Assembly: GCA_965230935.1 (NCBI GenBank)
Contig: OZ246400.1
Span: forward strand, 566,359-630,358
Reading direction: 5' to 3'
Length of the DNA stretch: 64,000 nt
Source: an uncultured Gammaproteobacteria bacterium
GTDB lineage: Bacteria; Patescibacteriota; Patescibacteriia; Magasanikbacterales; JBBTQS01
The notes below the pieces were generated by a model. It saw only the letters and a list, made by a program, of their open reading frames with translations, was not told the origin of the DNA and did not search any database. Of this stretch, positions 1-64,000 are shown piece by piece. Position numbers and translations under genes: made by a program. Each line of letters begins with the position of its first letter. Positions within the stretch are counted from its first letter, which is position 1.

Positions 1-904
1 TTACATTCAAGCACAGGCTGATCATACGGTAAGTCTGCAAGCCACATCCTTAAACCTGTCATTTATCGCAAACGGTTCGAGTAATAATTTGACCGTTGCA
101 CCAGAAGAGCCAATTACGTTTTCACTATTTTACAAAAACACCGGGGAGAAAACCATTAACAACCTTAGTATAAAAGCGATTCTCGACGTACCAAGTGTTG
201 GTGGAGTCAGCGTACTACCAAGTGAGAGTCTTGATGCAGGAGCTGATCCTATCATCGACGAAACACAAGTAAACCCTGACACACAACAAATCACATTGAG
301 CTGGAGCAGACAGGAGTTATCGAGTTTAGCACAGCTGAGTGGTGGAGCTGAAGACTCAATCCCGTTTACCATGTCTTTGGCTTCCCAAACGGCATTTGAT
401 TACTCAGCGCTCAACCAATTTACTATCAGTGCGCTTGCCCAAGGTGAATTTGATGATGGTGCGCAAGTCACCATTCAAACACCACCACTGCTTATCTTTA
501 TCTCATCAGATACTGCGCTCCAGGCCAGTATCACCCCGGTAAATCCAGAAACCCTCGAGCCTACTAGTGCTGAAACGGATACCTACATTGTGTATTGGGA
601 ACTGGATAACACGGTTCATCAACTCAGTAATGCCACGGTCAAATCAACTATTTTGGGTACCATTGATTTACTTGGTCAAGAAACGTCTGTAGGGTCGCTC
701 ACCCATGACGAACCAAGTGGCAATGTTGAGTGGCTTATTGGTGATGTACAAACCGATGGCACCCAAAGCGCATCACTTATCATCCAAATCAAAAAAACAC
801 TCTCTGGGCAGACTGTTCTTATGACTCCTTCAACACTTCAAGCTGAAGATACGATTATCTCAAAATCAATATTGCGAAGCGCGCCGTCCATTGCGCTTCC
901 ATAA
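1..904 (+). CDS. 5'-truncated CDS (reading frame open from the window edge) for a repeat-containing, probably secreted or surface protein of unknown function
   Basis: The frame containing the track ORF 89..904 has no stop back to position 2. Internal degenerate repeats are present. No recognisable catalytic motif. Confidence 0.4.
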   Translation, partial: YIQAQADHTVSLQATSLNLSFIANGSSNNLTVAPEEPITFSLFYKNTGEKTINNLSIKAILDVPSVGGVSVLPSESLDAGADPIIDETQVNPDTQQITLSWSRQELSSLAQLSGGAEDSIPFTMSLASQTAFDYSALNQFTISALAQGEFDDGAQVTIQTPPLLIFISSDTALQASITPVNPETLEPTSAETDTYIVYWELDNTVHQLSNATVKSTILGTIDLLGQETSVGSLTHDEPSGNVEWLIGDVQTDGTQSASLIIQIKKTLSGQTVLMTPSTLQAEDTIISKSILRSAPSIALP

Positions 905-905
905 T

Positions 906-2096
906 CTACACGCGGTGAGCACGATATGCGCTCACTAACCACGGGCGTGCTGCAATTACAATCACCAACAGCGCGATTCCAAACATGCCAAATGTTTGCT
1001 CAAGACCAAACCATGCTGCTAGCCATCCAATACTACCAGCACTTATTGCCATAATGAGCGCTCTAAAAAACGTTGCAAGCGATAATGCTGTGGCGCGCGA
1101 ACCACTCGGGATATTGGTATTGATATAATTATCAACTCCGATAGACATCAGGCCATATGCTGCCGAAGCAAGTGTTGCACTCAGCACAAACGTCCATGGA
1201 TTATGCATAAATGGCGTGAGTAGGAGATAGCCGCCCACCAATGCGGCATTGATTCCTAAAAAGGTGACAATTGAGGTGCGCTCGATTATGCGAGAGACGG
1301 TTGCATAGGCAATAAATTGCGCCAGACGTTTAATAGAATACGCTACACCAAACAGTACTACTGCCAGACCTAAGTTATGAAACACCACTTGATGGAAATC
1401 TCCACTTCCAAATCCAAATCCTACAATGATGCCGTTGAGTAGTACTACCCAAAGCACGACCGGATGTTTACGAAGTTGTTTTACGGCAGTTGGGAAATGA
1501 GTAATAAAACGCCAAAATCCTTCTTGTGTTTTCACTGATTGCGTTTGCTTTGCTTGGGTAAATCCAGCTGCAAAAAAAGCCGCAAAACAAAAATGTACAA
1601 TACCAATGACAAATGGTAACCACCACTGCCATGCATAGGCCAACCCAGTAAAGAGTAACGTGATCATGCTATACAGATGACCAACAGCCTTGGCACGACT
1701 AAAGACATGGTGATAGCGATGAGATTGATTCTCTTCATCTAGACGTTCGTAAAGCAACGCACTGATGGTTCCACTCATAAAAGCCCCACTACCAAAATAC
1801 ATTGCAGATCCTGCAAGGACCCACCAAAATGATCCGCCAAGATAGAGCGCCATTGAAACTGCTTGACCCAAGAGCGAGACGACTAATGTTCGCTTGTGAC
1901 CAAGGGTATCTGAAACCATGCCGCTCGGAACCTCGAGAAGCAACGAAATAATATATGCAGTAGCAGCAATTAGTCCGATTTGTGTAACTGACAAACCAAT
2001 GTCGAGCATGTACAGTGGTAAAACCGGCAACACAAATCGCTTGAGAAGCGATCGCACAGCGTAGTACCGGTACAAATCTTTTTGAAGAGTCTTCAT
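906..2096 (-). CDS. MFS-type transporter
   Basis: About 12 predicted TM segments and an MFS-like loop (GMVSDTLGHKRTL). Start trimmed to the internal Met MKTLQKD (cat at 2094-2096); the upstream track residues look spurious. Confidence 0.55.
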   Translation of the reverse strand: MKTLQKDLYRYYAVRSLLKRFVLPVLPLYMLDIGLSVTQIGLIAATAYIISLLLEVPSGMVSDTLGHKRTLVVSLLGQAVSMALYLGGSFWWVLAGSAMYFGSGAFMSGTISALLYERLDEENQSHRYHHVFSRAKAVGHLYSMITLLFTGLAYAWQWWLPFVIGIVHFCFAAFFAAGFTQAKQTQSVKTQEGFWRFITHFPTAVKQLRKHPVVLWVVLLNGIIVGFGFGSGDFHQVVFHNLGLAVVLFGVAYSIKRLAQFIAYATVSRIIERTSIVTFLGINAALVGGYLLLTPFMHNPWTFVLSATLASAAYGLMSIGVDNYINTNIPSGSRATALSLATFFRALIMAISAGSIGWLAAWFGLEQTFGMFGIALLVIVIAARPWLVSAYRAHRV

Positions 2097-2167
2097 ACAA
2101 TGCAACCAGTGTATCACAAAATACAAAACTCGCGACCAGATGGCCACGAGTCCTTAGACAAAATGAA

Positions 2168-3139
2168 TTACTGGAATCGTTTTTTACATTGTTGGACCCA
2201 TTTTAGAAAACGGTACCATCGATATTTCATTGGACTCAGTACCACCTCATATGTCCCAGGATAAGAAACAACTTCACCACCAAACCCAATCTTAAACCGA
2301 GTGATTTTAAGATACCGATGAGATTGATCAAAATCATTTAGCGACATCTCTTTCCCGCCTGAATCTTTAACCCGAGGTGCAATCCCCCAAAAATCATAGT
2401 GGGTATATCCATTCTCTTTTGCCCATTTGATTGTTTCCCATTGCGCAAAGTGGGATCCCATGAGTTTTTTCTGCGCAAGCAATGATGCGCCAACTAAATA
2501 GTACAGCGTCTTATCAAACCCAATACAAAAATTTGCTGTGATCAAATCGCCCTTGTAATACGTTAACAACCACACTCCAGCTACCCCACCTTCTTCTTGC
2601 GCAACTCCTTTACAAAATCGTTGGTTCATCATCTGAAAATGCGCTTTTTCCCGAGAACGAATTCCATGACGTTTAAGCGTGACATGATGCAAATGCCACG
2701 CCGCATCAAATGTCTTATTATCGAGCGACTTGGTGGTAATCACGGTTTTCAACTGGTTACGCTCTCCAAGGCGAATATTGTACCGCGTCTTTGACTTCAT
2801 CTTTGGGAAAAACTGATCAAGTGGTTGCGTCAAATCAAGTACCAGTGTTGCGCTAGGATTCTCTTCTGCACATTTGCGTATCTGCAAGCCGGTTGCGACA
2901 AATGCATCCTTGGTTGCTGTATCAAATGGATCAATACGCAAAAAAACCGCTCCAGCTTTACGTGCTTTTGCAATCACTTCAGTGACATCAGTGCTTTGAA
3001 CATATCCACCATACCAATACATCCCTACATATGGGGCACGACGCTGATCAAAGGTAAGCTGATCACCCATGCGCACAAGCGTACTCTCTTCAGCCTCCAA
3101 CATGGCTAACCAATCAGGTGATTGTAAAAATGGTTTCAT
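2168..3139 (-). CDS. FemAB-family aminoacyltransferase (peptidoglycan interpeptide bridge formation)
   Basis: FemABX-like length and motifs (FLRIDP, YYLVGAS). Start at MKPFLQ, which places it directly next to the ruvA stop. Confidence 0.5.
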   Translation of the reverse strand: MKPFLQSPDWLAMLEAEESTLVRMGDQLTFDQRRAPYVGMYWYGGYVQSTDVTEVIAKARKAGAVFLRIDPFDTATKDAFVATGLQIRKCAEENPSATLVLDLTQPLDQFFPKMKSKTRYNIRLGERNQLKTVITTKSLDNKTFDAAWHLHHVTLKRHGIRSREKAHFQMMNQRFCKGVAQEEGGVAGVWLLTYYKGDLITANFCIGFDKTLYYLVGASLLAQKKLMGSHFAQWETIKWAKENGYTHYDFWGIAPRVKDSGGKEMSLNDFDQSHRYLKITRFKIGFGGEVVSYPGTYEVVLSPMKYRWYRFLKWVQQCKKRFQ

Positions 3140-3141
3140 AC

Positions 3142-3720
3142 TTATTGACTCATGTAGGACAACGCGCAACGCATACGAACTTCAAGTGTCCCATCACCTT
3201 CTTGCTCGCAAGCGAAAACTGCTGCGGCTTTTGCTTCATCTTTACGGTATCCCATCTGTTCAAGCGCCATGATAAGCGCTGTCAAATCATCATGGGGAAC
3301 TGATGTACTTTCTGAGACAAATGCATCAACCTTACCCTTAAGCTCCACCACAATTCGCTGGGCAGTCTTCTTTCCAATACCAGCGACTTGAGTGAGATAT
3401 TCAGTATCACCCCGCGTGATTGCTCCGCACAACTCACCTACTGGCCCAAGTGATAGTATATGGAGTGCACTTTTCGGTCCTACCCCAGAAATCGTCAATA
3501 ACTTTTTGAAAAACTCAAGTTGCTCACGCGTTGCAAATCCATAGAGCTCGTGTGCATTCTCGCGAATGGCCAAATGGGTATATAAGACAACCTCTTGCTT
3601 GAGTGTCAACGTACTCAAGAGATCTGGTCCAACCATTACCTCATACCCAACACCATGAACATCAGCAATCACCGATTGATCACACAGCTCAACTATGGTG
3701 CAGTGCAATCGGGAAATCAT
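3142..3720 (-). CDS. ruvA: Holliday junction DNA helicase RuvA
   Basis: N-terminus MISRLHCTIVE..VDVHGVGYEV plus the tandem HhH region (GVGPKSALHIL, GIGKKTAQRIVVEL). Confidence 0.85.
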   Translation of the reverse strand: MISRLHCTIVELCDQSVIADVHGVGYEVMVGPDLLSTLTLKQEVVLYTHLAIRENAHELYGFATREQLEFFKKLLTISGVGPKSALHILSLGPVGELCGAITRGDTEYLTQVAGIGKKTAQRIVVELKGKVDAFVSESTSVPHDDLTALIMALEQMGYRKDEAKAAAVFACEQEGDGTLEVRMRCALSYMSQ

Positions 3721-5213
3721 AATTGACGAAGCGCTTCAACGAGTAGATGAACTCCATGTCCAGTAGCACCAGCCCTAATCCACGGTTTTGGTTTCATATT
3801 CCAACCAGTACCGGCAATATCAAGATGTGCCCATGGATAGTCAGTAAACTCTTGCAAAAACGCAGCAGCAGTATTTGCCCCACCATAACGACCACCAATA
3901 TTTTTCACATCTGCGATCTTGGATTTGATAAGCGCGCTAAATTCAGGACCAAGTGGCATGTGCCAAATGGCATCACCAGTCTTCGCTGACGCGCCCTGCA
4001 ATACTTTGAGTAACTTTTTCTCCTCAGAAAATACCGCTGCCCGCTCATGACCAAGTGCAACCACACATGCTCCGGTCAGTGTGGCGAGATCAATACAGTA
4101 CTTTGGTTTGTACCGACCAGCATATGAAAGCGCATCTGCTAAGATCAACCGTCCTTCAGCATCAGTATTCAACACTTCGATTGTTTTGCCATTTGCCGCG
4201 CGCAAGATATCCCCTGGGCGATATGCTGCTTGACCAGAAAGATTTTCTGTTGCGGGAATTAATCCAATAACATTGACTTTTAACTTTAGCGCTGCGATTG
4301 CACGAACCGTTCCTATGACCGTTCCACCACCAAGCATGTCGTATTTCATCTCATCCATTTGCGCTGATGGCTTAATGGAAATCCCACCAGAATCAAAGGT
4401 GATCCCTTTTCCAACCAACACCGTGGTGCCTTTGCTTTTTGGCGCATTTTTGTATTCCAAAATAATGAACTTGGGTGGTTCAGCAGAGCCCCATGATACT
4501 CCAAGTAGCGCACCCATCTTTTCCTTTTTCATCTGCGCGCGATCAAGCACAGTACAGTTGAGCCGACCAAATTCATTGGCAAGCTTTTGTGCGCGCTTTG
4601 CCAGATACGTCGGCGTCATCTCATGTGGTGGCATGTTTCCAAGCTCGCGCACTAAGGTAATCGACTCACCAATATGCGAACCAACAGCTAATCCTTTTTG
4701 TACGCCTGCGCGCTTGTTCCCCGGGACATCACAAAGCGTAACCTGAGCAATCATCGTGGTCTTACTCTCCTTACTTGTTTTGTAGGTGTCAAAACTATAC
4801 GCGGCCGTGTGCACACCACGTGCAGTATATTCACCAAATTCAGCGTTACTCCATTTAGAAAGCACCGCACCTGGGAACACAAATCCTACTGAAGAAACTT
4901 TTTTACGTTGTGCGGCAATAATCCCCGTACCCACTGCCCGACGGAGTCGATCAAGGGTAAATTCTTTTTTCTTTCCAAGACCTAAGAGCAATACCCGCTC
5001 ATATCCACAATCGCTACTATGCGGATAGATCAAATGTGTGGTGTTGGATTTGGCTTCAAAATCACCAGTATCAATCATTTTCTGTAGTGCGCCATCGGTC
5101 GCCGTACTCATGCTTTGATATTCTTTTGGAAGTTTTTGATCAGAAAACAACGGTACCACCAACATAGGGAGCGGCCTTGTGATTTTTGAAAGCGTAGAAA
5201 AAGAAAATTGCAT
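3717..5213 (-). CDS. pepA: Leucyl aminopeptidase (M17, PepA)
   Basis: NTDAEGRL signature and M17 C-terminal catalytic domain. Start moved to MQFSFST (cat at 5211-5213) so it no longer overlaps ileS. ATGA overlap with ruvA. Confidence 0.8.
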   Translation of the reverse strand: MQFSFSTLSKITRPLPMLVVPLFSDQKLPKEYQSMSTATDGALQKMIDTGDFEAKSNTTHLIYPHSSDCGYERVLLLGLGKKKEFTLDRLRRAVGTGIIAAQRKKVSSVGFVFPGAVLSKWSNAEFGEYTARGVHTAAYSFDTYKTSKESKTTMIAQVTLCDVPGNKRAGVQKGLAVGSHIGESITLVRELGNMPPHEMTPTYLAKRAQKLANEFGRLNCTVLDRAQMKKEKMGALLGVSWGSAEPPKFIILEYKNAPKSKGTTVLVGKGITFDSGGISIKPSAQMDEMKYDMLGGGTVIGTVRAIAALKLKVNVIGLIPATENLSGQAAYRPGDILRAANGKTIEVLNTDAEGRLILADALSYAGRYKPKYCIDLATLTGACVVALGHERAAVFSEEKKLLKVLQGASAKTGDAIWHMPLGPEFSALIKSKIADVKNIGGRYGGANTAAAFLQEFTDYPWAHLDIAGTGWNMKPKPWIRAGATGHGVHLLVEALRQL

Positions 5214-5223
5214 AGATTTTGTT

Positions 5224-8151
5224 TTAGATTTTGGTAAGGGTAATAGTGGCTTTTGTATCAGCCACAGATACCTCGATAGATTGATCTGATTCGACTGACT
5301 CCCAACGCAGATCGCAACGACCGGCTGCTTCAATAGTACTCTGATGTTTCTGCAATGCATCGCGGAGCCAAGCATCCTCAGTGTGCACACCTACTTGTGC
5401 GCGATCAGTTATGGTAAGTCCAGCTTGTTTTCGCAATCCATTAATTGCACGCATACACTCTCGCGCTGCACCTTCTTGTCTAAGCGCATCATTCAATGCT
5501 GCGTCAAGCGTGACCGTCAATGTCCCTGCAGTTTTGGTGGCCGGCTCTTGCGCATCAGCTGCTGCACCATGTGCAACCTGTTTAACATTTAACTCATCAG
5601 CAATAATTTGTTCGTACGCCTCATCAAGTTTGTTAGTCCCTTCATACACAAACAACTGGAGTGGTTGGCGTACCCGTTGTTTGATCTGTGCGCGAAGCGC
5701 CAATCCCATCTCAACCAACTTACGTACCACATCCATTTGTGCGATTGCTGATGCATTGGTCTGTGATGGATCATATCCAGGCCAATCACATAAATGCACT
5801 GATTCTTGTTGCCCGCCAAGTTCCTGATACATACGCTCAGCTAAGTGCGGAGCAAAGGGTGCGAGCAGCTTCGTAAGCTCCATCACCACATGATACAACG
5901 TGGCATGAGCTGCTTGGGCATCTTCATCATCTGCTTTAAACCGATCACGACTTCGTCGTACATACCATGTAGACAATTCATTGATAAATTCACGAATTGT
6001 GCGAGTGGCGCGCGGCAAATCATAGCGATCCATATACCGCGTAACATCATCGCCAGTTTGATTTAATAACGCCATGATCCAGGTATCAAGCACATGCCCG
6101 GTTCCACAGATCTCCCCCCGTGGGGTATCGGCATGCAATTTCCAAAAGGCAACCACATTCCAACTGAGCAACATGACTTTTTTATATGTCTCATCAACTT
6201 CGCGCTCTTTGAAAAACAAATCCTCTCCACTCATCACCGCTGATGAGCTCAAATACCACCGCAAGGAATCAGCACCATATTTATCGACAATCTCCCATGG
6301 ATCAGGAAAGTTACGTTTTGACTTGCTCATTTTCTCTCCTTTTTCATTCAAAATTGTTCCGGTCACCAGCGTATTCTCCACGGCAATATCATCAAACATC
6401 AAGGTGCTCATCACCAACATAAAGAAGAACCATGTACGTGTTTGTGCAATGTACTCAACCACAAACTGCGCAGGATACCGCTTCTCAAAAAGTTCTTTAT
6501 TTTCAAAAGGATAATGATGTTCTGCAAATGGCATGCTCCCAGCCTCGACCCAACAATCAATCACCTCAATAACACGGTGCATTGACCCACCACACTTTTC
6601 ACATGACAACAACACGCGATCGATATTTGGACGATGAAAATCAATCTGTTTTACGTCTCGTGAGTCATACACCTCGTCATAATTGGTAGCCTTTTCTTGC
6701 AACTCGGCCAATGAACCAACACACACCTTCTGCTCACAATCTTCGCTGTCACACCGCCAAATCGGAAGTGGTGTTGCAAAATAGCGATTGCGCGAAATAT
6801 TCCAATCCGGCGCATTCTCCACCGTGTATTTAAACCGACCCTCCTTAAGATGATCAGGAAACCAGTTCATCTTTTGGGCCAACTCCAACAGTCGTGGTTT
6901 AATTTTTTGGATATTGATAAACCATGCTGGAATGGCATTATAGATCAACGGACTTTCACATCGCCAACAAAATGGATACGAGTGTGTAAACTGGGTGCGG
7001 GCAAACATCAATCCACGCTGCTCAAGATCATTTTTGATTGCTCGTTCGCTTTCTTTAAACTGCACCCCTCGCACCAACTCCGGAGCAATTGGCAAAAATT
7101 CACCACGAGAGTTAAGCAACGGCACCATCGGCAAATCAATTTGCACACCCAAATTAAAATCATCTTCACCATAGATCACTGCGGTATGTACCACCCCGGT
7201 TCCGTCTTCAGCAGTAACAAAATCAGCAGTAGTAACATAGTATGCTTTTTTACCGGTATCAGTGACTGCCGGAATATCAAACAACGGCTGGTACGTTGCA
7301 CCGACCAACTCCTTCCCCTTAAACGTATTAAGCACCTGATATTCCTGCTGCTCAAATAAATTCAAGCGGTCTTGCGCCAAGACATAATGCTCATCCTCGA
7401 CTTTGACCAATACATAATTGATGTCCTCACCAACTGCAAGCGCCATATTACCCGGCAACGTCCATGGAGTGGTTGTCCACGCCAAGACAAAAGTATTTTC
7501 CGGAAGATCATTAGGAGAGCTCGTCACTTTAAACTTGACGTACACTGACTCCTCAGTTACATCTTGGTAACTATTATCCATGGCTACCTCAAACTTGGAT
7601 ACCGGTGTTTCACATCGTGTGCAATACATCAACACTTTAAGGCCTTCATATAATAATTCGCTGTCCCAAATCCGTTTCACAGCCCACCACACACTTTCCA
7701 TGTAGGTTGAGTCCATGGTTTTGTATGACCCTTCAAAATCAACCCAACGGCCAATGCGATCGACCATCTTCCCCCATTCAGTTGCATAGGTCATCACATT
7801 GTCCTTACAGGTTTGGTTGAATGCTTCGATGCCAATCTCCTCAATCTGTTTTTTCCCACTGATCTTAAGCTGATTCTCGACAATATTCTCAATCGGCAAT
7901 CCGTGACAATCCCAACCCCATCGCCGTGTAACCTGATACCCTTTCATCGTAAAGTAGCGCGGCACCACATCTTTGATAGTGGAAGCCAACAAATGACCAT
8001 AATGTGGTAGCCCGGTTGCAAATGGCGGCCCATCATAAAACACATATGGGTTGTCTGCCGGACGATTGGCAATCGACTTCTCAAAAATCTGATTTTTCTT
8101 CCAAAACGCAGTGGTTTCTTTTTCCCATTCGGGGAGGTTTGGTGTAGGCAT
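5224..8151 (-). CDS. ileS: Isoleucyl-tRNA synthetase, type 2 (eukaryote/archaeal-like class I aaRS)
   Basis: FYDGPPFATGLPHYGH (HIGH region) and KMSKSKRN (KMSKS). The 975-aa length fits IleRS type 2 rather than ValRS. Confidence 0.7.
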   Translation of the reverse strand: MPTPNLPEWEKETTAFWKKNQIFEKSIANRPADNPYVFYDGPPFATGLPHYGHLLASTIKDVVPRYFTMKGYQVTRRWGWDCHGLPIENIVENQLKISGKKQIEEIGIEAFNQTCKDNVMTYATEWGKMVDRIGRWVDFEGSYKTMDSTYMESVWWAVKRIWDSELLYEGLKVLMYCTRCETPVSKFEVAMDNSYQDVTEESVYVKFKVTSSPNDLPENTFVLAWTTTPWTLPGNMALAVGEDINYVLVKVEDEHYVLAQDRLNLFEQQEYQVLNTFKGKELVGATYQPLFDIPAVTDTGKKAYYVTTADFVTAEDGTGVVHTAVIYGEDDFNLGVQIDLPMVPLLNSRGEFLPIAPELVRGVQFKESERAIKNDLEQRGLMFARTQFTHSYPFCWRCESPLIYNAIPAWFINIQKIKPRLLELAQKMNWFPDHLKEGRFKYTVENAPDWNISRNRYFATPLPIWRCDSEDCEQKVCVGSLAELQEKATNYDEVYDSRDVKQIDFHRPNIDRVLLSCEKCGGSMHRVIEVIDCWVEAGSMPFAEHHYPFENKELFEKRYPAQFVVEYIAQTRTWFFFMLVMSTLMFDDIAVENTLVTGTILNEKGEKMSKSKRNFPDPWEIVDKYGADSLRWYLSSSAVMSGEDLFFKEREVDETYKKVMLLSWNVVAFWKLHADTPRGEICGTGHVLDTWIMALLNQTGDDVTRYMDRYDLPRATRTIREFINELSTWYVRRSRDRFKADDEDAQAAHATLYHVVMELTKLLAPFAPHLAERMYQELGGQQESVHLCDWPGYDPSQTNASAIAQMDVVRKLVEMGLALRAQIKQRVRQPLQLFVYEGTNKLDEAYEQIIADELNVKQVAHGAAADAQEPATKTAGTLTVTLDAALNDALRQEGAARECMRAINGLRKQAGLTITDRAQVGVHTEDAWLRDALQKHQSTIEAAGRCDLRWESVESDQSIEVSVADTKATITLTKI

Positions 8152-8199
8152 AGTGTATACACTTTAGCCTATTTTTAGGGGCTCTGTCCAGGGTTTTGG

Positions 8200-8236
8200 C
8201 TATTTTGGCGAAGAGCCTTGGTTCTGTGGTATACTA
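8200..8236 (+). promoter_or_regulatory. Putative sigma-70 promoter with extended -10 (TGgTATACT) upstream of rpiB
   Basis: tgtggTATACT at 8225-8235, lying about 30 nt upstream of the rpiB start. Confidence 0.35.
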
Positions 8237-8267
8237 TGGGCACATGTGAATATAGTCTTAGTCTTCT

Positions 8268-8747
8268 ATGAAGGTATTTATTGGCGCAGATCATGCAGGT
8301 TTTGATCTCAAAGAAAAACTCAAAAAGTTCTTAGATGAACAAAAAACCAACGATATTTTGGAATATGAATACGAAGATGTTGGGCCGGCAAAACTTGATC
8401 CAAAAGATGATTATCCGGATATTGTCGCAAAAGTAGTAAAAAAGGTTGCCAAAGGAAAAAATAACTATGGTATTTTGTTGTGCGCTAATGCGGTTGGCGT
8501 ATGTATGGCGGCAAACAAACATAAAGGAATTCGTGCTGGGATTGGCTACAATACCTATGCAGCAAAGAGTATGCGCGAAGATGACAACACCAATGTATTG
8601 TGTTTGGCCGGTAAAGTACTCTCACACGAGTATGCCCGCGCAATTATGCGCATTTGGCTGGAAACACCATTTAGCGGCGAACCGCGACACAAACAACGAT
8701 TAGAGAAAGTTGCCGCGCTTGAAGAAAATTGGGACGGGAAAAAATAA
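8268..8747 (+). CDS. rpiB: Ribose-5-phosphate isomerase B
   Basis: MKVFIGADHAGFDLK N-terminus and the RpiB/LacAB fold length. Confidence 0.8.
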   Translation: MKVFIGADHAGFDLKEKLKKFLDEQKTNDILEYEYEDVGPAKLDPKDDYPDIVAKVVKKVAKGKNNYGILLCANAVGVCMAANKHKGIRAGIGYNTYAAKSMREDDNTNVLCLAGKVLSHEYARAIMRIWLETPFSGEPRHKQRLEKVAALEENWDGKK

Positions 8748-9427
8748 TGACTATGGCTGGATGTGTTTTGCTTCCATCTATTTTGGACGAACGTCAAACC
8801 ATTGCCAAACAACGCCTTGCCTTGTGCGAAGGCGTTGTTGATGTGGTGCATATTGATATTGCCAACAATACGTTAGTGCCAACAGGTATTACCGCTGATC
8901 CTGACGAAATTGCCGGCTGGGACAGCACCACCATGTTTGAGTTACACTTGATGGTTGATAATCCTAATGAAGTGTTGGAGACTTGGAGCACCTTAGGGAA
9001 TATCAAAAGCGTGATTGTGCATGCCGAAGCAACACAACTTGATGCACTACAGATGGCATCCCAATGTGAGCACAACGGATGGGAACGCCGCATTGGATTT
9101 AAAATGGATTCTGATCCGTCAGCATATCTTGCCCAGATTGAAAACCTAGATCCAATGGGGGTGTTGTGTATGGGTATTCAGAAGATTGGCTTCTCCGGAC
9201 AAAAAATTGATCTTGCACAACTCAACACACTCGTTGCGAATATACAAAAAACATTCCCTGAATCAGCTCATTGGGAATGGGAAATTGATGGGGGTGTTCA
9301 TCAGCCACACCTTGCGAAGTTGATTGCGCTTGGTTTTTCTCGCTTTGTCATGGCAAGTGAGATTTTCTCGACAGATGACCCGCAGCAAAAAATAAAAGAA
9401 CTCCAAACGCTCCTTAATCAAACATAA
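8747..9427 (+). CDS. Ribulose-phosphate 3-epimerase-like (TIM-barrel) protein
   Basis: VVHIDIANN..LHLMVDNP resembles the Rpe H-x-D / LHLMV motifs. Start set to the ATG that overlaps the rpiB stop (TAATG). Confidence 0.5.
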   Translation: MTMAGCVLLPSILDERQTIAKQRLALCEGVVDVVHIDIANNTLVPTGITADPDEIAGWDSTTMFELHLMVDNPNEVLETWSTLGNIKSVIVHAEATQLDALQMASQCEHNGWERRIGFKMDSDPSAYLAQIENLDPMGVLCMGIQKIGFSGQKIDLAQLNTLVANIQKTFPESAHWEWEIDGGVHQPHLAKLIALGFSRFVMASEIFSTDDPQQKIKELQTLLNQT

Positions 9428-10043
9428 TGTCATTGAGCACTTGTGGTTTGCTTGGACTCGGGCCTGACTGGCCTGATTTTTTTGACATGGATCGAACCAC
9501 ACTATCACTTCTTTTTCCTGTATCCGTCCCAACCTTGTGATGCTTTGCTGCAGTGTCAGCTTTGGCCGCAACTCCATGGGCTTTCATACGCACAATTGAA
9601 TCGCCCCCCTGTTGAATCGTCTCACCGGTTTCTTCAGCGCGTTTTTCTGCTTCATAACGCTCCATATTTTCTTCTCGACGCTGATCGCGCTTCATCTTTT
9701 CTTTACGCTTGGCAACTCGCTCTTCAATCGCTAATTCATGCAATGTTTTTTTGTGCTCAAATACTCCTTTCTCCCGCCCAGTACGAACCGCCATTTTGTA
9801 TGCGGCATCAGCGCTTTGTGCAGATCCCTTCATCAATCCTTCTTTATGAAGCGCTTTAAATACTGTCTTAGCATCACGGACGCTCATAGTACTTTTGGAC
9901 ATCGCGCGCTTGGCTGCATGGCTCCCCTTAAAAACATTCTGTACTGCTCCACCTTTAAGTGAGCCTTCTTTTAAGGACTTTGAAATCATTGATTTAAACT
10001 GTTGAGTACTAAACCGACGGAGTGGTTTTTGAGGAATTGTCAT
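9414..10043 (-). CDS. Hypothetical highly charged (K/E/R-rich) protein
   Basis: ORF with start at MTIPQKP (cat at 10041-10043). No recognisable domain. Confidence 0.35.
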   Translation of the reverse strand: MTIPQKPLRRFSTQQFKSMISKSLKEGSLKGGAVQNVFKGSHAAKRAMSKSTMSVRDAKTVFKALHKEGLMKGSAQSADAAYKMAVRTGREKGVFEHKKTLHELAIEERVAKRKEKMKRDQRREENMERYEAEKRAEETGETIQQGGDSIVRMKAHGVAAKADTAAKHHKVGTDTGKRSDSVVRSMSKKSGQSGPSPSKPQVLNDIMFD

Positions 10044-10071
10044 ATAGATAAGTATACCACTAGTGCGCGAG

Positions 10072-10977
10072 CTACAAAAATTGCCCAACAATAGACATCG
10101 CTTGTTCAACACCACTCACCCACTGCACACGATCATCTTTACGCCACCAGGTCAATTGGCGTTTGGCAAACTGGCGTGTGCGTTTTTTGATTTGGCTCAC
10201 TGCCTCTTCTTCGCTCACATCACCATCAAGATACGCGCCAATCTCTGCATAACCAATACTACTCATTGCCGGCAAATGTGCACCATATTGGTTGCACAAT
10301 CGCTGGGTCTCCTTGACCAAACCATTTACCATCATCTGATCAACACGTTGGTTAATCCGCGCATATAATTCATCACGGGAAATATCTGGTGCCAAAATAC
10401 ATGATTCGTACTGTGGGGTTTTGGTGTGCGACGATGGGTCGCTCCCTTGAGCGGCCACCTCAAGTGCGCGAATTAAATACCGTCGATTATGTTCGCCAAT
10501 TTGTTCAAGCCGATGGGGATCAACAGCGCGAAGTTTGGTGATGAGCTCATCAGTTGAACATGCCGCTAACTGCGCTCGCAATTCTTGATTTGGTTTTACT
10601 GTTGCAATATTGTACCCGTCAATTATTGCACTACAATACAAACTTGAACCACCGACTAAAAAGGGGATGTTACCTCGACCAATAATCTGATTAATCACGT
10701 CATAGGCATACCGCTGAAACAGCGCAACAGTATATTCTTCATCCGGAGTACAAATATCGATTCCATAATGAGCAATCCCGCTCACTCGATATTCGTCGGT
10801 ATCTGGTGAATCGTTTGGCTCTTTTGCAGTACCAATATCCATTCCACGATATAGTTGACGAGAATCAGCACTAATAATCTCGCCAGAAAACTGTTTTGCG
10901 AGCTGTAGTGAAAGCGATGTTTTGCCGCTTGCTGTGGGGCCAACAATCGCAATAAGTTTGGGAAGTGTGGTTGACAT
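10072..10977 (-). CDS. miaA: tRNA dimethylallyltransferase
   Basis: P-loop IAIVGPTASGKTSLS followed by SADSRQLYRGMDIGTAK. Confidence 0.8.
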   Translation of the reverse strand: MSTTLPKLIAIVGPTASGKTSLSLQLAKQFSGEIISADSRQLYRGMDIGTAKEPNDSPDTDEYRVSGIAHYGIDICTPDEEYTVALFQRYAYDVINQIIGRGNIPFLVGGSSLYCSAIIDGYNIATVKPNQELRAQLAACSTDELITKLRAVDPHRLEQIGEHNRRYLIRALEVAAQGSDPSSHTKTPQYESCILAPDISRDELYARINQRVDQMMVNGLVKETQRLCNQYGAHLPAMSSIGYAEIGAYLDGDVSEEEAVSQIKKRTRQFAKRQLTWWRKDDRVQWVSGVEQAMSIVGQFL

Positions 10978-11045
10978 ATCTACCTTGCGACTGTATCCTA
11001 CCAGGTCACACTTGTCTAGAGAATGTGTGGTACAATACAAATACT

Positions 11046-13613
11046 ATGCGAAGAATTCGATACAAAAAAGGCAAAGAACGATTTGATGGAGATCTTTCTC
11101 ATTTAGGTGAGACAAATACTGATTGGTTTATGCCGCCAGTAAGTGTCATGGAAACGGAGAGAAAAACCGGAGCACAACTTCCTCCAGAAACCTGGGATGC
11201 ACTTACGCAAATTTATAAAAGCGAAGGTAAAGATGCAATGATGTTGCAGATTCTTAAATTGGATAATAAAAACCTTCTTTCCAGCGAATTTAAAGGGTGG
11301 CTGAAAAATGACAAACTTTTCCCAACTGAGCAATGGCAAAAAGAATATGCCGCAAGAATAGCCGCTGAGCGAGAAGCGGCGGAGCCAACACCTGAGCCAG
11401 CGACTGGGACAGTTGAACCATCTCCAGCGCTTCCGGCACATGAACCGGATCCTGATCCTACACCAGATCCAGCAGCACCGCCGGCGCCTACCCCTCCTGC
11501 ACCAACTCCCCCTACGCCAGATCCAACTCCCGATCCTGCACCAACACCAGACCCAACTCCTCCTCCAGCACCTGACACGAGTGGTGAGAAAAAACCTGAC
11601 AGTACCGTTGGGGTAACTCCTGAGGCACTCGATAAGGCACGCGAAAAACACGAAGAAGCAGAACAAGCTCTTGTGGCGATTCAAGAAGCGCACCAAGAGA
11701 TGAAACGACAATATGGTGAAAAAGAAGACGAACTGGTTCAAATAAAAACAGACCACGAAGAGGCTAGGAATGCATATCAAGAAGCGCGTCGTGATTTTGA
11801 ACAGGCGAAAAAAGCCGCCAAACTTGATGGAAAAACTACCATCACACAAAAAGGCAAAAAGGGAGGGACAACTTCAAAAGAAGTCACAAAATATCGTGCC
11901 ATGACTTTGGAATTGCGCGAAAAGCGTCTCAAACTCCGTGCACTTAAACGCAAAAAGCCAAAAGCAAGAAGCGCTGATGAAAACAAGGAAGTACGAGAAC
12001 TCACTGCTGAAATCAGTAAGCTTGAAACAGACTACAAAGATGTCATTGCATCGGCAAAAATAAACGCAGCAAAGAGTGATGCAGAGAAAGCACTTTTCGA
12101 TCAACGTAAAGAACTTGAAGAAGCACTGAGACAAGCAAGTGATTTCATCTCGGAATTTGAAAAGAATGAACTTGCTCAAGCAGTCCATGAAGAAGCAGAA
12201 GCACGTGCTCGTCTTGAAGACCTCCAAAGTCGGGGTACTACACCTGATCCAGCGCCAGAACCAACTCCTGATCCTCCTACACCTGATCCAGCGCCAGAAC
12301 CAACAAAACCTTCGTCGCCTTCACCCGAGCCTGAGCCAACGCCGCCACCTGCAGAGCCGGAACCCGCTCCCCCAACACCCGAACCAGAACCTGCTCCTCC
12401 CGCATCTGATCCAGAACCTGAACCCACTCCAGAGCCAGCACCAGCCGGTTCTCCTGATGCACCAGCAGAACCAGAGCCAGCAGCAGCAGAAACTGAACAA
12501 AACTCAAAAGAAGCATTCGAAGCATATAAAGCAGCACATCCTGACGATGCAAAAGTCATGGATAAAATTCTGGGACGCGTGCGTAAAGGAAATGTTGTTA
12601 AGGCAAATCAGTTGAAAAAACTGAGCGATGAGGCAGTGGCCTTCTTACTTCTTTACGATGCAATAGAGATTGCTGATGATGGTACTCGTGCAATTCACTA
12701 CGACCAATACGAAGCCATGGGACGTGGGGATGGCAAAAGAGTAGATACTGCTGATGCACCTGCCGCTGAACCTGAACCAGAACCAACAGCAACTACAGCT
12801 ACTGAATCAGAGCCTGCTGCTCCAAAGCCAACGCTTTATGAGCAATACCAAACCACCATTGCAGCAAATCCAAAAGACGTTGAATTACTGCAATATGTAT
12901 ATGATCGTTTCACAAACAGTTCTGACCCAGATGTACTAAACGAAACAGTGGAAAAACTACTCAACGAAGGAAGCGACGACTTGATGCTTGTCCTTGCCGA
13001 AGCAAAAGCAATCACAATGACCATCCCAAATCCTGATGATCCTGATGATGTTGAATACAATATGGATTCCACGCGTGGCTTTGTGAAATTCTTAAATGAT
13101 ATGGATATAGAAACACGCGAAAAAACAGACGAACAAAAAGATAACGTACGCGCAGAGCTACTCACCTATATCACTGATCTCCCTCTTACGTATATGAGTG
13201 GTGAGAAAAAACAAGAATGGACCAAGCGACTCCTTCTTGAGGATGACCCGAGTCCGGAAGCAGATATTGGGAGCGCTGCCCATTTTGATATGATCAGTAA
13301 TCCTGAAGAGCTTACTGCGCTTTTAGATGAAATTCTAGCATCGTTTGAGCCTAATGGTGAGCGAGATAAGATTGTCGACGAAGAAGAAGCACGATTCCAT
13401 GCACTTGAACAGCTCGCAAAAGATATCGCAAATATCGAAATCCTCTACCCTCGACCTGGCGATCCATTTCGTGACATGATCTATGATCAAAGCAGTGAAG
13501 AAGCACATTCTGCACAGCCAAAAGGAGCTATTGTCTCTGTTGAAAAGCCAGGGTATCGAAACAGAACCACTGGAAATGTTATCCGAGCAGCGCAAGTAAA
13601 AGTCGCCGCATAA
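11046..13613 (+). CDS. Large Pro/Glu-rich low-complexity protein with PEPTPDP linker repeats and coiled-coil segments; unknown function
   Basis: Start at MRRIRYKK, preceded by tgtggTACAAT. Two blocks of (P-[DE]-P-[TA]-P)n repeats flank a coiled-coil region. Confidence 0.5.
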   Translation: MRRIRYKKGKERFDGDLSHLGETNTDWFMPPVSVMETERKTGAQLPPETWDALTQIYKSEGKDAMMLQILKLDNKNLLSSEFKGWLKNDKLFPTEQWQKEYAARIAAEREAAEPTPEPATGTVEPSPALPAHEPDPDPTPDPAAPPAPTPPAPTPPTPDPTPDPAPTPDPTPPPAPDTSGEKKPDSTVGVTPEALDKAREKHEEAEQALVAIQEAHQEMKRQYGEKEDELVQIKTDHEEARNAYQEARRDFEQAKKAAKLDGKTTITQKGKKGGTTSKEVTKYRAMTLELREKRLKLRALKRKKPKARSADENKEVRELTAEISKLETDYKDVIASAKINAAKSDAEKALFDQRKELEEALRQASDFISEFEKNELAQAVHEEAEARARLEDLQSRGTTPDPAPEPTPDPPTPDPAPEPTKPSSPSPEPEPTPPPAEPEPAPPTPEPEPAPPASDPEPEPTPEPAPAGSPDAPAEPEPAAAETEQNSKEAFEAYKAAHPDDAKVMDKILGRVRKGNVVKANQLKKLSDEAVAFLLLYDAIEIADDGTRAIHYDQYEAMGRGDGKRVDTADAPAAEPEPEPTATTATESEPAAPKPTLYEQYQTTIAANPKDVELLQYVYDRFTNSSDPDVLNETVEKLLNEGSDDLMLVLAEAKAITMTIPNPDDPDDVEYNMDSTRGFVKFLNDMDIETREKTDEQKDNVRAELLTYITDLPLTYMSGEKKQEWTKRLLLEDDPSPEADIGSAAHFDMISNPEELTALLDEILASFEPNGERDKIVDEEEARFHALEQLAKDIANIEILYPRPGDPFRDMIYDQSSEEAHSAQPKGAIVSVEKPGYRNRTTGNVIRAAQVKVAA

Positions 13614-13621
13614 CTACTCAT

Positions 13622-13653
13622 CAAAAAACCCCGGAATATTCCGGGGTTTTTTG
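13622..13653. terminator. Bidirectional intrinsic terminator
   Basis: aaaaaACCCCGGaatattCCGGGGTTtttt sits between two convergent genes. Confidence 0.7.
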
Positions 13654-13665
13654 ATTTTGCATAAT

Positions 13666-15414
13666 CTACGTGCGCGCAGTATTATGCGCGATCATTTTTT
13701 GCACAAAATCCTCTTTACTCAAACTCAATTGCTCTTCCTGTCCTCGCACACGCACTTGCCAATCACCACCAGCAACTTCTTTGTCTCCTACAATTACTAC
13801 ATAGGGTACCTTGCGTTGCGATGCAACACGAACCTTCTTTCCAACACTTTCATCACTCACATCAGCATGGACACGAATACCCTGCGTGCGCAATTCATCT
13901 GCCCATTGGGGCACTACGTCCTTGTGATCTTCACCAACTGAAGCCAGCACTACCTGCACTGGCGCAAACCATACTGGAAACGCACCGGCATGATGTTCAA
14001 TAATAATCGATAAGAATCGCTCGATCGATCCCATGATCGCCGCATGGATCATCACCACGCGCTCCTTTTCTCCATTCTCGTCTACACAGGTAAGATCGAA
14101 ACGCTCTGGGAGATTCATATCAAGCTGAATAGTTGCTACTTGCCACTCGCGGCCAATAGAATCATGCGCCATAAAATCGATCTTTGGCCCATAAAACGCC
14201 GCTTCGCCAATCGCTTCTTGCGCCTCTACTCCTTTTTGCGCAACCACCTCACGCAATTGCTGTTGTGCACTTTCCCATAATGCAGCATCGCCAAGATATT
14301 TTTCTGGTTGCTGCGGATCATAAAATGATAATCGAACAGACAAATCCTCAAACCCAACAGCGCGATAAAAATCATTCACAATATCCCAAATGGCAAGCAT
14401 CTCGGATGCGACTTGAGAATGTCGACAAAATACATGCGCATCATCCTGCGTGAATGACCGCACGCGTGATAGCCCATGAAGCTCACCAGTTTGCTCATCA
14501 CGATAACACATGGTGGTATTGGCATATCGCTGTGGCATATCGCGATAACTAAACTGTCGGCGCGCAAATAACTGCGTGTGATGTGGGCAGTTCATCGGCT
14601 TCATAGCAAACTCATGTCCTTCACGAGTGGTGATACGAAACAACTCGTCACTAAATTTTTGCCAATGCCCACTCGTCTCGTACAAGTCCTTTTTGGTAAT
14701 ATGTGGGATTTCGACTCGCTCATACCCTTTTGCCCGACGCAACTCCCATACATACTCATCAAGCACATGGCGCATACGCGTACCATGCGGAGTCCACAGC
14801 GGCAACCCCGGTCCAACTAAATCAGAAAACGTAAACAAATCTAACTCCTGTCCTAACTTTCGATGATCACGCTTCTTGGCTTCCGCTAACATTTGTAGAT
14901 GGGTCTTCAGTGCCTTGGCAGACGGGAAACAAGTTCCATAAATACGCGTGAGCATTTTATTGTTTTCATCCCCTCGCCAATATGCTCCAGCAACTGAAAG
15001 GAGTGTGAAGTTCTGTAAATCCTTTTGTGGATTTCCACTGTGTCCACCCTTGCACAAATCTAAAAAGTCACCCGGGTCATTTACTGTGATGGTCTTCCCC
15101 TCTTGAGCAAACTCCTCAAGAAGTTCCAGCTTGTATGGATTATCGGCAAATGCCTTACGTGCCTCTTCAAGGCTCACCTCACGCTCTGCAAACGGTCCCC
15201 ACTTGGCTAACATTTCGCGCATGCGCTTTTCGATTTTAGGCAAATCGTCTTCAGAAACGCTATGATCACCAAAATCAAAGTCTTGATAAAATCCCGTATC
15301 AATCGACGGACCAATTGCATTATGGGTTCCTGGCCACAAATCCTTTACTGCTGCCGCAAGAAGATGCGCACAAGAATGACGAAGGCTGGCGAGTTGCTCT
15401 GATGATTCTTTCAT
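13666..15414 (-). CDS. thrS: Threonyl-tRNA synthetase (lacks the N-terminal TGS domain)
   Basis: LRHSCAHLLAAAVKDLWPGT (editing-domain motif) plus class II core motifs. Start at MKESSEQ. Confidence 0.8.
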   Translation of the reverse strand: MKESSEQLASLRHSCAHLLAAAVKDLWPGTHNAIGPSIDTGFYQDFDFGDHSVSEDDLPKIEKRMREMLAKWGPFAEREVSLEEARKAFADNPYKLELLEEFAQEGKTITVNDPGDFLDLCKGGHSGNPQKDLQNFTLLSVAGAYWRGDENNKMLTRIYGTCFPSAKALKTHLQMLAEAKKRDHRKLGQELDLFTFSDLVGPGLPLWTPHGTRMRHVLDEYVWELRRAKGYERVEIPHITKKDLYETSGHWQKFSDELFRITTREGHEFAMKPMNCPHHTQLFARRQFSYRDMPQRYANTTMCYRDEQTGELHGLSRVRSFTQDDAHVFCRHSQVASEMLAIWDIVNDFYRAVGFEDLSVRLSFYDPQQPEKYLGDAALWESAQQQLREVVAQKGVEAQEAIGEAAFYGPKIDFMAHDSIGREWQVATIQLDMNLPERFDLTCVDENGEKERVVMIHAAIMGSIERFLSIIIEHHAGAFPVWFAPVQVVLASVGEDHKDVVPQWADELRTQGIRVHADVSDESVGKKVRVASQRKVPYVVIVGDKEVAGGDWQVRVRGQEEQLSLSKEDFVQKMIAHNTART

Positions 15415-15479
15415 ACTGATAAAGACAAAGTGTACGGTACTCACCGTACACTATTTTTGACTCTTGCGTCAACGCATTG

Positions 15480-16883
15480 CTACAGCAACGGTGCCTCTAC
15501 TGTGCTTGACGACATTGTATCTTCTTCATCAAATGGAATCTGCTCGATCGTCACACCAACGGTTCCGCCAACTTTCGGTACTTTATGCACCCAGTATGGG
15601 AAAAACTCCACTTGCACCCCAATATGATCAATACCATCTAACAACTCCACATCTTGGATAATACTAAACTGACTTTTGCCAAAAAATTGCTCCACTGAAA
15701 ACTGAGGTGATGATTCAACCAATACCTTTGGCATTTGTTCAAATAATGACAATTGTGCGCGGCCGGTTTCTAAATCATATGACTCCACACGAACCGTAAG
15801 CAGACTTGGATCATACCCAAGCTGGAGATACTCAGGAATTGCCTCTTGATTAAGCTGTGCGCGTACCAACTCTTGGAGTTCTTCTTTTTGATATCGAACC
15901 ACAACGGCATTTGCCTTACCTTTCAACGTCAATTCTTGCACTTCGTCACCAATCTCGGCACTGCGCTCAATGCTCAGTGAATCCAGCGTTACAATAAATG
16001 TATCAAGGTGTGATTGTGCCTCCACTTCTTCTTGCTCAATAAGGCCGGTAGCATAACTGACCAGCTGCTCACGCATATCTGATTCTGCATCTTGCATGTC
16101 TTGCGCTGCAATCACGCCACGCTCAATCAAGCCACCAATAAACGGTTCAGTATTTTTGGCATAGATCTTTTTTTGCAGTGGCTCCCACAACCCTGGAATC
16201 GTAAATTCGGTAGGATCGATTGCAAATTCATCACCATCCTGATCAGCATAGATTTCCACATCAGTAACCTCACCCCCTGCCGGTACCACCACTCCATTAC
16301 TCAAACGATATAACTTACCATCCGGAGACAACAAGCGCGTTGTCTTCACCAATGGTTGATCTTTGGTGTGGTTGTTAATAATGGTAACAGTTCCGCTCAC
16401 CGGTACTTCAACCTGCTCACGACCTTGTGGCGCATACCGATTACTTAACACCACTTCGCGAACCTCCACAGTGCCGGCGATCGTCTTTTCGTCCACACGC
16501 TCAGGCGCCAACTGAATCACATCGGCGTAGGTAAACAGCTCAGGAATATAACTGAGCGTAATGGTCGCACGACGGACTGACGTAAAAAAGATCGCTGCAA
16601 ACAACACGACAGTTAACACAAAAAAGCCAACGGCGATTTTGCGATACATGCCAACCTGAGGTGACTCATTATGGATAAACGCCCCATCACTCATGGTTTG
16701 CAAAACTACAGTCTTACGTGGGCTTGCAACCGGAGCTTTTGCTGCCGGCTTACGTACCGCTCGCTTGCGTGTGGTGCTGACCTTTGTCGCGGTCGTCTTC
16801 TTTACACCACGCTTGGCACTTGTAGCTTTCTTCTTTGCACCACTTGGTTTCTTTTTAGTTGTCGACTTCTTAGCTGTTGGCAT
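15480..16883 (-). CDS. Hypothetical protein with Lys-rich N-terminus and one TM segment
   Basis: ORF only. Immediately upstream of pilB on the same strand. Confidence 0.4.
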   Translation of the reverse strand: MPTAKKSTTKKKPSGAKKKATSAKRGVKKTTATKVSTTRKRAVRKPAAKAPVASPRKTVVLQTMSDGAFIHNESPQVGMYRKIAVGFFVLTVVLFAAIFFTSVRRATITLSYIPELFTYADVIQLAPERVDEKTIAGTVEVREVVLSNRYAPQGREQVEVPVSGTVTIINNHTKDQPLVKTTRLLSPDGKLYRLSNGVVVPAGGEVTDVEIYADQDGDEFAIDPTEFTIPGLWEPLQKKIYAKNTEPFIGGLIERGVIAAQDMQDAESDMREQLVSYATGLIEQEEVEAQSHLDTFIVTLDSLSIERSAEIGDEVQELTLKGKANAVVVRYQKEELQELVRAQLNQEAIPEYLQLGYDPSLLTVRVESYDLETGRAQLSLFEQMPKVLVESSPQFSVEQFFGKSQFSIIQDVELLDGIDHIGVQVEFFPYWVHKVPKVGGTVGVTIEQIPFDEEDTMSSSTVEAPLL

Positions 16884-16904
16884 ATTTCCTCCTAATTTTC
16901 TCTA

Positions 16905-18611
16905 TTATACTGCGACACGGAACACTTCATCAAGCGAGGTAATTCCTTTGCTTGCTTTTACCACACCATCTGTAACCATAGGAACCATTCCATCAGCAAT
17001 GGCGATCTGCATCAAATGATGTTCAGCAACATCATTGTTGGTAATGGCATCTTTAACGGCATCGCTCATCACCATGACTTCAAAAATTCCCATGCGTCCT
17101 TTATATCCAATGCCATCACACGTCTCACACCCCTTCTCAGTTGATGTGAACCACGTGGCACCATCGATATCGACCTGTACACCGCTTGCAGGATTAATCT
17201 CACTGATCATTTGATTTACTTTTTCAAGCTGCTCTGGCGTTGGTGTGGTTGGCTGTTTACACTGCTCACAAAGTCGACGCACCAACCGCTGGCCCATAAT
17301 CAAATTCAGCGCGGGAGATAATAAAAAGGATTTTACTCCCATGGAAACAAAACGCGCAATCGCCCCCGGCGCGCTATTGGTATGAATCGTGGAGAGCAAC
17401 AAATGTCCGGTAAGTGACGCTTGAATTGCAATTTCTGCGGTTTCCAGATCACGAATTTCTCCAACTAGTACGATGTCCGGGTCTTGACGCAAAATCGAAC
17501 GCAACCCTTTAGCAAACGTGTACCCTTGTGTCCCATCGATCTGACTTTGCGAAATCCCTTCCAGTTTATATTCGATTGGATCTTCCAACGTAATAATCTT
17601 GACATCGGGTTGATTAAGGTGACGCAAAATCGTATATAACGTCGTGGTTTTACCGGACCCAGTTGGACCGGTGGTAATGATCATTCCATTTGGACGTGCT
17701 ACTGCTGTTTGTAAATTCACAAGCGCTTGATCAGTAACTCCCATGCTTTCCAGTGCCATCCCTTCGGTGAGTGGCCGTAATAATCGCATTACCACTGATT
17801 CGCCAAATGCAGTCGGAATAGTGGAAACACGTACATCAATTTCTTGTCCATCAATCAAAATAGTATATCGGCCATCTTGTGGTTTGTCCGTAATATTAAT
17901 TTTGAGCCCAGACAACAGCTTGATCCGAGAAACAATCCGATGCCATCGTTCACGCTCGACCGTTGCTGCTTCTTGCAAAATACCATCAAGACGAAGGCGA
18001 ACAGCAATACCATCTTTTTCTGCTTCGATATGCACATCAGACGCATTCATATTAACTGCTGAGGCTAATACTACTGCAACAAAATCTGTAACATTCACCT
18101 CATTGACCTTGCCTTGCAACTTCTCAAAAGAGGTGATTTCCTCACGAAAACGCTTCATCATATCTTCGTCAATCTTGACGTCATGAGAAACCTCTTTAAT
18201 TTTTGGAATGGTGTTATATAGCACCAGCACCTTTTCAAGTGATTGCGCAGACATCACATACATTCCTCCTTTACTATGATGGCGCTCTTCAAGTTGATAC
18301 AGTAACTCTTTGATTTCCGGGGCATCAGGATTAACCGCAGCAATTCGAAACGAATCAGGGTCTCGATAAAATGCGACCACTTGCATTTCCTTGGCGTTAG
18401 CCTCATCAATCATCTTAAGTGCCTCGGGCGAAACCGGGAACCGTCGTAAATCAATATACTCCAGGCCTAAAGAAGCGGCCTTTTGTGCCGCCAATTGCTC
18501 GGTCGTATCCTGTGCCATTTTCTGCATCTTCTGTGCAAACTTTTCGGCGACTCCTTGTTGTTGCACTTGGAGCTTGGGACGGTTGGATTGTGTATCCTGC
18601 TCATCAGCCAT
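16905..18611 (-). CDS. pilB: Type IV pilus assembly / type II secretion ATPase (PilB/GspE family)
   Basis: Walker A TGPTGSGKTTTLY, plus GspE N-terminal domain and C-terminal tetracysteine motif. Confidence 0.8.
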   Translation of the reverse strand: MADEQDTQSNRPKLQVQQQGVAEKFAQKMQKMAQDTTEQLAAQKAASLGLEYIDLRRFPVSPEALKMIDEANAKEMQVVAFYRDPDSFRIAAVNPDAPEIKELLYQLEERHHSKGGMYVMSAQSLEKVLVLYNTIPKIKEVSHDVKIDEDMMKRFREEITSFEKLQGKVNEVNVTDFVAVVLASAVNMNASDVHIEAEKDGIAVRLRLDGILQEAATVERERWHRIVSRIKLLSGLKINITDKPQDGRYTILIDGQEIDVRVSTIPTAFGESVVMRLLRPLTEGMALESMGVTDQALVNLQTAVARPNGMIITTGPTGSGKTTTLYTILRHLNQPDVKIITLEDPIEYKLEGISQSQIDGTQGYTFAKGLRSILRQDPDIVLVGEIRDLETAEIAIQASLTGHLLLSTIHTNSAPGAIARFVSMGVKSFLLSPALNLIMGQRLVRRLCEQCKQPTTPTPEQLEKVNQMISEINPASGVQVDIDGATWFTSTEKGCETCDGIGYKGRMGIFEVMVMSDAVKDAITNNDVAEHHLMQIAIADGMVPMVTDGVVKASKGITSLDEVFRVAV

Positions 18612-18619
18612 AGACGTAT

Positions 18620-19609
18620 TTACTTACCAAACGTCAATCGCAATAGTCGTCGAGTGACACTGGTAATTTTTTCTTTTGGTGATCGCAAACGCGTATATAA
18701 GATAGTCCAGGCGCTAATACTAAAGGTACTAAACACACTCCCAATCCATAGAATGAATAACGCGCCAAACACTTTAGATAACAATAACCCAATAATCCAC
18801 AATGCTTTGAGATCAAGTGCTTGAGCTGTGGCAGTGAAAAATCCATACGGGATAAACAAAATCGAGTATCCAGCAAGTGCAATCGCATACACGATAAGTT
18901 CGATAAACAGAATCAGCAATGCCATCTCAAATGAGACGAGCCCATTTTTCCAAAACAGTTTCCACGCGTCAACAAGAGCACGGCCAATATGCTCGTCCTC
19001 AAGAACCACATACATCGAAGCAAAGTTTGCTAAGAATGAAATGACTAATCCTGCGGCAATGGCTACTAAGAACAGCACGATAAAAAGCAGTGCTTGTGCT
19101 GAGGTATATCCATCAGCGATTAGGCTTACCAGTGGAATACCAACTACCCATACCAAAATCACCAGACTGAGTTTCTTTAGCACATTCACCCAAAACACCG
19201 GCCAAAAATGAATAATACCGTGGTGCCATGATGTTTTCAGTGGTTCTCCTTTTTTGCGCTTAAATCGTTTCGCTGCGTGAATGAGCGCACCGGTCGAACC
19301 AACCGCCGCAACAATAATTAAAATTGCAAGCCCAAGGCCGACAATCGCGAGCAACCCATTGCCCAGTGAACCTAAAAGCTTCGAGCCAAAAACTGTTGGA
19401 ATGATGATGGAGGTGACCGGTGAAGCTGGTACTGCAGCCGAAAGTACATTTCCACTAATTTTGTCTGTCAGACTTCCAATAATCTCGAGAACGCCGGTGT
19501 GCCCCACTGCTACCGCAAATAACCCAAACAGCCACAACAACGGATGGTGCCACGTAAAACGCCATGCGTCTTTACACACTGATATGTACAATGGTTTTTT
19601 TCCTTTCAT
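18620..19609 (-). CDS. Polytopic membrane protein, unknown function
   Basis: At least six hydrophobic segments. No recognisable motif. Confidence 0.4.
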   Translation of the reverse strand: MKGKKPLYISVCKDAWRFTWHHPLLWLFGLFAVAVGHTGVLEIIGSLTDKISGNVLSAAVPASPVTSIIIPTVFGSKLLGSLGNGLLAIVGLGLAILIIVAAVGSTGALIHAAKRFKRKKGEPLKTSWHHGIIHFWPVFWVNVLKKLSLVILVWVVGIPLVSLIADGYTSAQALLFIVLFLVAIAAGLVISFLANFASMYVVLEDEHIGRALVDAWKLFWKNGLVSFEMALLILFIELIVYAIALAGYSILFIPYGFFTATAQALDLKALWIIGLLLSKVFGALFILWIGSVFSTFSISAWTILYTRLRSPKEKITSVTRRLLRLTFGK

Positions 19610-19732
19610 ACCCCCTTGTGATTAAAAAATCATGTAGCGTCAGTATACCATATCCTGATGTGCCCAACCTATATTGACAAGCTCGCCTGAGGGCGTAAGA
19701 TGACCTCAAACAACACGACGCAAAGGAGGATC

Positions 19733-20068
19733 ATGCACGTCGGAAAACTGATCGTGATCGCTGATGGCGATGTGATCATCTGGCGCTCAGAAGGGATCGT
19801 GTCGTTTGGTGATCACACCATCCACGAACTGCTCTACGGCTACCGAATCGGCGAGGGCGGACTGTGGGAGATGCTCACCAAGGAGGACGTAACACCGGAG
19901 CGCTTGCGTATGGCTCGCATGGTCGTTTACCTTCGCTTGGGAGGGACACTCATCCCCACCCGCGCCAAGAAAGACAAGACGATCACCTGGGTGAGGCTTG
20001 CAAGTATTGATCGCGACGGCGAGCTCACCTTTCTCACCAACGGCCCGCCGCTACAGCGCCCGCACTAA
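19733..20068 (+). CDS. Hypothetical 111-aa protein in GC-anomalous island A
   Basis: AAGGAGG lies 5 nt before the ATG (MHVGKLIV). TTGACA-N16-TAAGAT promoter at 19674-19701. GC is well above the flanks. Confidence 0.45.
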   Translation: MHVGKLIVIADGDVIIWRSEGIVSFGDHTIHELLYGYRIGEGGLWEMLTKEDVTPERLRMARMVVYLRLGGTLIPTRAKKDKTITWVRLASIDRDGELTFLTNGPPLQRPH

Positions 20069-20113
20069 TCTCAACCGACAACACAACAGCTTCGCGAGGA
20101 CCGCGAAGCTGTT
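20069..20113 (+). repeat. Island A 3' module: CA-rich ACAACACAACAG followed by a perfect 12-bp-stem hairpin
   Basis: tctcaaccgACAACACAACAGCTTCGCGaggacCGCGAAGCTGTT. Confidence 0.6.
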
Positions 20114-20137
20114 CGTATTCTGCGAATCAACGATTAC

Positions 20138-22060
20138 TTATTCCTGCGCTGATTCTTTATCTGATGATTTCTTTTCGCCTTCAGATGTTTGGGGAGGAAG
20201 CGTAAAAGTAAGTTCACCTTTCATGATTTGCTCAAATTCTTCTTGCTCAACATTCTCAACCTCAAGCAAGCGCGCAACCAATGCATCTACCTTCTCTCGC
20301 TGCTCACTCAAAATCTTAGCCGCTCGTCGCTTTCCTTCTTCAAGAATCTCTCGCACCTCAGCATCAATCTTTTGCGCGATATCCTCACTATAATCACGCT
20401 GCTCGTGAATTTCTTTACCCAAGAAAATCATGTCCTGACTTTGCCCATACGTGCGAGGACCAAGCGCATCGCTCATACCATAATCCATGACAATCGAACG
20501 TGCGAGGCGAGTTGCGCTGCGCAAATCGCTTGATGGCCCGGTGGAGATATGATCCTCACCAAAGATCATCTTCTCGATTACATACCCACCAAGCGCAATA
20601 GCGATATCATCATAAAACTCTGCTTTGGTATGAAAGTGCTTATCCTCTGTTGGCATCTTCAGCGTATATCCACCGGCATGACCACGCGCAATAATTGACA
20701 CTTTACGAACCGGATCGGCATGTTCACTAAAGAATCCAACAACCGCATGACCAGCCTCATGATACGCAGTGATTTTGCGCTCTTTATCTGAGATCACATA
20801 ACTTTTGCGTTCTGGCCCAAGGAGTACCTTTTCAATACTGCTTAAGATAGATTTGATGCTAATTGACTTTTTGTCCTGACGAACCGTTGAAATCGCTGCT
20901 TCGTTCATTAAATTTGCAAGATCAGCCCCAGTGAATCCAGGAGTACGCTCTGCCACCTTTCGCAGATCAACTTTTTCATCAAGTGGTTTTTTCTTGGCAT
21001 GAATCTTGAGAATCTCTTCACGGTCATTAATGTTTGGAGGAGCAACCGTTACGCGACGATCAAATCGCCCTGGACGTAACAGCGCTGGGTCAAGCACATC
21101 AGGACGGTTGGTTGCCGCAATCACAATCACGCCGATGTTGGGATCGAATCCATCCATCTCCACCAAGATTTGGTTTAAGGTTTGTTCACGCTCATCATGA
21201 GATCCACCAAGCCCTGCTCCACGACGACGACCAACCGCATCAATCTCATCAATAAACACGATTGCCGGCGCTGCTTTTTTGGCCTTAGAAAACAAATCAC
21301 GAACCCGTGATGCTCCCACACCAACAAACATCTCTACAAACTCAGAGCCAGACATGTGGAAAAATGGAACATTTGCCTCACCAGCTACGGCTTTTGACAA
21401 TAATGTTTTACCGGTTCCTGGTTTCCCCATGAGCAACACTCCTTTTGGAATCTTTGCCCCCATGTCAGTAAAACGCTTTGGGTTCTTCAAGAAATCAACA
21501 ATCTCATCCAGCTCTTCTTTTGCCTCTTTCATTCCAGCAACATCAGCAAACGTTACTTTGTTTTTTGCATCTTGTGCTTGCTCACGTGCAGTAGACTTTC
21601 CAAACATCATGGCACGAGAGTTTGCTCCTTGTACTTGTCGGGAAAGGAAGAAGATAAGAATGAAGATAAGCAGCAATGGCCCCAAGAAGGGTAAAATCAC
21701 GCTACGTAACCAAAACCGCAGTCCTGATTCACTTTGCACCGTGGTTTTAAACCGCAACAATTCCTCAGCAGTGACACCATAGTTGGCCAAAAGGTCAGAA
21801 AGCTTCTCCCCCGGCTCTTTACTCAGCACTTGTGGCACCGGAGTTTGATCATCATCAGGGTTGTCATCACGACGCGTAACCGTGAGACTTGAACCTTCAA
21901 CCAAAATCTCCTCCACCCGGTCTTCACGAATCTCGCTTACCAGTGTTTCGATCCCAATCTCCTCAGGCTCTGCTTTACCAAAATTCGCAAACTGAAACAC
22001 GCTCATGATAACAATCAACACGAGAAGGGTAATTCCAATGTTTTTGAATAAATTCTTCAT
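20138..22060 (-). CDS. ftsH: ATP-dependent zinc metalloprotease FtsH
   Basis: Walker [17 protein letters not shown] region, HEAGHAV zinc motif and two N-terminal TM segments. Confidence 0.85.
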
Positions 22061-22062
22061 AA

Positions 22063-23325
22063 TTATTCAGTTGATACTTCTGCTGGAGTCTCAACCGGAG
22101 CCTCTGCTTCTGATACTGCCGGAACTTCTTCTTGCGCTGCAACAGGTGCCGGCTCTTGCGTTTCTGGCGCAGGAGCCTCTTCTTCTTTTGGCGCTTCTGG
22201 CTGAGCTTCTTCTTGCGCACTGCGCCCCGTTACTCCTGGGATACGCAATCCAAGTCGGTGTTCTGCCGGTTCAATATTCACAATCTCAAACTCAAGCGTA
22301 TCACCCGGCTGTGCAAATTCTTTAATTTCAATCGGTGTGTCAGAAAGTTCACTCACATGAGCCAATCCATGGATGTCATTATCAAGTTCAACAAACAGAC
22401 CAAACGGATTTACCTTGAGCACCTTTCCTTGAACCTTATCTCCCACGGCATACTTCTTCGCTACCTCAACCCATGGATCTTCCATCAATTGTTTCATGGA
22501 CAAGAAAATCTTTGATCCATCAATTTGAATAATCTTAGCTTTTACTTCCTGACCGGTCTTCACCACATCTCGCGGATGGTCAATGCGCTGCCACGCAAGC
22601 TCGCTAATGTGCACCAACCCCTCGAGCTCACCAAACTTTACAAACGCGCCAAAACTGGTGAGTGCGCTAATACTTCCTTCGACAAGATCACCAACATTGT
22701 ATGCACTGATGATTGATTTTTGCTCATCCTCCCACACTGCTTTTTCAGAAAAGATAATCTTTTCTTCTTTTTGATTGACATCCAAAACTTTGGCGCGAAA
22801 TGTTTGTCCGGCATACTCCTTCAATCGTTCCAAAATCTTTTGTTTGTCTCCACCGGGAACCCGTGGGTAATGATCAGGTGACAACTGGGACACCGGCAAG
22901 AACCCACGCAATGCATCGTATTGCACCATGAGTCCACCTTTGTTGGCGTCTAAAACTTTAATGTCTACCACTTCGCCAGAAGTATTAAGGCCGATGATAT
23001 TTTCCCATGCGCGCGCATGACCAGCAACACGGAATGACAATTCCATCTCACCATTTTCGTTTTCAACTTCAACAACCGTTGCTTCTACTTCATCTCCTGA
23101 AGCGATGTTGGCATATTCAGTTGATTCATTAAATAACTCGCGACCGCGAATAACACCAGCAGCAAGCCCTTCAACATCCACTCGAACTTCCCCCTTAGAA
23201 ACAGAAAGCACCTTTCCCTTTACTGTGTCACCGACACTGGGAATGGAGCTAAAGTACTCTTCTAATAATTTTGCAAATTCGCCAGTTTGAACCTGACTAT
23301 TTGTTTTTGTTGTATCCTCTACCAT
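22063..23325 (-). CDS. rpsA: 30S ribosomal protein S1
   Basis: Multiple S1 domains (GDTVKGKVLSV.., VGDLVEGSI.., GDKVQGKVLKV..). Start at MVEDTTK (cat at 23323-23325). Confidence 0.75.
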   Translation of the reverse strand: MVEDTTKTNSQVQTGEFAKLLEEYFSSIPSVGDTVKGKVLSVSKGEVRVDVEGLAAGVIRGRELFNESTEYANIASGDEVEATVVEVENENGEMELSFRVAGHARAWENIIGLNTSGEVVDIKVLDANKGGLMVQYDALRGFLPVSQLSPDHYPRVPGGDKQKILERLKEYAGQTFRAKVLDVNQKEEKIIFSEKAVWEDEQKSIISAYNVGDLVEGSISALTSFGAFVKFGELEGLVHISELAWQRIDHPRDVVKTGQEVKAKIIQIDGSKIFLSMKQLMEDPWVEVAKKYAVGDKVQGKVLKVNPFGLFVELDNDIHGLAHVSELSDTPIEIKEFAQPGDTLEFEIVNIEPAEHRLGLRIPGVTGRSAQEEAQPEAPKEEEAPAPETQEPAPVAAQEEVPAVSEAEAPVETPAEVSTE

Positions 23326-23500
23326 ATCTGAGAAGATTATCCCCGCAAGCGGAGTGCCGACCCAACGGCGTACTAAATGGGTAGCAATAGTATATAGAAG
23401 AAGGGGCATTTCGTCAAGGCAGCAAAATGACCTGAAATTACTGTTCAATCCAGTTGACCAAACCCCTATTTTTCGCTATACTTCTGATGAAATATACCCT

Positions 23501-24121
23501 ATGTTTATCTCTTGGCTTGGCCAAAGTGCCGTTAAAATTGAATACAAATCTCACGGCGAAAGTGCCGTATTATTAATTGATCCTTACAAAGTCAAAGGTG
23601 AGGATATGCCAAAAAGTTTGGCAACTCAAGTCGTACTACTTACCCGAGGGGAGAAAGATACGATCACCTTTCAAAAAGACCCCTATGTGATCAGCAAGCC
23701 GGGCGAGTATGAGACGGCAAGCGTATCGGTGTTTGGATTTGCGAACCCAGAAAGCAAAAACGCGCCAGTGGTATACCGGTTCTCAGTTGAGGGGGTAACA
23801 TTCGCCCACCTTGGGATGATGAAAAAAGCACTTACTGATGAGCTGGTTGGTGAACTGGACAGCATTGATGTGTTACTTATCCCAGTCGGCGGACATGATG
23901 TGCTCTTTCCAGAAAACGCCGGCAAGATGGTAACGCAGATCGAACCACGGATGGTGATTCCGATTTGCTACAAGAGCGGCAAGAGCGGCAAAAACTTTGA
24001 CAGCAATACCAAATTCCTCAAAGAACTTGGCGCAACGTCTGTTGAACCAGAAAACCGCGTACGCCTGCGCAAACAAGATTTGCCAAGTGATTCCATGCAA
24101 ACTATTGTACTCACTCCATAA
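23501..24121 (+). CDS. MBL-fold metallo-hydrolase-like protein
   Basis: Weak beta-lactamase-fold similarity (HxHxDH-type region degenerate). Start at MFISWLGQ. Confidence 0.4.
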   Translation: MFISWLGQSAVKIEYKSHGESAVLLIDPYKVKGEDMPKSLATQVVLLTRGEKDTITFQKDPYVISKPGEYETASVSVFGFANPESKNAPVVYRFSVEGVTFAHLGMMKKALTDELVGELDSIDVLLIPVGGHDVLFPENAGKMVTQIEPRMVIPICYKSGKSGKNFDSNTKFLKELGATSVEPENRVRLRKQDLPSDSMQTIVLTP

Positions 24122-24167
24122 CCCCGCCTTTATGTTCTTTTCCTCAACACACCCCGAAGACAAACGC

Positions 24168-24413
24168 ATGTTTGGCATCCTCGTGGTCGCGGCGATACTG
24201 ATCATTGGCTTAATTGGCTATGCGGTACTTGAATTTGGTACTCGCGTACGACCAGAACCTGCAAAACCAATTCAAAAAGCATACGCAGATCTTCAAGTAG
24301 ACCAAGAGCTCTTTCAAGCAGAAACCCTCAATGCACAAATTCGATCAATCGAAGAAACCAACGACCAGCTCACCGTAATTAAACTCAAAGAAAAACTTGA
24401 AAACCAAAACTAA
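24168..24413 (+). CDS. Small single-TM protein
   Basis: [21 protein letters not shown] followed by a coiled tail. Sits directly upstream of gyrA. Confidence 0.3.
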
Positions 24414-24418
24414 ACTGT

Positions 24419-26917
24419 ATGGCAGAACAACAGGCCGAAAAAGACTTTATTGGTAAAATTGAAGAACGCACGATTGTTAAAGAAATGGAACAATCCTATT
24501 TGGATTATGCCATGAGTGTGATTGTGGCGCGTGCCCTGCCTGATGTACGCGACGGACTTAAGCCAGTACATCGTCGTATTTTGTTTGCCATGTGGCAATT
24601 GGGCTTGCGCGCGAATGCCAAATTCCGAAAATCAGCAACCGTAGTTGGTGAAGTACTTGGTAAGTACCACCCCCACGGCGACAGTGCAGTATATGACACG
24701 CTAGTCCGCTTGGCGCAGGATTTTTCCATGCGCGATCCGCTTATTACTGGGCAAGGAAACTTTGGATCAATGGACGGAGACTCAGCTGCTGCCATGCGAT
24801 ACACCGAGGCAAAGCTTGCCTCAATCGCTGAGCAACTGTTAGTTGATATTGAAAAGGAGACGGTAGATTTTTCTCCTAACTACGATGGCACGCAAAAAGA
24901 ACCGCGTGTGTTACCTGGTGCAGTTCCTAATCTACTGGTCAATGGCTCAATGGGAATTGCGGTCGGTATGGCCACTAATATCCCACCGCATAACTTAGGT
25001 GAAGTGTGTAATGCCGTAGTGCATTTAATTGATGATCCTAAAGCGACCATTCCAGAACTCATGGAGCATCTGAAAGGTCCAGACTTCCCAACCGGTGGAA
25101 TTATTTACAATACTAAGGACATCGAAGCAACCTATATGACCGGTCGTGGGGGTATTGTACTGCGCGCCAAGACCGAAATTGTTGAAGACAACAAAGGCAA
25201 CTTTATGATCGTGGTGAGCGAGGTGCCATATCTGGTCAACAAAGCAAACCTGATTGCTAAAATCGCCGAGCTCGTCAAAGACAAAAAGATCGATGGTATT
25301 AAAGATTTACGTGATGAGTCAAACAAGGACGGGGTACGTATTGTCATTGAGCTTAAAAAGGATGGGTATCCAAAAAAGATTTTGAATCAACTCTTTAAAT
25401 TAACCCAGCTGCAAACCAGTTTCCACGTCAACATGATTGCACTTATTGACGGGATTCAGCCACGCGTGTTGAACCTCAAGATGGTTTTGGAAGAATATGT
25501 GAAGCATCGTGAAGAAGTGGTGCGCCGCCGCACTGAGCACGATCTGGCAAAAGCGAAAGCGCGTGCACATATTTTAGAAGGGCTGCATATTGCACTCAAC
25601 AACATTGACGCCGTGATTAAAGTGATCAAAAAATCAAAAGACCGTGATGAAGCGCGAACAAATTTGATGAAAAAGTTTAAACTTACCGAGATTCAAGCAA
25701 ATGCGATTTTGGAAATGCGCTTACAACAGTTGGCAAACTTGGAGCGCATGAGGATCGAGAATGAACTGAAAGAAAAACGTAAACTGATCAAGGAGCTAGA
25801 AGGCATTTTGAAATCAATCAAAAAGATGCGTCAAATTATTAAGGATGAAGTGGTGGCGATTTCTGAAAAGTACGCAACCGAGCGACGCACACAAATCATC
25901 AAACACGGGGTAAAAGAATTTTCATCAGAAGATTTGATTCCAAATGAAGACACGATTTTGATGATCACACGCGATAATTACATCAAACGACTCACACCGG
26001 ATACCTTTAAGAAACAACGTCGTGGCGGTAAAGGAGTAATCGGACTTTCCACTAAAGAAGAGGACACGGTCGAGCGCATGCTCTCCACCACTACCCATGC
26101 TGATCTGCTATTCTTTACCAGTCGTGGACGCGTATTCCAAACCAAAGCATACGACATCCCGGAATCGTCACGCACCGCTCGCGGGCAAGCATTGGTAAAC
26201 TTCTTGCAACTTTCACAAAATGAAAAAGTGACTGCGGTACTTGCAATGAAAGCTGGCAAAGGCACAAAACAGGATGATGAAACTGCTGTTGGTGATGATA
26301 AACAATTTATCATTATGGTGACCAAAAATGGCACCATGAAAAAGATTGATCGCAAACATTTGGCGAACGTTCGTCGCACCGGGCTTATTGCCATCACCCT
26401 TAAAGACGATGATGAGTTGCGTTGGGTTCGTGCAACCACTGGTAAAGATGAAGTTGTACTGGTTTCAGCCAATGGCCAATCCGTGCGATTTGAAGAAAAA
26501 GGCATCCGCGCTATGGGACGTACTGCTGCTGGTGTGCGCGCAATGCGTTTGAAAGAAGGTGATCAGATCGTGGGAATGGATGTAGTACCAAGCAAGCTCA
26601 AAAAAGGTGAGTACCAATTGTTTGTGATCATGGAAAATGGATATGGTAAACGCACCGACTTGACCGAGTATCGAGTGCAGTCCCGTGGTGGTTCTGGAAC
26701 AAAGACAGCAAATGTGAGCACCAAGACTGGAAAGATTGTTACCGGACGTGTCGTGCCTAGCGATTCTGAAAAAGACATTATTATCATCTCAAATAAAGGG
26801 CAGGTCATTCGTCTTGAGGTTTCAGCAATCTCTGAGCTTGGTCGTGCAACTCAAGGAGTTCGATTGATGCGATTTAAAGCTAACGGAGATACTGTCGCAA
26901 GTGTGACCGTTGTATAA
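24419..26917 (+). CDS. gyrA: DNA gyrase subunit A
   Basis: [28 protein letters not shown], the catalytic Tyr region and C-terminal beta-pinwheel repeats. Confidence 0.9.
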
Positions 26918-26949
26918 AAACGTTTTCATAAAACAAGCCAAAATCACAA

Positions 26950-27005
26950 CACCGCCGGGACGTTCCCTGGCGGTGTGTGGTTGTATGATGAGTTGTGGGC
27001 GTTGA
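26950..27005 (-). repeat. Island B 3' module: CA-rich tract plus bulged hairpin, sense on the minus strand
   Basis: Sense strand reads TGAtcaacgcccACAACtcatcatACAACCACACAccgccAgggaacgtcccggcggtg. Confidence 0.6.
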
Positions 27006-27539
27006 TCAGTCCGCCGCGAGCGCCGTGGTGCAGTAGTAGTAGCTGCGGTTCGGATCGCCAGCGCCGCCGAAGATGCCCCAGCCACACCGTGGCTTGCTCG
27101 GGGTGCAGCCCTCCTCGACACCATCGTTGTTGGTGTCCTTCTGGATGCACTCCTGGCAGAACCCGTGATCGAGACCACTGTTCTGTGCAGTCTTGCAGAA
27201 GTGGCCCCAGACCGAGGAGAAGCAGTCCTTGTGCATCGTGCACAGATTCCCGTGGCCGATCATCTCCGACGTATCGGGATGCACGCACACGGCCGGCCTG
27301 TCGCCCTCGGTGTTGGTGTGGCACACCAGCCAACCGGGGCGGCAGTCCTCGTTGTACTGGCACGGATCCCCGACCCCGACGAGCGGATCCGTGATGATCA
27401 TCGGATCCGCCTGCATGGTCACGAGGTTACGCTCGGGCTCCACCACTTTCGGGGCGTCCTTCTTGCACCCCGAGGAGATGGTGAGGAAAAACAGCGGCAA
27501 GAGCGCCGCGGCCAACGCAATACGCGTACAGTTGATCAT
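27006..27539 (-). CDS. Cys-rich secreted lipoprotein in GC-anomalous island B
   Basis: Signal peptide with lipobox LTISSGC and at least 14 Cys. TTGACA-N17-TAGGGT promoter plus AAGGAGGG RBS upstream. About 60% GC. Confidence 0.5.
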   Translation of the reverse strand: MINCTRIALAAALLPLFFLTISSGCKKDAPKVVEPERNLVTMQADPMIITDPLVGVGDPCQYNEDCRPGWLVCHTNTEGDRPAVCVHPDTSEMIGHGNLCTMHKDCFSSVWGHFCKTAQNSGLDHGFCQECIQKDTNNDGVEEGCTPSKPRCGWGIFGGAGDPNRSYYYCTTALAAD

Positions 27540-27742
27540 GGCGTCCCTCCTTCGTTTTTGCGAGGCACCGTGCCAAGCAAGGAAGCCAAACTACACCCTA
27601 CCACTATCAACAATGGTTGTCAAGTGTAATATACTTAAAATTAGCTAAATTAAAGAAAAATATAACAATTCTAATGAAACACCTCCTTCTATTGCCAAAA
27701 TAGGCTATATCCGCTATAGTAAGGCACGTAAAACTAAAAACT

Positions 27743-27922
27743 ATGTCAGTACCAACACAGCGACAGACCCATGGACGTGGCGCACGACGCCGATCACATC
27801 AAGCAATTAAGCCAAAAGCGCTCAAAGCATGTGCACAATGCAAAAAACCTGTGCAACCGCATGTGGCGTGTGGATTTTGTGGCACATACAAAGGCCGCAA
27901 AGTTTTGGCAAAATCTGCGTAA
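27743..27922 (+). CDS. rpmF: 50S ribosomal protein L32
   Basis: 59-aa ORF, below the track cutoff: MSVPTQRQTHGRGARRRSH..CAQCKKPVQPHVACGFCGTYKGRKV. Zinc-ribbon L32 signature. Confidence 0.6.
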   Translation: MSVPTQRQTHGRGARRRSHQAIKPKALKACAQCKKPVQPHVACGFCGTYKGRKVLAKSA

Positions 27923-27974
27923 CCTATTTTGTTCTTTACGCCTCATCTTAAGAGGCATCTAATGTTCTTTCTCT

Positions 27975-28406
27975 ATGGCATCACGTCATCTTGCTCGGGC
28001 GATTGCGATGCAAACGCTCTATCAATGGGACTTCAATGGTAAACCCTCAGCGATTTTACCGGCAATCATTGAACGTACCAAAAAAGAATTCGCCGCAAAC
28101 ATCAAAAATGACGGTTTTATTGAAAGTATTGTAAACGGCGTAGTTGACAACATTACGAAGGTTGATGAATACATTGCGCAATACGCACCTGATTGGCCGA
28201 TTGATCAGATTATGGGTGTTGATCGCGCAATTTTGCGTATTGGGGTATATGAGTTAGTTCTTGATACCAATATCCCACCCAAAGTGGCGATCAACGAAGC
28301 AATCGAGCTTGCCAAAACATTTGGCGGCCCTTCATCTGGAAAATTCGTCAATGGTGTGCTTGGGGCGATGTATAAAAAAATGAAGAACGAGTTAGAAAAT
28401 AAATAG
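27975..28406 (+). CDS. nusB: Transcription antitermination factor NusB
   Basis: [15 protein letters not shown]-terminus and NusB-fold length. Confidence 0.8.
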
Positions 28407-28407
28407 T

Positions 28408-29151
28408 ATGAATGATAAAGACTTTAGTACGTTTGAAAAAACAATTGGGGTTACATTTTCTGATAAGAAAATTCTACAACAGGCCGTTGTTCACCGGAGT
28501 TACTTAAATGAAAACAAAGAGTTTGAATTGGATCATAATGAGCGTTTAGAATTTTTAGGTGACGCGGTACTGGAGCTCGTAGTGACTGAATTTTTGTATG
28601 CATCATTTAGCAATCCAGAAGGCGAGTTGACCAACTGGCGCGCGGCGCTGGTGAATGCCAAAATGTTAGCAGCCGTTGCCAAAGAGATTGATCTTGAGCC
28701 GCTGATGTATCTCTCGCATGGTGAGGCAAAAGATCAAAATCCAAAAGCACGGGATTATATTTTGGCCAATGCGGTTGAAGCAATCATTGGCGCGATCCAT
28801 TTGGATCAAGGATATAAAGCAGCGGAAAAATTCATTCATAAATACATGATTAGTAAGCTGGATGATATTTTGGATAACGGACTATTTATGGATGCAAAAT
28901 CTCGATTCCAAGAAGCAGCACAAGAAAAGATTAGTATTACACCAACATACAAGGTACTTGAAGAAGATGGCCCTGATCACGAAAAACAATTCAAAATTGG
29001 AGTCTTTTTGGATAAAGAGTTAGTCGCAACTGGAGAAGGAACAAGCAAACAAGAAGCACAGACTGCGGCTGCAGAAGCGGCGCTACAAGTAAAAGGATGG
29101 AAAGGGCCAGAAGTAACTGTGATTAAACGCGACCCAAAAAAGAAGATTTAG
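28408..29151 (+). CDS. rnc: Ribonuclease III
   Basis: ERLEFLGDAVLELVV RNase III signature and C-terminal dsRBD. Confidence 0.85.
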   Translation: MNDKDFSTFEKTIGVTFSDKKILQQAVVHRSYLNENKEFELDHNERLEFLGDAVLELVVTEFLYASFSNPEGELTNWRAALVNAKMLAAVAKEIDLEPLMYLSHGEAKDQNPKARDYILANAVEAIIGAIHLDQGYKAAEKFIHKYMISKLDDILDNGLFMDAKSRFQEAAQEKISITPTYKVLEEDGPDHEKQFKIGVFLDKELVATGEGTSKQEAQTAAAEAALQVKGWKGPEVTVIKRDPKKKI

Positions 29152-29167
29152 AAAGAAAGGAGGAAGC

Positions 29168-29239
29168 GCCTGCGTCGTTCAACGGATAGGACACTGGTCT
29201 TCGGAACCAGGAATGGGGGTTCGATTCCCTCCGCAGGCA
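29168..29239 (+). tRNA. tRNA-Arg (anticodon TCG)
   Basis: Full cloverleaf folded by hand: acceptor gcctgcg/cgcaggc, anticodon loop cTTCGga, T-loop ttcgatt. Confidence 0.65.
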
Positions 29240-29255
29240 CAATCACAAAGATAAT

Positions 29256-29291
29256 AAAAAAGTTGCTTTACCCGTCGTTAGCAACTTTTTT
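29256..29291 (+). terminator. Intrinsic terminator after tRNA-Arg
   Basis: aaaaaAGTTGCTttacccgtcgttAGCAACTttttt. Confidence 0.6.
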
Positions 29292-29428
29292 ATTATCTTT
29301 GATTTTTGACTGCACACCCCCTTGTCAAGGAAGAGACAATCTTGTATTATCTGCCTGGGTGCATAGCAACGTTGTTACTATTGCCCTGCAGTCGCAAAAA
29401 AAATGCAAGCATTTTCATTTACTCCTTA

Positions 29429-29502
29429 CGGGTGCATAGCTCAGCTGGTAGAGCAGTTGCCTCTTAAGCAAACGGTCCTGGGTTCGAGTCCCAGTGCGCC
29501 CA
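29429..29502 (+). tRNA. tRNA-Lys (anticodon CTT)
   Basis: gggtgcatagctcagctggtagagc...cTCTTaa...ggttcgagtcc...tgcgccca. Confidence 0.8.
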
Positions 29503-29582
29503 CCGTAATTATTCCAGGTTCGCCTGTGAGCGAAGCGAACAGCTAGCGAGCAAAGTGAGCGTTGTCATAGTGCGTCCACAAC

Positions 29583-30788
29583 ATGCAATTTATTCATTGG
29601 AAAAAACGCGCGGTTCTCCTCCTAATGGTTGGCCTATTGGCAACCACACTTATCGTCCCTGTCCACGCACAAGAGATATCTGATGAAACTCTAACAGAGA
29701 GTGCATCAGATTTTTTTGATCCGACTGATATACCCCCTGAAGAATTTTATCGTGCCAAGGTCATCGAGGTTCTTAAAGAAGATACGGTTGAAATATCTCC
29801 AGGAATAGTAGAAGAAATTCAGTTAGTGCTCGCAGAAATTCTCAATGGCAAAGAAAAAGGAAATCATATCACCACTACCAACGGTGGAGTAGTGACGATC
29901 GATGATTATCAAAAGGTCTCACCTGGTGACACAATAGTACTTATTAAAATCTACACTGTCGATGGTGGAGCGGATTACTATGTACACGATCATTTTCGTC
30001 TTTGGCCGCTTACCATCATCTTTCTGATCTTTGTCGTGCTGGCAATATTCTTTGCGCGACGTAAAGGTGTTGGTGCAATTGTTGGTTTGATCTTTAGTAT
30101 TTGGATCCTGGTTGCCTTTATCGTTCCGAAAATTATTGATGGCGGTGATCCACTGGTGATTACCTCAATCGGTGTCACAATTATTGCCACTGTTTCATTA
30201 TTTATTGCGCACGGCTTTACCAAACGAACCGCAATTGCACTACTGAGCACACTAGTTACTCTTGCTATTGCACTCGGCTTCTCACAATGGTTTGTAGAGT
30301 TTGCAAGTTTGTTTGGCAAAGGTTCTGAAGACGCATTCTTTTTACAAATGGGAAATCTTGCGCACATCAATTTGCGCGGACTCCTTCTTGCTGGAATTGT
30401 AATTGGTACGCTTGGGGTGCTTGATGACATTACCACTGCACAGACTGCAGTGGTTGGCGAGCTTCGTCAGGCAAATCCCAATCTTTCAAAGAAAGAATTG
30501 TATCGCCGTGGACTGATTGTTGGCCGAGAACATATTGCATCATTAGTAAATACGCTTGTATTGGCATATGCCGGAGCATCGCTACCGCTCTTTATTCTGT
30601 TTTCAGTAAATGAACATGTACCTTTATGGCTCACACTCAACGGGGAGCTGGTTGCAGAAGAGTTCATCCGAACCATCATCGGATCAATTGCCTTGATTCT
30701 TGCCGTGCCGATCACCACATTATTTGCCGCTCACTTTTTACAAAATGAAAAGACACGAAAGGTTCCGGCTGCTAATCACAAACATTAA
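29583..30788 (+). CDS. YibE/F-like polytopic membrane protein
   Basis: N-terminal signal peptide, an extracytoplasmic domain, then about 7 TM segments. Family call is tentative. Confidence 0.4.
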   Translation: MQFIHWKKRAVLLLMVGLLATTLIVPVHAQEISDETLTESASDFFDPTDIPPEEFYRAKVIEVLKEDTVEISPGIVEEIQLVLAEILNGKEKGNHITTTNGGVVTIDDYQKVSPGDTIVLIKIYTVDGGADYYVHDHFRLWPLTIIFLIFVVLAIFFARRKGVGAIVGLIFSIWILVAFIVPKIIDGGDPLVITSIGVTIIATVSLFIAHGFTKRTAIALLSTLVTLAIALGFSQWFVEFASLFGKGSEDAFFLQMGNLAHINLRGLLLAGIVIGTLGVLDDITTAQTAVVGELRQANPNLSKKELYRRGLIVGREHIASLVNTLVLAYAGASLPLFILFSVNEHVPLWLTLNGELVAEEFIRTIIGSIALILAVPITTLFAAHFLQNEKTRKVPAANHKH

Positions 30789-30821
30789 AAAAGGCTCGGA
30801 CACGTTACATGTCTGAGCCAG

Positions 30822-30894
30822 CACCGGCGGCAGGATTCGAACCTACGACCCCTCCCTTACCAAGGGAGTGCTTCTACCACTGAGCTACGCCGGA
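30822..30894 (-). tRNA. tRNA-Thr (anticodon GGT)
   Basis: Reverse complement folds as a tRNA with anticodon loop tTGGTaa. The 1:72 pair is mismatched. Confidence 0.6.
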
Positions 30895-31004
30895 GTACTT
30901 GTGCAACACACATTACAAAAATACATGTGCTTCGTCAAGAGTATGTTGACGATGTCTTTGTAGGCTGGTAGTGTGTAAACACTTTTTGGACCTGATGATG
31001 TATA

Positions 31005-31078
31005 GGGCGGTTAGCTCAGTTGGTTAGAGCGCAGCATTGACATTGCTGAGGTCACAAGTTCGATTCTTGTATCGCCCA
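31005..31078 (+). tRNA. tRNA-Val (anticodon GAC)
   Basis: gggcggttagctcagttggttagagc..tTGACat..ggttcgattc..atcgccca. Confidence 0.8.
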
Positions 31079-31311
31079 CTGGTCGGGTGAATTGTTACTC
31101 CAATTACTACAGTCGGTTAAAGTAATTGTCGCAACAGTTCACCCTTTTGTATTTTACAAAAAAAGTATGTACGTGATTGCAAAAATGTTTTAGGAGATTT
31201 GCTTACCCGACATTGCAAATCGAATAAAACATTTTTGCAATTGAGTAAAAACTTTTTACAAAAACTTATCCACAAAAGTTATGTGACACATTGACAAAAA
31301 ACTTTTTTCTG

Positions 31312-31340
31312 TTCTAAAACAAAAATGTTTTCTGTATAAT
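31312..31340 (+). promoter_or_regulatory. Putative extended -10 promoter (TGTATAAT) for the histone-like gene
   Basis: tctGTATAAT at 31331-31340. It sits in an AT-rich region full of AAAA(N)TTTT palindromes. Confidence 0.4.
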
Positions 31341-31431
31341 GTGTGCAGAAGAAAAAATTTATTCCATGCTTGGAAATTTTTTCTTCAAAAGTTTTTAAAA
31401 ACTTTTTATCCAAACATAGAAGGGGGTGATA

Positions 31432-31802
31432 CTATGCCAGCACGCAAACGTGCAACTCGTCGTAAGCCTGCAAAACGCAAACCTGCTCGTAAGACAGCGG
31501 CTAAGCGTAAACCAGCGAAACGCAAGACGGCAAAACGCAAACCAGCGAAGCGTAAAGTAGCAAAGCGAAAGCCAGCTAAGCGCAAAACTGCAAAGCGTAA
31601 GCCTGCGAAACGTAAGGTAGCTAAGCGTAAACCAGCGAAACGCAAGACGGCAAAACGCAAACCAGCGAAGCGTAAAGTAGCAAAGCGAAAGCCAGCTAAG
31701 CGCAAAACTGCAAAGCGTAAGCCTGCGAAACGTAAGGTAGCTAAGCGTAAACCAGCTCGCCGCACGACTCGTCGAAAGACAACTCGTCGCAAGCGAAGCT
31801 AA
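31432..31802 (+). CDS. Histone H1-like, Lys/Ala/Arg-rich DNA-binding protein with KRKPAKRK repeats
   Basis: RBS gaagggggtg before ATGCCAGCACGC. The protein is almost entirely (AKRKPAKRKTAKRKPAKRKV)n. Contains a perfect 120-bp tandem duplication. Confidence 0.6.
31501..31740 (+). repeat. Perfect 2 x 120-bp tandem duplication inside the histone-like CDS
   Basis: 31501-31620 is identical to 31621-31740. Confidence 0.85.
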
Positions 31803-31814
31803 TTGTTCTTTAAA

Positions 31815-31848
31815 AGAAAATACCCCCGGTTTTCGGGGGTATTTTTTA
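31815..31848 (+). terminator. Intrinsic terminator
   Basis: aaaaTACCCCCGgtttTCGGGGGTAtttttt. Confidence 0.7.
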
Positions 31849-31869
31849 ATTTGTAACCAAATCGCTAAT

Positions 31870-33141
31870 CTACAATAATGCTCCTTGCTGATGTCCACGA
31901 TGCTCATCCTCAGTAAAAACATTAATCTTACCAAACACACCATCATATCCTGGAATAATATGCACGCGCCCAGCACGAACACGCATAATTCCTTCTACTA
32001 CTTCTGGCAGAGCAACTGCTGCGATGTCAGCACGTTTTGTATGCAACAAAATTGAAAACTCGCTCCCCAGATTATGTGTAAGAGTATCATATTCAGTAGC
32101 AACGGTTTTTGTTCCAACACCTTTTTGCACAGCATTCGCAATGATCTCACGAAGAGGAATAATTGATTTAAATGGAATCCCGAACTCCGGCGTTTTCGTA
32201 AAATGATCACGCGGACGATCAGCAAGTTCTGCCACACGATTGAGCACACCGACCGTAACCCCACGTCCACACGTAGGACATCGTCCTTGATTTTTCTGCG
32301 TAACTTCAGGATAGCTCCAAAAATCACAATCACGATGACCATCACAATGATACTTTCCTTCTTCGGGGAAAAACTCAATTGTGTACAAAAACTTTTCTTT
32401 GTCTTTCTCTTGAATAATGCGCATGATCTCGTCGTACGTAATCGCTTCTGGGTTTGCAAACGCCAACACGTTTGCTTCACGTCCTAACTTCTCAAGTGAA
32501 TGCGCATCTGAATTTGAAATTAATGTAATATCATCAAGCGCACTCAACCGCCAATTCATTGCCGGGTCACTCGAAAGACCGGTTTCAATTGCACGGATAT
32601 GCGGGGTTAAATCTTCAAAACATTCTTGCAAAGAATCATACCCAGACTTGGAACCAAAAATTGCAAACCACGGTGTCCACGCATGTGCTGGAATCATGAC
32701 ACTCCGTGGATCAATCTCAAGTATGATCTCAAGTAACTCTTTTGCAGGAATACCTAAGATGGGACGCCCATCTGATCGAATGTTTTTTCCTCGTTCAACT
32801 TCAAGTACATGATTCAACTTAGCCACTGCGTCAATTGACGGCATAAAAATAAGTAAGTGCACGCGCCGAACTTGATCTTTGTCTTTGTAAATACATGCGA
32901 CTTCAGTCCCCAAAATAAATCGCGTCTGACTTTCCCCGCTTTTAAGTTGAAAGATACCTTGGGCAGTCTCGTGTAATTCCTCCTTGATTGCGGCAAACCA
33001 CGCCGGGTGAGTAAAATCTCCAGTTGCGATCACATCTATCCCCCGAATAGCACACGTCTTGGCAATTTGTGGAAGTTCAAGGAATTTGCTACACGCGCGA
33101 GAGTATTTTGAGTGGACATGAAGGTCTAAAATCGTTTCCAT
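31870..33141 (-). CDS. PHP-domain protein with C-terminal zinc finger (endonuclease Q-like / TIGR00375 family)
   Basis: N-terminal LDLHVHSKYS PHP motif, a C-terminal CPTCGRG zinc finger and about 420 aa in length. Confidence 0.45.
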   Translation of the reverse strand: METILDLHVHSKYSRACSKFLELPQIAKTCAIRGIDVIATGDFTHPAWFAAIKEELHETAQGIFQLKSGESQTRFILGTEVACIYKDKDQVRRVHLLIFMPSIDAVAKLNHVLEVERGKNIRSDGRPILGIPAKELLEIILEIDPRSVMIPAHAWTPWFAIFGSKSGYDSLQECFEDLTPHIRAIETGLSSDPAMNWRLSALDDITLISNSDAHSLEKLGREANVLAFANPEAITYDEIMRIIQEKDKEKFLYTIEFFPEEGKYHCDGHRDCDFWSYPEVTQKNQGRCPTCGRGVTVGVLNRVAELADRPRDHFTKTPEFGIPFKSIIPLREIIANAVQKGVGTKTVATEYDTLTHNLGSEFSILLHTKRADIAAVALPEVVEGIMRVRAGRVHIIPGYDGVFGKINVFTEDEHRGHQQGALL

Positions 33142-33210
33142 ATACCCCTAGTCTACACGTGAGTGCGCTCTATTGCAAAAGCCCTGGAAGTTGGTACACT
33201 ATGCACACAT

Positions 33211-34236
33211 ATGACTTCTATGAATTCTCAACTTAAATCAACTATCGACAACTTTGACCTAGGGGTAGTGCAGGAGATTAGTAAAATCCCATCTGGTCTT
33301 ATCAACCTTAGCTATCGTATTACCAGTTCCACTGGGTCGTATATTATGCAGCGCATGGGGGATATCTTCACCAAAGAGACAATTGAAGATATGGAAAAGG
33401 TTACCCAACATCTTAAAATCAAATCAATCAATACACCGACATTACTCCGCACGACATCTGAACAATTATTTCATACAGATGTCGATGGACATTTATGGCG
33501 CGTCATGACCGCCATGGATGGCGAGACATATGAAAGTCTTGATGATGATGGGTTGGCACAAGAAGCTGGGCGCGTGCTTGCAGAATTTCACAAAGGTATG
33601 CAGGACTTTGACGCAAGTCAATTACAAAACCATCTGAAACTTCATCAGACACGGGACATTTATGCAGAGTACTGTAATTATGTTGAAGAACTGCTTACCA
33701 CTGAATCTGATCCTCTTATTAAAGAGGCAATCACCTATATTCAAGAAACACTTCCGGATACCTACTTGCCTGTTGGTCTTCCCACAACCGTAATCCACGG
33801 CGACCCCAAAATTTCAAATATCATTTTCAAAGATGGTGTTGCTGTATGTATGATTGATTTGGATACCTGCATTGAACATTCTTCGTTGGTTGACTTGGGT
33901 GACGCCTTATGGTCATGGGTTGGCAGTGAAGGAGACGATCCAAATAATCGTTTTTCACTTGCTCGATTTGAAGCAGCAATGCGAGGGTACATGTCTGTGA
34001 TCCCACTGAGCACTGATGAGCAACACTACGTCTATCGTGGTGCGCGCATGATTGCCTTGGAGCTTGCCTCTCGATTTGCAAAAGACACGATCGATGATTC
34101 TTATTTTGGTTGGGATGCTGACCGATACAAAAGTCGCAAAGCGCATAACCGCGCACGCATGCTTTCTATGGTGCGACTTGAACAAGATATTGTACGGAAG
34201 AAAGATCGGATCATTGATATCCTGAACAATATTTAA
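33211..34236 (+). CDS. Phosphotransferase-family kinase (APH / choline-kinase / CotS-like fold)
   Basis: VIHGDPKISNIIF and IDLDT match the APH catalytic and DFG-like motifs. The start is uncertain (33163, 33211 or 33220). Confidence 0.5.
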   Translation: MTSMNSQLKSTIDNFDLGVVQEISKIPSGLINLSYRITSSTGSYIMQRMGDIFTKETIEDMEKVTQHLKIKSINTPTLLRTTSEQLFHTDVDGHLWRVMTAMDGETYESLDDDGLAQEAGRVLAEFHKGMQDFDASQLQNHLKLHQTRDIYAEYCNYVEELLTTESDPLIKEAITYIQETLPDTYLPVGLPTTVIHGDPKISNIIFKDGVAVCMIDLDTCIEHSSLVDLGDALWSWVGSEGDDPNNRFSLARFEAAMRGYMSVIPLSTDEQHYVYRGARMIALELASRFAKDTIDDSYFGWDADRYKSRKAHNRARMLSMVRLEQDIVRKKDRIIDILNNI

Positions 34237-34276
34237 TCGGTGCGAGGACAGACCACTTTTTTCTATAAAATTTCAA

Positions 34277-34333
34277 AAGCGACCGGATGTTCCTGGTCGC
34301 TTCTGCGTTGTGTTAGTTGTGTGCATGCCGGCC
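34277..34333 (-). repeat. Island C 3' module: CA-rich tract plus A-bulged hairpin, sense on the minus strand
   Basis: Sense strand reads TAGggccggcatgCACACAACtaACACAACgcagAAGCGACCaGGAacaTCCGGTCGCTTttgaaatttt. Confidence 0.6.
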
Positions 34334-35332
34334 CTACGCCGCGATCGACCTCTGGAGCCGACGGTGCATCTGCGTAGCCGGCGGCAACAGCGGATCCACG
34401 GTCACCTGCTTGAGGTCGGGCTCCTGTGGCACGTAGATAAGCCGCTGTCGCACGTTGACCATCTGATTGTGGACTCGGAGTTTTTCGGTGCTCTCTCCGT
34501 AACTCTGAACTCCACCGGAGGTGGCCATGTCCCTGGCGAAGAGCCCGATCACGGTGTGCATGACCACATACTTGACCTGCGGGTAGCCGTTGGCCTCGCG
34601 CAGCGTCTCCGTTAGTGGATGCTCGGCAAACGCGGTGATCCCGTAGCGCTCGAGAACCCCGGCCATCAGACCGTACTCGATGCACCACCCGATGGGCAGC
34701 GGCATGTTGGCGATGTCACCCAGACGAATCCCCTGCTGTCCGCACAACGGCCAGGTGACTTGTGCCAACTGACAGTACGGCTCGGGCAGGAAGTTGAGCC
34801 CGGCTGAGAACCCGGAGTTCTCTGGCCAACCCAACTTGACCAGCCGCGCTTTTGGGGCACCTTCCCACGCCAACAACAGCTTGCCGATCGGATCGGCGCT
34901 CTGCAGATGGGTGAGGTCGGTATCCAAGAAGAAGATTCGCGTGTCGAAGTCGACTCCACGCTGCACCAGATCAAGCACCGCCGCGTACATAGCAGCGCCC
35001 TTGCCGACGCAGAACTCGTTCTTCGGAAGGCCAAACTGCTCACGCAGCACGTTCAGCACTGTGGAACCGCGCCCCAGCATGTCACGCTGCGACACCACTC
35101 GCATGGCGTTGCGCGTTCCGGTCAAGGAGTGAACCACCTCGCGCGCCACGCGCACGGTCGGGTCGTCCTTGTCGGTCATGTTGCTCTCCACGAGCACGAT
35201 CTGACTGGGCTCGACGCCCCGAGAGATCACGTACTCGAGTGTCTGACCAATGTTGCCTTCCTCGAAGAGGGCCGGCAACACCACCACGTCTTCCGGGCGT
35301 AGCTCTTTCCACGCCTTCTCCCACTTGCTCAT
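34334..35332 (-). CDS. GT81-family glycosyltransferase, glucosyl-3-phosphoglycerate synthase-like, in GC-anomalous island C
   Basis: VVVLPALFEEGNIG, GKGAAMYAA, FLDTDL, WPLCGQQ and IGWCIEYGL parallel the mycobacterial GpgS motifs. aggagg RBS before MSKWEK. About 60% GC. Confidence 0.55.
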   Translation of the reverse strand: MSKWEKAWKELRPEDVVVLPALFEEGNIGQTLEYVISRGVEPSQIVLVESNMTDKDDPTVRVAREVVHSLTGTRNAMRVVSQRDMLGRGSTVLNVLREQFGLPKNEFCVGKGAAMYAAVLDLVQRGVDFDTRIFFLDTDLTHLQSADPIGKLLLAWEGAPKARLVKLGWPENSGFSAGLNFLPEPYCQLAQVTWPLCGQQGIRLGDIANMPLPIGWCIEYGLMAGVLERYGITAFAEHPLTETLREANGYPQVKYVVMHTVIGLFARDMATSGGVQSYGESTEKLRVHNQMVNVRQRLIYVPQEPDLKQVTVDPLLPPATQMHRRLQRSIAA

Positions 35333-35539
35333 GTTGCCCCTCCTTCGGTTCAACCCAATGCACGATGATCGTTACCTTGACAATTGCACATTATCGTGCT
35401 ATTGTCTTGGCGGAACTGATGACTCCCCAGTTATCGTTCTAGAAACTCCGCTTTGCGGAGTTTCTTCTTTCCGCCATTTTTCAATCTATGGTAATAAGAT
35501 GATTCCTACTGTATCGTAATTACTTTGGTAAAGCAAGAA

Positions 35540-36628
35540 TCACACTACTACCCATTTATTTTCATTTTTTGCACTACGGTAACATGCGTCAGCAATGCTA
35601 AAGGCACGTAATCCATCGATGATCGTTGGACTTAGTGACTTCCCTTCCAGTAAATTTCGTACAAACCAATATGCTTGACAGGCATAGTAGTCTGAACGAA
35701 AAACAATATCCTCACGGTGGGCTAATGGTGCGAACAAAGGTGTATCTTTCACCATGGCAAACAAATCAGGACGTTCGTACCGATGACATGCTGACTCGTC
35801 TCGAACCGCAATATGATCAAGGTCATATGTCTCTAATCGCACTAGCGCCTTTTGAAAAAAGATCTCAAAATGTCGTATTGACTGATGCGCCGGAATCTCA
35901 TGCCAAATATGTGTCATGGTACCACTCACTCCTTGATCAGTTTCATATTGTACCTCAATAAAATCCTCAACACCGGGATACCCAGCATGGTTACTCATGC
36001 GCGCCTGTACTCGAGTAATTTTTCCAAATAACCACTCGATGATGTCAACGTCGTGAATACCGTGCTCAATCAATACTCCAGCACCAGCAAGTGCCTGATT
36101 ACTTCTCCAGTCAGTAAAATGAGATAATCCTTGAATTGGAAAGATCTGGTCATCACGCAAAATCACATGACGCAATGGTGACTGTTCAGCACACGACGCA
36201 AGAAGAACTTTAAGTGCATGATAGGTGGGCGCATAGCGCAATACAAATCCCACTTGATGAGGCACATCTGCATTAATTAAGAGGTCGTGAATCTTTTTCG
36301 CTTTTGCATGAGAGATGGCAAACGGTTTTTCACAAAAAATCACTTTGCCGGCTGCAATTGCTTTTTCGATTATTGATTCGTGATATACCGTTGGCACACC
36401 AATCACGATCGTATTAATCTTAGGATCGCGAACAAGTGCATCAACATCAGTGGTTGCATACTCAATCTGAAACTCCTTTGCCATTGCTTTGGCTGTTGCA
36501 TCTCGCACATCAGCCACTCCCACAAGGTGTAGCTTATCAGCAAAAAGTGGCTGCACCAGACGAAATGCGCGGGCATGTTCTTTACCAATATACCCAGCGC
36601 CTATAAAACCAACTGTCACTCTATCCAT
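35540..36628 (-). CDS. Gfo/Idh/MocA-family NAD(P)-dependent oxidoreductase
   Basis: VGFIGAGYIGKEHARAF Rossmann N-terminus and EKP motif. Confidence 0.7.
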   Translation of the reverse strand: MDRVTVGFIGAGYIGKEHARAFRLVQPLFADKLHLVGVADVRDATAKAMAKEFQIEYATTDVDALVRDPKINTIVIGVPTVYHESIIEKAIAAGKVIFCEKPFAISHAKAKKIHDLLINADVPHQVGFVLRYAPTYHALKVLLASCAEQSPLRHVILRDDQIFPIQGLSHFTDWRSNQALAGAGVLIEHGIHDVDIIEWLFGKITRVQARMSNHAGYPGVEDFIEVQYETDQGVSGTMTHIWHEIPAHQSIRHFEIFFQKALVRLETYDLDHIAVRDESACHRYERPDLFAMVKDTPLFAPLAHREDIVFRSDYYACQAYWFVRNLLEGKSLSPTIIDGLRAFSIADACYRSAKNENKWVVV

Positions 36629-36714
36629 AGGGATCCATCTTGAAGAAAAATTGTTTGATCTACAATGCGTAAAGAGAGCACGGTTGCGTCCTCTTCACTG
36701 CGTTGTGTTTATCG

Positions 36715-37623
36715 TTAGTATTCTTTAAGCCACCGTGCCGGCGGAAGCAGCGCTTCCACGAAATGCGTACGTTGCCCCCCATCAAAATAAATCTGACGGG
36801 AACGATCGTGCGCATTCCACTCCTGTATTTGCTGTGGGCTTAATGTGTTAAGTCCTCCGAATCGGAGGATCTGCTGCATCAGGAGAAAAATCCGAGTGTA
36901 CATCATCACTACGTACTCGTCCACCGGATGAGCGGCGTGTTCACGAAGCGCACTCGAAAGATAGGATTGAGAAAACCCCTCAACTCCGTATTGCTCTACG
37001 ATGAAGGAGAGTAACCCCAGCTCCACGCCATACCCGCAGGGGATCGGCGCGCGACACAGATCACCAAAGTAAAACGCCTGTTGTCCGGAAAGCGGCCAGG
37101 TAAACCACGCGATTTCGCGATACGGTTCTGGAAGCGCATTTAAGTACGCCACCACCTGTTGATTATCCCGATCATAAGACGCCAACTTGGCCACCCGAGC
37201 ATTTGGACGCAACTTCCATGACTGGAGTAGCGTCTCGAGCAGCTGGATTTGCGCTGCGTTGGTGATGTCAGCATCCAAGAATACCACTCTCGCGTCATCA
37301 GGCGTTTTGTGGCACATCAGATGCACAATACCAGCGTACATCGCCGCACCCTTCCCTCCTGGGAGGGAACCAAACCCATAGGTACGACGCATGATGGATG
37401 CGTACCGTGCCAGTGTGTGCTCTTGGGATATAACATGGTGTGCCGACCCATTAAGCGCACGACGTGCGTGTGCACCGGTTTCATCAGTGCTGTGACTGTC
37501 GACAACCACGATTTGCTCTGAGCGCACACCACAGGCATGCAAATAGGCAATCATGTCGCCAATGGTCGCTTCCTCGTTGTGAGCAGGCAGCACCACTCGA
37601 TCCTGGTCTCGTAGCAGGGGCAT
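36715..37623 (-). CDS. GT81-family glycosyltransferase, glucosyl-3-phosphoglycerate synthase-like (low-GC resident paralog)
   Basis: VVLPAHNEEATIG, PGGKGAAMYAG, FLDADI, WPLSGQQAFYFGDL, CGYGVELGLL. Confidence 0.6.
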   Translation of the reverse strand: MPLLRDQDRVVLPAHNEEATIGDMIAYLHACGVRSEQIVVVDSHSTDETGAHARRALNGSAHHVISQEHTLARYASIMRRTYGFGSLPGGKGAAMYAGIVHLMCHKTPDDARVVFLDADITNAAQIQLLETLLQSWKLRPNARVAKLASYDRDNQQVVAYLNALPEPYREIAWFTWPLSGQQAFYFGDLCRAPIPCGYGVELGLLSFIVEQYGVEGFSQSYLSSALREHAAHPVDEYVVMMYTRIFLLMQQILRFGGLNTLSPQQIQEWNAHDRSRQIYFDGGQRTHFVEALLPPARWLKEY

Positions 37624-37789
37624 ACTCTCTCTCCTTTGCCCCTACAGGAGGGCTGTGATTTCAAAGAACAAATCTACTGTAACGAAGAGGGGTATATTTG
37701 TCAATAATTTTTCTACACTTTTTGTGGATAAATCAAAAAATAACTAAAATTTAGCTATTTTTTATAATTCAATTTGTCAATAAATAATC

Positions 37790-38599
37790 CTACACTTTAG
37801 AAGTGCCATTCTCACGCATTACCTGCTCCATTGCCTGTAATTCCTCCATAGTATTCACCCCTAATGCTTCTAATGGTTCGATTTGTTTTGTGCCAATTTT
37901 AACCCCTTCAGCAATCGCCATGGCGATCAAGTCAGTCAGATAATACTCGTTTGAACGATTATTATTTTGCAATTGATCAATGTGCTCCCACAACCATGTT
38001 GACCGAAAACAATAATACCCGGGATTAAGTTCAGTAATGGCGCGCTCCTGCTCTGTCGCATCCTTATACTCTACAATACGTTGAACATAATTCTCTTTCT
38101 CACCAACAACACCGCGAACAATCCGCCCGTAATGCAACAGCCGCTTACGCCAATCTTCAAAATCAGAAACCGTCGTGGTGGTCATGGTGACATCATTACC
38201 GTATTCAAAATGAAGATCCAAAATATCATCAATCACCTGACACGGCAAATGTGGGTGATCACCGTACAACACAAGCACATGATCGACCTTGTCCTCCAAC
38301 TCTTCGCGTGCGCAAGCAACAGCATGTCCGGTCCCTAATTGTTCTTTCTGCTCCACATACGTATAGTAATCTCCCAATTTTGCTGCAACTTCATTTCCTT
38401 TGTATCCAACAACAATCACCGGGGGGCGAGTTACCCGACATGATTCGATACTATGCAATAAATGGGAAATCAACGGACGGCCATACAACGGTGTAAGTAC
38501 TTTAGGTACTCCACCGTTTCCATTTTGCATACGAGTACCCTTCCCCGCCGCAAGGATAACAATCGCAACGTTATCAACTGGCGAAGAATGTGTGTGCAT
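37790..38599 (-). CDS. Sugar-phosphate nucleotidyltransferase
   Basis: IVILAAGKGTRM G-rich loop. Confidence 0.6.
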   Translation of the reverse strand: MHTHSSPVDNVAIVILAAGKGTRMQNGNGGVPKVLTPLYGRPLISHLLHSIESCRVTRPPVIVVGYKGNEVAAKLGDYYTYVEQKEQLGTGHAVACAREELEDKVDHVLVLYGDHPHLPCQVIDDILDLHFEYGNDVTMTTTTVSDFEDWRKRLLHYGRIVRGVVGEKENYVQRIVEYKDATEQERAITELNPGYYCFRSTWLWEHIDQLQNNNRSNEYYLTDLIAMAIAEGVKIGTKQIEPLEALGVNTMEELQAMEQVMRENGTSKV

Positions 38600-39230
38600 A
38601 TCGACGAATTTCGTCTAGTGTAGAAAAGTACGGAAAGCCGACCTTACGATATAACTCCTCCTCCCACACTGCAAGATTTTTTCGCATAGCCTGGGCAAGC
38701 GTAGGAAAACTCTCTGAAATCACAAAATTTTCATGCGGATTATCATTCACGAATAGCATTGGTCCGCCATCATCTTTCATCCAGTCATGCAAAAAATCAT
38801 GTTTTTGTGATCGGGTTGGATAAATAGCATCAAAATGATCTACCAATCCGGTATGACGAAATTTCTCCATCTGCCATTTTGGATCACCATGGGTAAGGAG
38901 CACAACATTGTACCCGGCATCTTTCATCTCATGCAAAAACAGATGAGCATCAGGAAATACATAATCACCAAGACGATCATGATGTGCTCGCAACCATTCG
39001 TATAATTTTACCTCATCATGATGGGTGCACTGACTGAGTGCTTGCACATGACGATCGAATCCATAACCACTACGACGTGCAGGATGAGACCATGCCCGAT
39101 CATAGCACGCATGCACTTCTTCTGCTGGGATCCCCATACGTTGTCCGCTTTGCTTGATATCACTGATAAAACTATCAAAATCCCACAGTGTGCCGTCAAA
39201 ATCAAGGATAAGTGTTGGTCCTGAAAACAT
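38574..39230 (-). CDS. HAD-superfamily phosphatase
   Basis: LILDFDGTLWD (DxDGT motif I). Start at MFSGPT. Confidence 0.55.
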   Translation of the reverse strand: MFSGPTLILDFDGTLWDFDSFISDIKQSGQRMGIPAEEVHACYDRAWSHPARRSGYGFDRHVQALSQCTHHDEVKLYEWLRAHHDRLGDYVFPDAHLFLHEMKDAGYNVVLLTHGDPKWQMEKFRHTGLVDHFDAIYPTRSQKHDFLHDWMKDDGGPMLFVNDNPHENFVISESFPTLAQAMRKNLAVWEEELYRKVGFPYFSTLDEIRRYAHTFFAS

Positions 39231-39234
39231 ACTA

Positions 39235-39987
39235 TTATGCGTTACTATTGGGCAAACACTCCCAAAGTGATTCAAAAATTCTTTTTTGTGTCATATGAAT
39301 ACCTTCATTCTCTACAATCATTCCAACCGGCTCACCTGAGGCGTCAGCAGAAACATACGCCACACGCCCAGCATAGATAAACATATACGTATCACTTGGT
39401 GCGCCAGCGGTGTGTAATGTCTTACGTTCATCTAATCCATGTGTTTCTCCTTGTTCAAAGCCAATTACCTTCACAGAAATATTTTTTGCCTTGCGTTTGT
39501 CATTAAACTTTGGCATTGCGGAATATAAATGTGATCGAACATCAGCTGAGGAGTAGGCATAATAGGATTTGTCGTTAGCCTCAACACTGCGTGCTAATAC
39601 ATCGTTAAGAATGTACCGCACTCCCTCAAGACCCTCGTACAACATTGATACTGGTTTTTGGCCACCACTGGCATGCAACGATCGCATTTGCGGGATCGCT
39701 TGCTCGAGTGAAGTGCGTGCTCGTGAAAGTTCTTCTTTCTTTGCATCCACTGTTGTAAGTAACTTTTCTGGATCCTCAGCTACAAAGTACTGTCGTGTTT
39801 TTTTATGAAAGTATGCGACTACACCTTCTTCGCGTAATGCCTTCAAAATATCATATGTGGTTCCGCGGTTAATCCCAGCTTCAGTCCCGATGGTGCGTAC
39901 TGGAGATGGCCCGAGTTTAAGGAGTGTCAGATATACTTTAATCTGTTTATCAGACCACCCAAGGTTGTGAAGTGTTTTTTCTATCAT
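39235..39987 (-). CDS. TrmB-family sugar-responsive transcriptional regulator
   Basis: N-terminal wHTH (KVYLTLLKLGPSPVRTIGTEAGINRGTTYDILKAL) plus a C-terminal effector domain. Confidence 0.5.
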   Translation of the reverse strand: MIEKTLHNLGWSDKQIKVYLTLLKLGPSPVRTIGTEAGINRGTTYDILKALREEGVVAYFHKKTRQYFVAEDPEKLLTTVDAKKEELSRARTSLEQAIPQMRSLHASGGQKPVSMLYEGLEGVRYILNDVLARSVEANDKSYYAYSSADVRSHLYSAMPKFNDKRKAKNISVKVIGFEQGETHGLDERKTLHTAGAPSDTYMFIYAGRVAYVSADASGEPVGMIVENEGIHMTQKRIFESLWECLPNSNA

Positions 39988-39993
39988 ACGAGG

Positions 39994-40902
39994 TTAAAGA
40001 TCAAAAACGGTTTTCGCAACACCAAACATACCAGCGTCATTCCCAAGTGCCGCTTGTTGAATTGTTACCATGTCAAATAATTGTGCGAAGCCATTTTGTT
40101 GTGCTTCTTGCATCATGGTCGGTGCAAAAAACTCCCACGCATCAGCCATGTTTCCACCGATCAGACAAAATTCAGGGTTGTATTCATTGATAAAGTTTCC
40201 AACAGCCATACCTAGCCATTTTCCAACGTCTTTCCAAACGACCAATGCGTCTGGATTTCCATTCTTCGCCAAATCATACACTTCTTTAGAGTCAGTAATA
40301 GCAGAATCAATAGTCTCCCGTGCCATCCGAACAACTGCACTTGCGCTTGCAAGTGCTTCAAAACATCCCGGCATACCAAGAGAGCATTGTGGCCCATCAG
40401 GACACAACCGTACATGACCAAGCTCTGCACCAACACCATATGCGCCATCAAAAATCTTGTCATGAATGACAATTCCACCACCGATACCAGTTCCAAGAGT
40501 GAGCAACACTGCACTATGTGCACCTTTTGCAGCTCCTTGCCACACCTCTCCTAACATCGCAGCATTAGCGTCATTATGCACCACCACTGGCAACGCAAAC
40601 TTGTCTTTAATGAGGTCGCCAATTGGAAAATTATTTTCTATGGTAATATTAGGAAATTGCAAAACAATACCCTCTTTGGCATTTGTCGGTCCTGCTGCTG
40701 CAACACCAATACCAACAAAGTCATTTCCATCCGAACCATCTTGAAGCGTCTCAATAACTGAAAAAAGATTCTGTATAACATGCTCCTTACCGAGATCTGA
40801 TTCTGTAAGAACTTTATGACGCGACGTAATTTTCCCTTGGGCATCAATAATTGCCCCCTTAATCGCAGTTCCTCCTAAATCAATGGCAATAGCATGTTTC
40901 AT
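39994..40902 (-). CDS. ROK-family sugar kinase (glucokinase-like)
   Basis: IDLGGTAIKGAII N-terminus and the ROK zinc motif region (CPDGPQCSLGMPGCFE). Confidence 0.7.
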   Translation of the reverse strand: MKHAIAIDLGGTAIKGAIIDAQGKITSRHKVLTESDLGKEHVIQNLFSVIETLQDGSDGNDFVGIGVAAAGPTNAKEGIVLQFPNITIENNFPIGDLIKDKFALPVVVHNDANAAMLGEVWQGAAKGAHSAVLLTLGTGIGGGIVIHDKIFDGAYGVGAELGHVRLCPDGPQCSLGMPGCFEALASASAVVRMARETIDSAITDSKEVYDLAKNGNPDALVVWKDVGKWLGMAVGNFINEYNPEFCLIGGNMADAWEFFAPTMMQEAQQNGFAQLFDMVTIQQAALGNDAGMFGVAKTVFDL

Positions 40903-40993
40903 AATATGCAAATAAAACAGTCCTATCTTAGCATAGCTGTGTAATTTGGCAAGCCTATGCAAGCGGGTAAAAAAGGTAAAATTCTTGGATTAG

Positions 40994-41066
40994 AAAACGG
41001 GGTCTCGGATGGTTGACATCGTTGAGTTTCCCCGTGTTTCTGTTGTGTGTTGTTTGTGTGCTGTGA
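40994..41066 (-). repeat. Island D 3' module: CA-rich tract plus long bulged hairpin, sense on the minus strand
   Basis: Sense strand reads TGAtcacagCACACAAACAACACACAACAGaaacacGGGGaaactcaacgatgtcaaccatccgagaCCCCgttttctaa. Confidence 0.6.
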
Positions 41067-42482
41067 TCAGCCCGCCAAGCGGTGGATGACGCGATCCAGA
41101 CGATCCTGGAACACGAAATTCTGCTCGTGGAGCATCTGCACCGACGGGATGATGCGATCGGTCAGACCGCTATCCCGGATCACCGGACCGGGGAGCTTGC
41201 CGTGCCCCCGCTCGTCGTCCGACCTGCTGGGAATGCGCGCAGCGTGCTCGAGTTGCACCAACCCCGCGTTGAACCGCTGGTAGTCCGCCATGGTCCAATC
41301 GGTGATCGGCTTGCCGAACCACACGTAGTAGCGCATGAACCGCCCGATACCGTCCTGCATGAGGAACTCTTTGGTATCGTCGTTGCACGCATCCACGCGC
41401 GGGGAATGCGTCTCGACCTGAGCGATGGCCTCCGGATGACCGTTCTTGCGGTATTCGATGCAGGACTCGACCCAGATGGACATCAGGGTCTCCTCCCAGT
41501 ACCGAGTCGCAAACGGCCGGTTGAAGGCAATGCGTCCCAGCATCCCGAACTCGCCGGTCAGCATCCACTTGTGCTCGGTCAGAACCATCCACAAGTGGTG
41601 TGCCACCCGACGCACGTTCGCCGGAGTCGCCGGATGCGTCGCGATGTCGCCCAGCAGGTTGCGGAACGACATGCACGTCTCGTTCCCCCGCCCACCGCGG
41701 GTGATCTTGACGTAGCGATACCGCAGGTCGCGATGATCGCCACACGCCGCACGATCAGCCAGTGGGAACGCCAGATGCCCCAGCGCGTGGTAGCAGGGCA
41801 TCATGTCGTAGCGCACGTCGGCGTCGTGCTGGATCACGGACTCCTTGGCCGCTTCCGGGTGCAACGCACGCATGGCCAGCATGCCGGCCAGCATGGTCAA
41901 CCCTTTGCCACCACTCGGACGCTCGTCCAGGCCCAGCACCGGCAGCAGCCGCTGCCAGTCCAGGCAGTCGAGCATCTCGTCCATGTTGACCAACCGCACA
42001 CCACGACCGAAGAACTCCGAAACCGCTGTGGTCGCCGCGTCACCGGACTTGCAGTTGGCCACGATGATCCGATCACCAGGCACGTACTGCGTCGCGTAGT
42101 CCAGGACGTGGCCCACGACGTCGGTGTCCTCCTTCATGGGGATGATCACGTACGCGTGCTTCTCCAGACGATGGGCGATCTGATCCGCACGTGCGCGCAT
42201 CTGCTCGGCACTCGGGTAGAAGAAGTGCTCCAGCGCCGGACGCTTGTCCGGATCCATGGACGTACGACCCTTCACCGACGCGTACGAACGCACCAGATCC
42301 GGACCGCCACCGACGGCGACCTTGATCTGTTCATCCGTGCCTCCTTTTGGGAACAGCGTGCCAGCAACGTCCGCACCGTTACCGCCGTCTTCACGCGCAC
42401 CGACCGGTGCGCCTTGAGTGGTTGTTTGGGTTTGATCCCTCATTTTCTGGTGTATCTCCTCTGATACGTGCGCAGGCGTCAT
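41067..42482 (-). CDS. Large (471-aa) GT81-like glycosyltransferase paralog in GC-anomalous island D
   Basis: VIIPMKEDTDVVGHV, SGGKGLTMLAGMLA and VIQHDADV echo the GT81 motifs. About 64% GC. Confidence 0.45.
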   Translation of the reverse strand: MTPAHVSEEIHQKMRDQTQTTTQGAPVGAREDGGNGADVAGTLFPKGGTDEQIKVAVGGGPDLVRSYASVKGRTSMDPDKRPALEHFFYPSAEQMRARADQIAHRLEKHAYVIIPMKEDTDVVGHVLDYATQYVPGDRIIVANCKSGDAATTAVSEFFGRGVRLVNMDEMLDCLDWQRLLPVLGLDERPSGGKGLTMLAGMLAMRALHPEAAKESVIQHDADVRYDMMPCYHALGHLAFPLADRAACGDHRDLRYRYVKITRGGRGNETCMSFRNLLGDIATHPATPANVRRVAHHLWMVLTEHKWMLTGEFGMLGRIAFNRPFATRYWEETLMSIWVESCIEYRKNGHPEAIAQVETHSPRVDACNDDTKEFLMQDGIGRFMRYYVWFGKPITDWTMADYQRFNAGLVQLEHAARIPSRSDDERGHGKLPGPVIRDSGLTDRIIPSVQMLHEQNFVFQDRLDRVIHRLAG

Positions 42483-42639
42483 GCACTGCGTTTTTTGGAA
42501 AAGAACGGTGTGCAGCTTCGTGCTAACACAGGTTTTACAGCTACAGCTCGGAAATGACTCGACGATGGATTCTCCTCAGTCCCATGTCTTCACCACTTCA
42601 CTCATCAACGGATGATCTCCGCTCATGAGTGCAGTTGTG

Positions 42640-43791
42640 TTACAGAGCAAATGGATTTTCCCCTGTACGCGCCTGGTGTGCCATTTGTCCAACAAGCAAA
42701 TTCCAACTAACAAAGTTAGGCGCTGCCAGTGGCTTCCCAGTATCAGCATGATAATTTTCATGCATGCCACCGCTGGTCTTAATATCGCGCAAACAAATGG
42801 TCATAATTTTGTCTGCCAACTCCTTGGCCTGCTTTGTGAACCCATAATTCAACAAGGCATGTAAATATAGGTAATTGGCGATTGGCCACACCGGCCCTTG
42901 CCAATTAGAATGCGGCTTGATGATATTTCGATTATTGTATCGGGGATCTGTTTTTGTCAAGGTTCGAATTCCCCATTTTGCCCACATCTCCTTTGGATTA
43001 ACCACATATCGCTTAATTTGAGATTTTCCGTCTTTAGGTGATGCAAGTCCGGCCCAAAGTGGAATAATATTGGAATAGGTGTGACAACGGATAAACTCAC
43101 CGGTCTTGGTATCAATGTTGTAATAAGTCTTATCTTTTGCATCCCACAAATGCTTGTTAATATTACGCTTAAGCTGTGCCGATCGTTTTGCCCAGTGCTT
43201 TGCACGAGCAGTTTTGCCAAGCGCACGAGCAATCTTGCTCATTGCCTTATATTCTCGGTATAAAAACGCGTTTAGATCTGCGGCAATCACACTACGATTT
43301 GGATACTCCAACGCAGCGACGTTATTGTCAGCACCAGATTCCATGCTGTCATACCAACACCCAAGATCATACTCTTTTTTCCATGAGGTGCGTTCGCGAT
43401 ACGTAATCGCTTTTTCAAGTTTTGCAAAATGCGGCTTAATCCAATCAAAACTATTGAAATTTTTTGATGCAAAATAAATCCCTTGTGCTAAAAACGGTTT
43501 AATATGATGCAAACGCATATCACGTCCTTTTGGAGTAACCAATCCTGGGGTAAACCCTGTTTTTGCGTTTGTGTACTTCAAATAGTTGAGCGCCCAATTG
43601 CGCAGATATACCGCTTCACTGGGCAACTCACTGAGCAAACTCATCCCAATAAAGAAGGCGTCCCAATCCCACTGCTCTTCATATGGACCAGCCGGAACCA
43701 AATAATCATACTTGAGCGCACCTTTTGCACGACGCTTTACTTCACTTTTATGAGCTAAGAATGCTTTTTTGATTTGCTGTTCAAGAGACAT
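42640..43791 (-). CDS. (alpha/alpha)6-barrel glycoside hydrolase candidate (GH63/GH37/GH100-like)
   Basis: Length and aromatic-rich composition only; no motif identified with certainty. Start set at MSLEQQ. Confidence 0.35.
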   Translation of the reverse strand: MSLEQQIKKAFLAHKSEVKRRAKGALKYDYLVPAGPYEEQWDWDAFFIGMSLLSELPSEAVYLRNWALNYLKYTNAKTGFTPGLVTPKGRDMRLHHIKPFLAQGIYFASKNFNSFDWIKPHFAKLEKAITYRERTSWKKEYDLGCWYDSMESGADNNVAALEYPNRSVIAADLNAFLYREYKAMSKIARALGKTARAKHWAKRSAQLKRNINKHLWDAKDKTYYNIDTKTGEFIRCHTYSNIIPLWAGLASPKDGKSQIKRYVVNPKEMWAKWGIRTLTKTDPRYNNRNIIKPHSNWQGPVWPIANYLYLHALLNYGFTKQAKELADKIMTICLRDIKTSGGMHENYHADTGKPLAAPNFVSWNLLVGQMAHQARTGENPFAL

Positions 43792-43792
43792 A

Positions 43793-44638
43793 TTATTGTT
43801 GCCACGATTCTGTAGCACGTTTATATACTTCGGCTGAACCAACATCAAACCATTTTCCAGAAAATGGGTAGCCGCATAATTCTTGCTCACCAGTGAGTGT
43901 GCACAGCACATCTTCTTCAAAACTTGCCGTTTGGGAAGTAATGCTTTTCAAGATCGCGGGGTTCACCACATAAATACCACTATTGATCATGTGTGAATTT
44001 TTATTACTTCGCTCTTGCTTCGCATTAAACCGTACAACATAATTTCCTTCCATGCCTACGGTTCCCCAAGGTTCGGTATCAGTCACTGTGGTAACTGCCA
44101 TCGTAACCGCACTGCCATTTTTGTCATGAAATTCAATCAAGCTCAACCAATCCACCTGTGCCAATACATCACCATATACTAACAAGAATGGTTCGTCTCC
44201 AATTTGTTCTTTTGCAAGTGAGATAGCATGCGCAGTTCCTTTTTCCTCTAAATCAGTAATATACGAAATATGAGCCCCAAATCGGGACCCATCTTCAAAA
44301 TAGCGCTCAATTTTACTCCCAAGATGTCCGGTAACGAGAATAATATCCTTAAGTCCTGCAGCCACCAACGACATAATGGTATGCTCAATGAGGGGTTTTT
44401 CATTAACCGGCAACATGACTTTTGGATATTCATGCGCTAATTTACCCATTTTTGTGCCTTTACCACCGGCCAAAACCACCACTTTAGTAACTTTCGACAA
44501 GATGTGCTGGTTCAAAATATACTCAATCGCATGGGAACGATTGCGAATGGTCTTTTTGTCGATCATTCTGTCGACCTTCTTTAAGATTGAAGGCGAAAGT
44601 GTAATCGTAAGTCTCTCTTTTTTTGCCTGTGGCGCCAT
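43793..44638 (-). CDS. Ribbon-helix-helix domain fused to a sugar-phosphate nucleotidyltransferase
   Basis: N-terminal RLTITLSPSILKKVDRMID (CopG-like) then VVVLAGGKGTKM NTP-transferase. Confidence 0.55.
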   Translation of the reverse strand: MAPQAKKERLTITLSPSILKKVDRMIDKKTIRNRSHAIEYILNQHILSKVTKVVVLAGGKGTKMGKLAHEYPKVMLPVNEKPLIEHTIMSLVAAGLKDIILVTGHLGSKIERYFEDGSRFGAHISYITDLEEKGTAHAISLAKEQIGDEPFLLVYGDVLAQVDWLSLIEFHDKNGSAVTMAVTTVTDTEPWGTVGMEGNYVVRFNAKQERSNKNSHMINSGIYVVNPAILKSITSQTASFEEDVLCTLTGEQELCGYPFSGKWFDVGSAEVYKRATESWQQ

Positions 44639-44740
44639 AGGTGTGTATCCCCCTTAATTACCCTTAACTAGGGTACTATCATACCTTATCATACCTATAC
44701 AGCTCGTCAAGCAAATCGTCCACAATAAAAAAACAGCCAT

Positions 44741-44852
<112 letters not shown>

Positions 44853-44925
44853 ATAGCTGCTTTCGCGCTATTGCTATTTGATTGTTTTGAAAATGAAGAC
44901 GCACACATACCGCAAGTATAAAACA

Positions 44926-47985
<3,060 letters not shown>

Positions 47986-48340
47986 GATTATTGTTATCGT
48001 TTTTGATGCGTGCGTCTTCAATTTTCAAAGTTCTGCCGATGAGCATCAATGGGATTTTTAATGCTGGACGCAATCCCATCTGGTTCAGCGGTAGTAGGTG
48101 AGGATGGAACAAGTCCACCTTCACCTAGCACTGCTTAACCTTTTCACTCATTTTTAAATTTTGCGATCAAAAAACTCCGCGGTTCGCGGAGCGCCAAGAA
48201 CCTGTCTTAGCGTTACCCGCGATATTGATTAGAACCTACTCTTTGTGTGATGAAATTCATCAGAGAAGTTACTAAATTAGGGAAACGCTAGAGGTCCAAA
48301 CCCTCAAAATGGAGGACATAGCCGTATTCGATCTGGCAGT

Positions 48341-48369
48341 ACTATATAGGAAGTACGAAAACTTGTCAA
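48341..48369 (-). promoter_or_regulatory. Consensus TTGACA-N17-TATAGT promoter pointing into the rRNA leader
   Basis: Minus strand reads cTTGACAagttttcgtacttcctaTATAGT. A boxB-like hairpin with T-tract follows at about 48170-48200. Confidence 0.45.
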
Positions 48370-48475
48370 GGATTGATGTGGATGAGTTGTGTATGATTGA
48401 CGTTTCCTCTAAATCATGCGACGCTATGGCTATGCGTCGATCCTGACGCACAAAACCATCAGACGAGGAGGGCTG

Positions 48476-49039
48476 ATGATCGAGTTGCTCACGACAATGG
48501 CGTTCGTAGCGCCTGACGACAGACCAGAAATGAATCCGGAGCCTCCTGAACAGGAGACGCACGGGTTCAATGTCCCGTTGTGGGCCGGCTGGATGCTGAT
48601 GTGTCTGGCCCTGGGTGCGGCGTTCGCTTTGCTGATCTCACCACTCAGCGCTGCCTGGTGGGTGCACCTGATCAACGGTGCGGTTGCCATGGCGATCATC
48701 TTCCTACTGAGTGTGCTGATCGCCAGGATGAACAACCCGGAGCTCCTCACCAAGATCAAGCAGATGCTGTTGATCAGCTTCATGGCAGGAACGTTCTGCT
48801 ACCTCGGCTTTGCGCTGGCGAGCTGGGAGCTGATGGTCGAGGATGGGCAGTACTACGCCAAGGAGCTCTCCTTCATCAACTTGCGGCACATGTTCACCGG
48901 CCAGATCGTGACCTTCATCGGAATCACGTTCTGGTGGCGAACCGCTAATGGTGACTGGGCGACGCCAACGCGAAAAGATGGAACCCCACCATCACCGGAT
49001 TCGAGCCGACCAACGCAACGACCAGGACGATTCCTGTAG
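48476..49039 (+). CDS. Membrane protein (4-5 TM) in GC-anomalous island E
   Basis: gaggaggg RBS before MIELLTTMAFV. About 60% GC. Confidence 0.4.
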   Translation: MIELLTTMAFVAPDDRPEMNPEPPEQETHGFNVPLWAGWMLMCLALGAAFALLISPLSAAWWVHLINGAVAMAIIFLLSVLIARMNNPELLTKIKQMLLISFMAGTFCYLGFALASWELMVEDGQYYAKELSFINLRHMFTGQIVTFIGITFWWRTANGDWATPTRKDGTPPSPDSSRPTQRPGRFL

Positions 49040-49104
49040 CGCGTGGGCCGGCACACAAACAACTCACACAACGAAACCGCCTGGACAACTTGTTCGGGCG
49101 GTTT
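49040..49104 (+). repeat. Island E 3' module for the plus-strand gene
   Basis: TAGcgcgtgggccggCACACAAACAACtCACACAACGAAACCGCCtggacaacttgttcGGGCGGTTT. Confidence 0.6.
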
Positions 49105-49119
49105 ACATTTAGGTAAATC

Positions 49120-49161
49120 AAAACACAACCCGGTTGGGTCGCGCTTGGTTGTAGTGAGTTG
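49120..49161 (-). repeat. Island E 3' module for the minus-strand gene (CA-rich then aaccgggtt-type hairpin)
   Basis: Sense strand reads TGAcaactcactACAACCaagcgcgacccaaccgggttgtgtttt. Confidence 0.45.
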
Positions 49162-49605
49162 TCAGTCCCAGATGGTGCCGCAGCCCTCGCACTGGTAGCA
49201 CGTGTCCTTGAACTTCCAGGCGTGGGTGCCTCCTGCAGGGCAGGGGTCGTCCGGCGGGCCATCGTCGGTCTGCTGCGGGTCGTACAGCGCGATGTAGCAG
49301 TCGGCCTGGGCGCCACCCCAGTTGAGCTCGAGGCCGTAGGCTTCGAGGAGCTCTTTGAGTGACCGAAGCGTTCCGCGACCGAAGAACGTGAGCATGAGCA
49401 TCTCCGCTTCGCTCCGATCAAGCAACTCTCGAAGCGTAGATGGCATGCGCCGACGGGGATTCTCCCGCCCCCGCACTTTCTCTTGCACGCGCCGCAGTTG
49501 AGCGATAACACGGGTCGCCAACCCCATCCGTGACAACGAGAATAACAACTGCTCGCTTCCCCGAAGGGTCTGCGCCACTTCCTGGCGCGTGATGTTCGTT
49601 GACAT
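49162..49605 (-). CDS. Small putative regulatory protein: HTH (RpoA alpha-CTD-like) plus C-terminal C4 zinc ribbon; GC-anomalous island E
   Basis: LSRMGLATRVIAQL and LRSLKELLEAYGLEL, then ...CYQCEGCGTIWD. Promoter TTGACT-N17-TTAGTT, palindrome ttgactTCagtcaa and gaggagga RBS. Confidence 0.4.
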   Translation of the reverse strand: MSTNITRQEVAQTLRGSEQLLFSLSRMGLATRVIAQLRRVQEKVRGRENPRRRMPSTLRELLDRSEAEMLMLTFFGRGTLRSLKELLEAYGLELNWGGAQADCYIALYDPQQTDDGPPDDPCPAGGTHAWKFKDTCYQCEGCGTIWD

Positions 49606-49673
49606 TGCTCCTCCTCAACGCAATTAAAAAGTGGGTGTAGGTACCCACAACTAATCACATTATTTGACTGAAG

Positions 49674-49958
49674 TCAACCTTTTTGGACCAGCACAACTAC
49701 ACAACTTCCGCCATGCAACTCTACTTCCCACTGCGCTACAAGCGGATTTTCTTGGAGCGTTTCTTGAACTGCTTTACTAAGCACCCCATCACCCAACCCA
49801 TGAACTACGCGACAGTACGACTCCCCTTCCTTGTACAAAGAAAACAGTTCACGCTCAAGTAACTCTAAAGCGCCAGCAACTGAATCTGTCTGGTGCAGAT
49901 CAATTACCGGCGCCTTGGCATCGAGTTGCGCGGCAAGAAGTGCTGCGCGATCATTCAT
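49674..49958 (-). CDS. Smr-domain protein
   Basis: IDLHQTDSVAGALELLERELF...VVHGLGDGVL. Confidence 0.5.
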   Translation of the reverse strand: MNDRAALLAAQLDAKAPVIDLHQTDSVAGALELLERELFSLYKEGESYCRVVHGLGDGVLSKAVQETLQENPLVAQWEVELHGGSCVVVLVQKG

Positions 49959-49963
49959 AACAA

Positions 49964-50725
49964 TTAGTGATGAGCTTTTGGTTTTGACAGATCAATCCCA
50001 AACTTTTCAAACGCACGCAACACTTCAAGTGGAATCGCAAAAATCACGGTGTTGCTTTGATCAGAACTCAAATCATTTAGTGTGTTAAGCGTACGTAAGT
50101 GCAACGCCCCAACTTGCCCAGATAATGTTTGTGCGGCGCTAGCCAAATTATCAGCTGCCTCGACTTCTCCACTTGACTTGATCACCACCGCACGGCGTTC
50201 ACGCTCGGCTTCTGCTTGTTTCGCAATGACGCGCTGCATATCTTCTGGTAAAATCACATCTTTAAGTTCGACAGATTCAACCTCAATCCCCCACGGATCA
50301 GATGCCGTGTCGACAATCTCTTTAATCTTACGCGCTGCCTCAACACGATTCGCCAATAACTCATCAAGTTCCATCTCCCCAACTACATTTCGCATGGTGG
50401 TCTGTGCCAACTGGCTTACCGCATGACGAAAATGTTCGACTTCCAAAATCGCGCGAGCAGCATCATTCACCTTATAATAAATCACAGCGTTAATTTTGGC
50501 AGAAATATTATCACGGGTGATTGCTTCTTGAAACGGCACATCGACCGCTTTCACCCGCATATCAACCTTGGTCATTGATTGAAACACTGGAATTACCAAA
50601 CGCCAACCTGGCTTCGCAATACTGGTAAACTTTCCTAAGGTAAACTTCACCCCTCGCTGAAATTCGTTCACCTGACGAATACTGATTAAAATGATGAGGA
50701 CAATGAGTCCAATTACATATCCCAT
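49964..50725 (-). CDS. SPFH/band-7 (stomatin/prohibitin-like) membrane protein
   Basis: N-terminal TM segment then an SPFH domain and C-terminal coiled coil. Confidence 0.75.
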   Translation of the reverse strand: MGYVIGLIVLIILISIRQVNEFQRGVKFTLGKFTSIAKPGWRLVIPVFQSMTKVDMRVKAVDVPFQEAITRDNISAKINAVIYYKVNDAARAILEVEHFRHAVSQLAQTTMRNVVGEMELDELLANRVEAARKIKEIVDTASDPWGIEVESVELKDVILPEDMQRVIAKQAEAERERRAVVIKSSGEVEAADNLASAAQTLSGQVGALHLRTLNTLNDLSSDQSNTVIFAIPLEVLRAFEKFGIDLSKPKAHH

Positions 50726-50837
50726 ACAATTGGTGTTAATTCTATACTTAGCTTAGCGCAGATCGTAGTTTTGTCAACGGAATACATTTACAGGGTGAGT
50801 CAATCGCGTATACTAAAGGTAGATAACAGAGAATATT

Positions 50838-51314
50838 ATGGGGCTCACAAAAATCGTTGTTGCTATTGTCGGACTCATTATCGTGATTGTCGTTGCGATC
50901 GCTGTAGTTACTTTTTTGAAATCTAAGAATGACGTGCCGGCAGATAACATCTATCGGTATATTACCCATGTTGATTTTGAACAAAATTTGAAACAACAGC
51001 ACGCGATGGTGGCGCAAACACTTGCCCAGCTTCGTGAGCTGGGTATTGGTGAGAATCAAAAACTTAAACTTGAATCTTTATTTTACACGAACACCGCAGA
51101 AAACGCTGAAGCCTTGGCGCGCGCATTACAACAGCAAGGATATCGTGTTGACGCCGATGTTGTTGACGATGAACCAGGATCGTTTTATGTAGGTTCTGAA
51201 AGTGTGCCGATCAAGATGGACCAAGACTCAATTGTACAATGGCAAACCGAATTGATTACTTTAGGTTTTGAACATGACGCTGCGTTTGATGGGTGGGGAG
51301 TTGGTGTCGAGTAA
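50838..51314 (+). CDS. Membrane-anchored acidic protein (possibly RraB-like)
   Basis: N-terminal TM segment plus an acidic alpha/beta domain. Family call is weak. Confidence 0.3.
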   Translation: MGLTKIVVAIVGLIIVIVVAIAVVTFLKSKNDVPADNIYRYITHVDFEQNLKQQHAMVAQTLAQLRELGIGENQKLKLESLFYTNTAENAEALARALQQQGYRVDADVVDDEPGSFYVGSESVPIKMDQDSIVQWQTELITLGFEHDAAFDGWGVGVE

Positions 51315-51382
51315 TAGTAAAACTCAGCCCTTACGTAATTACAAAAACACCCACGGGTGTTTTTGTCAGATAAGTCAGCTTT

Positions 51383-51895
51383 CTAAAACTCTTCAATTCT
51401 CCACTCACCTTCTTCAAAAATAGCTTTGATACTCGGTTGCTCTGAATTGGTTGTATGGACTGATTTTAAAAGCTTACCTCCATCAACCTTTCCCAAATCA
51501 CTCACCTTGCCAGTTAATTGTAAATTGCTTGACAACACTCCATCTCTCCAAGATTTAAATCCTTCATCTAGCTTTCCTTTACTCAGATATTGATGCCTAA
51601 TCTCTTGCGACAATGAATGTTCGAAGATGGTTATATCGTTATTTCTTAAAGACGCGAGCCAATTATGTACCGCCATACTTGGCGTCGAATAGTCGAGCGC
51701 ACTAAGGTTAAATCCTTCATCTGAACTATGTGTATATTCTACTGGAACATTCCCTGCTTTTAACAGATACGGAGTCGTTGTATTTGTTAAACCACAACCA
51801 GCTAGTACACTGACTACAATTAAAAAACTGATAAGTAATAATTTTTGTCTCATATAGTAGTGGTTAGTTAATAACTCTTTCAGAGTATAGCACAA
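51383..51895 (-). CDS. Lipoprotein, unknown function
   Basis: Signal peptide plus LAGCGL lipobox. Confidence 0.4.
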   Translation of the reverse strand: MCYTLKELLTNHYYMRQKLLLISFLIVVSVLAGCGLTNTTTPYLLKAGNVPVEYTHSSDEGFNLSALDYSTPSMAVHNWLASLRNNDITIFEHSLSQEIRHQYLSKGKLDEGFKSWRDGVLSSNLQLTGKVSDLGKVDGGKLLKSVHTTNSEQPSIKAIFEEGEWRIEEF

Positions 51896-51910
51896 CTACT
51901 TTTTAGTATG

Positions 51911-51991
51911 TGCCGCGGGAGAGACTCGAACTCTCACACCCGAAGGCACCAGGTCCTAAACCTGGCGTGTCTACCAGTTTCACCACCGCGG
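51911..51991 (-). tRNA. tRNA-Leu (anticodon TAG), long variable arm
   Basis: Reverse complement reads gccgcggtggtgaaactggtagacac..tTTAGga..long variable arm..gagttcgagtctc..cccgcggca. Confidence 0.7.
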
Positions 51992-52071
51992 CTTTTCTGG
52001 CCTATTGAACCATATTTGAATAAAACCTTCAACCTCCACATGTTGTTCACCACAAACACACACTTCCTCCA

Positions 52072-52100
52072 TTGACACGGCCTTGTACTCATCGTATACT
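52072..52100 (+). promoter_or_regulatory. Consensus promoter TTGACA-N17-TATACT for the LTD-protein gene
   Basis: aTTGACAcggccttgtactcatcgTATACT, then aaggaggg RBS. Confidence 0.5.
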
Positions 52101-52152
52101 CCGTTAATATTTTCTCGCTCCGCACTAAGGAGGGCGAATTACACAATTGATT

Positions 52153-54003
52153 ATGAAAAAACGTATCGCGATGATGCTGAGTTTGTGTACGCTTATACCT
52201 CTTTGGGCAATTCCACCAACACCAGTACTTGCCCACACCACACAATGTACAGATACTCCATCACCCACCACGATTACTGGCGAAGTGCGTATCAATGAAT
52301 TTGTCAGTAATCCTGGAGCTCAACAACATGAATGGGTTGAGCTATATCTTGTCAACGGTTCGACACAAGACATGACCGGATGGACCTTGGAAGATGCTAA
52401 AGGAAAAATTGCAACTATTACCGGCACACTTACCAAGCAAGTGCCCTATCTTGTGATTGAACTGTCATCAGCAAAACTTAATAACAACGGCGATCAGTTG
52501 ATTCTTAAAACACCAGACGAGACTCCTATCAGTACAGCACGGTATGGATCAGCAAATCCTGATCTTAACGCGCCACACGAATCTGAATCGATCGCTTTTG
52601 ATAACACCACACAAACCTATGTCATTTCTTCTACCATCACCCCAGGAACTGCAAATACCATCACGCCTCGAGCGTCGCAAGAAACGCAAAGCCCATCGTC
52701 GGGCAGCCAAACGACTTCTCAAAGCGCTGGCCAAACAGAATCTGGACTTTTACCAGGAGATCACCCAACACCGCCGACTCCACTAGAGCTCCAAATACAA
52801 ATCACCGAAGTATTACCAAATCCAGAAGGTGATGACGACACTGAATTTGTGGAGCTATTCAACCCAACAAGTAGCACAGTCTCCCTTGTTGGTTGGGAAC
52901 TGCATGATGGGAGTAAAAAAGGATACCAATTTGCTGATGAGATTCTTGAACCAAGATCATATCTCATTGTTGAACGCGATGTCTCTGGACTATCACTCAA
53001 TAATGTTGGAGAAGAGATTGTTGCGCTTTGGCACAAAGATGGTTCGGTGATTGCCAGCACTACATACAGTAGCGCGGCAGAAAATCATGCATGGATGCTG
53101 CACAACAATGGAAAGTGGTATTGGAGTTTGCTCCCGACACCTGGAGCTCCTAATCAATTAGAGCAACCAATACTCACGCAAAAAAACAACCCAATAGTTG
53201 ATGTGCCTTTCGTAACCCTTAAGGATGTGGCCGAACTTGAGTTAGGGACGCAACTTCAGACAAAAGGACTGGTCTCCGCACTTCCTGGCACATTTGGTTC
53301 GCAAATCTTTTATATCTCCGGTTCAGGTATTCAAGTATATTTGTTTAGTAAAGACTTCCCACCACTGGCTATTGGTGATGAGGTTTTGGTAAGTGGCGAA
53401 CTTACGGAAAGCCGTGGTGAACGTCGCATTAAAGTTTCGGGTGCTGAAGATATACAAGTGGTAGGATTCCGAGAACTTATCCCAGAGTCCAAGTCGCTTG
53501 ATCAGATTAGCGACGCACATATCGCAACACTCATTCAGACCAATGGCGTGATTACTGAAAGAACAAAAAGCCAACTCTACATTGATAACACCAAAGCAGA
53601 ACTTCGCATTGATCCTAAGAATATTGGCGAACTTTTGGATGGGCTTCATATTGATGATGAAATTCAGGTGACTGGTATTATCCGGCCAAATAACAAGGGC
53701 ATTACCCTCTATCCGCGCGATGCTGCTGATGTGATCATCACTAGTAGTTCACCAACCAGTACTCCTATCGCTGCGACTGTACCAGACAGCGATTTTCCGA
53801 TGTTTCGCACCATACTTGTGGTAGGTGGGGTCGGTATCTTGTATGTCACCTATCGCTTCTTCAACACAAAAACCGGAGCACTTGAGACCGAACAGATTCC
53901 AATTGATCTCCCGCTACTGCACTCACCACTACACGCACCGGTACGCATTACCCAAGAAGAAGAAATCCAAGAGTTGATTATGCTGCACAAAGAAATGCAA
54001 TGA
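52153..54003 (+). CDS. Cell-surface protein with two lamin-tail domains (LTD), an OB-fold and a C-terminal TM anchor
   Basis: RINEFVSNPGAQQHEWVELY.. and ITEVLPNPEGDDDTEFVELFN.. are LTD signatures. C-terminal hydrophobic segment ILVVGGVGILYV. Confidence 0.55.
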   Translation: MKKRIAMMLSLCTLIPLWAIPPTPVLAHTTQCTDTPSPTTITGEVRINEFVSNPGAQQHEWVELYLVNGSTQDMTGWTLEDAKGKIATITGTLTKQVPYLVIELSSAKLNNNGDQLILKTPDETPISTARYGSANPDLNAPHESESIAFDNTTQTYVISSTITPGTANTITPRASQETQSPSSGSQTTSQSAGQTESGLLPGDHPTPPTPLELQIQITEVLPNPEGDDDTEFVELFNPTSSTVSLVGWELHDGSKKGYQFADEILEPRSYLIVERDVSGLSLNNVGEEIVALWHKDGSVIASTTYSSAAENHAWMLHNNGKWYWSLLPTPGAPNQLEQPILTQKNNPIVDVPFVTLKDVAELELGTQLQTKGLVSALPGTFGSQIFYISGSGIQVYLFSKDFPPLAIGDEVLVSGELTESRGERRIKVSGAEDIQVVGFRELIPESKSLDQISDAHIATLIQTNGVITERTKSQLYIDNTKAELRIDPKNIGELLDGLHIDDEIQVTGIIRPNNKGITLYPRDAADVIITSSSPTSTPIAATVPDSDFPMFRTILVVGGVGILYVTYRFFNTKTGALETEQIPIDLPLLHSPLHAPVRITQEEEIQELIMLHKEMQ

Positions 54004-54036
54004 CATGGTATACTACTGGCATAATTTCACCTCTCT

Positions 54037-55032
54037 ATGCCAAAGAATATTTTCGTCACTCGACGTATCCCATCTGCTGGGCTCGACCTGTTGCTCAAAA
54101 ACAAAAAATTCAATGTTCGAGTTTGGCCAAAAGACACTGCAATCCCGTACAAACGATTACTCAAAGAAGTCAAAGGCACTGACGCGATCTTGAGTTTGCT
54201 TACTGAGACAATTGATGAAAGGGTATTTGCCGCTGCCGGTGATCAACTCAAAGTCGTGGCAAATTATGCAGTTGGTTTTAACAACATTGATATTGCTGCA
54301 GCTGCAAAACACAACGTCGTGGTGACAAATACTCCTGGAGTGCTTACCCAAGCGGTAGCAGAACATACCATTGCCCTGATGATGGCGGCTGGCAAACGTA
54401 TTGTGGAGGCAGATCGATTTACCCGAAGTGGAAAATACAAGGTATGGCAACCGATGTTATTACTCGGAACTGAATTCTCCGGCAAAACTCTTGGTATTGT
54501 TGGTGCAGGTCGTATTGGGTCATTTGTTGCACGATTCGCTGCGGCAGGACTCAATATGAAAGTACTCTATGTAAACCGCCGACGTAATGAAGAGATCGAA
54601 AAACAGTATGGTGCTAAAAAAGTAACATTGCCAACACTGCTCAAAAAGAGTGATGTCGTGACATTACATGTGCCGCTTACTGAGCAGACACGATATATGA
54701 TTGCTGAAAAAGAACTTAAGATGATGAAAAAAACTGCGGTGCTGGTCAACACTGCTCGCGGACCGGTAATCAAAGAAAAAGCGCTGCTGCGATCGCTATA
54801 TAAAAAAGAAATTCTAGCAGCTGCGCTTGATGTATTTGAATGCGAACCATCCATTGATTGTAACACCAAAGACCACTATGCGCTGCGCGAACTTGACAAT
54901 GTAATTTTGACGCCGCATATCGCATCAGCAACACACGAGGCACGAGATGAGATGGCGCGTATTACCGCACGCAATATTATCGCGGTACTTGGTGGGAAAA
55001 AGCCAATTACACCAGTTGATCCAAATCGGTAA
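54037..55032 (+). CDS. D-isomer-specific 2-hydroxyacid dehydrogenase (glycerate/hydroxypyruvate/phosphoglycerate dehydrogenase family)
   Basis: GIVGAGRIGSFVA NAD-binding loop and HIASAT catalytic His region. Confidence 0.75.
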   Translation: MPKNIFVTRRIPSAGLDLLLKNKKFNVRVWPKDTAIPYKRLLKEVKGTDAILSLLTETIDERVFAAAGDQLKVVANYAVGFNNIDIAAAAKHNVVVTNTPGVLTQAVAEHTIALMMAAGKRIVEADRFTRSGKYKVWQPMLLLGTEFSGKTLGIVGAGRIGSFVARFAAAGLNMKVLYVNRRRNEEIEKQYGAKKVTLPTLLKKSDVVTLHVPLTEQTRYMIAEKELKMMKKTAVLVNTARGPVIKEKALLRSLYKKEILAAALDVFECEPSIDCNTKDHYALRELDNVILTPHIASATHEARDEMARITARNIIAVLGGKKPITPVDPNR

Positions 55033-55051
55033 ATCATTGCACAAGATTTCA

Positions 55052-55078
55052 AAAGGCCAGCCTTCCGGCTGGCCTTTA
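55052..55078. terminator. Bidirectional terminator hairpin
   Basis: aaaaGGCCAGCCttccGGCTGGCCttt between two convergent genes. Confidence 0.65.
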
Positions 55079-55100
55079 TATTATCTTATCAATGGAACAC

Positions 55101-56180
55101 CTACTCCACTGCAACAAACTTACCCAAGAACTCATGAATCTGCGCCATCTCAGTGATATTCGCTTCTTCAGTATATTCATGCGCGTTGTAATATCCTGAT
55201 CCAAGCGGCACACACATGATTCCTTTACTATTAAAGATATTTGCATCTGTTCCGCCAAAGGTTTCAAAATAGTTTGGTGTGAGATTCATCTGAGTAAATG
55301 TTTTCTCAAGCCGATCAAACAACGGATGATTTTTTTCCAAGTGATACCCACCAAACTCCAATTTCCAATCCATCTCTAACGTTCCACCCCATTTTTGCGC
55401 AACTCCATCAAAAACCTCGGTGATACGTTTTGCCTCAGCCACTACCAAATCAGTATCAAAACTGCGCATCTCGGCTTTAAGTTTTGCGGTCCCCGGAACA
55501 CTATTGCGTGCAGTTCCTGATTCAAACATACCAATATTCCAAGTAACACCCTCAGTGCTATACCCACACGGCACTGCCATCATAGCTTCTGCTGCCATCT
55601 GCAAGGCATTAATTCCTTTTTCCGGCTCTCGTGGGTGCACAATCTTCCCAACAAAGGTTGCATCCATTTGCACAAATCCAGGCGCGCGCGTCACCACCTG
55701 TGTCACGGGCCCATCTTCATCTAATACCACACCGATCTTGGCACTTAACTTATCGTAATCTGCATTGATCGCCCCGTGCAAACCAGTTTCTTCTCCACGA
55801 GTAAGTAATACTTCGATTGGCGCATGCGTATTTGAATCTGCTTTTTGGATATCAATTAAAAATTCGATCAACACCGCCAACCCGGTCTTTGGGTCTGCTC
55901 CTAAAATCCCCGTTCCATTCGAACGAATCACATCACCATCAATAGTATAATCAGGTTTTGGAAGCGGTTCCGGAATGTCTAAATGAGTGGAGAGTAAAAT
56001 CGCATCACCAACACCAGGAACTTTGGCAATAATGTTTCGAAACGAATCCAACTCATGAGCAACTCCGGCCTCATCCAGTCGTTTTTGCGTATACGCAATC
56101 ACCTCTTTTTCATTGGGATAGATTTCATCAATATGAATAAGGTCAATAAAAGTCTGTTGAATTCGCTCGTTAAGTGTCAT
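55101..56180 (-). CDS. M20-family metallopeptidase
   Basis: STHLDIPEP and GGTDANIF motifs. Start trimmed to MTLNERIQQ; the upstream track residues run into the GC island, read on the antisense strand. Confidence 0.45.
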   Translation of the reverse strand: MTLNERIQQTFIDLIHIDEIYPNEKEVIAYTQKRLDEAGVAHELDSFRNIIAKVPGVGDAILLSTHLDIPEPLPKPDYTIDGDVIRSNGTGILGADPKTGLAVLIEFLIDIQKADSNTHAPIEVLLTRGEETGLHGAINADYDKLSAKIGVVLDEDGPVTQVVTRAPGFVQMDATFVGKIVHPREPEKGINALQMAAEAMMAVPCGYSTEGVTWNIGMFESGTARNSVPGTAKLKAEMRSFDTDLVVAEAKRITEVFDGVAQKWGGTLEMDWKLEFGGYHLEKNHPLFDRLEKTFTQMNLTPNYFETFGGTDANIFNSKGIMCVPLGSGYYNAHEYTEEANITEMAQIHEFLGKFVAVE

Positions 56181-56255
56181 AGAAAATAAAAAAGTAATAT
56201 TCAGATGTCTGCACCTATGCAGGCGTCTACATACTACCATGAAATACGTTGGTGC

Positions 56256-56341
56256 GCCCGGAAGGAGTGATTCCCTCCGGGCACTTGCTTGGCACGCGTT
56301 CGCGCGCAAAACCCACGTGTTGTGTTGTTGAGTGTAGTGCG
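56256..56341 (-). repeat. Island F 3' module, sense on the minus strand
   Basis: Sense strand reads TGAcgcactacactcAACAACACAACACGtggg...GCCCGGAgGGAatcacTCCtTCCGGGC. Confidence 0.6.
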
Positions 56342-57235
56342 TCAGGCCACGACGCCTTTGGCCCCGTAGAACCAGGTGCTGCGCTGCAGCATACCCATAT
56401 CCGCTCTGCACGAACCGTAGTGGTCGTGCAGGAGGTTTGCGGCGGTGCCCATCGGGGAGACGAACACGCCGGTTGCCGCGAAATGGGCACTGATCTGCGC
56501 GTGATCCATCACTCGCTTCTGGTACGTTCCGGTCCACAGCACGCGCTTGTGCCGCTTCCCGATCGCCACCACGAAGATGGTCATGATGCCGGTCTCGGGG
56601 TCGTACACCGGATGGCGCACATCCCAGACCGGCTCGCCGTCGAGGATCGCATCCCAGGTGAAGTAGCGCCGCTTCTCACAGCACTCCAGATATCCGGTAG
56701 CGATGAAGTCCATGACGAACTGACCACCCTGCTTGAGCGGCGCGACCATGCCGGTCGTGACCTGCTCGAGCAGCGCGAGATCCGTGATATCAGCGAACGA
56801 ATTGCCGAGCAACACCGCAGCGTCGCACGACACGTCCGTTCGCCATTCACACAGATCACCCACGTGCAGCTCGACCCGCGAATCGCCCCCGAAGAGACGA
56901 CGAGCTTTTGCCACACAGGCGTCTGAGAGATCCACACCGATGATGTGCTCGACTCCTGCATCCAAAAACGCCGGGATGTGTCGACCCGTGCCGAAACACG
57001 GGAGGAACAGCACCTGCGGAACCGGACGCAAGAGTTGAAGAGTACACGCGACCTCCGCCCTGGAGAGGGCATCGTCCTCGTGTACGCCTTCGTCGAGCTG
57101 GACCATGATGTCGTAGTGCCGTGCGATGTCGAACTGCTCCAGCGCCCGAGGACGCCTGAGGAATTGTTCGATCTGCGCCGCGGCAACACCAATGGCCCAT
57201 TCACCATCACGCTTCTCTTGCGCTGTCGCACTCAT
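56342..57235 (-). CDS. Class I SAM-dependent methyltransferase (small-molecule/protein type, not DNA MTase) in GC-anomalous island F
   Basis: LFLPCFGTGRHIPAFLDAGVEHIIGVDLS (motif I) and acidic motif II. No DPPY/NPPY motif. Overlaps the upstream gene by 29 nt. Confidence 0.55.
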   Translation of the reverse strand: MSATAQEKRDGEWAIGVAAAQIEQFLRRPRALEQFDIARHYDIMVQLDEGVHEDDALSRAEVACTLQLLRPVPQVLFLPCFGTGRHIPAFLDAGVEHIIGVDLSDACVAKARRLFGGDSRVELHVGDLCEWRTDVSCDAAVLLGNSFADITDLALLEQVTTGMVAPLKQGGQFVMDFIATGYLECCEKRRYFTWDAILDGEPVWDVRHPVYDPETGIMTIFVVAIGKRHKRVLWTGTYQKRVMDHAQISAHFAATGVFVSPMGTAANLLHDHYGSCRADMGMLQRSTWFYGAKGVVA

Positions 57236-59525
57236 GCGGCGGCCGCCCCCGCGTGACGTCGGACGAAACGGCCGTAGCCGAGTCGGCCTTGAGCTGCTCC
57301 TTGACGACGATCACCTCGACAGCGTCAGACGCGCCGTGGACCTTGAGCCCACGACGAAGGGTCATCATGCTGCCAACCGTCTTGACCACCCCCGGCGCCG
57401 TGCGCAGAAGGTACAGAGTCAGACGCGTGCGCGCATCGCGGATGACATCGACGTTGCCGTCCTCGTCCGCGTACGCACAAGTGACTCGGGCCGACTTGAT
57501 GAAGCGCTGCCCGATCATCGGGAAGGTGGTAGCCACCGCCTTGGAGACCTCGGCGAGCCAGTCCGTCAGACTGTGTTTTTCACCAGCCTCGAACAGACGC
57601 GCACCCCAACAGCCGTTGTCACCGTCGTACCCACCGCCCTTGATCACCATGTCCCCACGGTGATTCTTGTCGCTTCCCGGTCGCTTCCCGCGAACCTGGT
57701 CCATGGAGAACGCATTGTTCACCGTGGCCAGCTCGAACGCGTCGGTCAGCAAACCGGTGGTCGCCAGATGGGCCTGAAGTGTGTCCACGACCGGCTGGCC
57801 GTAGTGCTCCACGATCCACTTGCACACGCTCGGCAACCAGGCGGCCATGAGCATCACCTTGGACTCCGCGTAGAAGCACACCGGGTTCAGGAAGACGACG
57901 TCGTCCTTCTCCCACTCCAGCATGCGCCGGAGCAGCTCGTTGGCGAAGTTGTCGTGGTACCCGAACCGGAAGACGACCGAGCCGTGCGGCGGCGCCGGAA
58001 TCTTGTCGGACTCGTAGCCGAAGACGAACTCGTCGAACTCGGCGGACGCCAGGCGCCCCATGAAGTCCGTGTTCCAGTTGGCCTGGAAGGCCTTGGACGC
58101 GGCGGACGGCGGGTTCCACTCGAACGGTGTACCACTGCCCGGCTGGATCTGGTCGTGGATGGCCTGGAGCGGCTTGTCGAAGATGATCTGAGCATCGATG
58201 CCGCGGCGCCGAAGCTCCGCGCAGAACACCGCCTGGTCCCAGGTGTACTCCGACCACTCGTTGGTAGCGATGATGCGAAACGGTCGATCACCGATGAAGC
58301 CGGCGTAGGCATCGACCATCTCGGTATCTACCTCGTACCCCAACTCCATAGCGTGGACCATCCCCTGACCCGCACCGGCGGACTCGGCCTCCGTGGTAAC
58401 CGGAGCGAGTTTGTCGCCCCGCCGGATGACCGAGATGTCCGGACGCGTCAGGAGCATCGGCTGATCGCTCACCAGCGGCTCGATCCGATCGGGCAGCTTG
58501 AAGGTGAGCAGCTGATGCAGTGCCTCGTCCCCGGCCTTCCACTTCGCCTGAACGGCATCGCAGAGGATGAACAGGGACAACGCGAACATATCCAACTGCT
58601 GCCAGAAGACCGCTGGAAGCTCCATGGTGCGCAGCGCCACCAACCACGTCGGGCCTTCACCGCCCTTGTAGCCGATGCTGGTCTGCCGCATGCGCTCCTT
58701 GACCCGCACCCCCTCGGTAGCCGAGGTACCCATGCGTTCCGTGTCCGTGTCCTCGAGCATGACCACCCGGTCTCCCGAGTTGAGCTCGTCGAAGCACGAC
58801 GGATCCTGCATGAGCATGTCGAGCATGGTCACCCCGGTACCGCCGATCGTGGGCTGGTTGAAGTAGCACACGGCGACCGAGTACAGCTTGAACAGCGCGA
58901 ACAGCGGCGTCGGCGCCGTGACCTCCTCACGCTCCCCCTCCGGCTTGGCACGCTGCGCGGCGCGAGCCGCTTCGTAGGCAGCCATGTGGCCCGGCCGGTA
59001 AAACGTGAGCTGACGCTCGTGGGAGTTGATCCCGTCGATGACCGCTTCCACCACGAACTCGTCGATCGCCTCGAGATCTTGTGCGTCGCTGACGGCCAGG
59101 CACTGGTTTCCCACACCCCGGTACGTCTCACTCGAGCGAATCTCGAAGCTGCCGTCCGGCCTGGCGACCAGACGCACGATGAGCTCGCCGTCCTGATTGT
59201 GTCCGAGGTGAACGACCCGACTCTTGCACTTGTCGAAGACGATCCGCACCCCCCAGTCGAACCCGGTGTAGGGCAACCGCTGCGCAGCCGCCTGCATCCG
59301 GAGACGATTCTTGGGGAACGTGCCAAACGCCTGGGGCGGGATCTGCACGACAACACCGTCGTGGCAGTACTCCCCGCCAGCAGCGTGCGCATCGAGTATC
59401 TCCCGACTCCACTTGCCCGCCCCCTTCTTGTACGGGGACGGCTCCTTCCAGCCGTGCCTGCGACGATCCGCATGGAGGCGCAGAATCGCCTCACGCGCTG
59501 TCGCGTCCTGTGATTTTTGACTCAT
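57207..59525 (-). CDS. Hypothetical 772-aa protein (no confident domain) in GC-anomalous island F
   Basis: agaggag RBS 8 nt before ATGAGTCAAAAA. About 62% GC. Co-oriented and overlapping with the methyltransferase gene. Confidence 0.45.
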   Translation of the reverse strand: MSQKSQDATAREAILRLHADRRRHGWKEPSPYKKGAGKWSREILDAHAAGGEYCHDGVVVQIPPQAFGTFPKNRLRMQAAAQRLPYTGFDWGVRIVFDKCKSRVVHLGHNQDGELIVRLVARPDGSFEIRSSETYRGVGNQCLAVSDAQDLEAIDEFVVEAVIDGINSHERQLTFYRPGHMAAYEAARAAQRAKPEGEREEVTAPTPLFALFKLYSVAVCYFNQPTIGGTGVTMLDMLMQDPSCFDELNSGDRVVMLEDTDTERMGTSATEGVRVKERMRQTSIGYKGGEGPTWLVALRTMELPAVFWQQLDMFALSLFILCDAVQAKWKAGDEALHQLLTFKLPDRIEPLVSDQPMLLTRPDISVIRRGDKLAPVTTEAESAGAGQGMVHAMELGYEVDTEMVDAYAGFIGDRPFRIIATNEWSEYTWDQAVFCAELRRRGIDAQIIFDKPLQAIHDQIQPGSGTPFEWNPPSAASKAFQANWNTDFMGRLASAEFDEFVFGYESDKIPAPPHGSVVFRFGYHDNFANELLRRMLEWEKDDVVFLNPVCFYAESKVMLMAAWLPSVCKWIVEHYGQPVVDTLQAHLATTGLLTDAFELATVNNAFSMDQVRGKRPGSDKNHRGDMVIKGGGYDGDNGCWGARLFEAGEKHSLTDWLAEVSKAVATTFPMIGQRFIKSARVTCAYADEDGNVDVIRDARTRLTLYLLRTAPGVVKTVGSMMTLRRGLKVHGASDAVEVIVVKEQLKADSATAVSSDVTRGRPPHECDSAREA

Positions 59526-59548
59526 CTCCTCATCTCCTCTCTAACATT

Positions 59549-59572
59549 GTCATGACTTCCTGTCGTGACAGG
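59549..59572 (-). promoter_or_regulatory. Paired palindromes (gtcatgac; cctgtcGTgacagg) between the putative promoter and RBS of the island F operon: candidate operator
   Basis: Perfect 8-bp palindrome and 6+6 palindrome immediately upstream of the RBS. Confidence 0.4.
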
Positions 59573-59903
59573 GTTGATTGATACACTCAATTGTCGATGA
59601 ACGTTACCCAACGCGATGCTGGGCCTCCCATCCGCATTCACCGACAATCGGCTTTTACGAAAGGGAGGGCAACACCTGTTAAACGAAAAATGCTGCAGTT
59701 TCCTGCAGCAATGGAGTCTTTATGGAGACAACGACTTATACAACATGCTGCAAGGAAGGCTTTGGCACAATAAAACGCACAATCAAAACCCAGAGAGTGC
59801 GATGCACCATCTTAGTCTTGTGGAGATATTGTGTCAAGCTCAATACTTGCATACAATGTGTTGTTCAAAACTTACTCTAATATGTGTGAGAAGGCTTGTC
59901 AAA

Positions 59904-61007
59904 TCATCTTGTGGATGACTGCGTCGCCCTTCGAATAAATTCGACATAAATATCATAAAAATCTTTTATGCTATCCATATGAACCCATTCATGATTACTA
60001 TGCATATCACCGGAAATCGGCCGGCTACACAACACCGGAACATCGTGGGATGCAAAATACCGTCCGTCATCTGCACCACAGCTTGCAATGAGTGTTGTTT
60101 CTTTATCTAAAATGTCTTTTACCACCTGTTTATACAATGCAATATATTGGTTGTCTGGAGCAGTGTAACTCGTTCGCCCCTCTTCAAGAATTTGGATCTG
60201 ACACCCTACAGCTGCCTGTTTAATTTGTTCGATAAACTCATAAGGATCATCATTTTCAGTTAATCGGACATCCAATACACATTCTGCACTTTCCGGAACT
60301 TGGTTAATACTTAATCCGCCAGAAATTTTGCTGACTGTGCAAGAACGTTCCCATCGCTCTGGTGTTTGTTCTTGTGGAAACAATTCGCGGATTCGCTCGT
60401 ATGCGCGCATTAACTTCAAAATTGCATTATCGCCCAACCACGGGCGCGAACCATGAGCTGATGCGCCATGTGCGTGAACACGGATGATCCATGATGCTTT
60501 ATTTTTGTGAATTAACGTCTCTGGATTATCACTTCCATCGGGACACAACACCACTTTGGCTCGGTATCCGATTTCTTCGGCAAGATACTTTGCCCCGTTA
60601 AACCCACCAATCTCTTCATCACACGTAAGCATCAATGCAATATTTGGACGCGTATTCCATGTGACGATCTCTTGCATTACGACCATCATCACGGCATCTT
60701 CAGCTTTCATATCACACACACCACGACCACGCATGATTGGTCCTTCGATTCGCGGTTCAAAATACTCATCTGGTGAACCTACTACATCCAAGTGTCCCAA
60801 CATGAGCACATCAGGAGTGAGCGTCTCTTGCGTACTAATGACTACTGAGTGCGAACCTTCGCTCTGATATTGACGAACGAATAAGTTGGGGACTGGTGCA
60901 AAAAAATCGAGCACATAATCAATTGCGCGGCGCTGTTCATCAAACCGATCCTCAGTGGTGCGCATGCGCACCAAGTCTTGGGTGATTTTAATAAGTTTTT
61001 CTTTCAT
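59904..61007 (-). CDS. M20-family peptidase (ArgE/DapE-like deacylase)
   Basis: MLGHLDVV and GRGVCDMKA motifs. Start at MKEKLIK (cat at 61005-61007). Confidence 0.6.
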   Translation of the reverse strand: MKEKLIKITQDLVRMRTTEDRFDEQRRAIDYVLDFFAPVPNLFVRQYQSEGSHSVVISTQETLTPDVLMLGHLDVVGSPDEYFEPRIEGPIMRGRGVCDMKAEDAVMMVVMQEIVTWNTRPNIALMLTCDEEIGGFNGAKYLAEEIGYRAKVVLCPDGSDNPETLIHKNKASWIIRVHAHGASAHGSRPWLGDNAILKLMRAYERIRELFPQEQTPERWERSCTVSKISGGLSINQVPESAECVLDVRLTENDDPYEFIEQIKQAAVGCQIQILEEGRTSYTAPDNQYIALYKQVVKDILDKETTLIASCGADDGRYFASHDVPVLCSRPISGDMHSNHEWVHMDSIKDFYDIYVEFIRRATQSSTR

Positions 61008-61039
61008 AGAAGTGTTTGCATTGTAGCGGAGAATGGAAA

Positions 61040-61264
61040 GGAAGAGCAAATTGAGTAAAAAAACAACACCCACGATCGGTATCGGGGGAGCTGCGTTGTG
61101 TTGGTTGTGTGTTGTCACACCGAAGGTGTGGCCTCGGTCATCTGGGCTCTGTTGTTGTCGCCTCGCGTATGCCCGACAGGGTGCCGTGGCCACTTTCGAT
61201 GTGAGGGGCGATGATTGTTGGTTGCGGTATTAAAACCACCGATCTATGAAAAGGGAAGCGGAGC
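61040..61264 (-). repeat. Island G extended 3' region: hairpins, CA-rich ACAACACACAACCAACACAACGCAG, terminal hairpin plus T7 tract; sense on the minus strand
   Basis: Plus strand reads ctgcGTTGTGTTGGTTGTGTGTTGTcacaccgaaggtgtg. Terminal hairpin cccccgataccgatcgtggg is followed by tgttgttttttt on the sense strand. Confidence 0.55.
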
Positions 61265-61894
61265 TCAGCTTCCACCCCTCTTCGCCATGAATGCGGCGCC
61301 ATGGCCAATGTGCGTGTTCACCGGCTTCCCCTCCTCACACAACGGACACTCGTTCGCTGGGTAGGTCGACATGTCGACGTTCACCAGTGTCACGAGATGC
61401 TCCACGCCGAGAACTCCAGGTGTCACTCCGCCACGATTGACCAAAGCAGCAACTCCCACCACGTTAGCACCAAGAGAGCGTGCCAGTTCGATTGCCTTCT
61501 TGGCCGAACCACCGGTGGTAAGGATGTCCTCGACCACCATCACACGCGTGCCCGAAAGCAGGTGCGGCTCGGTTTTCACCACGAAGCCATCCCCGTCCTT
61601 CTCTGCGATAAAAAAGGACACGGGCCTGGATGTAAGCATGGCGAGTTTGTCCGCTGTGACAATGCCTAGTGCGATAGCTCCTACGGCCGGCGCGACCACA
61701 GCATCAATGTCGGGGTCGACCTCGTGAGCCAAACGAGCCATCTCCTCGCAGAAAGAGGACACCTCAGCTGTATGAACGACCACGGCACGTTTGTTGATGT
61801 GGGCCGGACCATGGTAACCCGACGCGTACACGAAATGGTCGTTGTCAAGTACCGCCCCAAGAGCGGCCAATCTTGCCATGAAGTCCTGTTTCAT
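61265..61894 (-). CDS. Type I phosphoribosyltransferase, orotate-PRTase-like, in GC-anomalous island G
   Basis: VMVVEDILTTGGSAKKAIE PRPP-binding motif. aagggagag RBS before MKQDF. About 60% GC. Confidence 0.55.
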   Translation of the reverse strand: MKQDFMARLAALGAVLDNDHFVYASGYHGPAHINKRAVVVHTAEVSSFCEEMARLAHEVDPDIDAVVAPAVGAIALGIVTADKLAMLTSRPVSFFIAEKDGDGFVVKTEPHLLSGTRVMVVEDILTTGGSAKKAIELARSLGANVVGVAALVNRGGVTPGVLGVEHLVTLVNVDMSTYPANECPLCEEGKPVNTHIGHGAAFMAKRGGS

Positions 61895-61991
61895 CTCTCT
61901 CCCTTCGCACGAAATCGCTGTGACCAAAAAAACTTCACTTAGTGAAATATTAGAGAAAAAAGTGTTGATTGTCTAGAATAAAATTTTGATG

Positions 61992-62065
61992 TCGGAGTGA
62001 GAGGACTCGAACCTCCGGCCCCTGCGTCCCAAACGCAGTGCTCTAGCCAACTGAGCTACACTCCG
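61992..62065 (-). tRNA. tRNA-Pro (anticodon TGG)
   Basis: Reverse complement reads cggagtgtagctcagttggctagagc..tTTGGGa..ggttcgagtcc..cactccg. Confidence 0.65.
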
Positions 62066-62178
62066 AGTGAGTGAAAAAGAAATACAAGTATTTCTTTTTC
62101 GCGAACGATGGAGTGTAGCTACGTAACATCACGTAGTGATGTGAAGTAGCTTTTATCCTTGTTCACGAAACACTCTTG

Positions 62179-62250
62179 TGCCGGGGGAGAGAATCGAACT
62201 CTCGACACGAGGCTCTTCAGGCCCCTGCTCTACCACTGAGCTACCCCGGC
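62179..62250 (-). tRNA. tRNA-Phe (anticodon GAA)
   Basis: Reverse complement reads gccggggtagctcagtggtagagc..cTGAAGa..gagttcgattctc..ccccggca. Confidence 0.75.
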
Positions 62251-62251
62251 G

Positions 62252-62420
62252 TAGTGAGCACATGGAATGCTTGCATTCCGATGTGCGAACGGAGACGGTG
62301 GTAGCTATATATAGCTACCCCGGCGAATGAGTGAAAAGTCAAATGCTTGCATTTGTACTTTTCCGAATGAGTTGGGGTAGCGACGAAGTTGCTACCCCGG
62401 CGAGGCACACAAAGTGTGAC
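62252..62420 (-). repeat. Three degenerate copies of the tRNA-Phe 5' end (gctaccccggcg), each next to a palindromic hairpin
   Basis: gctaccccggcg at 62307-62320 and 62388-62400, plus gaccccggc at 62416. Hairpins ggtagctataTATAGCTACC, GGAATGCttGCATTCC, CAAATGCttGCATTTG and GGGGTAGCgacgaagttGCTACCCC. Confidence 0.6.
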
Positions 62421-62529
62421 CCCGGCAAATGATGATTCGATCCAAATGATACAAGAGATACTCACTTCAGTCAACCGCAAATACAATAAACAAAACACCG
62501 GCTGTCATCGCCGGTGTTTACCCTTAGTG

Positions 62530-62602
62530 TGGACCCGAGGAGGGTCGAACTCCTGACCTCCGCAGTGCAAATGCGGCGCTCTACCAACTAAGCTACGGGC
62601 CC
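62530..62602 (-). tRNA. tRNA-Ala (anticodon TGC), G3:U70 present
   Basis: Reverse complement reads gggcccgtagcttagttggtagagc..tTTGCAc..gagttcgaccctc..cgggtcca. Confidence 0.75.
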
Positions 62603-62715
62603 TACAGCGAGCACACTATACTATGCATCACTTTCACTGTCAATTGACTTATGCAACATAAATTCTGTTGAAAAATCAAGGTCATCATGATAGGCTTGAG
62701 CTGTTCTCTACCCAC

Positions 62716-62801
62716 GCCCGGGTGGTGGAATCGGTAGACACGGGGGACTTAAAATCCCCTTCCCAATTTCGGGAGTGCGAGTTCAAGTCTCGCCCCGGGC
62801 A
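62716..62801 (+). tRNA. tRNA-Leu (anticodon TAA), long variable arm
   Basis: gcccgggtggtggaatcggtagacac..cTTAAAa..long arm..gcgagttcaagtctcgc..cccgggca. Confidence 0.75.
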
Positions 62802-62809
62802 CTAATATC

Positions 62810-63382
62810 CTACTTCTCCCACAAATACTCATCCTTACCCATTTCTTTATTGATCCAGCGTGCAAGCACAAATAAACAATCACTCATGCGATTCAAATAT
62901 GGAATGATATGATCGCCAATCTCATCACGTCGTCCCAGTGCCAACACTACGCGCTCAGTACGTCGACACACGGTTCGTGCATAATGGAGCTGTGACGCAA
63001 TCATTGTAATCCCAGGCAAAATAAATTGAGTAAGCTTTGGTAGATCATTGGAAAACACATCAATTGTTTTTTCAATAAACGCGACATGCTCTTTTCCAAC
63101 TTGCGGGATAGTCTCCCGCGCCTTTGGCTCAACTGTTGCCAAATCCGCACCAACCGTAAACAGCTCATTTTGAATCCGACGCAACACGTAATCTAACTTC
63201 GTCACTGACTCCAAAAATTCTTTTCGCTTTTCTTGTCGAATCTGCGCTCGAACCACTCCAATAATACTATTGAGTTCATCAATAGTCCCAATCGCTTGCA
63301 TGCGAATGTGATCCTTACCAACTCGTCCTGAACCAAATAAGGATGTTTCGCCATTGTCGCCTTTTCGGGTGTAAATCTTCAT
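62810..63382 (-). CDS. PduO-type ATP:cob(I)alamin adenosyltransferase
   Basis: MKIYTRKGDNGETSLFGSGRV N-terminal signature. Confidence 0.7.
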   Translation of the reverse strand: MKIYTRKGDNGETSLFGSGRVGKDHIRMQAIGTIDELNSIIGVVRAQIRQEKRKEFLESVTKLDYVLRRIQNELFTVGADLATVEPKARETIPQVGKEHVAFIEKTIDVFSNDLPKLTQFILPGITMIASQLHYARTVCRRTERVVLALGRRDEIGDHIIPYLNRMSDCLFVLARWINKEMGKDEYLWEK

Positions 63383-63447
63383 AACAATATTTTAAGAGAC
63401 CACCGTAGGATATTTGGCGACTTTTGTCAAGAATATATAGTAATAGT

Positions 63448-63538
63448 AAAATCCCGGATCCTTGAGAATTGGTCTCGGCTGTTTGCAGTAACACTGATAT
63501 GATGTGCAGCCGCTGCAATTCGAGAGGATCCGGGATTT
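63448..63538. repeat. 91-bp element bounded by perfect 14-bp inverted repeats (aaaatcccggatcc / ggatccgggatttt); forms a large stem-loop
   Basis: Sits between the stop of the upstream partial gene and a TTGACA promoter for the PduO-like gene. The inner 63 nt holds further complementary segments. Confidence 0.6.
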
Positions 63539-63559
63539 TATTTTTATTACTATCGATTC

Positions 63560-64000
63560 TTAACTACACCCCATGGAATTCCCACAGTTCAAACATCGAT
63601 AACATGATCCATTTCGAACGGTGATATGCCCGCAGGTTTCACAAAGCGGTGCATCACCCATCATCTCCTCAAGAAGTGCATCCATTGCATCACCAGATTT
63701 TGCTGCCTTACTTGCTGGCGGTGTGGTTGTTGTAGAAACGGCTGTCGCGGTACTTGCACTCGCACTTGGTGTCTTCTCCTTCACAAATAACTTTTCTTGA
63801 CCTTCTGATACTGGCACCATACCACTTGCTTCTTCACGTTCTTGCACCAATTGCTTCATTGCCTCGGCACGCTGTTTCTGTGTTCCTTTTGGCGGCACTT
63901 GTACCAGATCAGTTCGTCCTAAATACTCCATAGCCAATACCCGGAATACATAATCCACTACTGAGGTACACATCTTTACATTAGGATGGTTGGTAAATCC
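63560..64000 (-). CDS. 3' end of a larger gene whose C-terminal tail has a CxxC..CxxC zinc ribbon (possibly class II ribonucleotide reductase); 5' end lies beyond the window
   Basis: ...CETCGHITVRNGSCYRCLNCGNS* tail after an S/T/A-rich linker. The frame is open to the window edge. Confidence 0.3.
   Translation of the reverse strand, partial: GFTNHPNVKMCTSVVDYVFRVLAMEYLGRTDLVQVPPKGTQKQRAEAMKQLVQEREEASGMVPVSEGQEKLFVKEKTPSASASTATAVSTTTTPPASKAAKSGDAMDALLEEMMGDAPLCETCGHITVRNGSCYRCLNCGNSMGCS

Follow-up and report, generated by a model that had tools for sequence, protein, structure and literature searches.

GC-rich expression units in the window

The 64-kb stretch of DNA analysed here (the window) is part of a CPR (ABY1-like) Patescibacteria chromosome that carries a second class of genes. 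The chromosome has a GC content of 45%, and the GC profile places seven segments of 55-65% GC where the first-pass annotation had put them; an eighth, milder GC-rich unit at 36.6-37.7 kb had been overlooked. At least eight autonomous units of expression, with 10 genes between them, make up the second class, and their start and stop signals are unlike those found elsewhere in the genome: each consists of its own leader, which bears a strong Shine-Dalgarno (SD) site, one or two genes and a 3' module, in that order.

Unit A (19674..20068, plus strand) opens with a TTGACA-N16-TAAGAT promoter and an AAGGAGG leader, and its gene (19733-20068; GC3 0.74; SD duplex of -11.5 kcal/mol) encodes a protein of 111 aa, for which a family match was sought and none found. 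Unit B (27006..27623, minus strand) has TTGACA-N17-TAGGGT and GAAGGAGGG ahead of a gene with a GC3 of 0.86 (27006-27539); its Cys-rich product of 177 aa has an N-terminal hydrophobic stretch ending in ...SSGC, which suggests a lipoprotein. At this unit, a public gene caller picked the opposite strand. Unit C (34334..35390, minus strand) has the leader GAAGGAGGGG and a gene (34334-35332) for a glycosyltransferase of 332 aa that resembles glucosyl-3-phosphoglycerate synthase; its family counts just 28 representatives among 1.84e9 proteins, and the closest homologue, 51-52% identical, lies in a matching APH/MJ0043_C neighbourhood. The eighth unit (36715..37700, minus strand) has the promoter TTGACA-N17-TACAGT, the SD leader AAGGAGAG and a gene with a GC3 of 0.56 (36715-37623); it encodes a GT2 protein of 302 aa, a paralogue of C with 36-38% identity.

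As for unit D (41067..42500, minus strand), GAGGAG precedes a gene (41067-42443) whose product of 458 aa has a predicted fold like those of mannosyl- and glucosyl-3-phosphoglycerate synthases; it has seven homologues among 5.8e9 proteins, one from Kerfeldbacteria and the others on metagenome contigs. Island E holds two units: E1 (48360..49039, plus strand), with GAGGAGGG and a gene (48476-49039; SD -12.1 kcal/mol) for a hydrophobic, probably membrane, protein of 187 aa, and E2 (49162..49672, minus strand), with a TTGACT promoter-like site, GAGGAGG and a gene (49162-49605; SD -11.5 kcal/mol) for a protein of 147 aa that has a weak match to the RNA polymerase alpha C-terminal domain and a Cys-rich C-terminus. 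Unit F (56342..59600, minus strand) is a two-gene operon, in which F2 (57207-59525, 772 aa; a homologue search gave none) overlaps the gene of a SAM methyltransferase (56342-57235, 297 aa); public gene callers differ on its strand. Finally, unit G (61265..61960, minus strand) has TAGACA-N17-TAATAT, GGGAGAG and a gene (61265-61894) that adjoins tRNA genes and encodes a protein of 209 aa similar to orotate phosphoribosyltransferase.

Regarding the leaders, every unit-starting island gene has a strong SD, with duplex energies of -8.6 to -12.4 kcal/mol in the six of six island genes called by public gene callers, and GAAGGAGGG or GAGGAG stands upstream of B, D and F2. In the backbone the mean is -2.5 kcal/mol, and the threshold of -8 kcal/mol is reached by just 3 of 31 genes. 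The statement that backbone genes resemble the islands in this respect had therefore to be corrected. The near-consensus -35/-10 promoters reported for the islands are clear in only four units (A, B, G and the eighth); a sigma-70-type promoter is recognisable in about half of the units.

The contrast extends to composition. GC3 is 0.65-0.86 in island genes and 0.30-0.45 in backbone genes, GC1 and GC2 are likewise higher, and the dinucleotide signature of the islands lies at a distance of 0.134 from that of the backbone, against 0.037 +/- 0.009 within the backbone; islands A-D and E-G are only 0.035 apart, and are thus alike in signature. The sharp jumps in composition, together with the quasi-regular spacing of the seven listed starts, could be read as a chimera, a CPR contig into which assembly or design had introduced GC-rich pieces from a different organism, as the first-pass annotation had considered. 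Almost no credence can be given to such a chimera: the window is matched at 99-100% identity by MEGAHIT contigs of three runs (ERR2281800, ERR2281801 and ERR2281804) and by Logan contigs, seven of these contigs extend through island junctions, and the same island proteins are present on a 931,061-bp NCBI contig. This agreement refutes a chimera at the assembly level; in addition, unrelated assemblies have homologous GC-rich genes with matching neighbours, and the spacing of ~7 kb, which holds for the seven starts alone (CV 0.16, P ~2-5e-4, post hoc), largely dissolves when the eighth unit is counted.

Anatomy and kinship of the 3' modules

The 3' module consists, in this order, of a G-poor tract of ACACAAC-type repeats (the CA tract), a stable GC hairpin and, usually, a T-rich tail. 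The tract is 15-25 nt long and usually starts 0-12 nt past the stop codon; that it directly follows every stop, as first described, does not extend to G, whose module lies ~150 nt downstream. As for the two to three ACACAAC copies counted per island, exact ones number from none (B, E2) to two (C, G), the others being variants.

Module A (20072..20121, plus strand) has the CA tract CAACCGACAACACAACA, a hairpin at 20085-20113 and a tail (-21.7 kcal/mol, z -4.1), and is convergent with the FtsH gene, which ends at 20138; module B (26942..26996, minus strand) has ACAAC..ACAACCACACA, a bulged hairpin at 26945-26979 and the tail UGUUGUGAUUUU (-24.9 kcal/mol), and is convergent with gyrA, which ends at 26917. 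The following three modules are on the minus strand: C (34264..34323) has CACACAACTAACACAACGCAG, a bulged hairpin at 34274-34305 and UUUUGAAAUUUU; that of the eighth unit (36665..36708) has ACACAACGCAG, a hairpin and UUU (-19.3 kcal/mol, z -4.1); and D (40992..41065) has CACAGCACACAAACAACACACAACA, a long hairpin at 40992-41041 and UUUUCU (-19.0 kcal/mol, z -4.4). In island E, module E1 (49052..49110, plus strand) has CACACAAACAACTCACACAAC and a hairpin at 49074-49104 (-26.1 kcal/mol, z -4.1), and module E2 (49115..49161, minus strand) is degenerate, with CAACTCACTACAACC, a hairpin at 49121-49146 and UUUUGAUUU (-15.4 kcal/mol). On the minus strand again, F (56246..56335) has ACACTCAACAACACAACAC, a double hairpin at 56246-56318 and a weak T tail (-43.6 kcal/mol, z -4.4), and G (61050..61116) has GACAACACACAACCAACACAAC(GCAG), a hairpin at 61063-61094 and UGUUGUUUUUUU.

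RNA folding left the CA tract single-stranded in most modules; the predicted hairpins have energies between -15 and -44 kcal/mol and z-scores between -1.9 and -4.4. Modules A and F have weak T tails. With these predicted folds the module looks like an intrinsic terminator, at which transcription would presumably end. It is improbable that the CA tract is instead a compact Rho-loading (rut-like) site, exposed on ribosome release at the stop codon, with the hairpin as a pause site and termination Rho-dependent, not intrinsic. The tract is indeed C-rich, nearly G-free, unpaired and usually close to the stop codon, and neither A nor F has a convincing T tail; however, known rut sites span ~60-80 nt, against only ~15-25 nt here, and most modules have a canonical hairpin followed by a T-rich tail.

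A whole-window scan for CA tracts found all hairpin-followed ones (7/7) at island 3' ends, in agreement with the first-pass annotation, and no GC hairpin directly after the other CA-rich tracts. Two further likenesses were recovered: the bulged hairpin common to B and C, with a GG(G)A/UCC(C) architecture in both, and the leader GGCCGGCA in C and E1. Moreover, the 11-mer ACACAACGCAG has exactly three occurrences in the window, all at the module position, the C and G tracts are identical at 20 of 21 positions over a 21-mer, and the D and E1 tracts have blocks of 12 and 7 nt in common. A composite motif of two ACAAC units and a hairpin gave six matches in the 64-kb window, all at island ends, and five in a set of other loci, CPR and viral, totalling 1.42 Mb. 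These recurrences, together with the rarity of the module elsewhere, point to a family of terminators and tracts related by descent. The ACACAAC-type tag also stands in single copy after two backbone genes, that of an MGH1-like glycoside hydrolase (GH) and bPH_2, the latter just outside the window, and it is present on the eighth unit, of intermediate GC, hence beyond the high-GC genes.

Turnover and possible long residence among relatives

The distribution of the units is patchy. In the closest relative (L007), which is syntenic and has a GyrA 80% identical, the site of island A is empty, slot B is occupied by a different GC-rich gene, and two further GC-rich cassettes, with a 70-nt 3' module of their own in common, fill a gap left empty in the window; this comparison supports turnover of at least some units between relatives. 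The search for a donor found none, and no close homologue of any island protein.

As for D, its orthologues adjoin GH in five lineages and, in four low-GC backbones, have a GC3 of 0.80-0.90 against 0.3-0.6 in the flanks. The pairwise identities of D roughly parallel those of GH, with L110 as outgroup for both, a congruence of five taxa that is nearly star-like and in which L003 and L111 are the closest pair for D, yet the most distant one for GH. On these results D looks like a case of long vertical residence with its GC excess kept, and C appears to follow the same pattern, more weakly. In L110, a uniformly high-GC CPR contig, D is SD-led, whereas the neighbouring genes have no SD. The C and D orthologues of other CPR lineages lie in the same neighbourhood and are GC-rich and SD-led, without the tag; the 3' UTRs of D orthologues differ from that of D, and the tag does not travel with the gene. 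As far as the compared loci indicate, the tag is specific to the genome, not to gene families. Its origin from one donor lineage, which had been suggested, is weakened by these syntenic GC-rich orthologues without the tag, by its presence on the intermediate-GC unit and by its single copies after two backbone genes. Both C and D belong to a sugar-metabolism cluster (ROK, TrmB, HAD, NTP-transferase, GH); they fit their surroundings functionally, and this makes them unlike random cargo.

These observations bear on a reading that is possible, but rather unlikely: instead of recent imports, the units would be residents, a second class within the genes of Patescibacteria that selection keeps GC-rich, led by an SD and terminated one by one. 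The class would include stress-type enzymes like the glycosyl-glycerate synthases, the target of selection would be the transcript, through its stability, for instance, or through a difference in translation between mRNAs with and without an SD, and the ACACAAC tract would be a genome-specific 3'-UTR regulon tag read by an RNA-binding factor. Consistent with it are the C and D orthologues in several divergent lineages, the SD of D even in L110, the rough agreement between compositional boundaries and predicted transcript ends, the genome-specific tag with its perfect 11-mer on the intermediate-GC unit and its single copies at two backbone terminators, and the GC-rich genes of L003 and L006, which match the dinucleotide signature of the islands (distances 0.05-0.07; L110, at 0.134, does not). 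Against it stand the missing, replaced and additional cassettes of the closest relative, the raised GC1 and GC2, such as a long history in a GC-rich genome would leave, and the discordant, star-like D/GH comparison. Moreover, we know of no mechanism by which single genes would keep a GC3 of 0.8-0.9 when the genome as a whole has 45% GC.

Probable acquisition of the units and comparison with known systems

About even confidence is placed in the reading of the units as acquired, moron-like cassettes for expression, whose terminator element is specific to this genome. Judged from their sequences, the GC-rich units were probably acquired from elsewhere: most would come from a GC-rich, SD-using gene pool circulating among Patescibacteria, and whole units would have been inserted between backbone genes by illegitimate recombination. 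In aquifer genomes, ~83% of the transfers detected into Patescibacteria came from other Patescibacteria (PMC12455944).

Regarding the 3' module, the ACACAAC tract would stay single-stranded because C and A cannot pair mutually, and in a GC-rich transcript with much structure elsewhere it would allow clean folding of the next GC hairpin; release of RNA polymerase would follow at the tail with its U residues, and the 3' end of the mRNA may be protected by the terminal hairpin. Probably the tract serves for recognition as well: ACACAACGCAG is exact in three units that are unrelated, one of them the unit lowest in GC, and the tag is genome-specific, suggesting that the tract is read by a factor of the organism itself, which may act on termination or RNA stability. 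The tract may have spread or been homogenised among the units, or been kept by selection.

The earlier proposal of horizontally delivered cassettes thus stands for the discrete one- or two-gene units of foreign composition, their related 3' element and the turnover seen in L007, and is not supported for the 3' element as a recombination site. It is very improbable that the units are mobile cassettes recombining at a structured 3' site, either of the integron/attC type or through an unknown recombinase whose gene lies elsewhere in the genome, although single-gene units do terminate in hairpins that are imperfect and in some cases bulged, with a common flanking motif, the content varies between relatives, the L007 cassettes share a 3' module of their own, and an inverted 9-mer (AGTTGTGTA / TACACAACT, P ~0.03) flanks island E. 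No attC cores (RYYYAAC/GTTRRRY pairs) were found; apart from this 9-mer, no target-site duplications, terminal inverted repeats or direct or inverted junction repeats exceed chance; and no integrase, transposase or other recombinase family was found among the called genes, as the first-pass annotation had it. Furthermore, the units are dispersed, have their own SD-containing leaders and, in several cases, recognisable promoters, and their conserved part is the single-stranded tract rather than the hairpin.

In conclusion, the units are genuine rather than a product of assembly and, with no attC cores found and no integrase among the called genes, do not look like an integron. The acquired cassettes favoured here are closest to phage 'morons', which they resemble in architecture and from which they differ by sitting in the core chromosome.

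The GC-rich units and their backbone

Regarding composition, a 400-nt GC profile of the window gave 0.40–0.47 for the backbone and raised values at about 19.6–20.1, 26.9–27.6, 34.3–35.4, 41.0–42.5, 48.4–49.65, 56.25–59.6 and 61.0–61.9 kb, where the first-pass annotation had placed seven GC-anomalous islands (units A to G, in this order; E comprises the genes E1 and E2, and F is an operon of two overlapping genes, F1 and F2). All seven were present, with GC3 values of 0.65–0.86 against 0.30–0.45 for backbone genes, but the list was one short: an eighth unit, at 36630–37700 on the minus strand, encodes a GT2 glycosyltransferase (CDS 36715–37623) with a GC3 of 0.56. The contrast between islands and backbone lies mostly at third codon positions, with GC1 and GC2 slightly raised too. 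The dinucleotide signature distance was 0.134 between islands and backbone, 0.037 ± 0.009 inside the backbone and 0.035 between islands A–D and E–G; the preferences for G/C-ending codons also agreed between both island halves (r = 0.85), so that the units form one coherent class. This class is set apart from the backbone by its composition, by its signal for translation initiation and by the style of its terminators. A further block of 0.50–0.54 GC at 44.7–47.9 kb corresponds to the 23S and 5S rRNA genes (44743–47948, minus strand); no 16S gene was found in the window, and island E lies about 400 nt upstream of the 23S gene.

As for the spacing, the starts of the seven listed islands are unusually even (CV 0.16; P of about 2–5 × 10⁻⁴ against random placement, post hoc), but the 7-kb regularity weakens when the eighth unit is counted, and no islands occur at 1–19 kb of the window or in the 10 kb beyond it; it was therefore dropped as a structural signal. 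Another early suggestion, a chimeric assembly, is rejected: MEGAHIT contigs from the runs ERR2281800, ERR2281801 and ERR2281804, together with Logan contigs, match the window with 99–100% identity, including seven that span island junctions, and the island proteins are also recorded on a 931,061-bp NCBI contig. The sole difference concerns a perfect 120-nt tandem duplication at 31500–31756 (plus strand), built of 15/30-nt units within an ORF that looks Lys/Ala/Arg-rich (31341–31802); it has two copies in the window and one in the ERR2281800 assembly, and is either a copy-number polymorphism or an assembly collapse.

The backbone genes include those for FtsH, ribosomal protein S1, GyrA, L32, NusB, RNase III, 23S/5S rRNA and tRNAs. 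The best GyrA relatives are from Patescibacteria MAGs (Falkowbacteria, Kuenenbacteria, Parcubacteria), the closest being on L007, the contig of the nearest relative, at 80%, with the next ones at 66% or less; a metagenome scan with the backbone protein 54037–55032 returned homologues only at 58% identity or below. Shine-Dalgarno (SD) pairing was scored for 31 backbone genes, with starts from public calls on four contigs of this genome (L001, L087, L090, L092): the best SD:anti-SD duplex averaged −2.5 kcal/mol, while the called island genes gave −8.6 to −12.4 kcal/mol in 6/6 cases, and the leaders of B, D and F2 contain GAAGGAGGG or GAGGAG by inspection. A GGAGG-type SD is present in every unit. 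The ribosome-binding sites described in the first pass thus stand before all island genes that open a unit, but a strong SD (−8 kcal/mol) is reached by only 3/31 backbone genes, versus 8/8 units (hypergeometric P of about 3 × 10⁻⁶). Many backbone genes have instead a TAnnnT box 4–30 nt before the ATG; it falls within 4–13 nt in 10/31 backbone genes versus 12% of random positions. The box suggests that many backbone mRNAs have short SD-less leaders or are leaderless. Near-consensus promoters, also claimed for the islands, were found for only some units: a TTGACA-type −35 with a plausible −10 is clear in A, B and G, and approximate in E2; the eighth unit has TTGACA-N17-TACAGT and AAGGAGAG, with an SD; inspection of the leaders of C, D, E1 and F gave no obvious pair.

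As for the cargo, C has a weak likeness to glucosyl-3-phosphoglycerate synthase, and the eighth unit is its paralogue (36–38% identity); the predicted structure of D (AlphaFold, pLDDT 76) matches mannosyl-/glucosyl-3-phosphoglycerate synthases (Foldseek E of about 10⁻⁹). F1 is a SAM methyltransferase, G resembles orotate phosphoribosyltransferase, B is Cys-rich with an N-terminal stretch that suggests a lipoprotein, E1 is hydrophobic and probably a membrane protein, and A, E2 and F2 have no assignable function. D has seven homologues among 5.8 × 10⁹ proteins, one from a named organism (a Kerfeldbacteria MAG) and the others from metagenome contigs; C has 28 representatives among 1.84 × 10⁹ proteins; the protein search returned no homologue of F2. 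The combined search with A, B, E1 and E2 gave zero matches and missed even these proteins themselves, which are present in the collection. A viral origin was set aside: F2 and C have no relatives in IMG/VR, F2 has no phage match, and PHROGs was uninformative (for G a PRTase family, for E2 a single marginal match). Resistance or engineering cassettes were discarded too, with no such match in NCBIfam or Pfam and none to plasmids, as was a defence system, for which PADLOC returned nothing beyond a generic methyltransferase for F1 and a single marginal match for G.

Public gene calls on island B (26940–27630) lie on the strand opposite to the SD-led, high-GC3 frame adopted here, and the F region (56240–59600) has opposite-strand calls in two assemblies of identical sequence (L001, L087, L088). 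Backbone-trained gene callers probably mis-annotate these GC-rich units; given such inconsistent calls, CPR proteomes may systematically miss this gene class.

The 3′ module

The first pass had read, after each island gene, ACACAAC-type repeats followed by a GC-rich hairpin, and a scan of both strands of the whole window bears this out: CA-rich tracts followed directly by a GC-rich hairpin occur seven times, all at island 3′ ends, and the remaining CA-rich tracts have no such hairpin downstream. The module usually lies 0–12 nt past the stop codon (6 nt in the eighth unit), much as had been stated, but in G it follows about 150 nt downstream; this 3′ UTR (61117–61264, minus strand) holds no convincing ORF, and may have been left by a gene since lost or form an additional RNA element. 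When folded as RNA, the eight modules of A to G (one each for E1 and E2) shared a layout of an unpaired tract, then a hairpin, then a tail; their hairpins reach −15 to −44 kcal/mol, with z-scores between −1.9 and −4.4. The hairpin of the eighth unit has −19.3 kcal/mol and z −4.1. Among the modules of A to G, the tails of A and F are weak, and the other six (B, C, D, E1, E2, G) are T-rich. These six and the module of the eighth unit combine a stable GC hairpin with a U-rich tract, so that most modules are predicted intrinsic terminators. In the convergent pairs A/ftsH, B/gyrA, C/APH and E1/E2, the opposing transcript could also draw a U/G-rich tail from the complement of the tract (UUGUGUUG...).

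Regarding the relatedness of the tracts, the window has exactly three copies of ACACAACGCAG, each directly before a hairpin (C, G and the eighth unit), while the chance expectation for such an 11-mer is about 0.03 per 128 kb; the tracts of C and G are identical at 20/21 positions; those of D and E1 have in common CACACAAACAAC (12 nt) and ACACAAC (7 nt), with a 2-nt indel between; and GGCCGGCA is common to C and E1. The hairpins of B and C follow one design, with an outer stem, a 1-nt bulge, a GG(G)A/UCC(C) inner stem and a 3-nt loop. Judged from these identities, the tracts are related by descent and not just similar. By itself, ACACAAC is in modest excess in the window (21 observed, 12 expected).

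The hairpins were too variable for MAFFT alignment, so the search relied on a composite regex-plus-folding scan (two ACAAC units, few G/T, and, no more than 14 nt away, a hairpin of −12 kcal/mol or lower). It gave six matches in the window, all at island ends, and a further five in 1.42 Mb of CPR and viral sequence from other loci, where no GC-rich gene had one at its 3′ end. No module matched Rfam 15 up to E = 1, and family thresholds were reached only by rRNA and tRNA; CACACAACNAACACAACGCAG had no match in viral contigs. A looser D/E1 pattern gave ten matches in public DNA, several directly before an ATG and none with the GC hairpin of the module downstream. As for a rut site, the tract composition fits (C-rich, G-poor, unstructured), but its length is only about 15–25 nt versus about 60–80 nt for a rut site. 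A DNA-uptake-sequence or Chi-like role was dropped, the motif not being enriched in the backbone.

Backbone genes are not wholly devoid of the tag. Two of them have one ACACAAC copy, located at the stop codon or directly behind it and followed by a hairpin: GH, the MGH1-like glycoside hydrolase gene beside D (window 42570–42642, minus strand), and a bPH_2-domain gene about 5.8 kb beyond the 3′ end of the window (L092, about 4100–4160). With a post hoc P of about 0.004, these two single copies hint that the motif is in use by the resident genome. Finally, an inverted 9-mer surrounds island E (AGTTGTGTA at 48386–48394 and TACACAACT at 49697–49705), with the tag motif pointing outward at either edge (chance probability of about 0.03); its left copy coincides in part with a possible extended −10 of E1.

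Orthologues, turnover and origin of the units

Homologues of D lie directly beside GH in five lineages: the window, L003–L005, L006, L110 and L111, the last four being other CPR loci. In the four low/medium-GC lineages the GC3 of D is 0.80–0.90 versus 0.3–0.6 for its neighbours; L110 is high-GC throughout. Identities among these four are 65–70% for GH and 46–56% for D, and 53–57% and 37–41%, respectively, to L110, which is hence the outgroup for each protein; in these five taxa, with an incongruent ingroup topology, the pattern resembles that of vertical co-inheritance, D being the faster to evolve. The closest homologue of C (51–52% identity) sits in the same APH/MJ0043_C neighborhood, with a GC3 of 0.58 versus 0.35. 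Elsewhere in CPR, homologues of D and C keep a strong SD where their neighbors have none, L110 included.

C, the eighth unit and D are located in a CPR-conserved sugar-metabolism cluster (33163–43920), with genes for an APH-like kinase, a GFO/IDH oxidoreductase, an NTP-transferase, a HAD phosphatase, a TrmB regulator, a ROK kinase and the MGH1-like hydrolase; the gene content suggests synthesis and turnover of a glycosyl-glycerate-type solute. GC-rich genes were noted on other CPR contigs (L003 1548–3471 and L006 1093–7327), most with terminators of their own, and with TTGACA promoters on L006; their dinucleotide distance to the window islands is 0.05–0.07, whereas their own backbones, like a uniformly high-GC CPR contig, are far removed in signature.

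As for turnover, L007 and the window are collinear between the genes for the T2SS ATPase and RNase III. At the site of unit A it has only about 80 nt, with an ordinary terminator; at slot B, after gyrA, it carries a different GC-rich gene of 450 aa; and between S1 and the next gene it has two GC-rich single-gene cassettes where the window has none. From these differences, it follows that intergenic sites gain units, lose them or have them replaced. The two cassettes (7150–8950, minus strand) are adjacent and encode proteins of 183 aa (TetR-like by reading of the sequence) and about 250 aa; both end in a common 3′ module of about 70 nt of their own, CCTGGCCGGGrCG ... ACCGGTCT ... CCCCC/GGGGGTCTTTTTAATT, with no sequence relation to the ACACAAC tag.

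A conservative reading, which fits most of the data, is that the units are moron-like, horizontally exchanged expression cassettes. They would be drawn from a GC-rich, SD-using pool common to Patescibacteria, and each would end in an intrinsic terminator, whose G-free CA tract would keep the 5′ flank of the hairpin unpaired and is probably also a recognition element. According to a published survey, most detectable transfers into Patescibacteria originate in other Patescibacteria (PMC12455944).

The alternative of a resident gene class, with composition and signals maintained and a genome-specific 3′ tag, is kept alive by what was observed for D, C and the eighth unit. The tag is absent from the 3′ UTRs of D and C orthologues and present singly after two backbone genes, so that it is specific to the genome and not to the gene family; that the least GC-rich unit carries the 11-mer unchanged speaks for selection or homogenization. 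A bolder version, regarded as unlikely, is that some Patescibacteria run two gene-expression grammars and a post-transcriptional regulon, rather than carrying debris of horizontal transfer. The backbone would then consist of AT-richer genes with short SD-less leaders, or possibly none, and the second class of conserved, GC-rich, SD-led and individually terminated genes; the composition of the latter would be actively maintained over deep divergence, and the 3′-UTR tag of each genome, here the ACACAAC repeats, would be read by a putative factor.

If the conservative reading is true, the window offers a tidy example of moron-like horizontal transfer into a core chromosome. In this reduced genome of an uncultured organism, composition, initiation signal and terminator allow gene classes or gene origins to be told apart cleanly, and we know of few sequence-only cases in which the separation is so clean. 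The syntenic and lastingly GC-rich C and D families pose a testable puzzle, recurrent replacement versus selection on composition, and the conserved ACACAAC(GCAG) tract offers a candidate cis-element that would act on termination or on the stability of mRNA; to our knowledge, almost nothing is known of RNA 3′-end control in this phylum.

Insertion marks and comparison with known systems

Traces of a dedicated mechanism of insertion were not found at the units. Direct or inverted repeats at the junctions were no longer than in random window pairs, and TIRs and target-site duplications of transposons or MITEs were not found there, save for the 9-mer pair at E. Among the genes called in the window and its flanks, together about 74 kb of the 931-kb genome, no integrase or transposase family appears, which agrees with the first pass, and attC core pairs (RYYYAAC/GTTRRRY, 40–140 nt apart) were found in 0/8 3′ regions, with isolated single matches only; its proposal of a 3′ recombination element is thus set aside. 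These data also bear on the reading of the units as integron cassettes, which they resemble in being small and ending in an imperfect hairpin with extrahelical bases. This reading is very unlikely: attC cores, IntI and an array were not found in these sequences, the units are 2–8 kb apart, they have their own SD-containing leaders and, after most hairpins, a terminator-like T-rich tail, and the conserved part is the single-stranded flank, unlike in attC.

REP/BIME elements and the uptake-sequence pairs of Neisseria and Haemophilus are short, genome-specific 3′-end repeats with, or flanking, hairpins, and can terminate transcription or stabilize the upstream mRNA. Unlike in these families, here the hairpins vary and the CA tract is conserved, in few copies nearly confined to the GC-rich units. 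Genomic islands share with the units the atypical GC, codon usage and dinucleotide signature, the accessory distribution and the many genes without known relatives; the units differ in size (0.45–3.4 kb), in having no integrase, in being GC-rich instead of AT-rich, and in that each is a complete expression cassette and only G adjoins tRNA genes. O-antigen and capsule loci place glycan genes at a syntenic site, with an atypical GC that persists across diverged lineages, and the C and D families are likewise glycan-related, syntenic and lastingly atypical in composition. Such loci are, however, multi-gene, AT-rich and exchanged via recombination in conserved flanks, while here single GC-rich genes occur and no mosaic flanks were seen.

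Finally, phage morons, reportedly described by Hendrix, Juhala and colleagues around 2000, are autonomous promoter-gene-terminator units inserted between conserved genes. The likeness is close: units of one or two genes, with their own expression signals, a factor-independent terminator (here predicted) and a deviant composition, present in one genome and missing at the same junction in a relative, with no recombinase or repeat scars. Compared with L007, unit A is such an autonomous deviant unit between genes that are adjacent in the relative. The location is not that of a phage or prophage, the backbone being made of core genes (ftsH, gyrA, rRNA, tRNAs), and phage records and viral contigs gave no matches. 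Unlike morons, the units have a related CA-rich 3′ tract and a distinct SD use, and two of their cargo families are syntenic across lineages.

Follow-up and report, generated by a model that had tools for sequence, protein, structure and literature searches.

A Patescibacteria operon for a predicted ATP-grasp ligase and a methyltransferase, with an apparent leader-peptide attenuator

Introduction

What does a GC-rich pair of overlapping genes encode, where does it come from, and how is it switched on? The window that we analysed (the whole stretch of DNA, 64,000 nt) includes a segment of 3326 nt (59575-56250) with a GC content of 63.2%, versus 46.3% in the remaining window, and in a 200-nt GC profile its edges are abrupt, around 56240 and 59600. 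An earlier note, made from the sequence alone, described a GC-rich foreign island with two overlapping co-oriented genes, a tailoring, ligase-like or defense module under repressor control. The physical description stands: the two ORFs, of 772 and 297 aa, are co-oriented on the minus strand and overlap by 29 nt. The reading that we propose, moderately probable when taken as a whole, is that of a CPR-conserved operon for an ATP-grasp ligase and a methyltransferase under a leader-peptide attenuator. The features involved are collected in Table 1.

Table 1. Features of the locus, in window coordinates.
Feature	Coordinates	Strand	Basis and remarks
PepT-like M20 metallopeptidase gene, 359 aa	55101..56180	-	Pfam M20 and M20_dimer; host-like composition
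GC-rich 13-bp hairpin	56254..56284	-	about 60 nt past the methyltransferase stop; T-run weak in the window genome
Class I SAM-dependent methyltransferase gene, 297 aa	56342..57235	-	Pfam Methyltransf_25 above cut-off, homologues
ATP-grasp-fold ligase gene (predicted fold), 772 aa	57207..59525	-	coding signature, homologues, alignment, AF2 model, Foldseek
5' untranslated region	59526..59680	-	holds both palindromes and a duplicated GGAG-ATG
Intrinsic terminator, TGCTGCAG-GAAA-CTGCAGCA then TTTTTCGTTT	59681..59710	-	165 nt 5' of the ligase ATG
Leader ORF, 38 codons + stop, MQVLSLTQYLHKTKMVHRTLWVLIVRFIVPKPSLQHVV	59736..59852	-	equivalent 30-41-codon ORFs in 13/13 loci
Region 2, CTTGCAGCATGTTGT	59740..59754	-	last leader codons; can pair either with region 1 or with the terminator 5' arm
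Promoter-like site P2, TTGACA-17-TAAGAT	59809..59837	-	promoter scan; within the leader ORF; doubtful function
Region 1 of the leader RNA	59846..59864	-	includes the leader start codon; the minimum-free-energy fold pairs it with region 2
Promoter-like site P1, TTGACA-17-TAGAGT	59874..59902	-	promoter scan; 21 nt 5' of the leader ORF start codon

Results

Two genuine genes with non-host codon usage

That the 772-aa ORF could be an artefact of high GC, a possibility raised in the earlier note, is ruled out by its position-specific GC pattern and by the existence of homologues. Its GC1/GC2/GC3 values are 0.64/0.44/0.84, with the same pattern in each 60-codon block, and are mirrored in the antisense 795-aa ORF (0.83/0.45/0.64). 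The codon usage of the gene pair is strongly non-host, with a CAI of 0.51 versus 0.74 +/- 0.02 in host genes (about 10 SD lower). A strong hairpin follows the methyltransferase gene in 11/11 other loci folded, with a T-rich tail in most, and the 13-bp hairpin of the window is likely the end of the bicistronic transcription unit. The M20 gene, separated from the operon by a terminator, is probably a separate transcription unit.

Conservation of the pair, and the origin of its GC anomaly

The segment is a bicistronic operon conserved in Patescibacteria (CPR), not a recent insertion. The neighbourhood check that the earlier note had proposed finds a ligase gene, a methyltransferase gene and a PepT-like M20 gene in this order in 12 distinct related genomes from several candidate phyla. 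All of these genomes, or nearly all, are Patescibacteria, and the outer flanks of the 12 loci differ. The M20 gene adjoins the pair, co-oriented, in 12/12 of them, at 56-69% identity. Between the three proteins, the matrices of pairwise identity are correlated (Mantel r = 0.64-0.76, p <= 4e-4), and the clades (L008, L021) and (L011, L015, L019) are common to all three comparisons. High GC3 with host-rare codons is a trait of both genes in every lineage: both are GC3-enriched over the M20 gene in every one of the 12 genomes, with pair values from 0.50 to 0.89 among lineages. Since the non-coding spacers are host-like or intermediate in GC, the excess is mainly within the two coding sequences.

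Synteny largely refutes the view that the segment is a foreign island of recent acquisition, with a tailoring or defence module that a repressor controls via two palindromes, and we consider that view highly improbable. It would account for the abrupt GC step from 46% to 63% and for the low CAI, and xenologous replacement in this lineage is possible given that the ligase of the window diverges more than any other family member (33-37% identity to the rest) and sits beside an M20 neighbour that is 68-69% identical to one clade. However, gene order and neighbour are unchanged in the 12 other loci, where the GC3 excess also occurs, and the protein distances are correlated. A search of the segment edges for mobility genes and flanking repeats found no direct or inverted repeats, integrase or tRNA, and among the 12 other loci we see no empty site or patchy presence, as the pair is at the same place in each. 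For a defence role there is a weak PADLOC match of the methyltransferase to mad2 (E = 7e-8), which covers about 100 SAM-domain residues and is generic to SAM-binding domains; PADLOC reports no other MADS components beside it. The ligase has no match in PADLOC or PHROG, and a search for viral relatives found none. Neither a recent insertion nor the defense module of the earlier note is supported by these comparisons.

A second account of the anomaly invokes repeated replacement by homologous recombination from a GC-rich donor pool, instead of vertical descent under a force that maintains GC3. We regard it as doubtful. The GC1 of 0.64 and the Ala/Gly/Arg-rich composition resemble proteins of GC-rich genomes, the spread of GC3 among lineages and the anomalous divergence of the window ligase would fit, and, of the HGT detected in Patescibacteria, most took place within the group (PMC12455944). 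However, no homologue turned up beyond CPR-type loci (nine genome matches, all with the same synteny), and the clades common to the three proteins argue against such replacement, as do the host-like or intermediate spacers.

A predicted ATP-grasp ligase, a methyltransferase and a peptidase

The 772-aa protein is a new Patescibacteria family, previously unannotated. No Pfam match at E <= 1 is found for any of 23 family members, an NCBIfam search of the ligase has no match, a PDB profile search of the family finds nothing, and neither does hhalign of the family profile against YgiC. Because the sequence-profile searches against ATP-grasp families are all negative, the ligase assignment comes from predicted structure and motif inspection. 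A motif scan agrees with the earlier note that Walker A, HExxH and DPPY motifs are all missing from the protein.

From an alignment of 23 sequences, AF2 gives a model with a pLDDT of 78.6 overall and above 90 across most of residues 270-740. The best 35 Foldseek matches of the model in the PDB (E 2e-15 to 2e-5, target TM-scores about 0.5-0.6) include only glutathione synthetases (GS), homoglutathione synthetase, GS-like effectors, Mfla_0391, YgiC and a putative GshA. The glutathione synthetases come top, with E = 2e-15 to 1e-10 and nearly the full GS chain aligned. The fold predicted by the model is thus the three-domain ATP-grasp fold of the GS/GspS type, amongst those that the earlier note had suggested (ATP-grasp, GSP-synthetase, amidoligase), and by this model gene 1 encodes an ATP-grasp carboxylate-amine ligase of the glutathione-synthetase/GspS/YgiC/Cp1B structural class. 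The core spans approximately residues 270-741. Residues 1-270 are a family-specific N-terminal extension, in which an insertion at about 95-215 (roughly 120 aa) is missing from most aligned family members, one having a shorter insert.

The family alignment (47 sequences) has four invariant columns, and the motif residues R361, D363, E379, E381, K556, K629, Q673 and R701 (protein numbering) are at least 90% conserved. By motif inspection, as opposed to residue-level superposition, the motifs follow the order of YgiC (RLD...ENN, NKALL, KPIFSREGAN, VQQ). Forms such as R-x-D...E-x-N, two lysines, a K-x4-x-(D/E)-G-x-N loop and a hinge Q are among the most conserved columns of the family; at the second metal-site residue the family has Glu, in place of the Asn of GS and YgiC. 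With ATP and Mg, an enzyme of this fold would activate a substrate carboxylate as acyl-phosphate and couple it to an amine; a small molecule or the end of a peptide would thereby gain an amide or (pseudo)peptide bond.

The earlier proposal of a class I SAM methyltransferase paired with a large unannotated enzyme holds. The product of gene 2 passes the Pfam cut-offs of Methyltransf_25 (33.6 bits vs 27) and Methyltransf_11 (22.2 vs 21.2), and its sequence has the LPCFGTGRH and IGVDLS motifs, with a Rossmann-like domain, a glycine-rich motif I and an acidic residue ending strand 2. It has 15 homologues at 45-53% identity; the closest solved relative is CalS10 (E = 3e-5), with the match confined to the SAM domain. 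By these sequence criteria, gene 2 encodes a class I SAM methyltransferase of the small-molecule type, which would methylate the substrate or the product of the ligase.

The M20 neighbour passes the cut-offs of Pfam Peptidase_M20 and M20_dimer, and its best NCBIfam match is TIGR01883 (PepT-like) with 229.9 bits, under the cut-off of 274. Its conserved adjacency suggests that the peptidase may supply or degrade a peptide partner.

A leader ORF and terminator upstream of the ligase gene

The gene pair appears to be switched by a leader-peptide attenuator, not by the palindromes. At the position that corresponds to P1, a TTGACA-type promoter is present in most homologous loci; P2, whose -10 hexamer overlaps an internal ATG, has no counterpart in other loci. 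The stop codon of the leader ORF is 23-35 nt 5' of the terminator stem in 13/13 loci. For the close pair L016 and L030, four of the six changed codons of the leader ORF are synonymous, a coding-like pattern, and leader ORF and terminator are better conserved than their flanks. Every locus has a terminator upstream of the ligase ATG; the distance is 54-165 nt in 12 of them, and L022 has the longest, about 210 nt (the terminators of L006 and L021 were curated by hand).

The leader RNA (59868-59681) folds with -58.5 kcal/mol (z = -3.7 vs shuffles) into a helix of regions 1 and 2 plus the terminator. Alternatively, region 2 can pair with the terminator 5' arm TGCTGCAG in a duplex of -11.7 kcal/mol (p = 0.038 in the window locus). 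Compared to dinucleotide shuffles, the 5'-arm duplexes of the 13 loci have a mean z of -1.8 (Fisher p = 3e-7), where the loci are not phylogenetically independent and amount to about 9-10 lineages. As a control, the terminators 3' of the methyltransferase genes give a mean z of +0.6 in the same test (p = 0.996). In 11/13 loci, the segment that pairs best with the 5' arm ends 6-26 nt short of the leader stop. The exceptions are L006 and L018, where this segment is far from that codon, and in L011 the duplex is weak. The terminator arms vary in sequence among loci, and the partner segments vary with them.

The loci thus have two marks of a leader attenuator, a short translated-looking ORF between promoter and terminator and an antiterminator pairing. 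A third, clustered codons for a sensed amino acid, is absent: the leader peptides have no tandem run of any single regulatory codon. Overall, the leaders have a 4.7-fold excess of Trp and a 2.5-fold excess of Met, mostly with one Trp codon each, and L020 lacks Trp. The attenuator architecture is shown statistically across loci, and for its mechanism we infer the following. Transcription would start about 350 nt upstream, cross the 38-codon leader ORF and then meet the intrinsic terminator. Within the final leader codons lies the segment that, paired with the terminator 5' arm, would form an antiterminator. A ribosome that reaches the leader stop would cover this segment, and the terminator would form; one that stalls earlier would allow read-through into the ligase gene.

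The small ORF admits two other readings. It could encode a RiPP-like precursor, modified at a carboxylate by the ligase, methylated by the methyltransferase and trimmed by the M20 peptidase. A leaky terminator would then set the ratio of precursor to enzyme, an arrangement that many RiPP operons have. A translated-looking small ORF followed by a terminator lies directly 5' of the enzyme genes in 13/13 loci, a peptidase gene is adjacent in every locus, and the structural relatives YgiC and YjfC join amines to peptides, in the account of Pederick 2023 given by PMC12568646. We nevertheless find a precursor quite unlikely: the peptides are conserved neither in a core nor in a leader motif or C-terminal residue, their composition is like that of translated random sequence save for the Trp and Met excess, and this model does not need the antiterminator complementarity.

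Alternatively, the small ORF or its RNA could be a gene in its own right, for a small protein, a type I toxin-like peptide or an sRNA, that ends at a terminator of its own, and the pair would have a non-canonical promoter within the next 55-210 nt. The stop-to-terminator spacing is typical of any gene, and a short hydrophobic stretch and a net positive charge are common among the peptides. No consensus promoter is found 3' of the terminator in the window, weak evidence since CPR promoters are poorly known. The complementarity between the 3' end of the ORF and the 5' arm is specific, positionally consistent, co-varying and missing from the control terminators, which makes an independent gene unlikely and argues for the attenuator.

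Palindromes in the 5' untranslated region

The earlier note had placed two palindromic operator sites between a promoter and a strong RBS. Both palindromes exist, the 8-bp GTCATGAC at 59549-59556 and the 6+6 CCTGTC-GT-GACAGG at 59559-59572, and a strong double GGAG does precede the ligase ATG, which is overlapped by a 3-codon mini-ORF, MRR*. A role as repressor sites is not borne out. Window-wide, perfect 8-bp palindromes occur at 0.39 per 100 nt and 6+6 inverted repeats at 0.31, and both types are found together in 91/1278 (7%) of 100-nt windows, so the palindromes are at chance level; they are also missing from the homologous upstream regions of other loci. Nor does the promoter scan find a sigma-70-like promoter between the upstream terminator and the palindromes.

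Comparison with known systems

The CPR leader resembles the trpL, hisL and pheL attenuators in the succession of promoter, short ORF and intrinsic terminator, and in a segment at the 3' end of the ORF that pairs with an upstream segment or with the terminator 5' arm. The trp, his and phe leaders have a run of one regulatory codon, whereas the CPR leaders have none. The CPR leader ORFs are longer (30-41 codons), and many of them start 9-12 nt after the -10 box and so look leaderless. The genes under the proposed CPR attenuator belong to no recognisable amino-acid biosynthesis pathway. In contrast to graspetide RiPP clusters, with an MdnB/C-type ATP-grasp and a conserved-core precursor, the CPR upstream peptides have no conserved core.

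The eukaryotic-type glutathione and homoglutathione synthetases (PDB 2HGS, 3KAL, 1M0W), the top Foldseek matches, have the R-x-D...E-x-(N/E) motif and two lysines in the same order as the CPR ligase, whose corresponding residues would be equivalent to hGS E144/N146/K305/K364 (after Dinescu et al. 2004). There is no profile similarity to GS (Pfam GSH_synth_ATP and GSH_synthase are unmatched, as are GSP_synth and CP_ATPgrasp), the second metal-site residue differs as described above, and no gamma-glutamylcysteine ligase is near the CPR pair.

With the peptide-spermidine ligases YgiC/YjfC and the synthetase domains of GspS/TryS (PDB 7UKA, 2IO7, 2VPM), the likeness is in four short motifs, colinear with YgiC, to which the family profile itself does not align. 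The CPR ligase has neither the GspS amidase domain nor a YgiB/DUF1190 partner, and its family is restricted to CPR, unlike E. coli YgiC/YjfC.

Finally, Cp1B and Cp2B are fungal ATP-grasp amide ligases of E-64 biosynthesis (PDB 9CJN), and Cp1B is a biochemically proven amide-forming ATP-grasp (PMC12568646). Like the CPR ligase, whose fold is predicted, they are stand-alone, GS-like three-domain ATP-grasps, annotated as hypothetical and without detectable sequence similarity to characterised ATP-grasps (PMC12568646). Cp1B and the CPR ligase are 11% identical, and the CPR protein has the extra N-terminal extension of about 270 aa. The partners also differ: a Fe/2OG epoxidase and an ANL amide-bond synthetase in the fungal case, a SAM methyltransferase and an M20 peptidase in CPR.

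Two overlapping genes in a GC-rich segment

The segment 56250-59575 has a GC content of 63.2%, against 46.3% for the remaining window, and a 200-nt GC profile places its abrupt edges near 56240 and 59600. It holds, as an earlier note had read from the sequence, two co-oriented genes that overlap by 29 nt; we refer to their 772-aa and 297-aa products as the ligase and the methyltransferase. Long ORFs on both strands are a feature of high-GC DNA, and here a 795-aa ORF lies on the plus strand, antisense to the 772-aa frame. For this reason we examined composition by codon position. GC1/GC2/GC3 in the 772-aa frame are 0.64/0.44/0.84, the usual signature of a genuine gene in GC-rich DNA, and the antisense frame has the mirror pattern, 0.83/0.45/0.64. 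The signature is present in each 60-codon block, including those of a lineage-specific insertion. An artefact of ORF inflation, named in the earlier note as a possible refutation, is contradicted by this coding signature and by the homologues described below. The features of the locus and of the rest of the window are collected in the table.

Coordinates of features in the window and of wrong-strand gene calls in related loci
Feature	Position	Strand	Remark
P1 (promoter-like site)	59902-59874	minus	promoter scan
Leader ORF	59852-59736	minus	
Intrinsic terminator	59710-59681	minus	
Ligase ORF	59525-57207	minus	772 aa
Methyltransferase ORF	57235-56342	minus	297 aa
GC-rich segment	26950-27550	minus	177 aa
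GC-rich segment	34330-35355	minus	339 aa
GC-rich segment	41000-42500	minus	471 aa
GC-rich segment	48450-49100	plus	207 aa
Wrong-strand calls	L002 7328-8002; L007 2458-4449; L011 3371-4984		equivalent to window 56249-56926 and ligase gene

In one metagenome project, contigs of three separate assemblies match the window at 99.98-100% identity, and two of these contigs (16.2 kb and 9.0 kb) span the junction between the island and the downstream M20 gene; that junction is therefore not an assembly chimera. Both junction-spanning contigs, from independent assemblies, stop within the ligase gene (window 57799 and 57948), which suggests that the GC-rich stretch is poorly covered or hard to assemble. 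A literature search on the sequencing project PRJEB17505 gave no result. At the start of the ligase gene, a tandem duplication, GAGGAGATG-AGGAGATG-A (59522-59541, minus strand), yields a 3-codon mini-ORF (MRR*) whose stop codon overlaps the ligase ATG.

Conservation and inheritance of the locus

We collected related loci from the contigs of five methyltransferase homologues and from a scan of species-representative genomes and metagenomes with the ligase alignment. Twelve of these loci are distinct (L006, L008, L011 and L014-L022); L005, L007 and L009/L010 are duplicates of three of them. The neighbourhood check proposed in the earlier note gives a uniform answer: ligase, methyltransferase and a PepT-like M20 metallopeptidase gene have the same order and orientation in 12/12 related loci, while the outer genes vary. 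The named genomes are Candidatus Magasanikbacteria, Uhrbacteria, Woykebacteria, Jacksonbacteria, Kerfeldbacteria and "Patescibacteria group", and the closest relatives of the window genes are in Patescibacteria (CPR) genome bins. Two bins, L015 (CAYNRK010000001.1) and L018 (CAYIQM010000073.1), are labelled 'uncultured Gammaproteobacteria' yet carry a collinear CPR-type locus, with M20 genes 60-69% identical to that of the window; these labels are probably wrong.

Matrices of pairwise identity are correlated among the three proteins (Mantel r = 0.64-0.76, p <= 4e-4), and two sub-clades, L008 with L021 and L011 with L015 and L019, are common to all three, which argues for joint inheritance. The foreign origin that had been proposed, if taken as a recent insertion, does not fit the gene order kept in every related locus or the lack of boundary repeats. 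Neither direct nor inverted repeats mark the island edges, and no integrase or tRNA lies at them; mobile-element boundaries were rejected because flanking repeats are absent. The window ligase is the most divergent member, with 33-37% identity to all others, and it lies beside an M20 gene 68-69% identical to one clade, so accelerated evolution or xenologous replacement of the ligase in the window lineage is possible.

In related loci, strong hairpins, most with T-runs, lie 3' of the methyltransferase gene. They bound a bicistronic unit and place the M20 gene in a separate one. The expectation of a large novel enzyme and a methyltransferase in one operon is borne out, and this operon is likely to be conserved in CPR.

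A predicted ATP-grasp ligase

For the 772-aa protein, matches in Pfam, NCBIfam, PADLOC, PHROGs and PDB sequences (phmmer) are empty or at noise level, and so are profile searches with its family. A motif check agrees with the earlier note that Walker A, HExxH and DPPY are absent. A word-indexed search of 5.8 billion proteins returned no relatives with either the single sequence or a 47-sequence alignment as query. Exhaustive phmmer against 1.84 billion cluster representatives finds 77 relatives, 40 of them with E <= 1e-30, that are 30-40% identical across residues about 219-741. The family comprises 77 clusters at 50% identity, and the ligase of the window has no record in an exact-sequence contig look-up. 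Automatic gene callers have chosen the wrong strand in the GC-rich segment of several public contigs; as a result, protein databases under-represent or mis-translate the family, and such calls may lie behind the empty word-indexed search.

Across a 23-sequence alignment the core is strongly conserved, and so is an N-terminal helix (L..LR.KHGF). The window ligase carries a ~120-residue insertion that most aligned members lack, one having a shorter insert. An AlphaFold model made without an alignment is useless (pLDDT 35); with the 23-sequence alignment the mean pLDDT is 78.6 and exceeds 90 across most of residues 270-740. The earlier note had suggested looking for ATP-grasp, GSP-synthetase or amidoligase folds, and Foldseek with this model against the PDB points to the first: the first 35 matches are all ATP-grasp amide ligases of one branch (E 2e-15 to 2e-5). 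They include human, yeast, plant and trypanosome glutathione or homoglutathione synthetases, as well as nematode GS-like effectors, Mfla_0391, E. coli YgiC and a putative GshA. Four columns are invariant in the 47-sequence alignment (R361, D363, E379 and K556), and E381, K629, Q673 and R701 are in columns at least 90% conserved (alignment and model omit the initiator Met and are numbered one lower; we quote protein numbering). The motifs occur in the order R-P-D-x15-E-x-E-S-x-P, S-K-x-L-M, K-x4-D-G-x-N, V-x-Q. On the predicted structure, the protein very probably has an ATP-grasp fold of the glutathione-synthetase type, and its probable chemistry would be carboxylate-amine ligation via an acyl-phosphate. 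Our confidence in any specific substrate is low. At the level of sequence the family is new; the enzyme class to which it belongs is known.

The methyltransferase and the M20 neighbours

The 297-aa protein is a class I SAM methyltransferase (Pfam Methyltransf_25 above cut-off), and a motif check finds LPCFGTGRH and IGVDLS as previously read. It has only 15 homologues, 45-53% identical, and resembles solved structures only in the SAM domain, the best being the sugar N-methyltransferase CalS10 (E = 3e-5). A PADLOC mad2 match covers the same ~100 SAM-domain residues as CalS10 and is generic. Together with a ligase that has no such match and a viral contig scan that gave no relative, this leaves the suggested defence module unsupported.

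The downstream gene (56180-55101) has host composition and encodes an M20 metallopeptidase closest to a "PepT-like" model (229.9 bits, cut-off 274). Directly upstream (59904-61010, minus strand) is another gene of the M20 family; it is ArgE/DapE-like and shares only about 22% identity with the PepT-like one. The operon is thus flanked by two M20 genes in the window genome, an arrangement absent from the other loci. One clade (L005/L019 5051-5839; L011 2156-3001) has a divergent Asp/Glu racemase gene just upstream of leader and ligase; this neighbour, present only in that clade, is a possible hint at a D-amino-acid substrate.

The leader region

The earlier note placed an 8-bp palindrome, a 6+6 palindrome and a strong ribosome-binding site upstream of the ligase gene, and all three are there. 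The repressor control read from them is not upheld, as the palindromes occur at chance frequency and are not conserved. Across the window, perfect 8-bp palindromes number 0.39 per 100 nt and 6+6 inverted repeats 0.31, and both kinds fall together in 7% of 100-nt windows; nothing resembling the window palindromes is found in the homologues' upstream regions. A promoter scan gives no promoter-like site from the palindromes to the next upstream element, and Rfam finds no riboswitch upstream of the ligase in the window and 11 related loci.

Further upstream, each of 13 loci has a 30-41-codon ORF followed by an intrinsic terminator with a T-run. Most have a TTGACA-type promoter, and an ATG often lies 9-12 nt after the -10 box. 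The stop codon of the leader ORF lies 23-35 nt ahead of the terminator stem in 13/13 loci, and the distance from terminator to ligase start codon is 54-165 nt in 12 loci and about 210 nt in L022. We scanned the 107 nt upstream of each terminator for a segment complementary to its 5' arm, using 500 dinucleotide-preserving shuffles per locus as reference. Such pairing, as expected of an antiterminator, is stronger than in the shuffles (mean z = -1.8, Fisher-combined p = 3e-7); with the terminators after the methyltransferase genes of the same loci as control, mean z is +0.6 and p is 0.996. The 5' arms are wholly different between lineages and the partner segment changes accordingly (TTGCAGCA for TGCTGCAG in the window, GTCGGGGCG for CCCCGA in L017, GAGGTTGTA for ATACAGCCTC in L021). 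In 11/13 loci the partner segment ends 6-26 nt before the leader stop codon.

The window leader RNA is unusually structured (z = -3.7), and in its minimum-free-energy fold region 2 (59754-59740) pairs with region 1 around the start codon (59864-59846), with the terminator, regions 3 and 4, also formed. A metagenome scan added one informative new upstream region only, L030. Between it and its close relative L016, leader ORF and terminator are more conserved than the flanks, and 4/6 changed codons in the leader ORF are synonymous. Trp is 4.7-fold and Met 2.5-fold enriched in the leader peptides over the proteins of these genomes, and a peptide usually has a single Trp. Judged from sequence, the leader region is a fairly good candidate for a ribosome-mediated attenuator. 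A pattern scan upstream of the other GC-rich islands found no attenuator-like elements.

A persistent GC3 excess

In the window and in 12/12 related loci, ligase GC3 is 0.14 to 0.47 above that of the adjacent M20 gene (window 0.84 vs 0.39; L006 0.89 vs 0.44; L008 0.53 vs 0.29). GC1 is close to 0.64 throughout. Non-coding spacers are host-like or intermediate (0.37-0.56 GC), so the excess lies mainly within the two coding sequences. The ligase CAI is 0.51; in 24 host genes CAI is 0.74 +/- 0.02 and GC3 lies at 0.30-0.44. Foreign DNA under amelioration, the simple account, fails to explain an excess kept across diverged lineages: interlineage identity of these proteins is only 33-58%, so synonymous sites must be saturated and left-over donor composition does not explain the excess satisfactorily. 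Candidate causes are selection acting on codons, a local process with a bias and repeated replacement from a GC-rich pool. A literature search on conserved GC-rich genes of Patescibacteria gave no specific result.

We consider it unlikely that selection keeps the operon, together with its attenuator, in host-rare, GC-ending codons in each lineage, or that the small ORF is the substrate of the ligase. In the former case, codon choice would be a second regulatory layer, and a starvation- or stress-induced ligase and methyltransferase would stay translatable when common tRNAs are uncharged, on the selective-charging idea reportedly due to Elf and Ehrenberg. In the latter, a glutathione-synthetase-like ligase would perform a new class of ribosomal peptide modification in CPR. 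Either reading, if true, would add a new principle of regulation or biosynthesis.

The window has four further GC-rich segments with sharp boundaries (58-64% GC); their ORFs have GC3 of 0.75-0.86 and host-atypical codons like those of the ligase island. None of these ORFs has a Pfam or PHROG match, and the 471-aa one also has none in PDB sequences; the 471-aa and 339-aa proteins were tested as ligase paralogues and rejected. L006 has three GC-rich orphan genes upstream of its ligase. A phosphoribosyltransferase gene (61265-61927, minus strand; GC3 0.65) and a 302-aa ORF (36715-37623, minus strand; GC3 0.56) are intermediate in composition, so GC heterogeneity in the window genome is not strictly bimodal. 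The window also encodes lamin-tail-domain proteins, and a 23S rRNA gene with a 5S gene (44743-47948, minus strand), with no 16S anywhere in the 64 kb. This rRNA arrangement is unlinked, and the 23S gene, 3013 nt against a 2925-nt model, may carry an insertion.

Significance and comparison with known systems

A large share of bacterial diversity belongs to Patescibacteria (CPR), whose lineage-specific genes are mostly unannotated; to our knowledge, CPR organisms have almost no characterised biochemistry. The best explanation for the locus would be an attenuator-controlled ligase-methyltransferase operon, conserved in CPR, that makes a methylated amide or peptide conjugate. An enzyme family without a Pfam model would gain a fold and a predicted chemistry, and the reaction that the modelled fold would imply, ATP-dependent formation of an amide bond with coupled methylation, is testable. 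The family is easily overlooked, since gene callers often take the wrong strand in GC-rich segments. As an operon the locus is a new variant, with an enzyme of known class. A real puzzle is its GC3 excess, as both genes have kept GC3 14-47 percentage points above that of their immediate neighbour across the diverged lineages. The locus may also reveal ribosome-mediated attenuation in CPR, of which we know of no description.

By inspection, E. coli YgiC has RLD-x12-ENNADTP, NKALL, KPIFSREGAN and VQQ in the same order as the ligase motifs; hhalign of the ligase family against YgiC gives no signal. Cp1B, the ATP-grasp of E-64 biosynthesis that joins trans-epoxysuccinate to an amino acid by condensation, was formerly a "hypothetical protein" with no detectable sequence similarity to known ATP-grasps (PMC12568646), and the ligase is likewise without such similarity. 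Although the leader ORFs differ from those of classical attenuators in having no run of regulatory codons, the leader geometry resembles a ribosome-mediated attenuator in its alternative pairings 1:2, 2:3 and 3:4.
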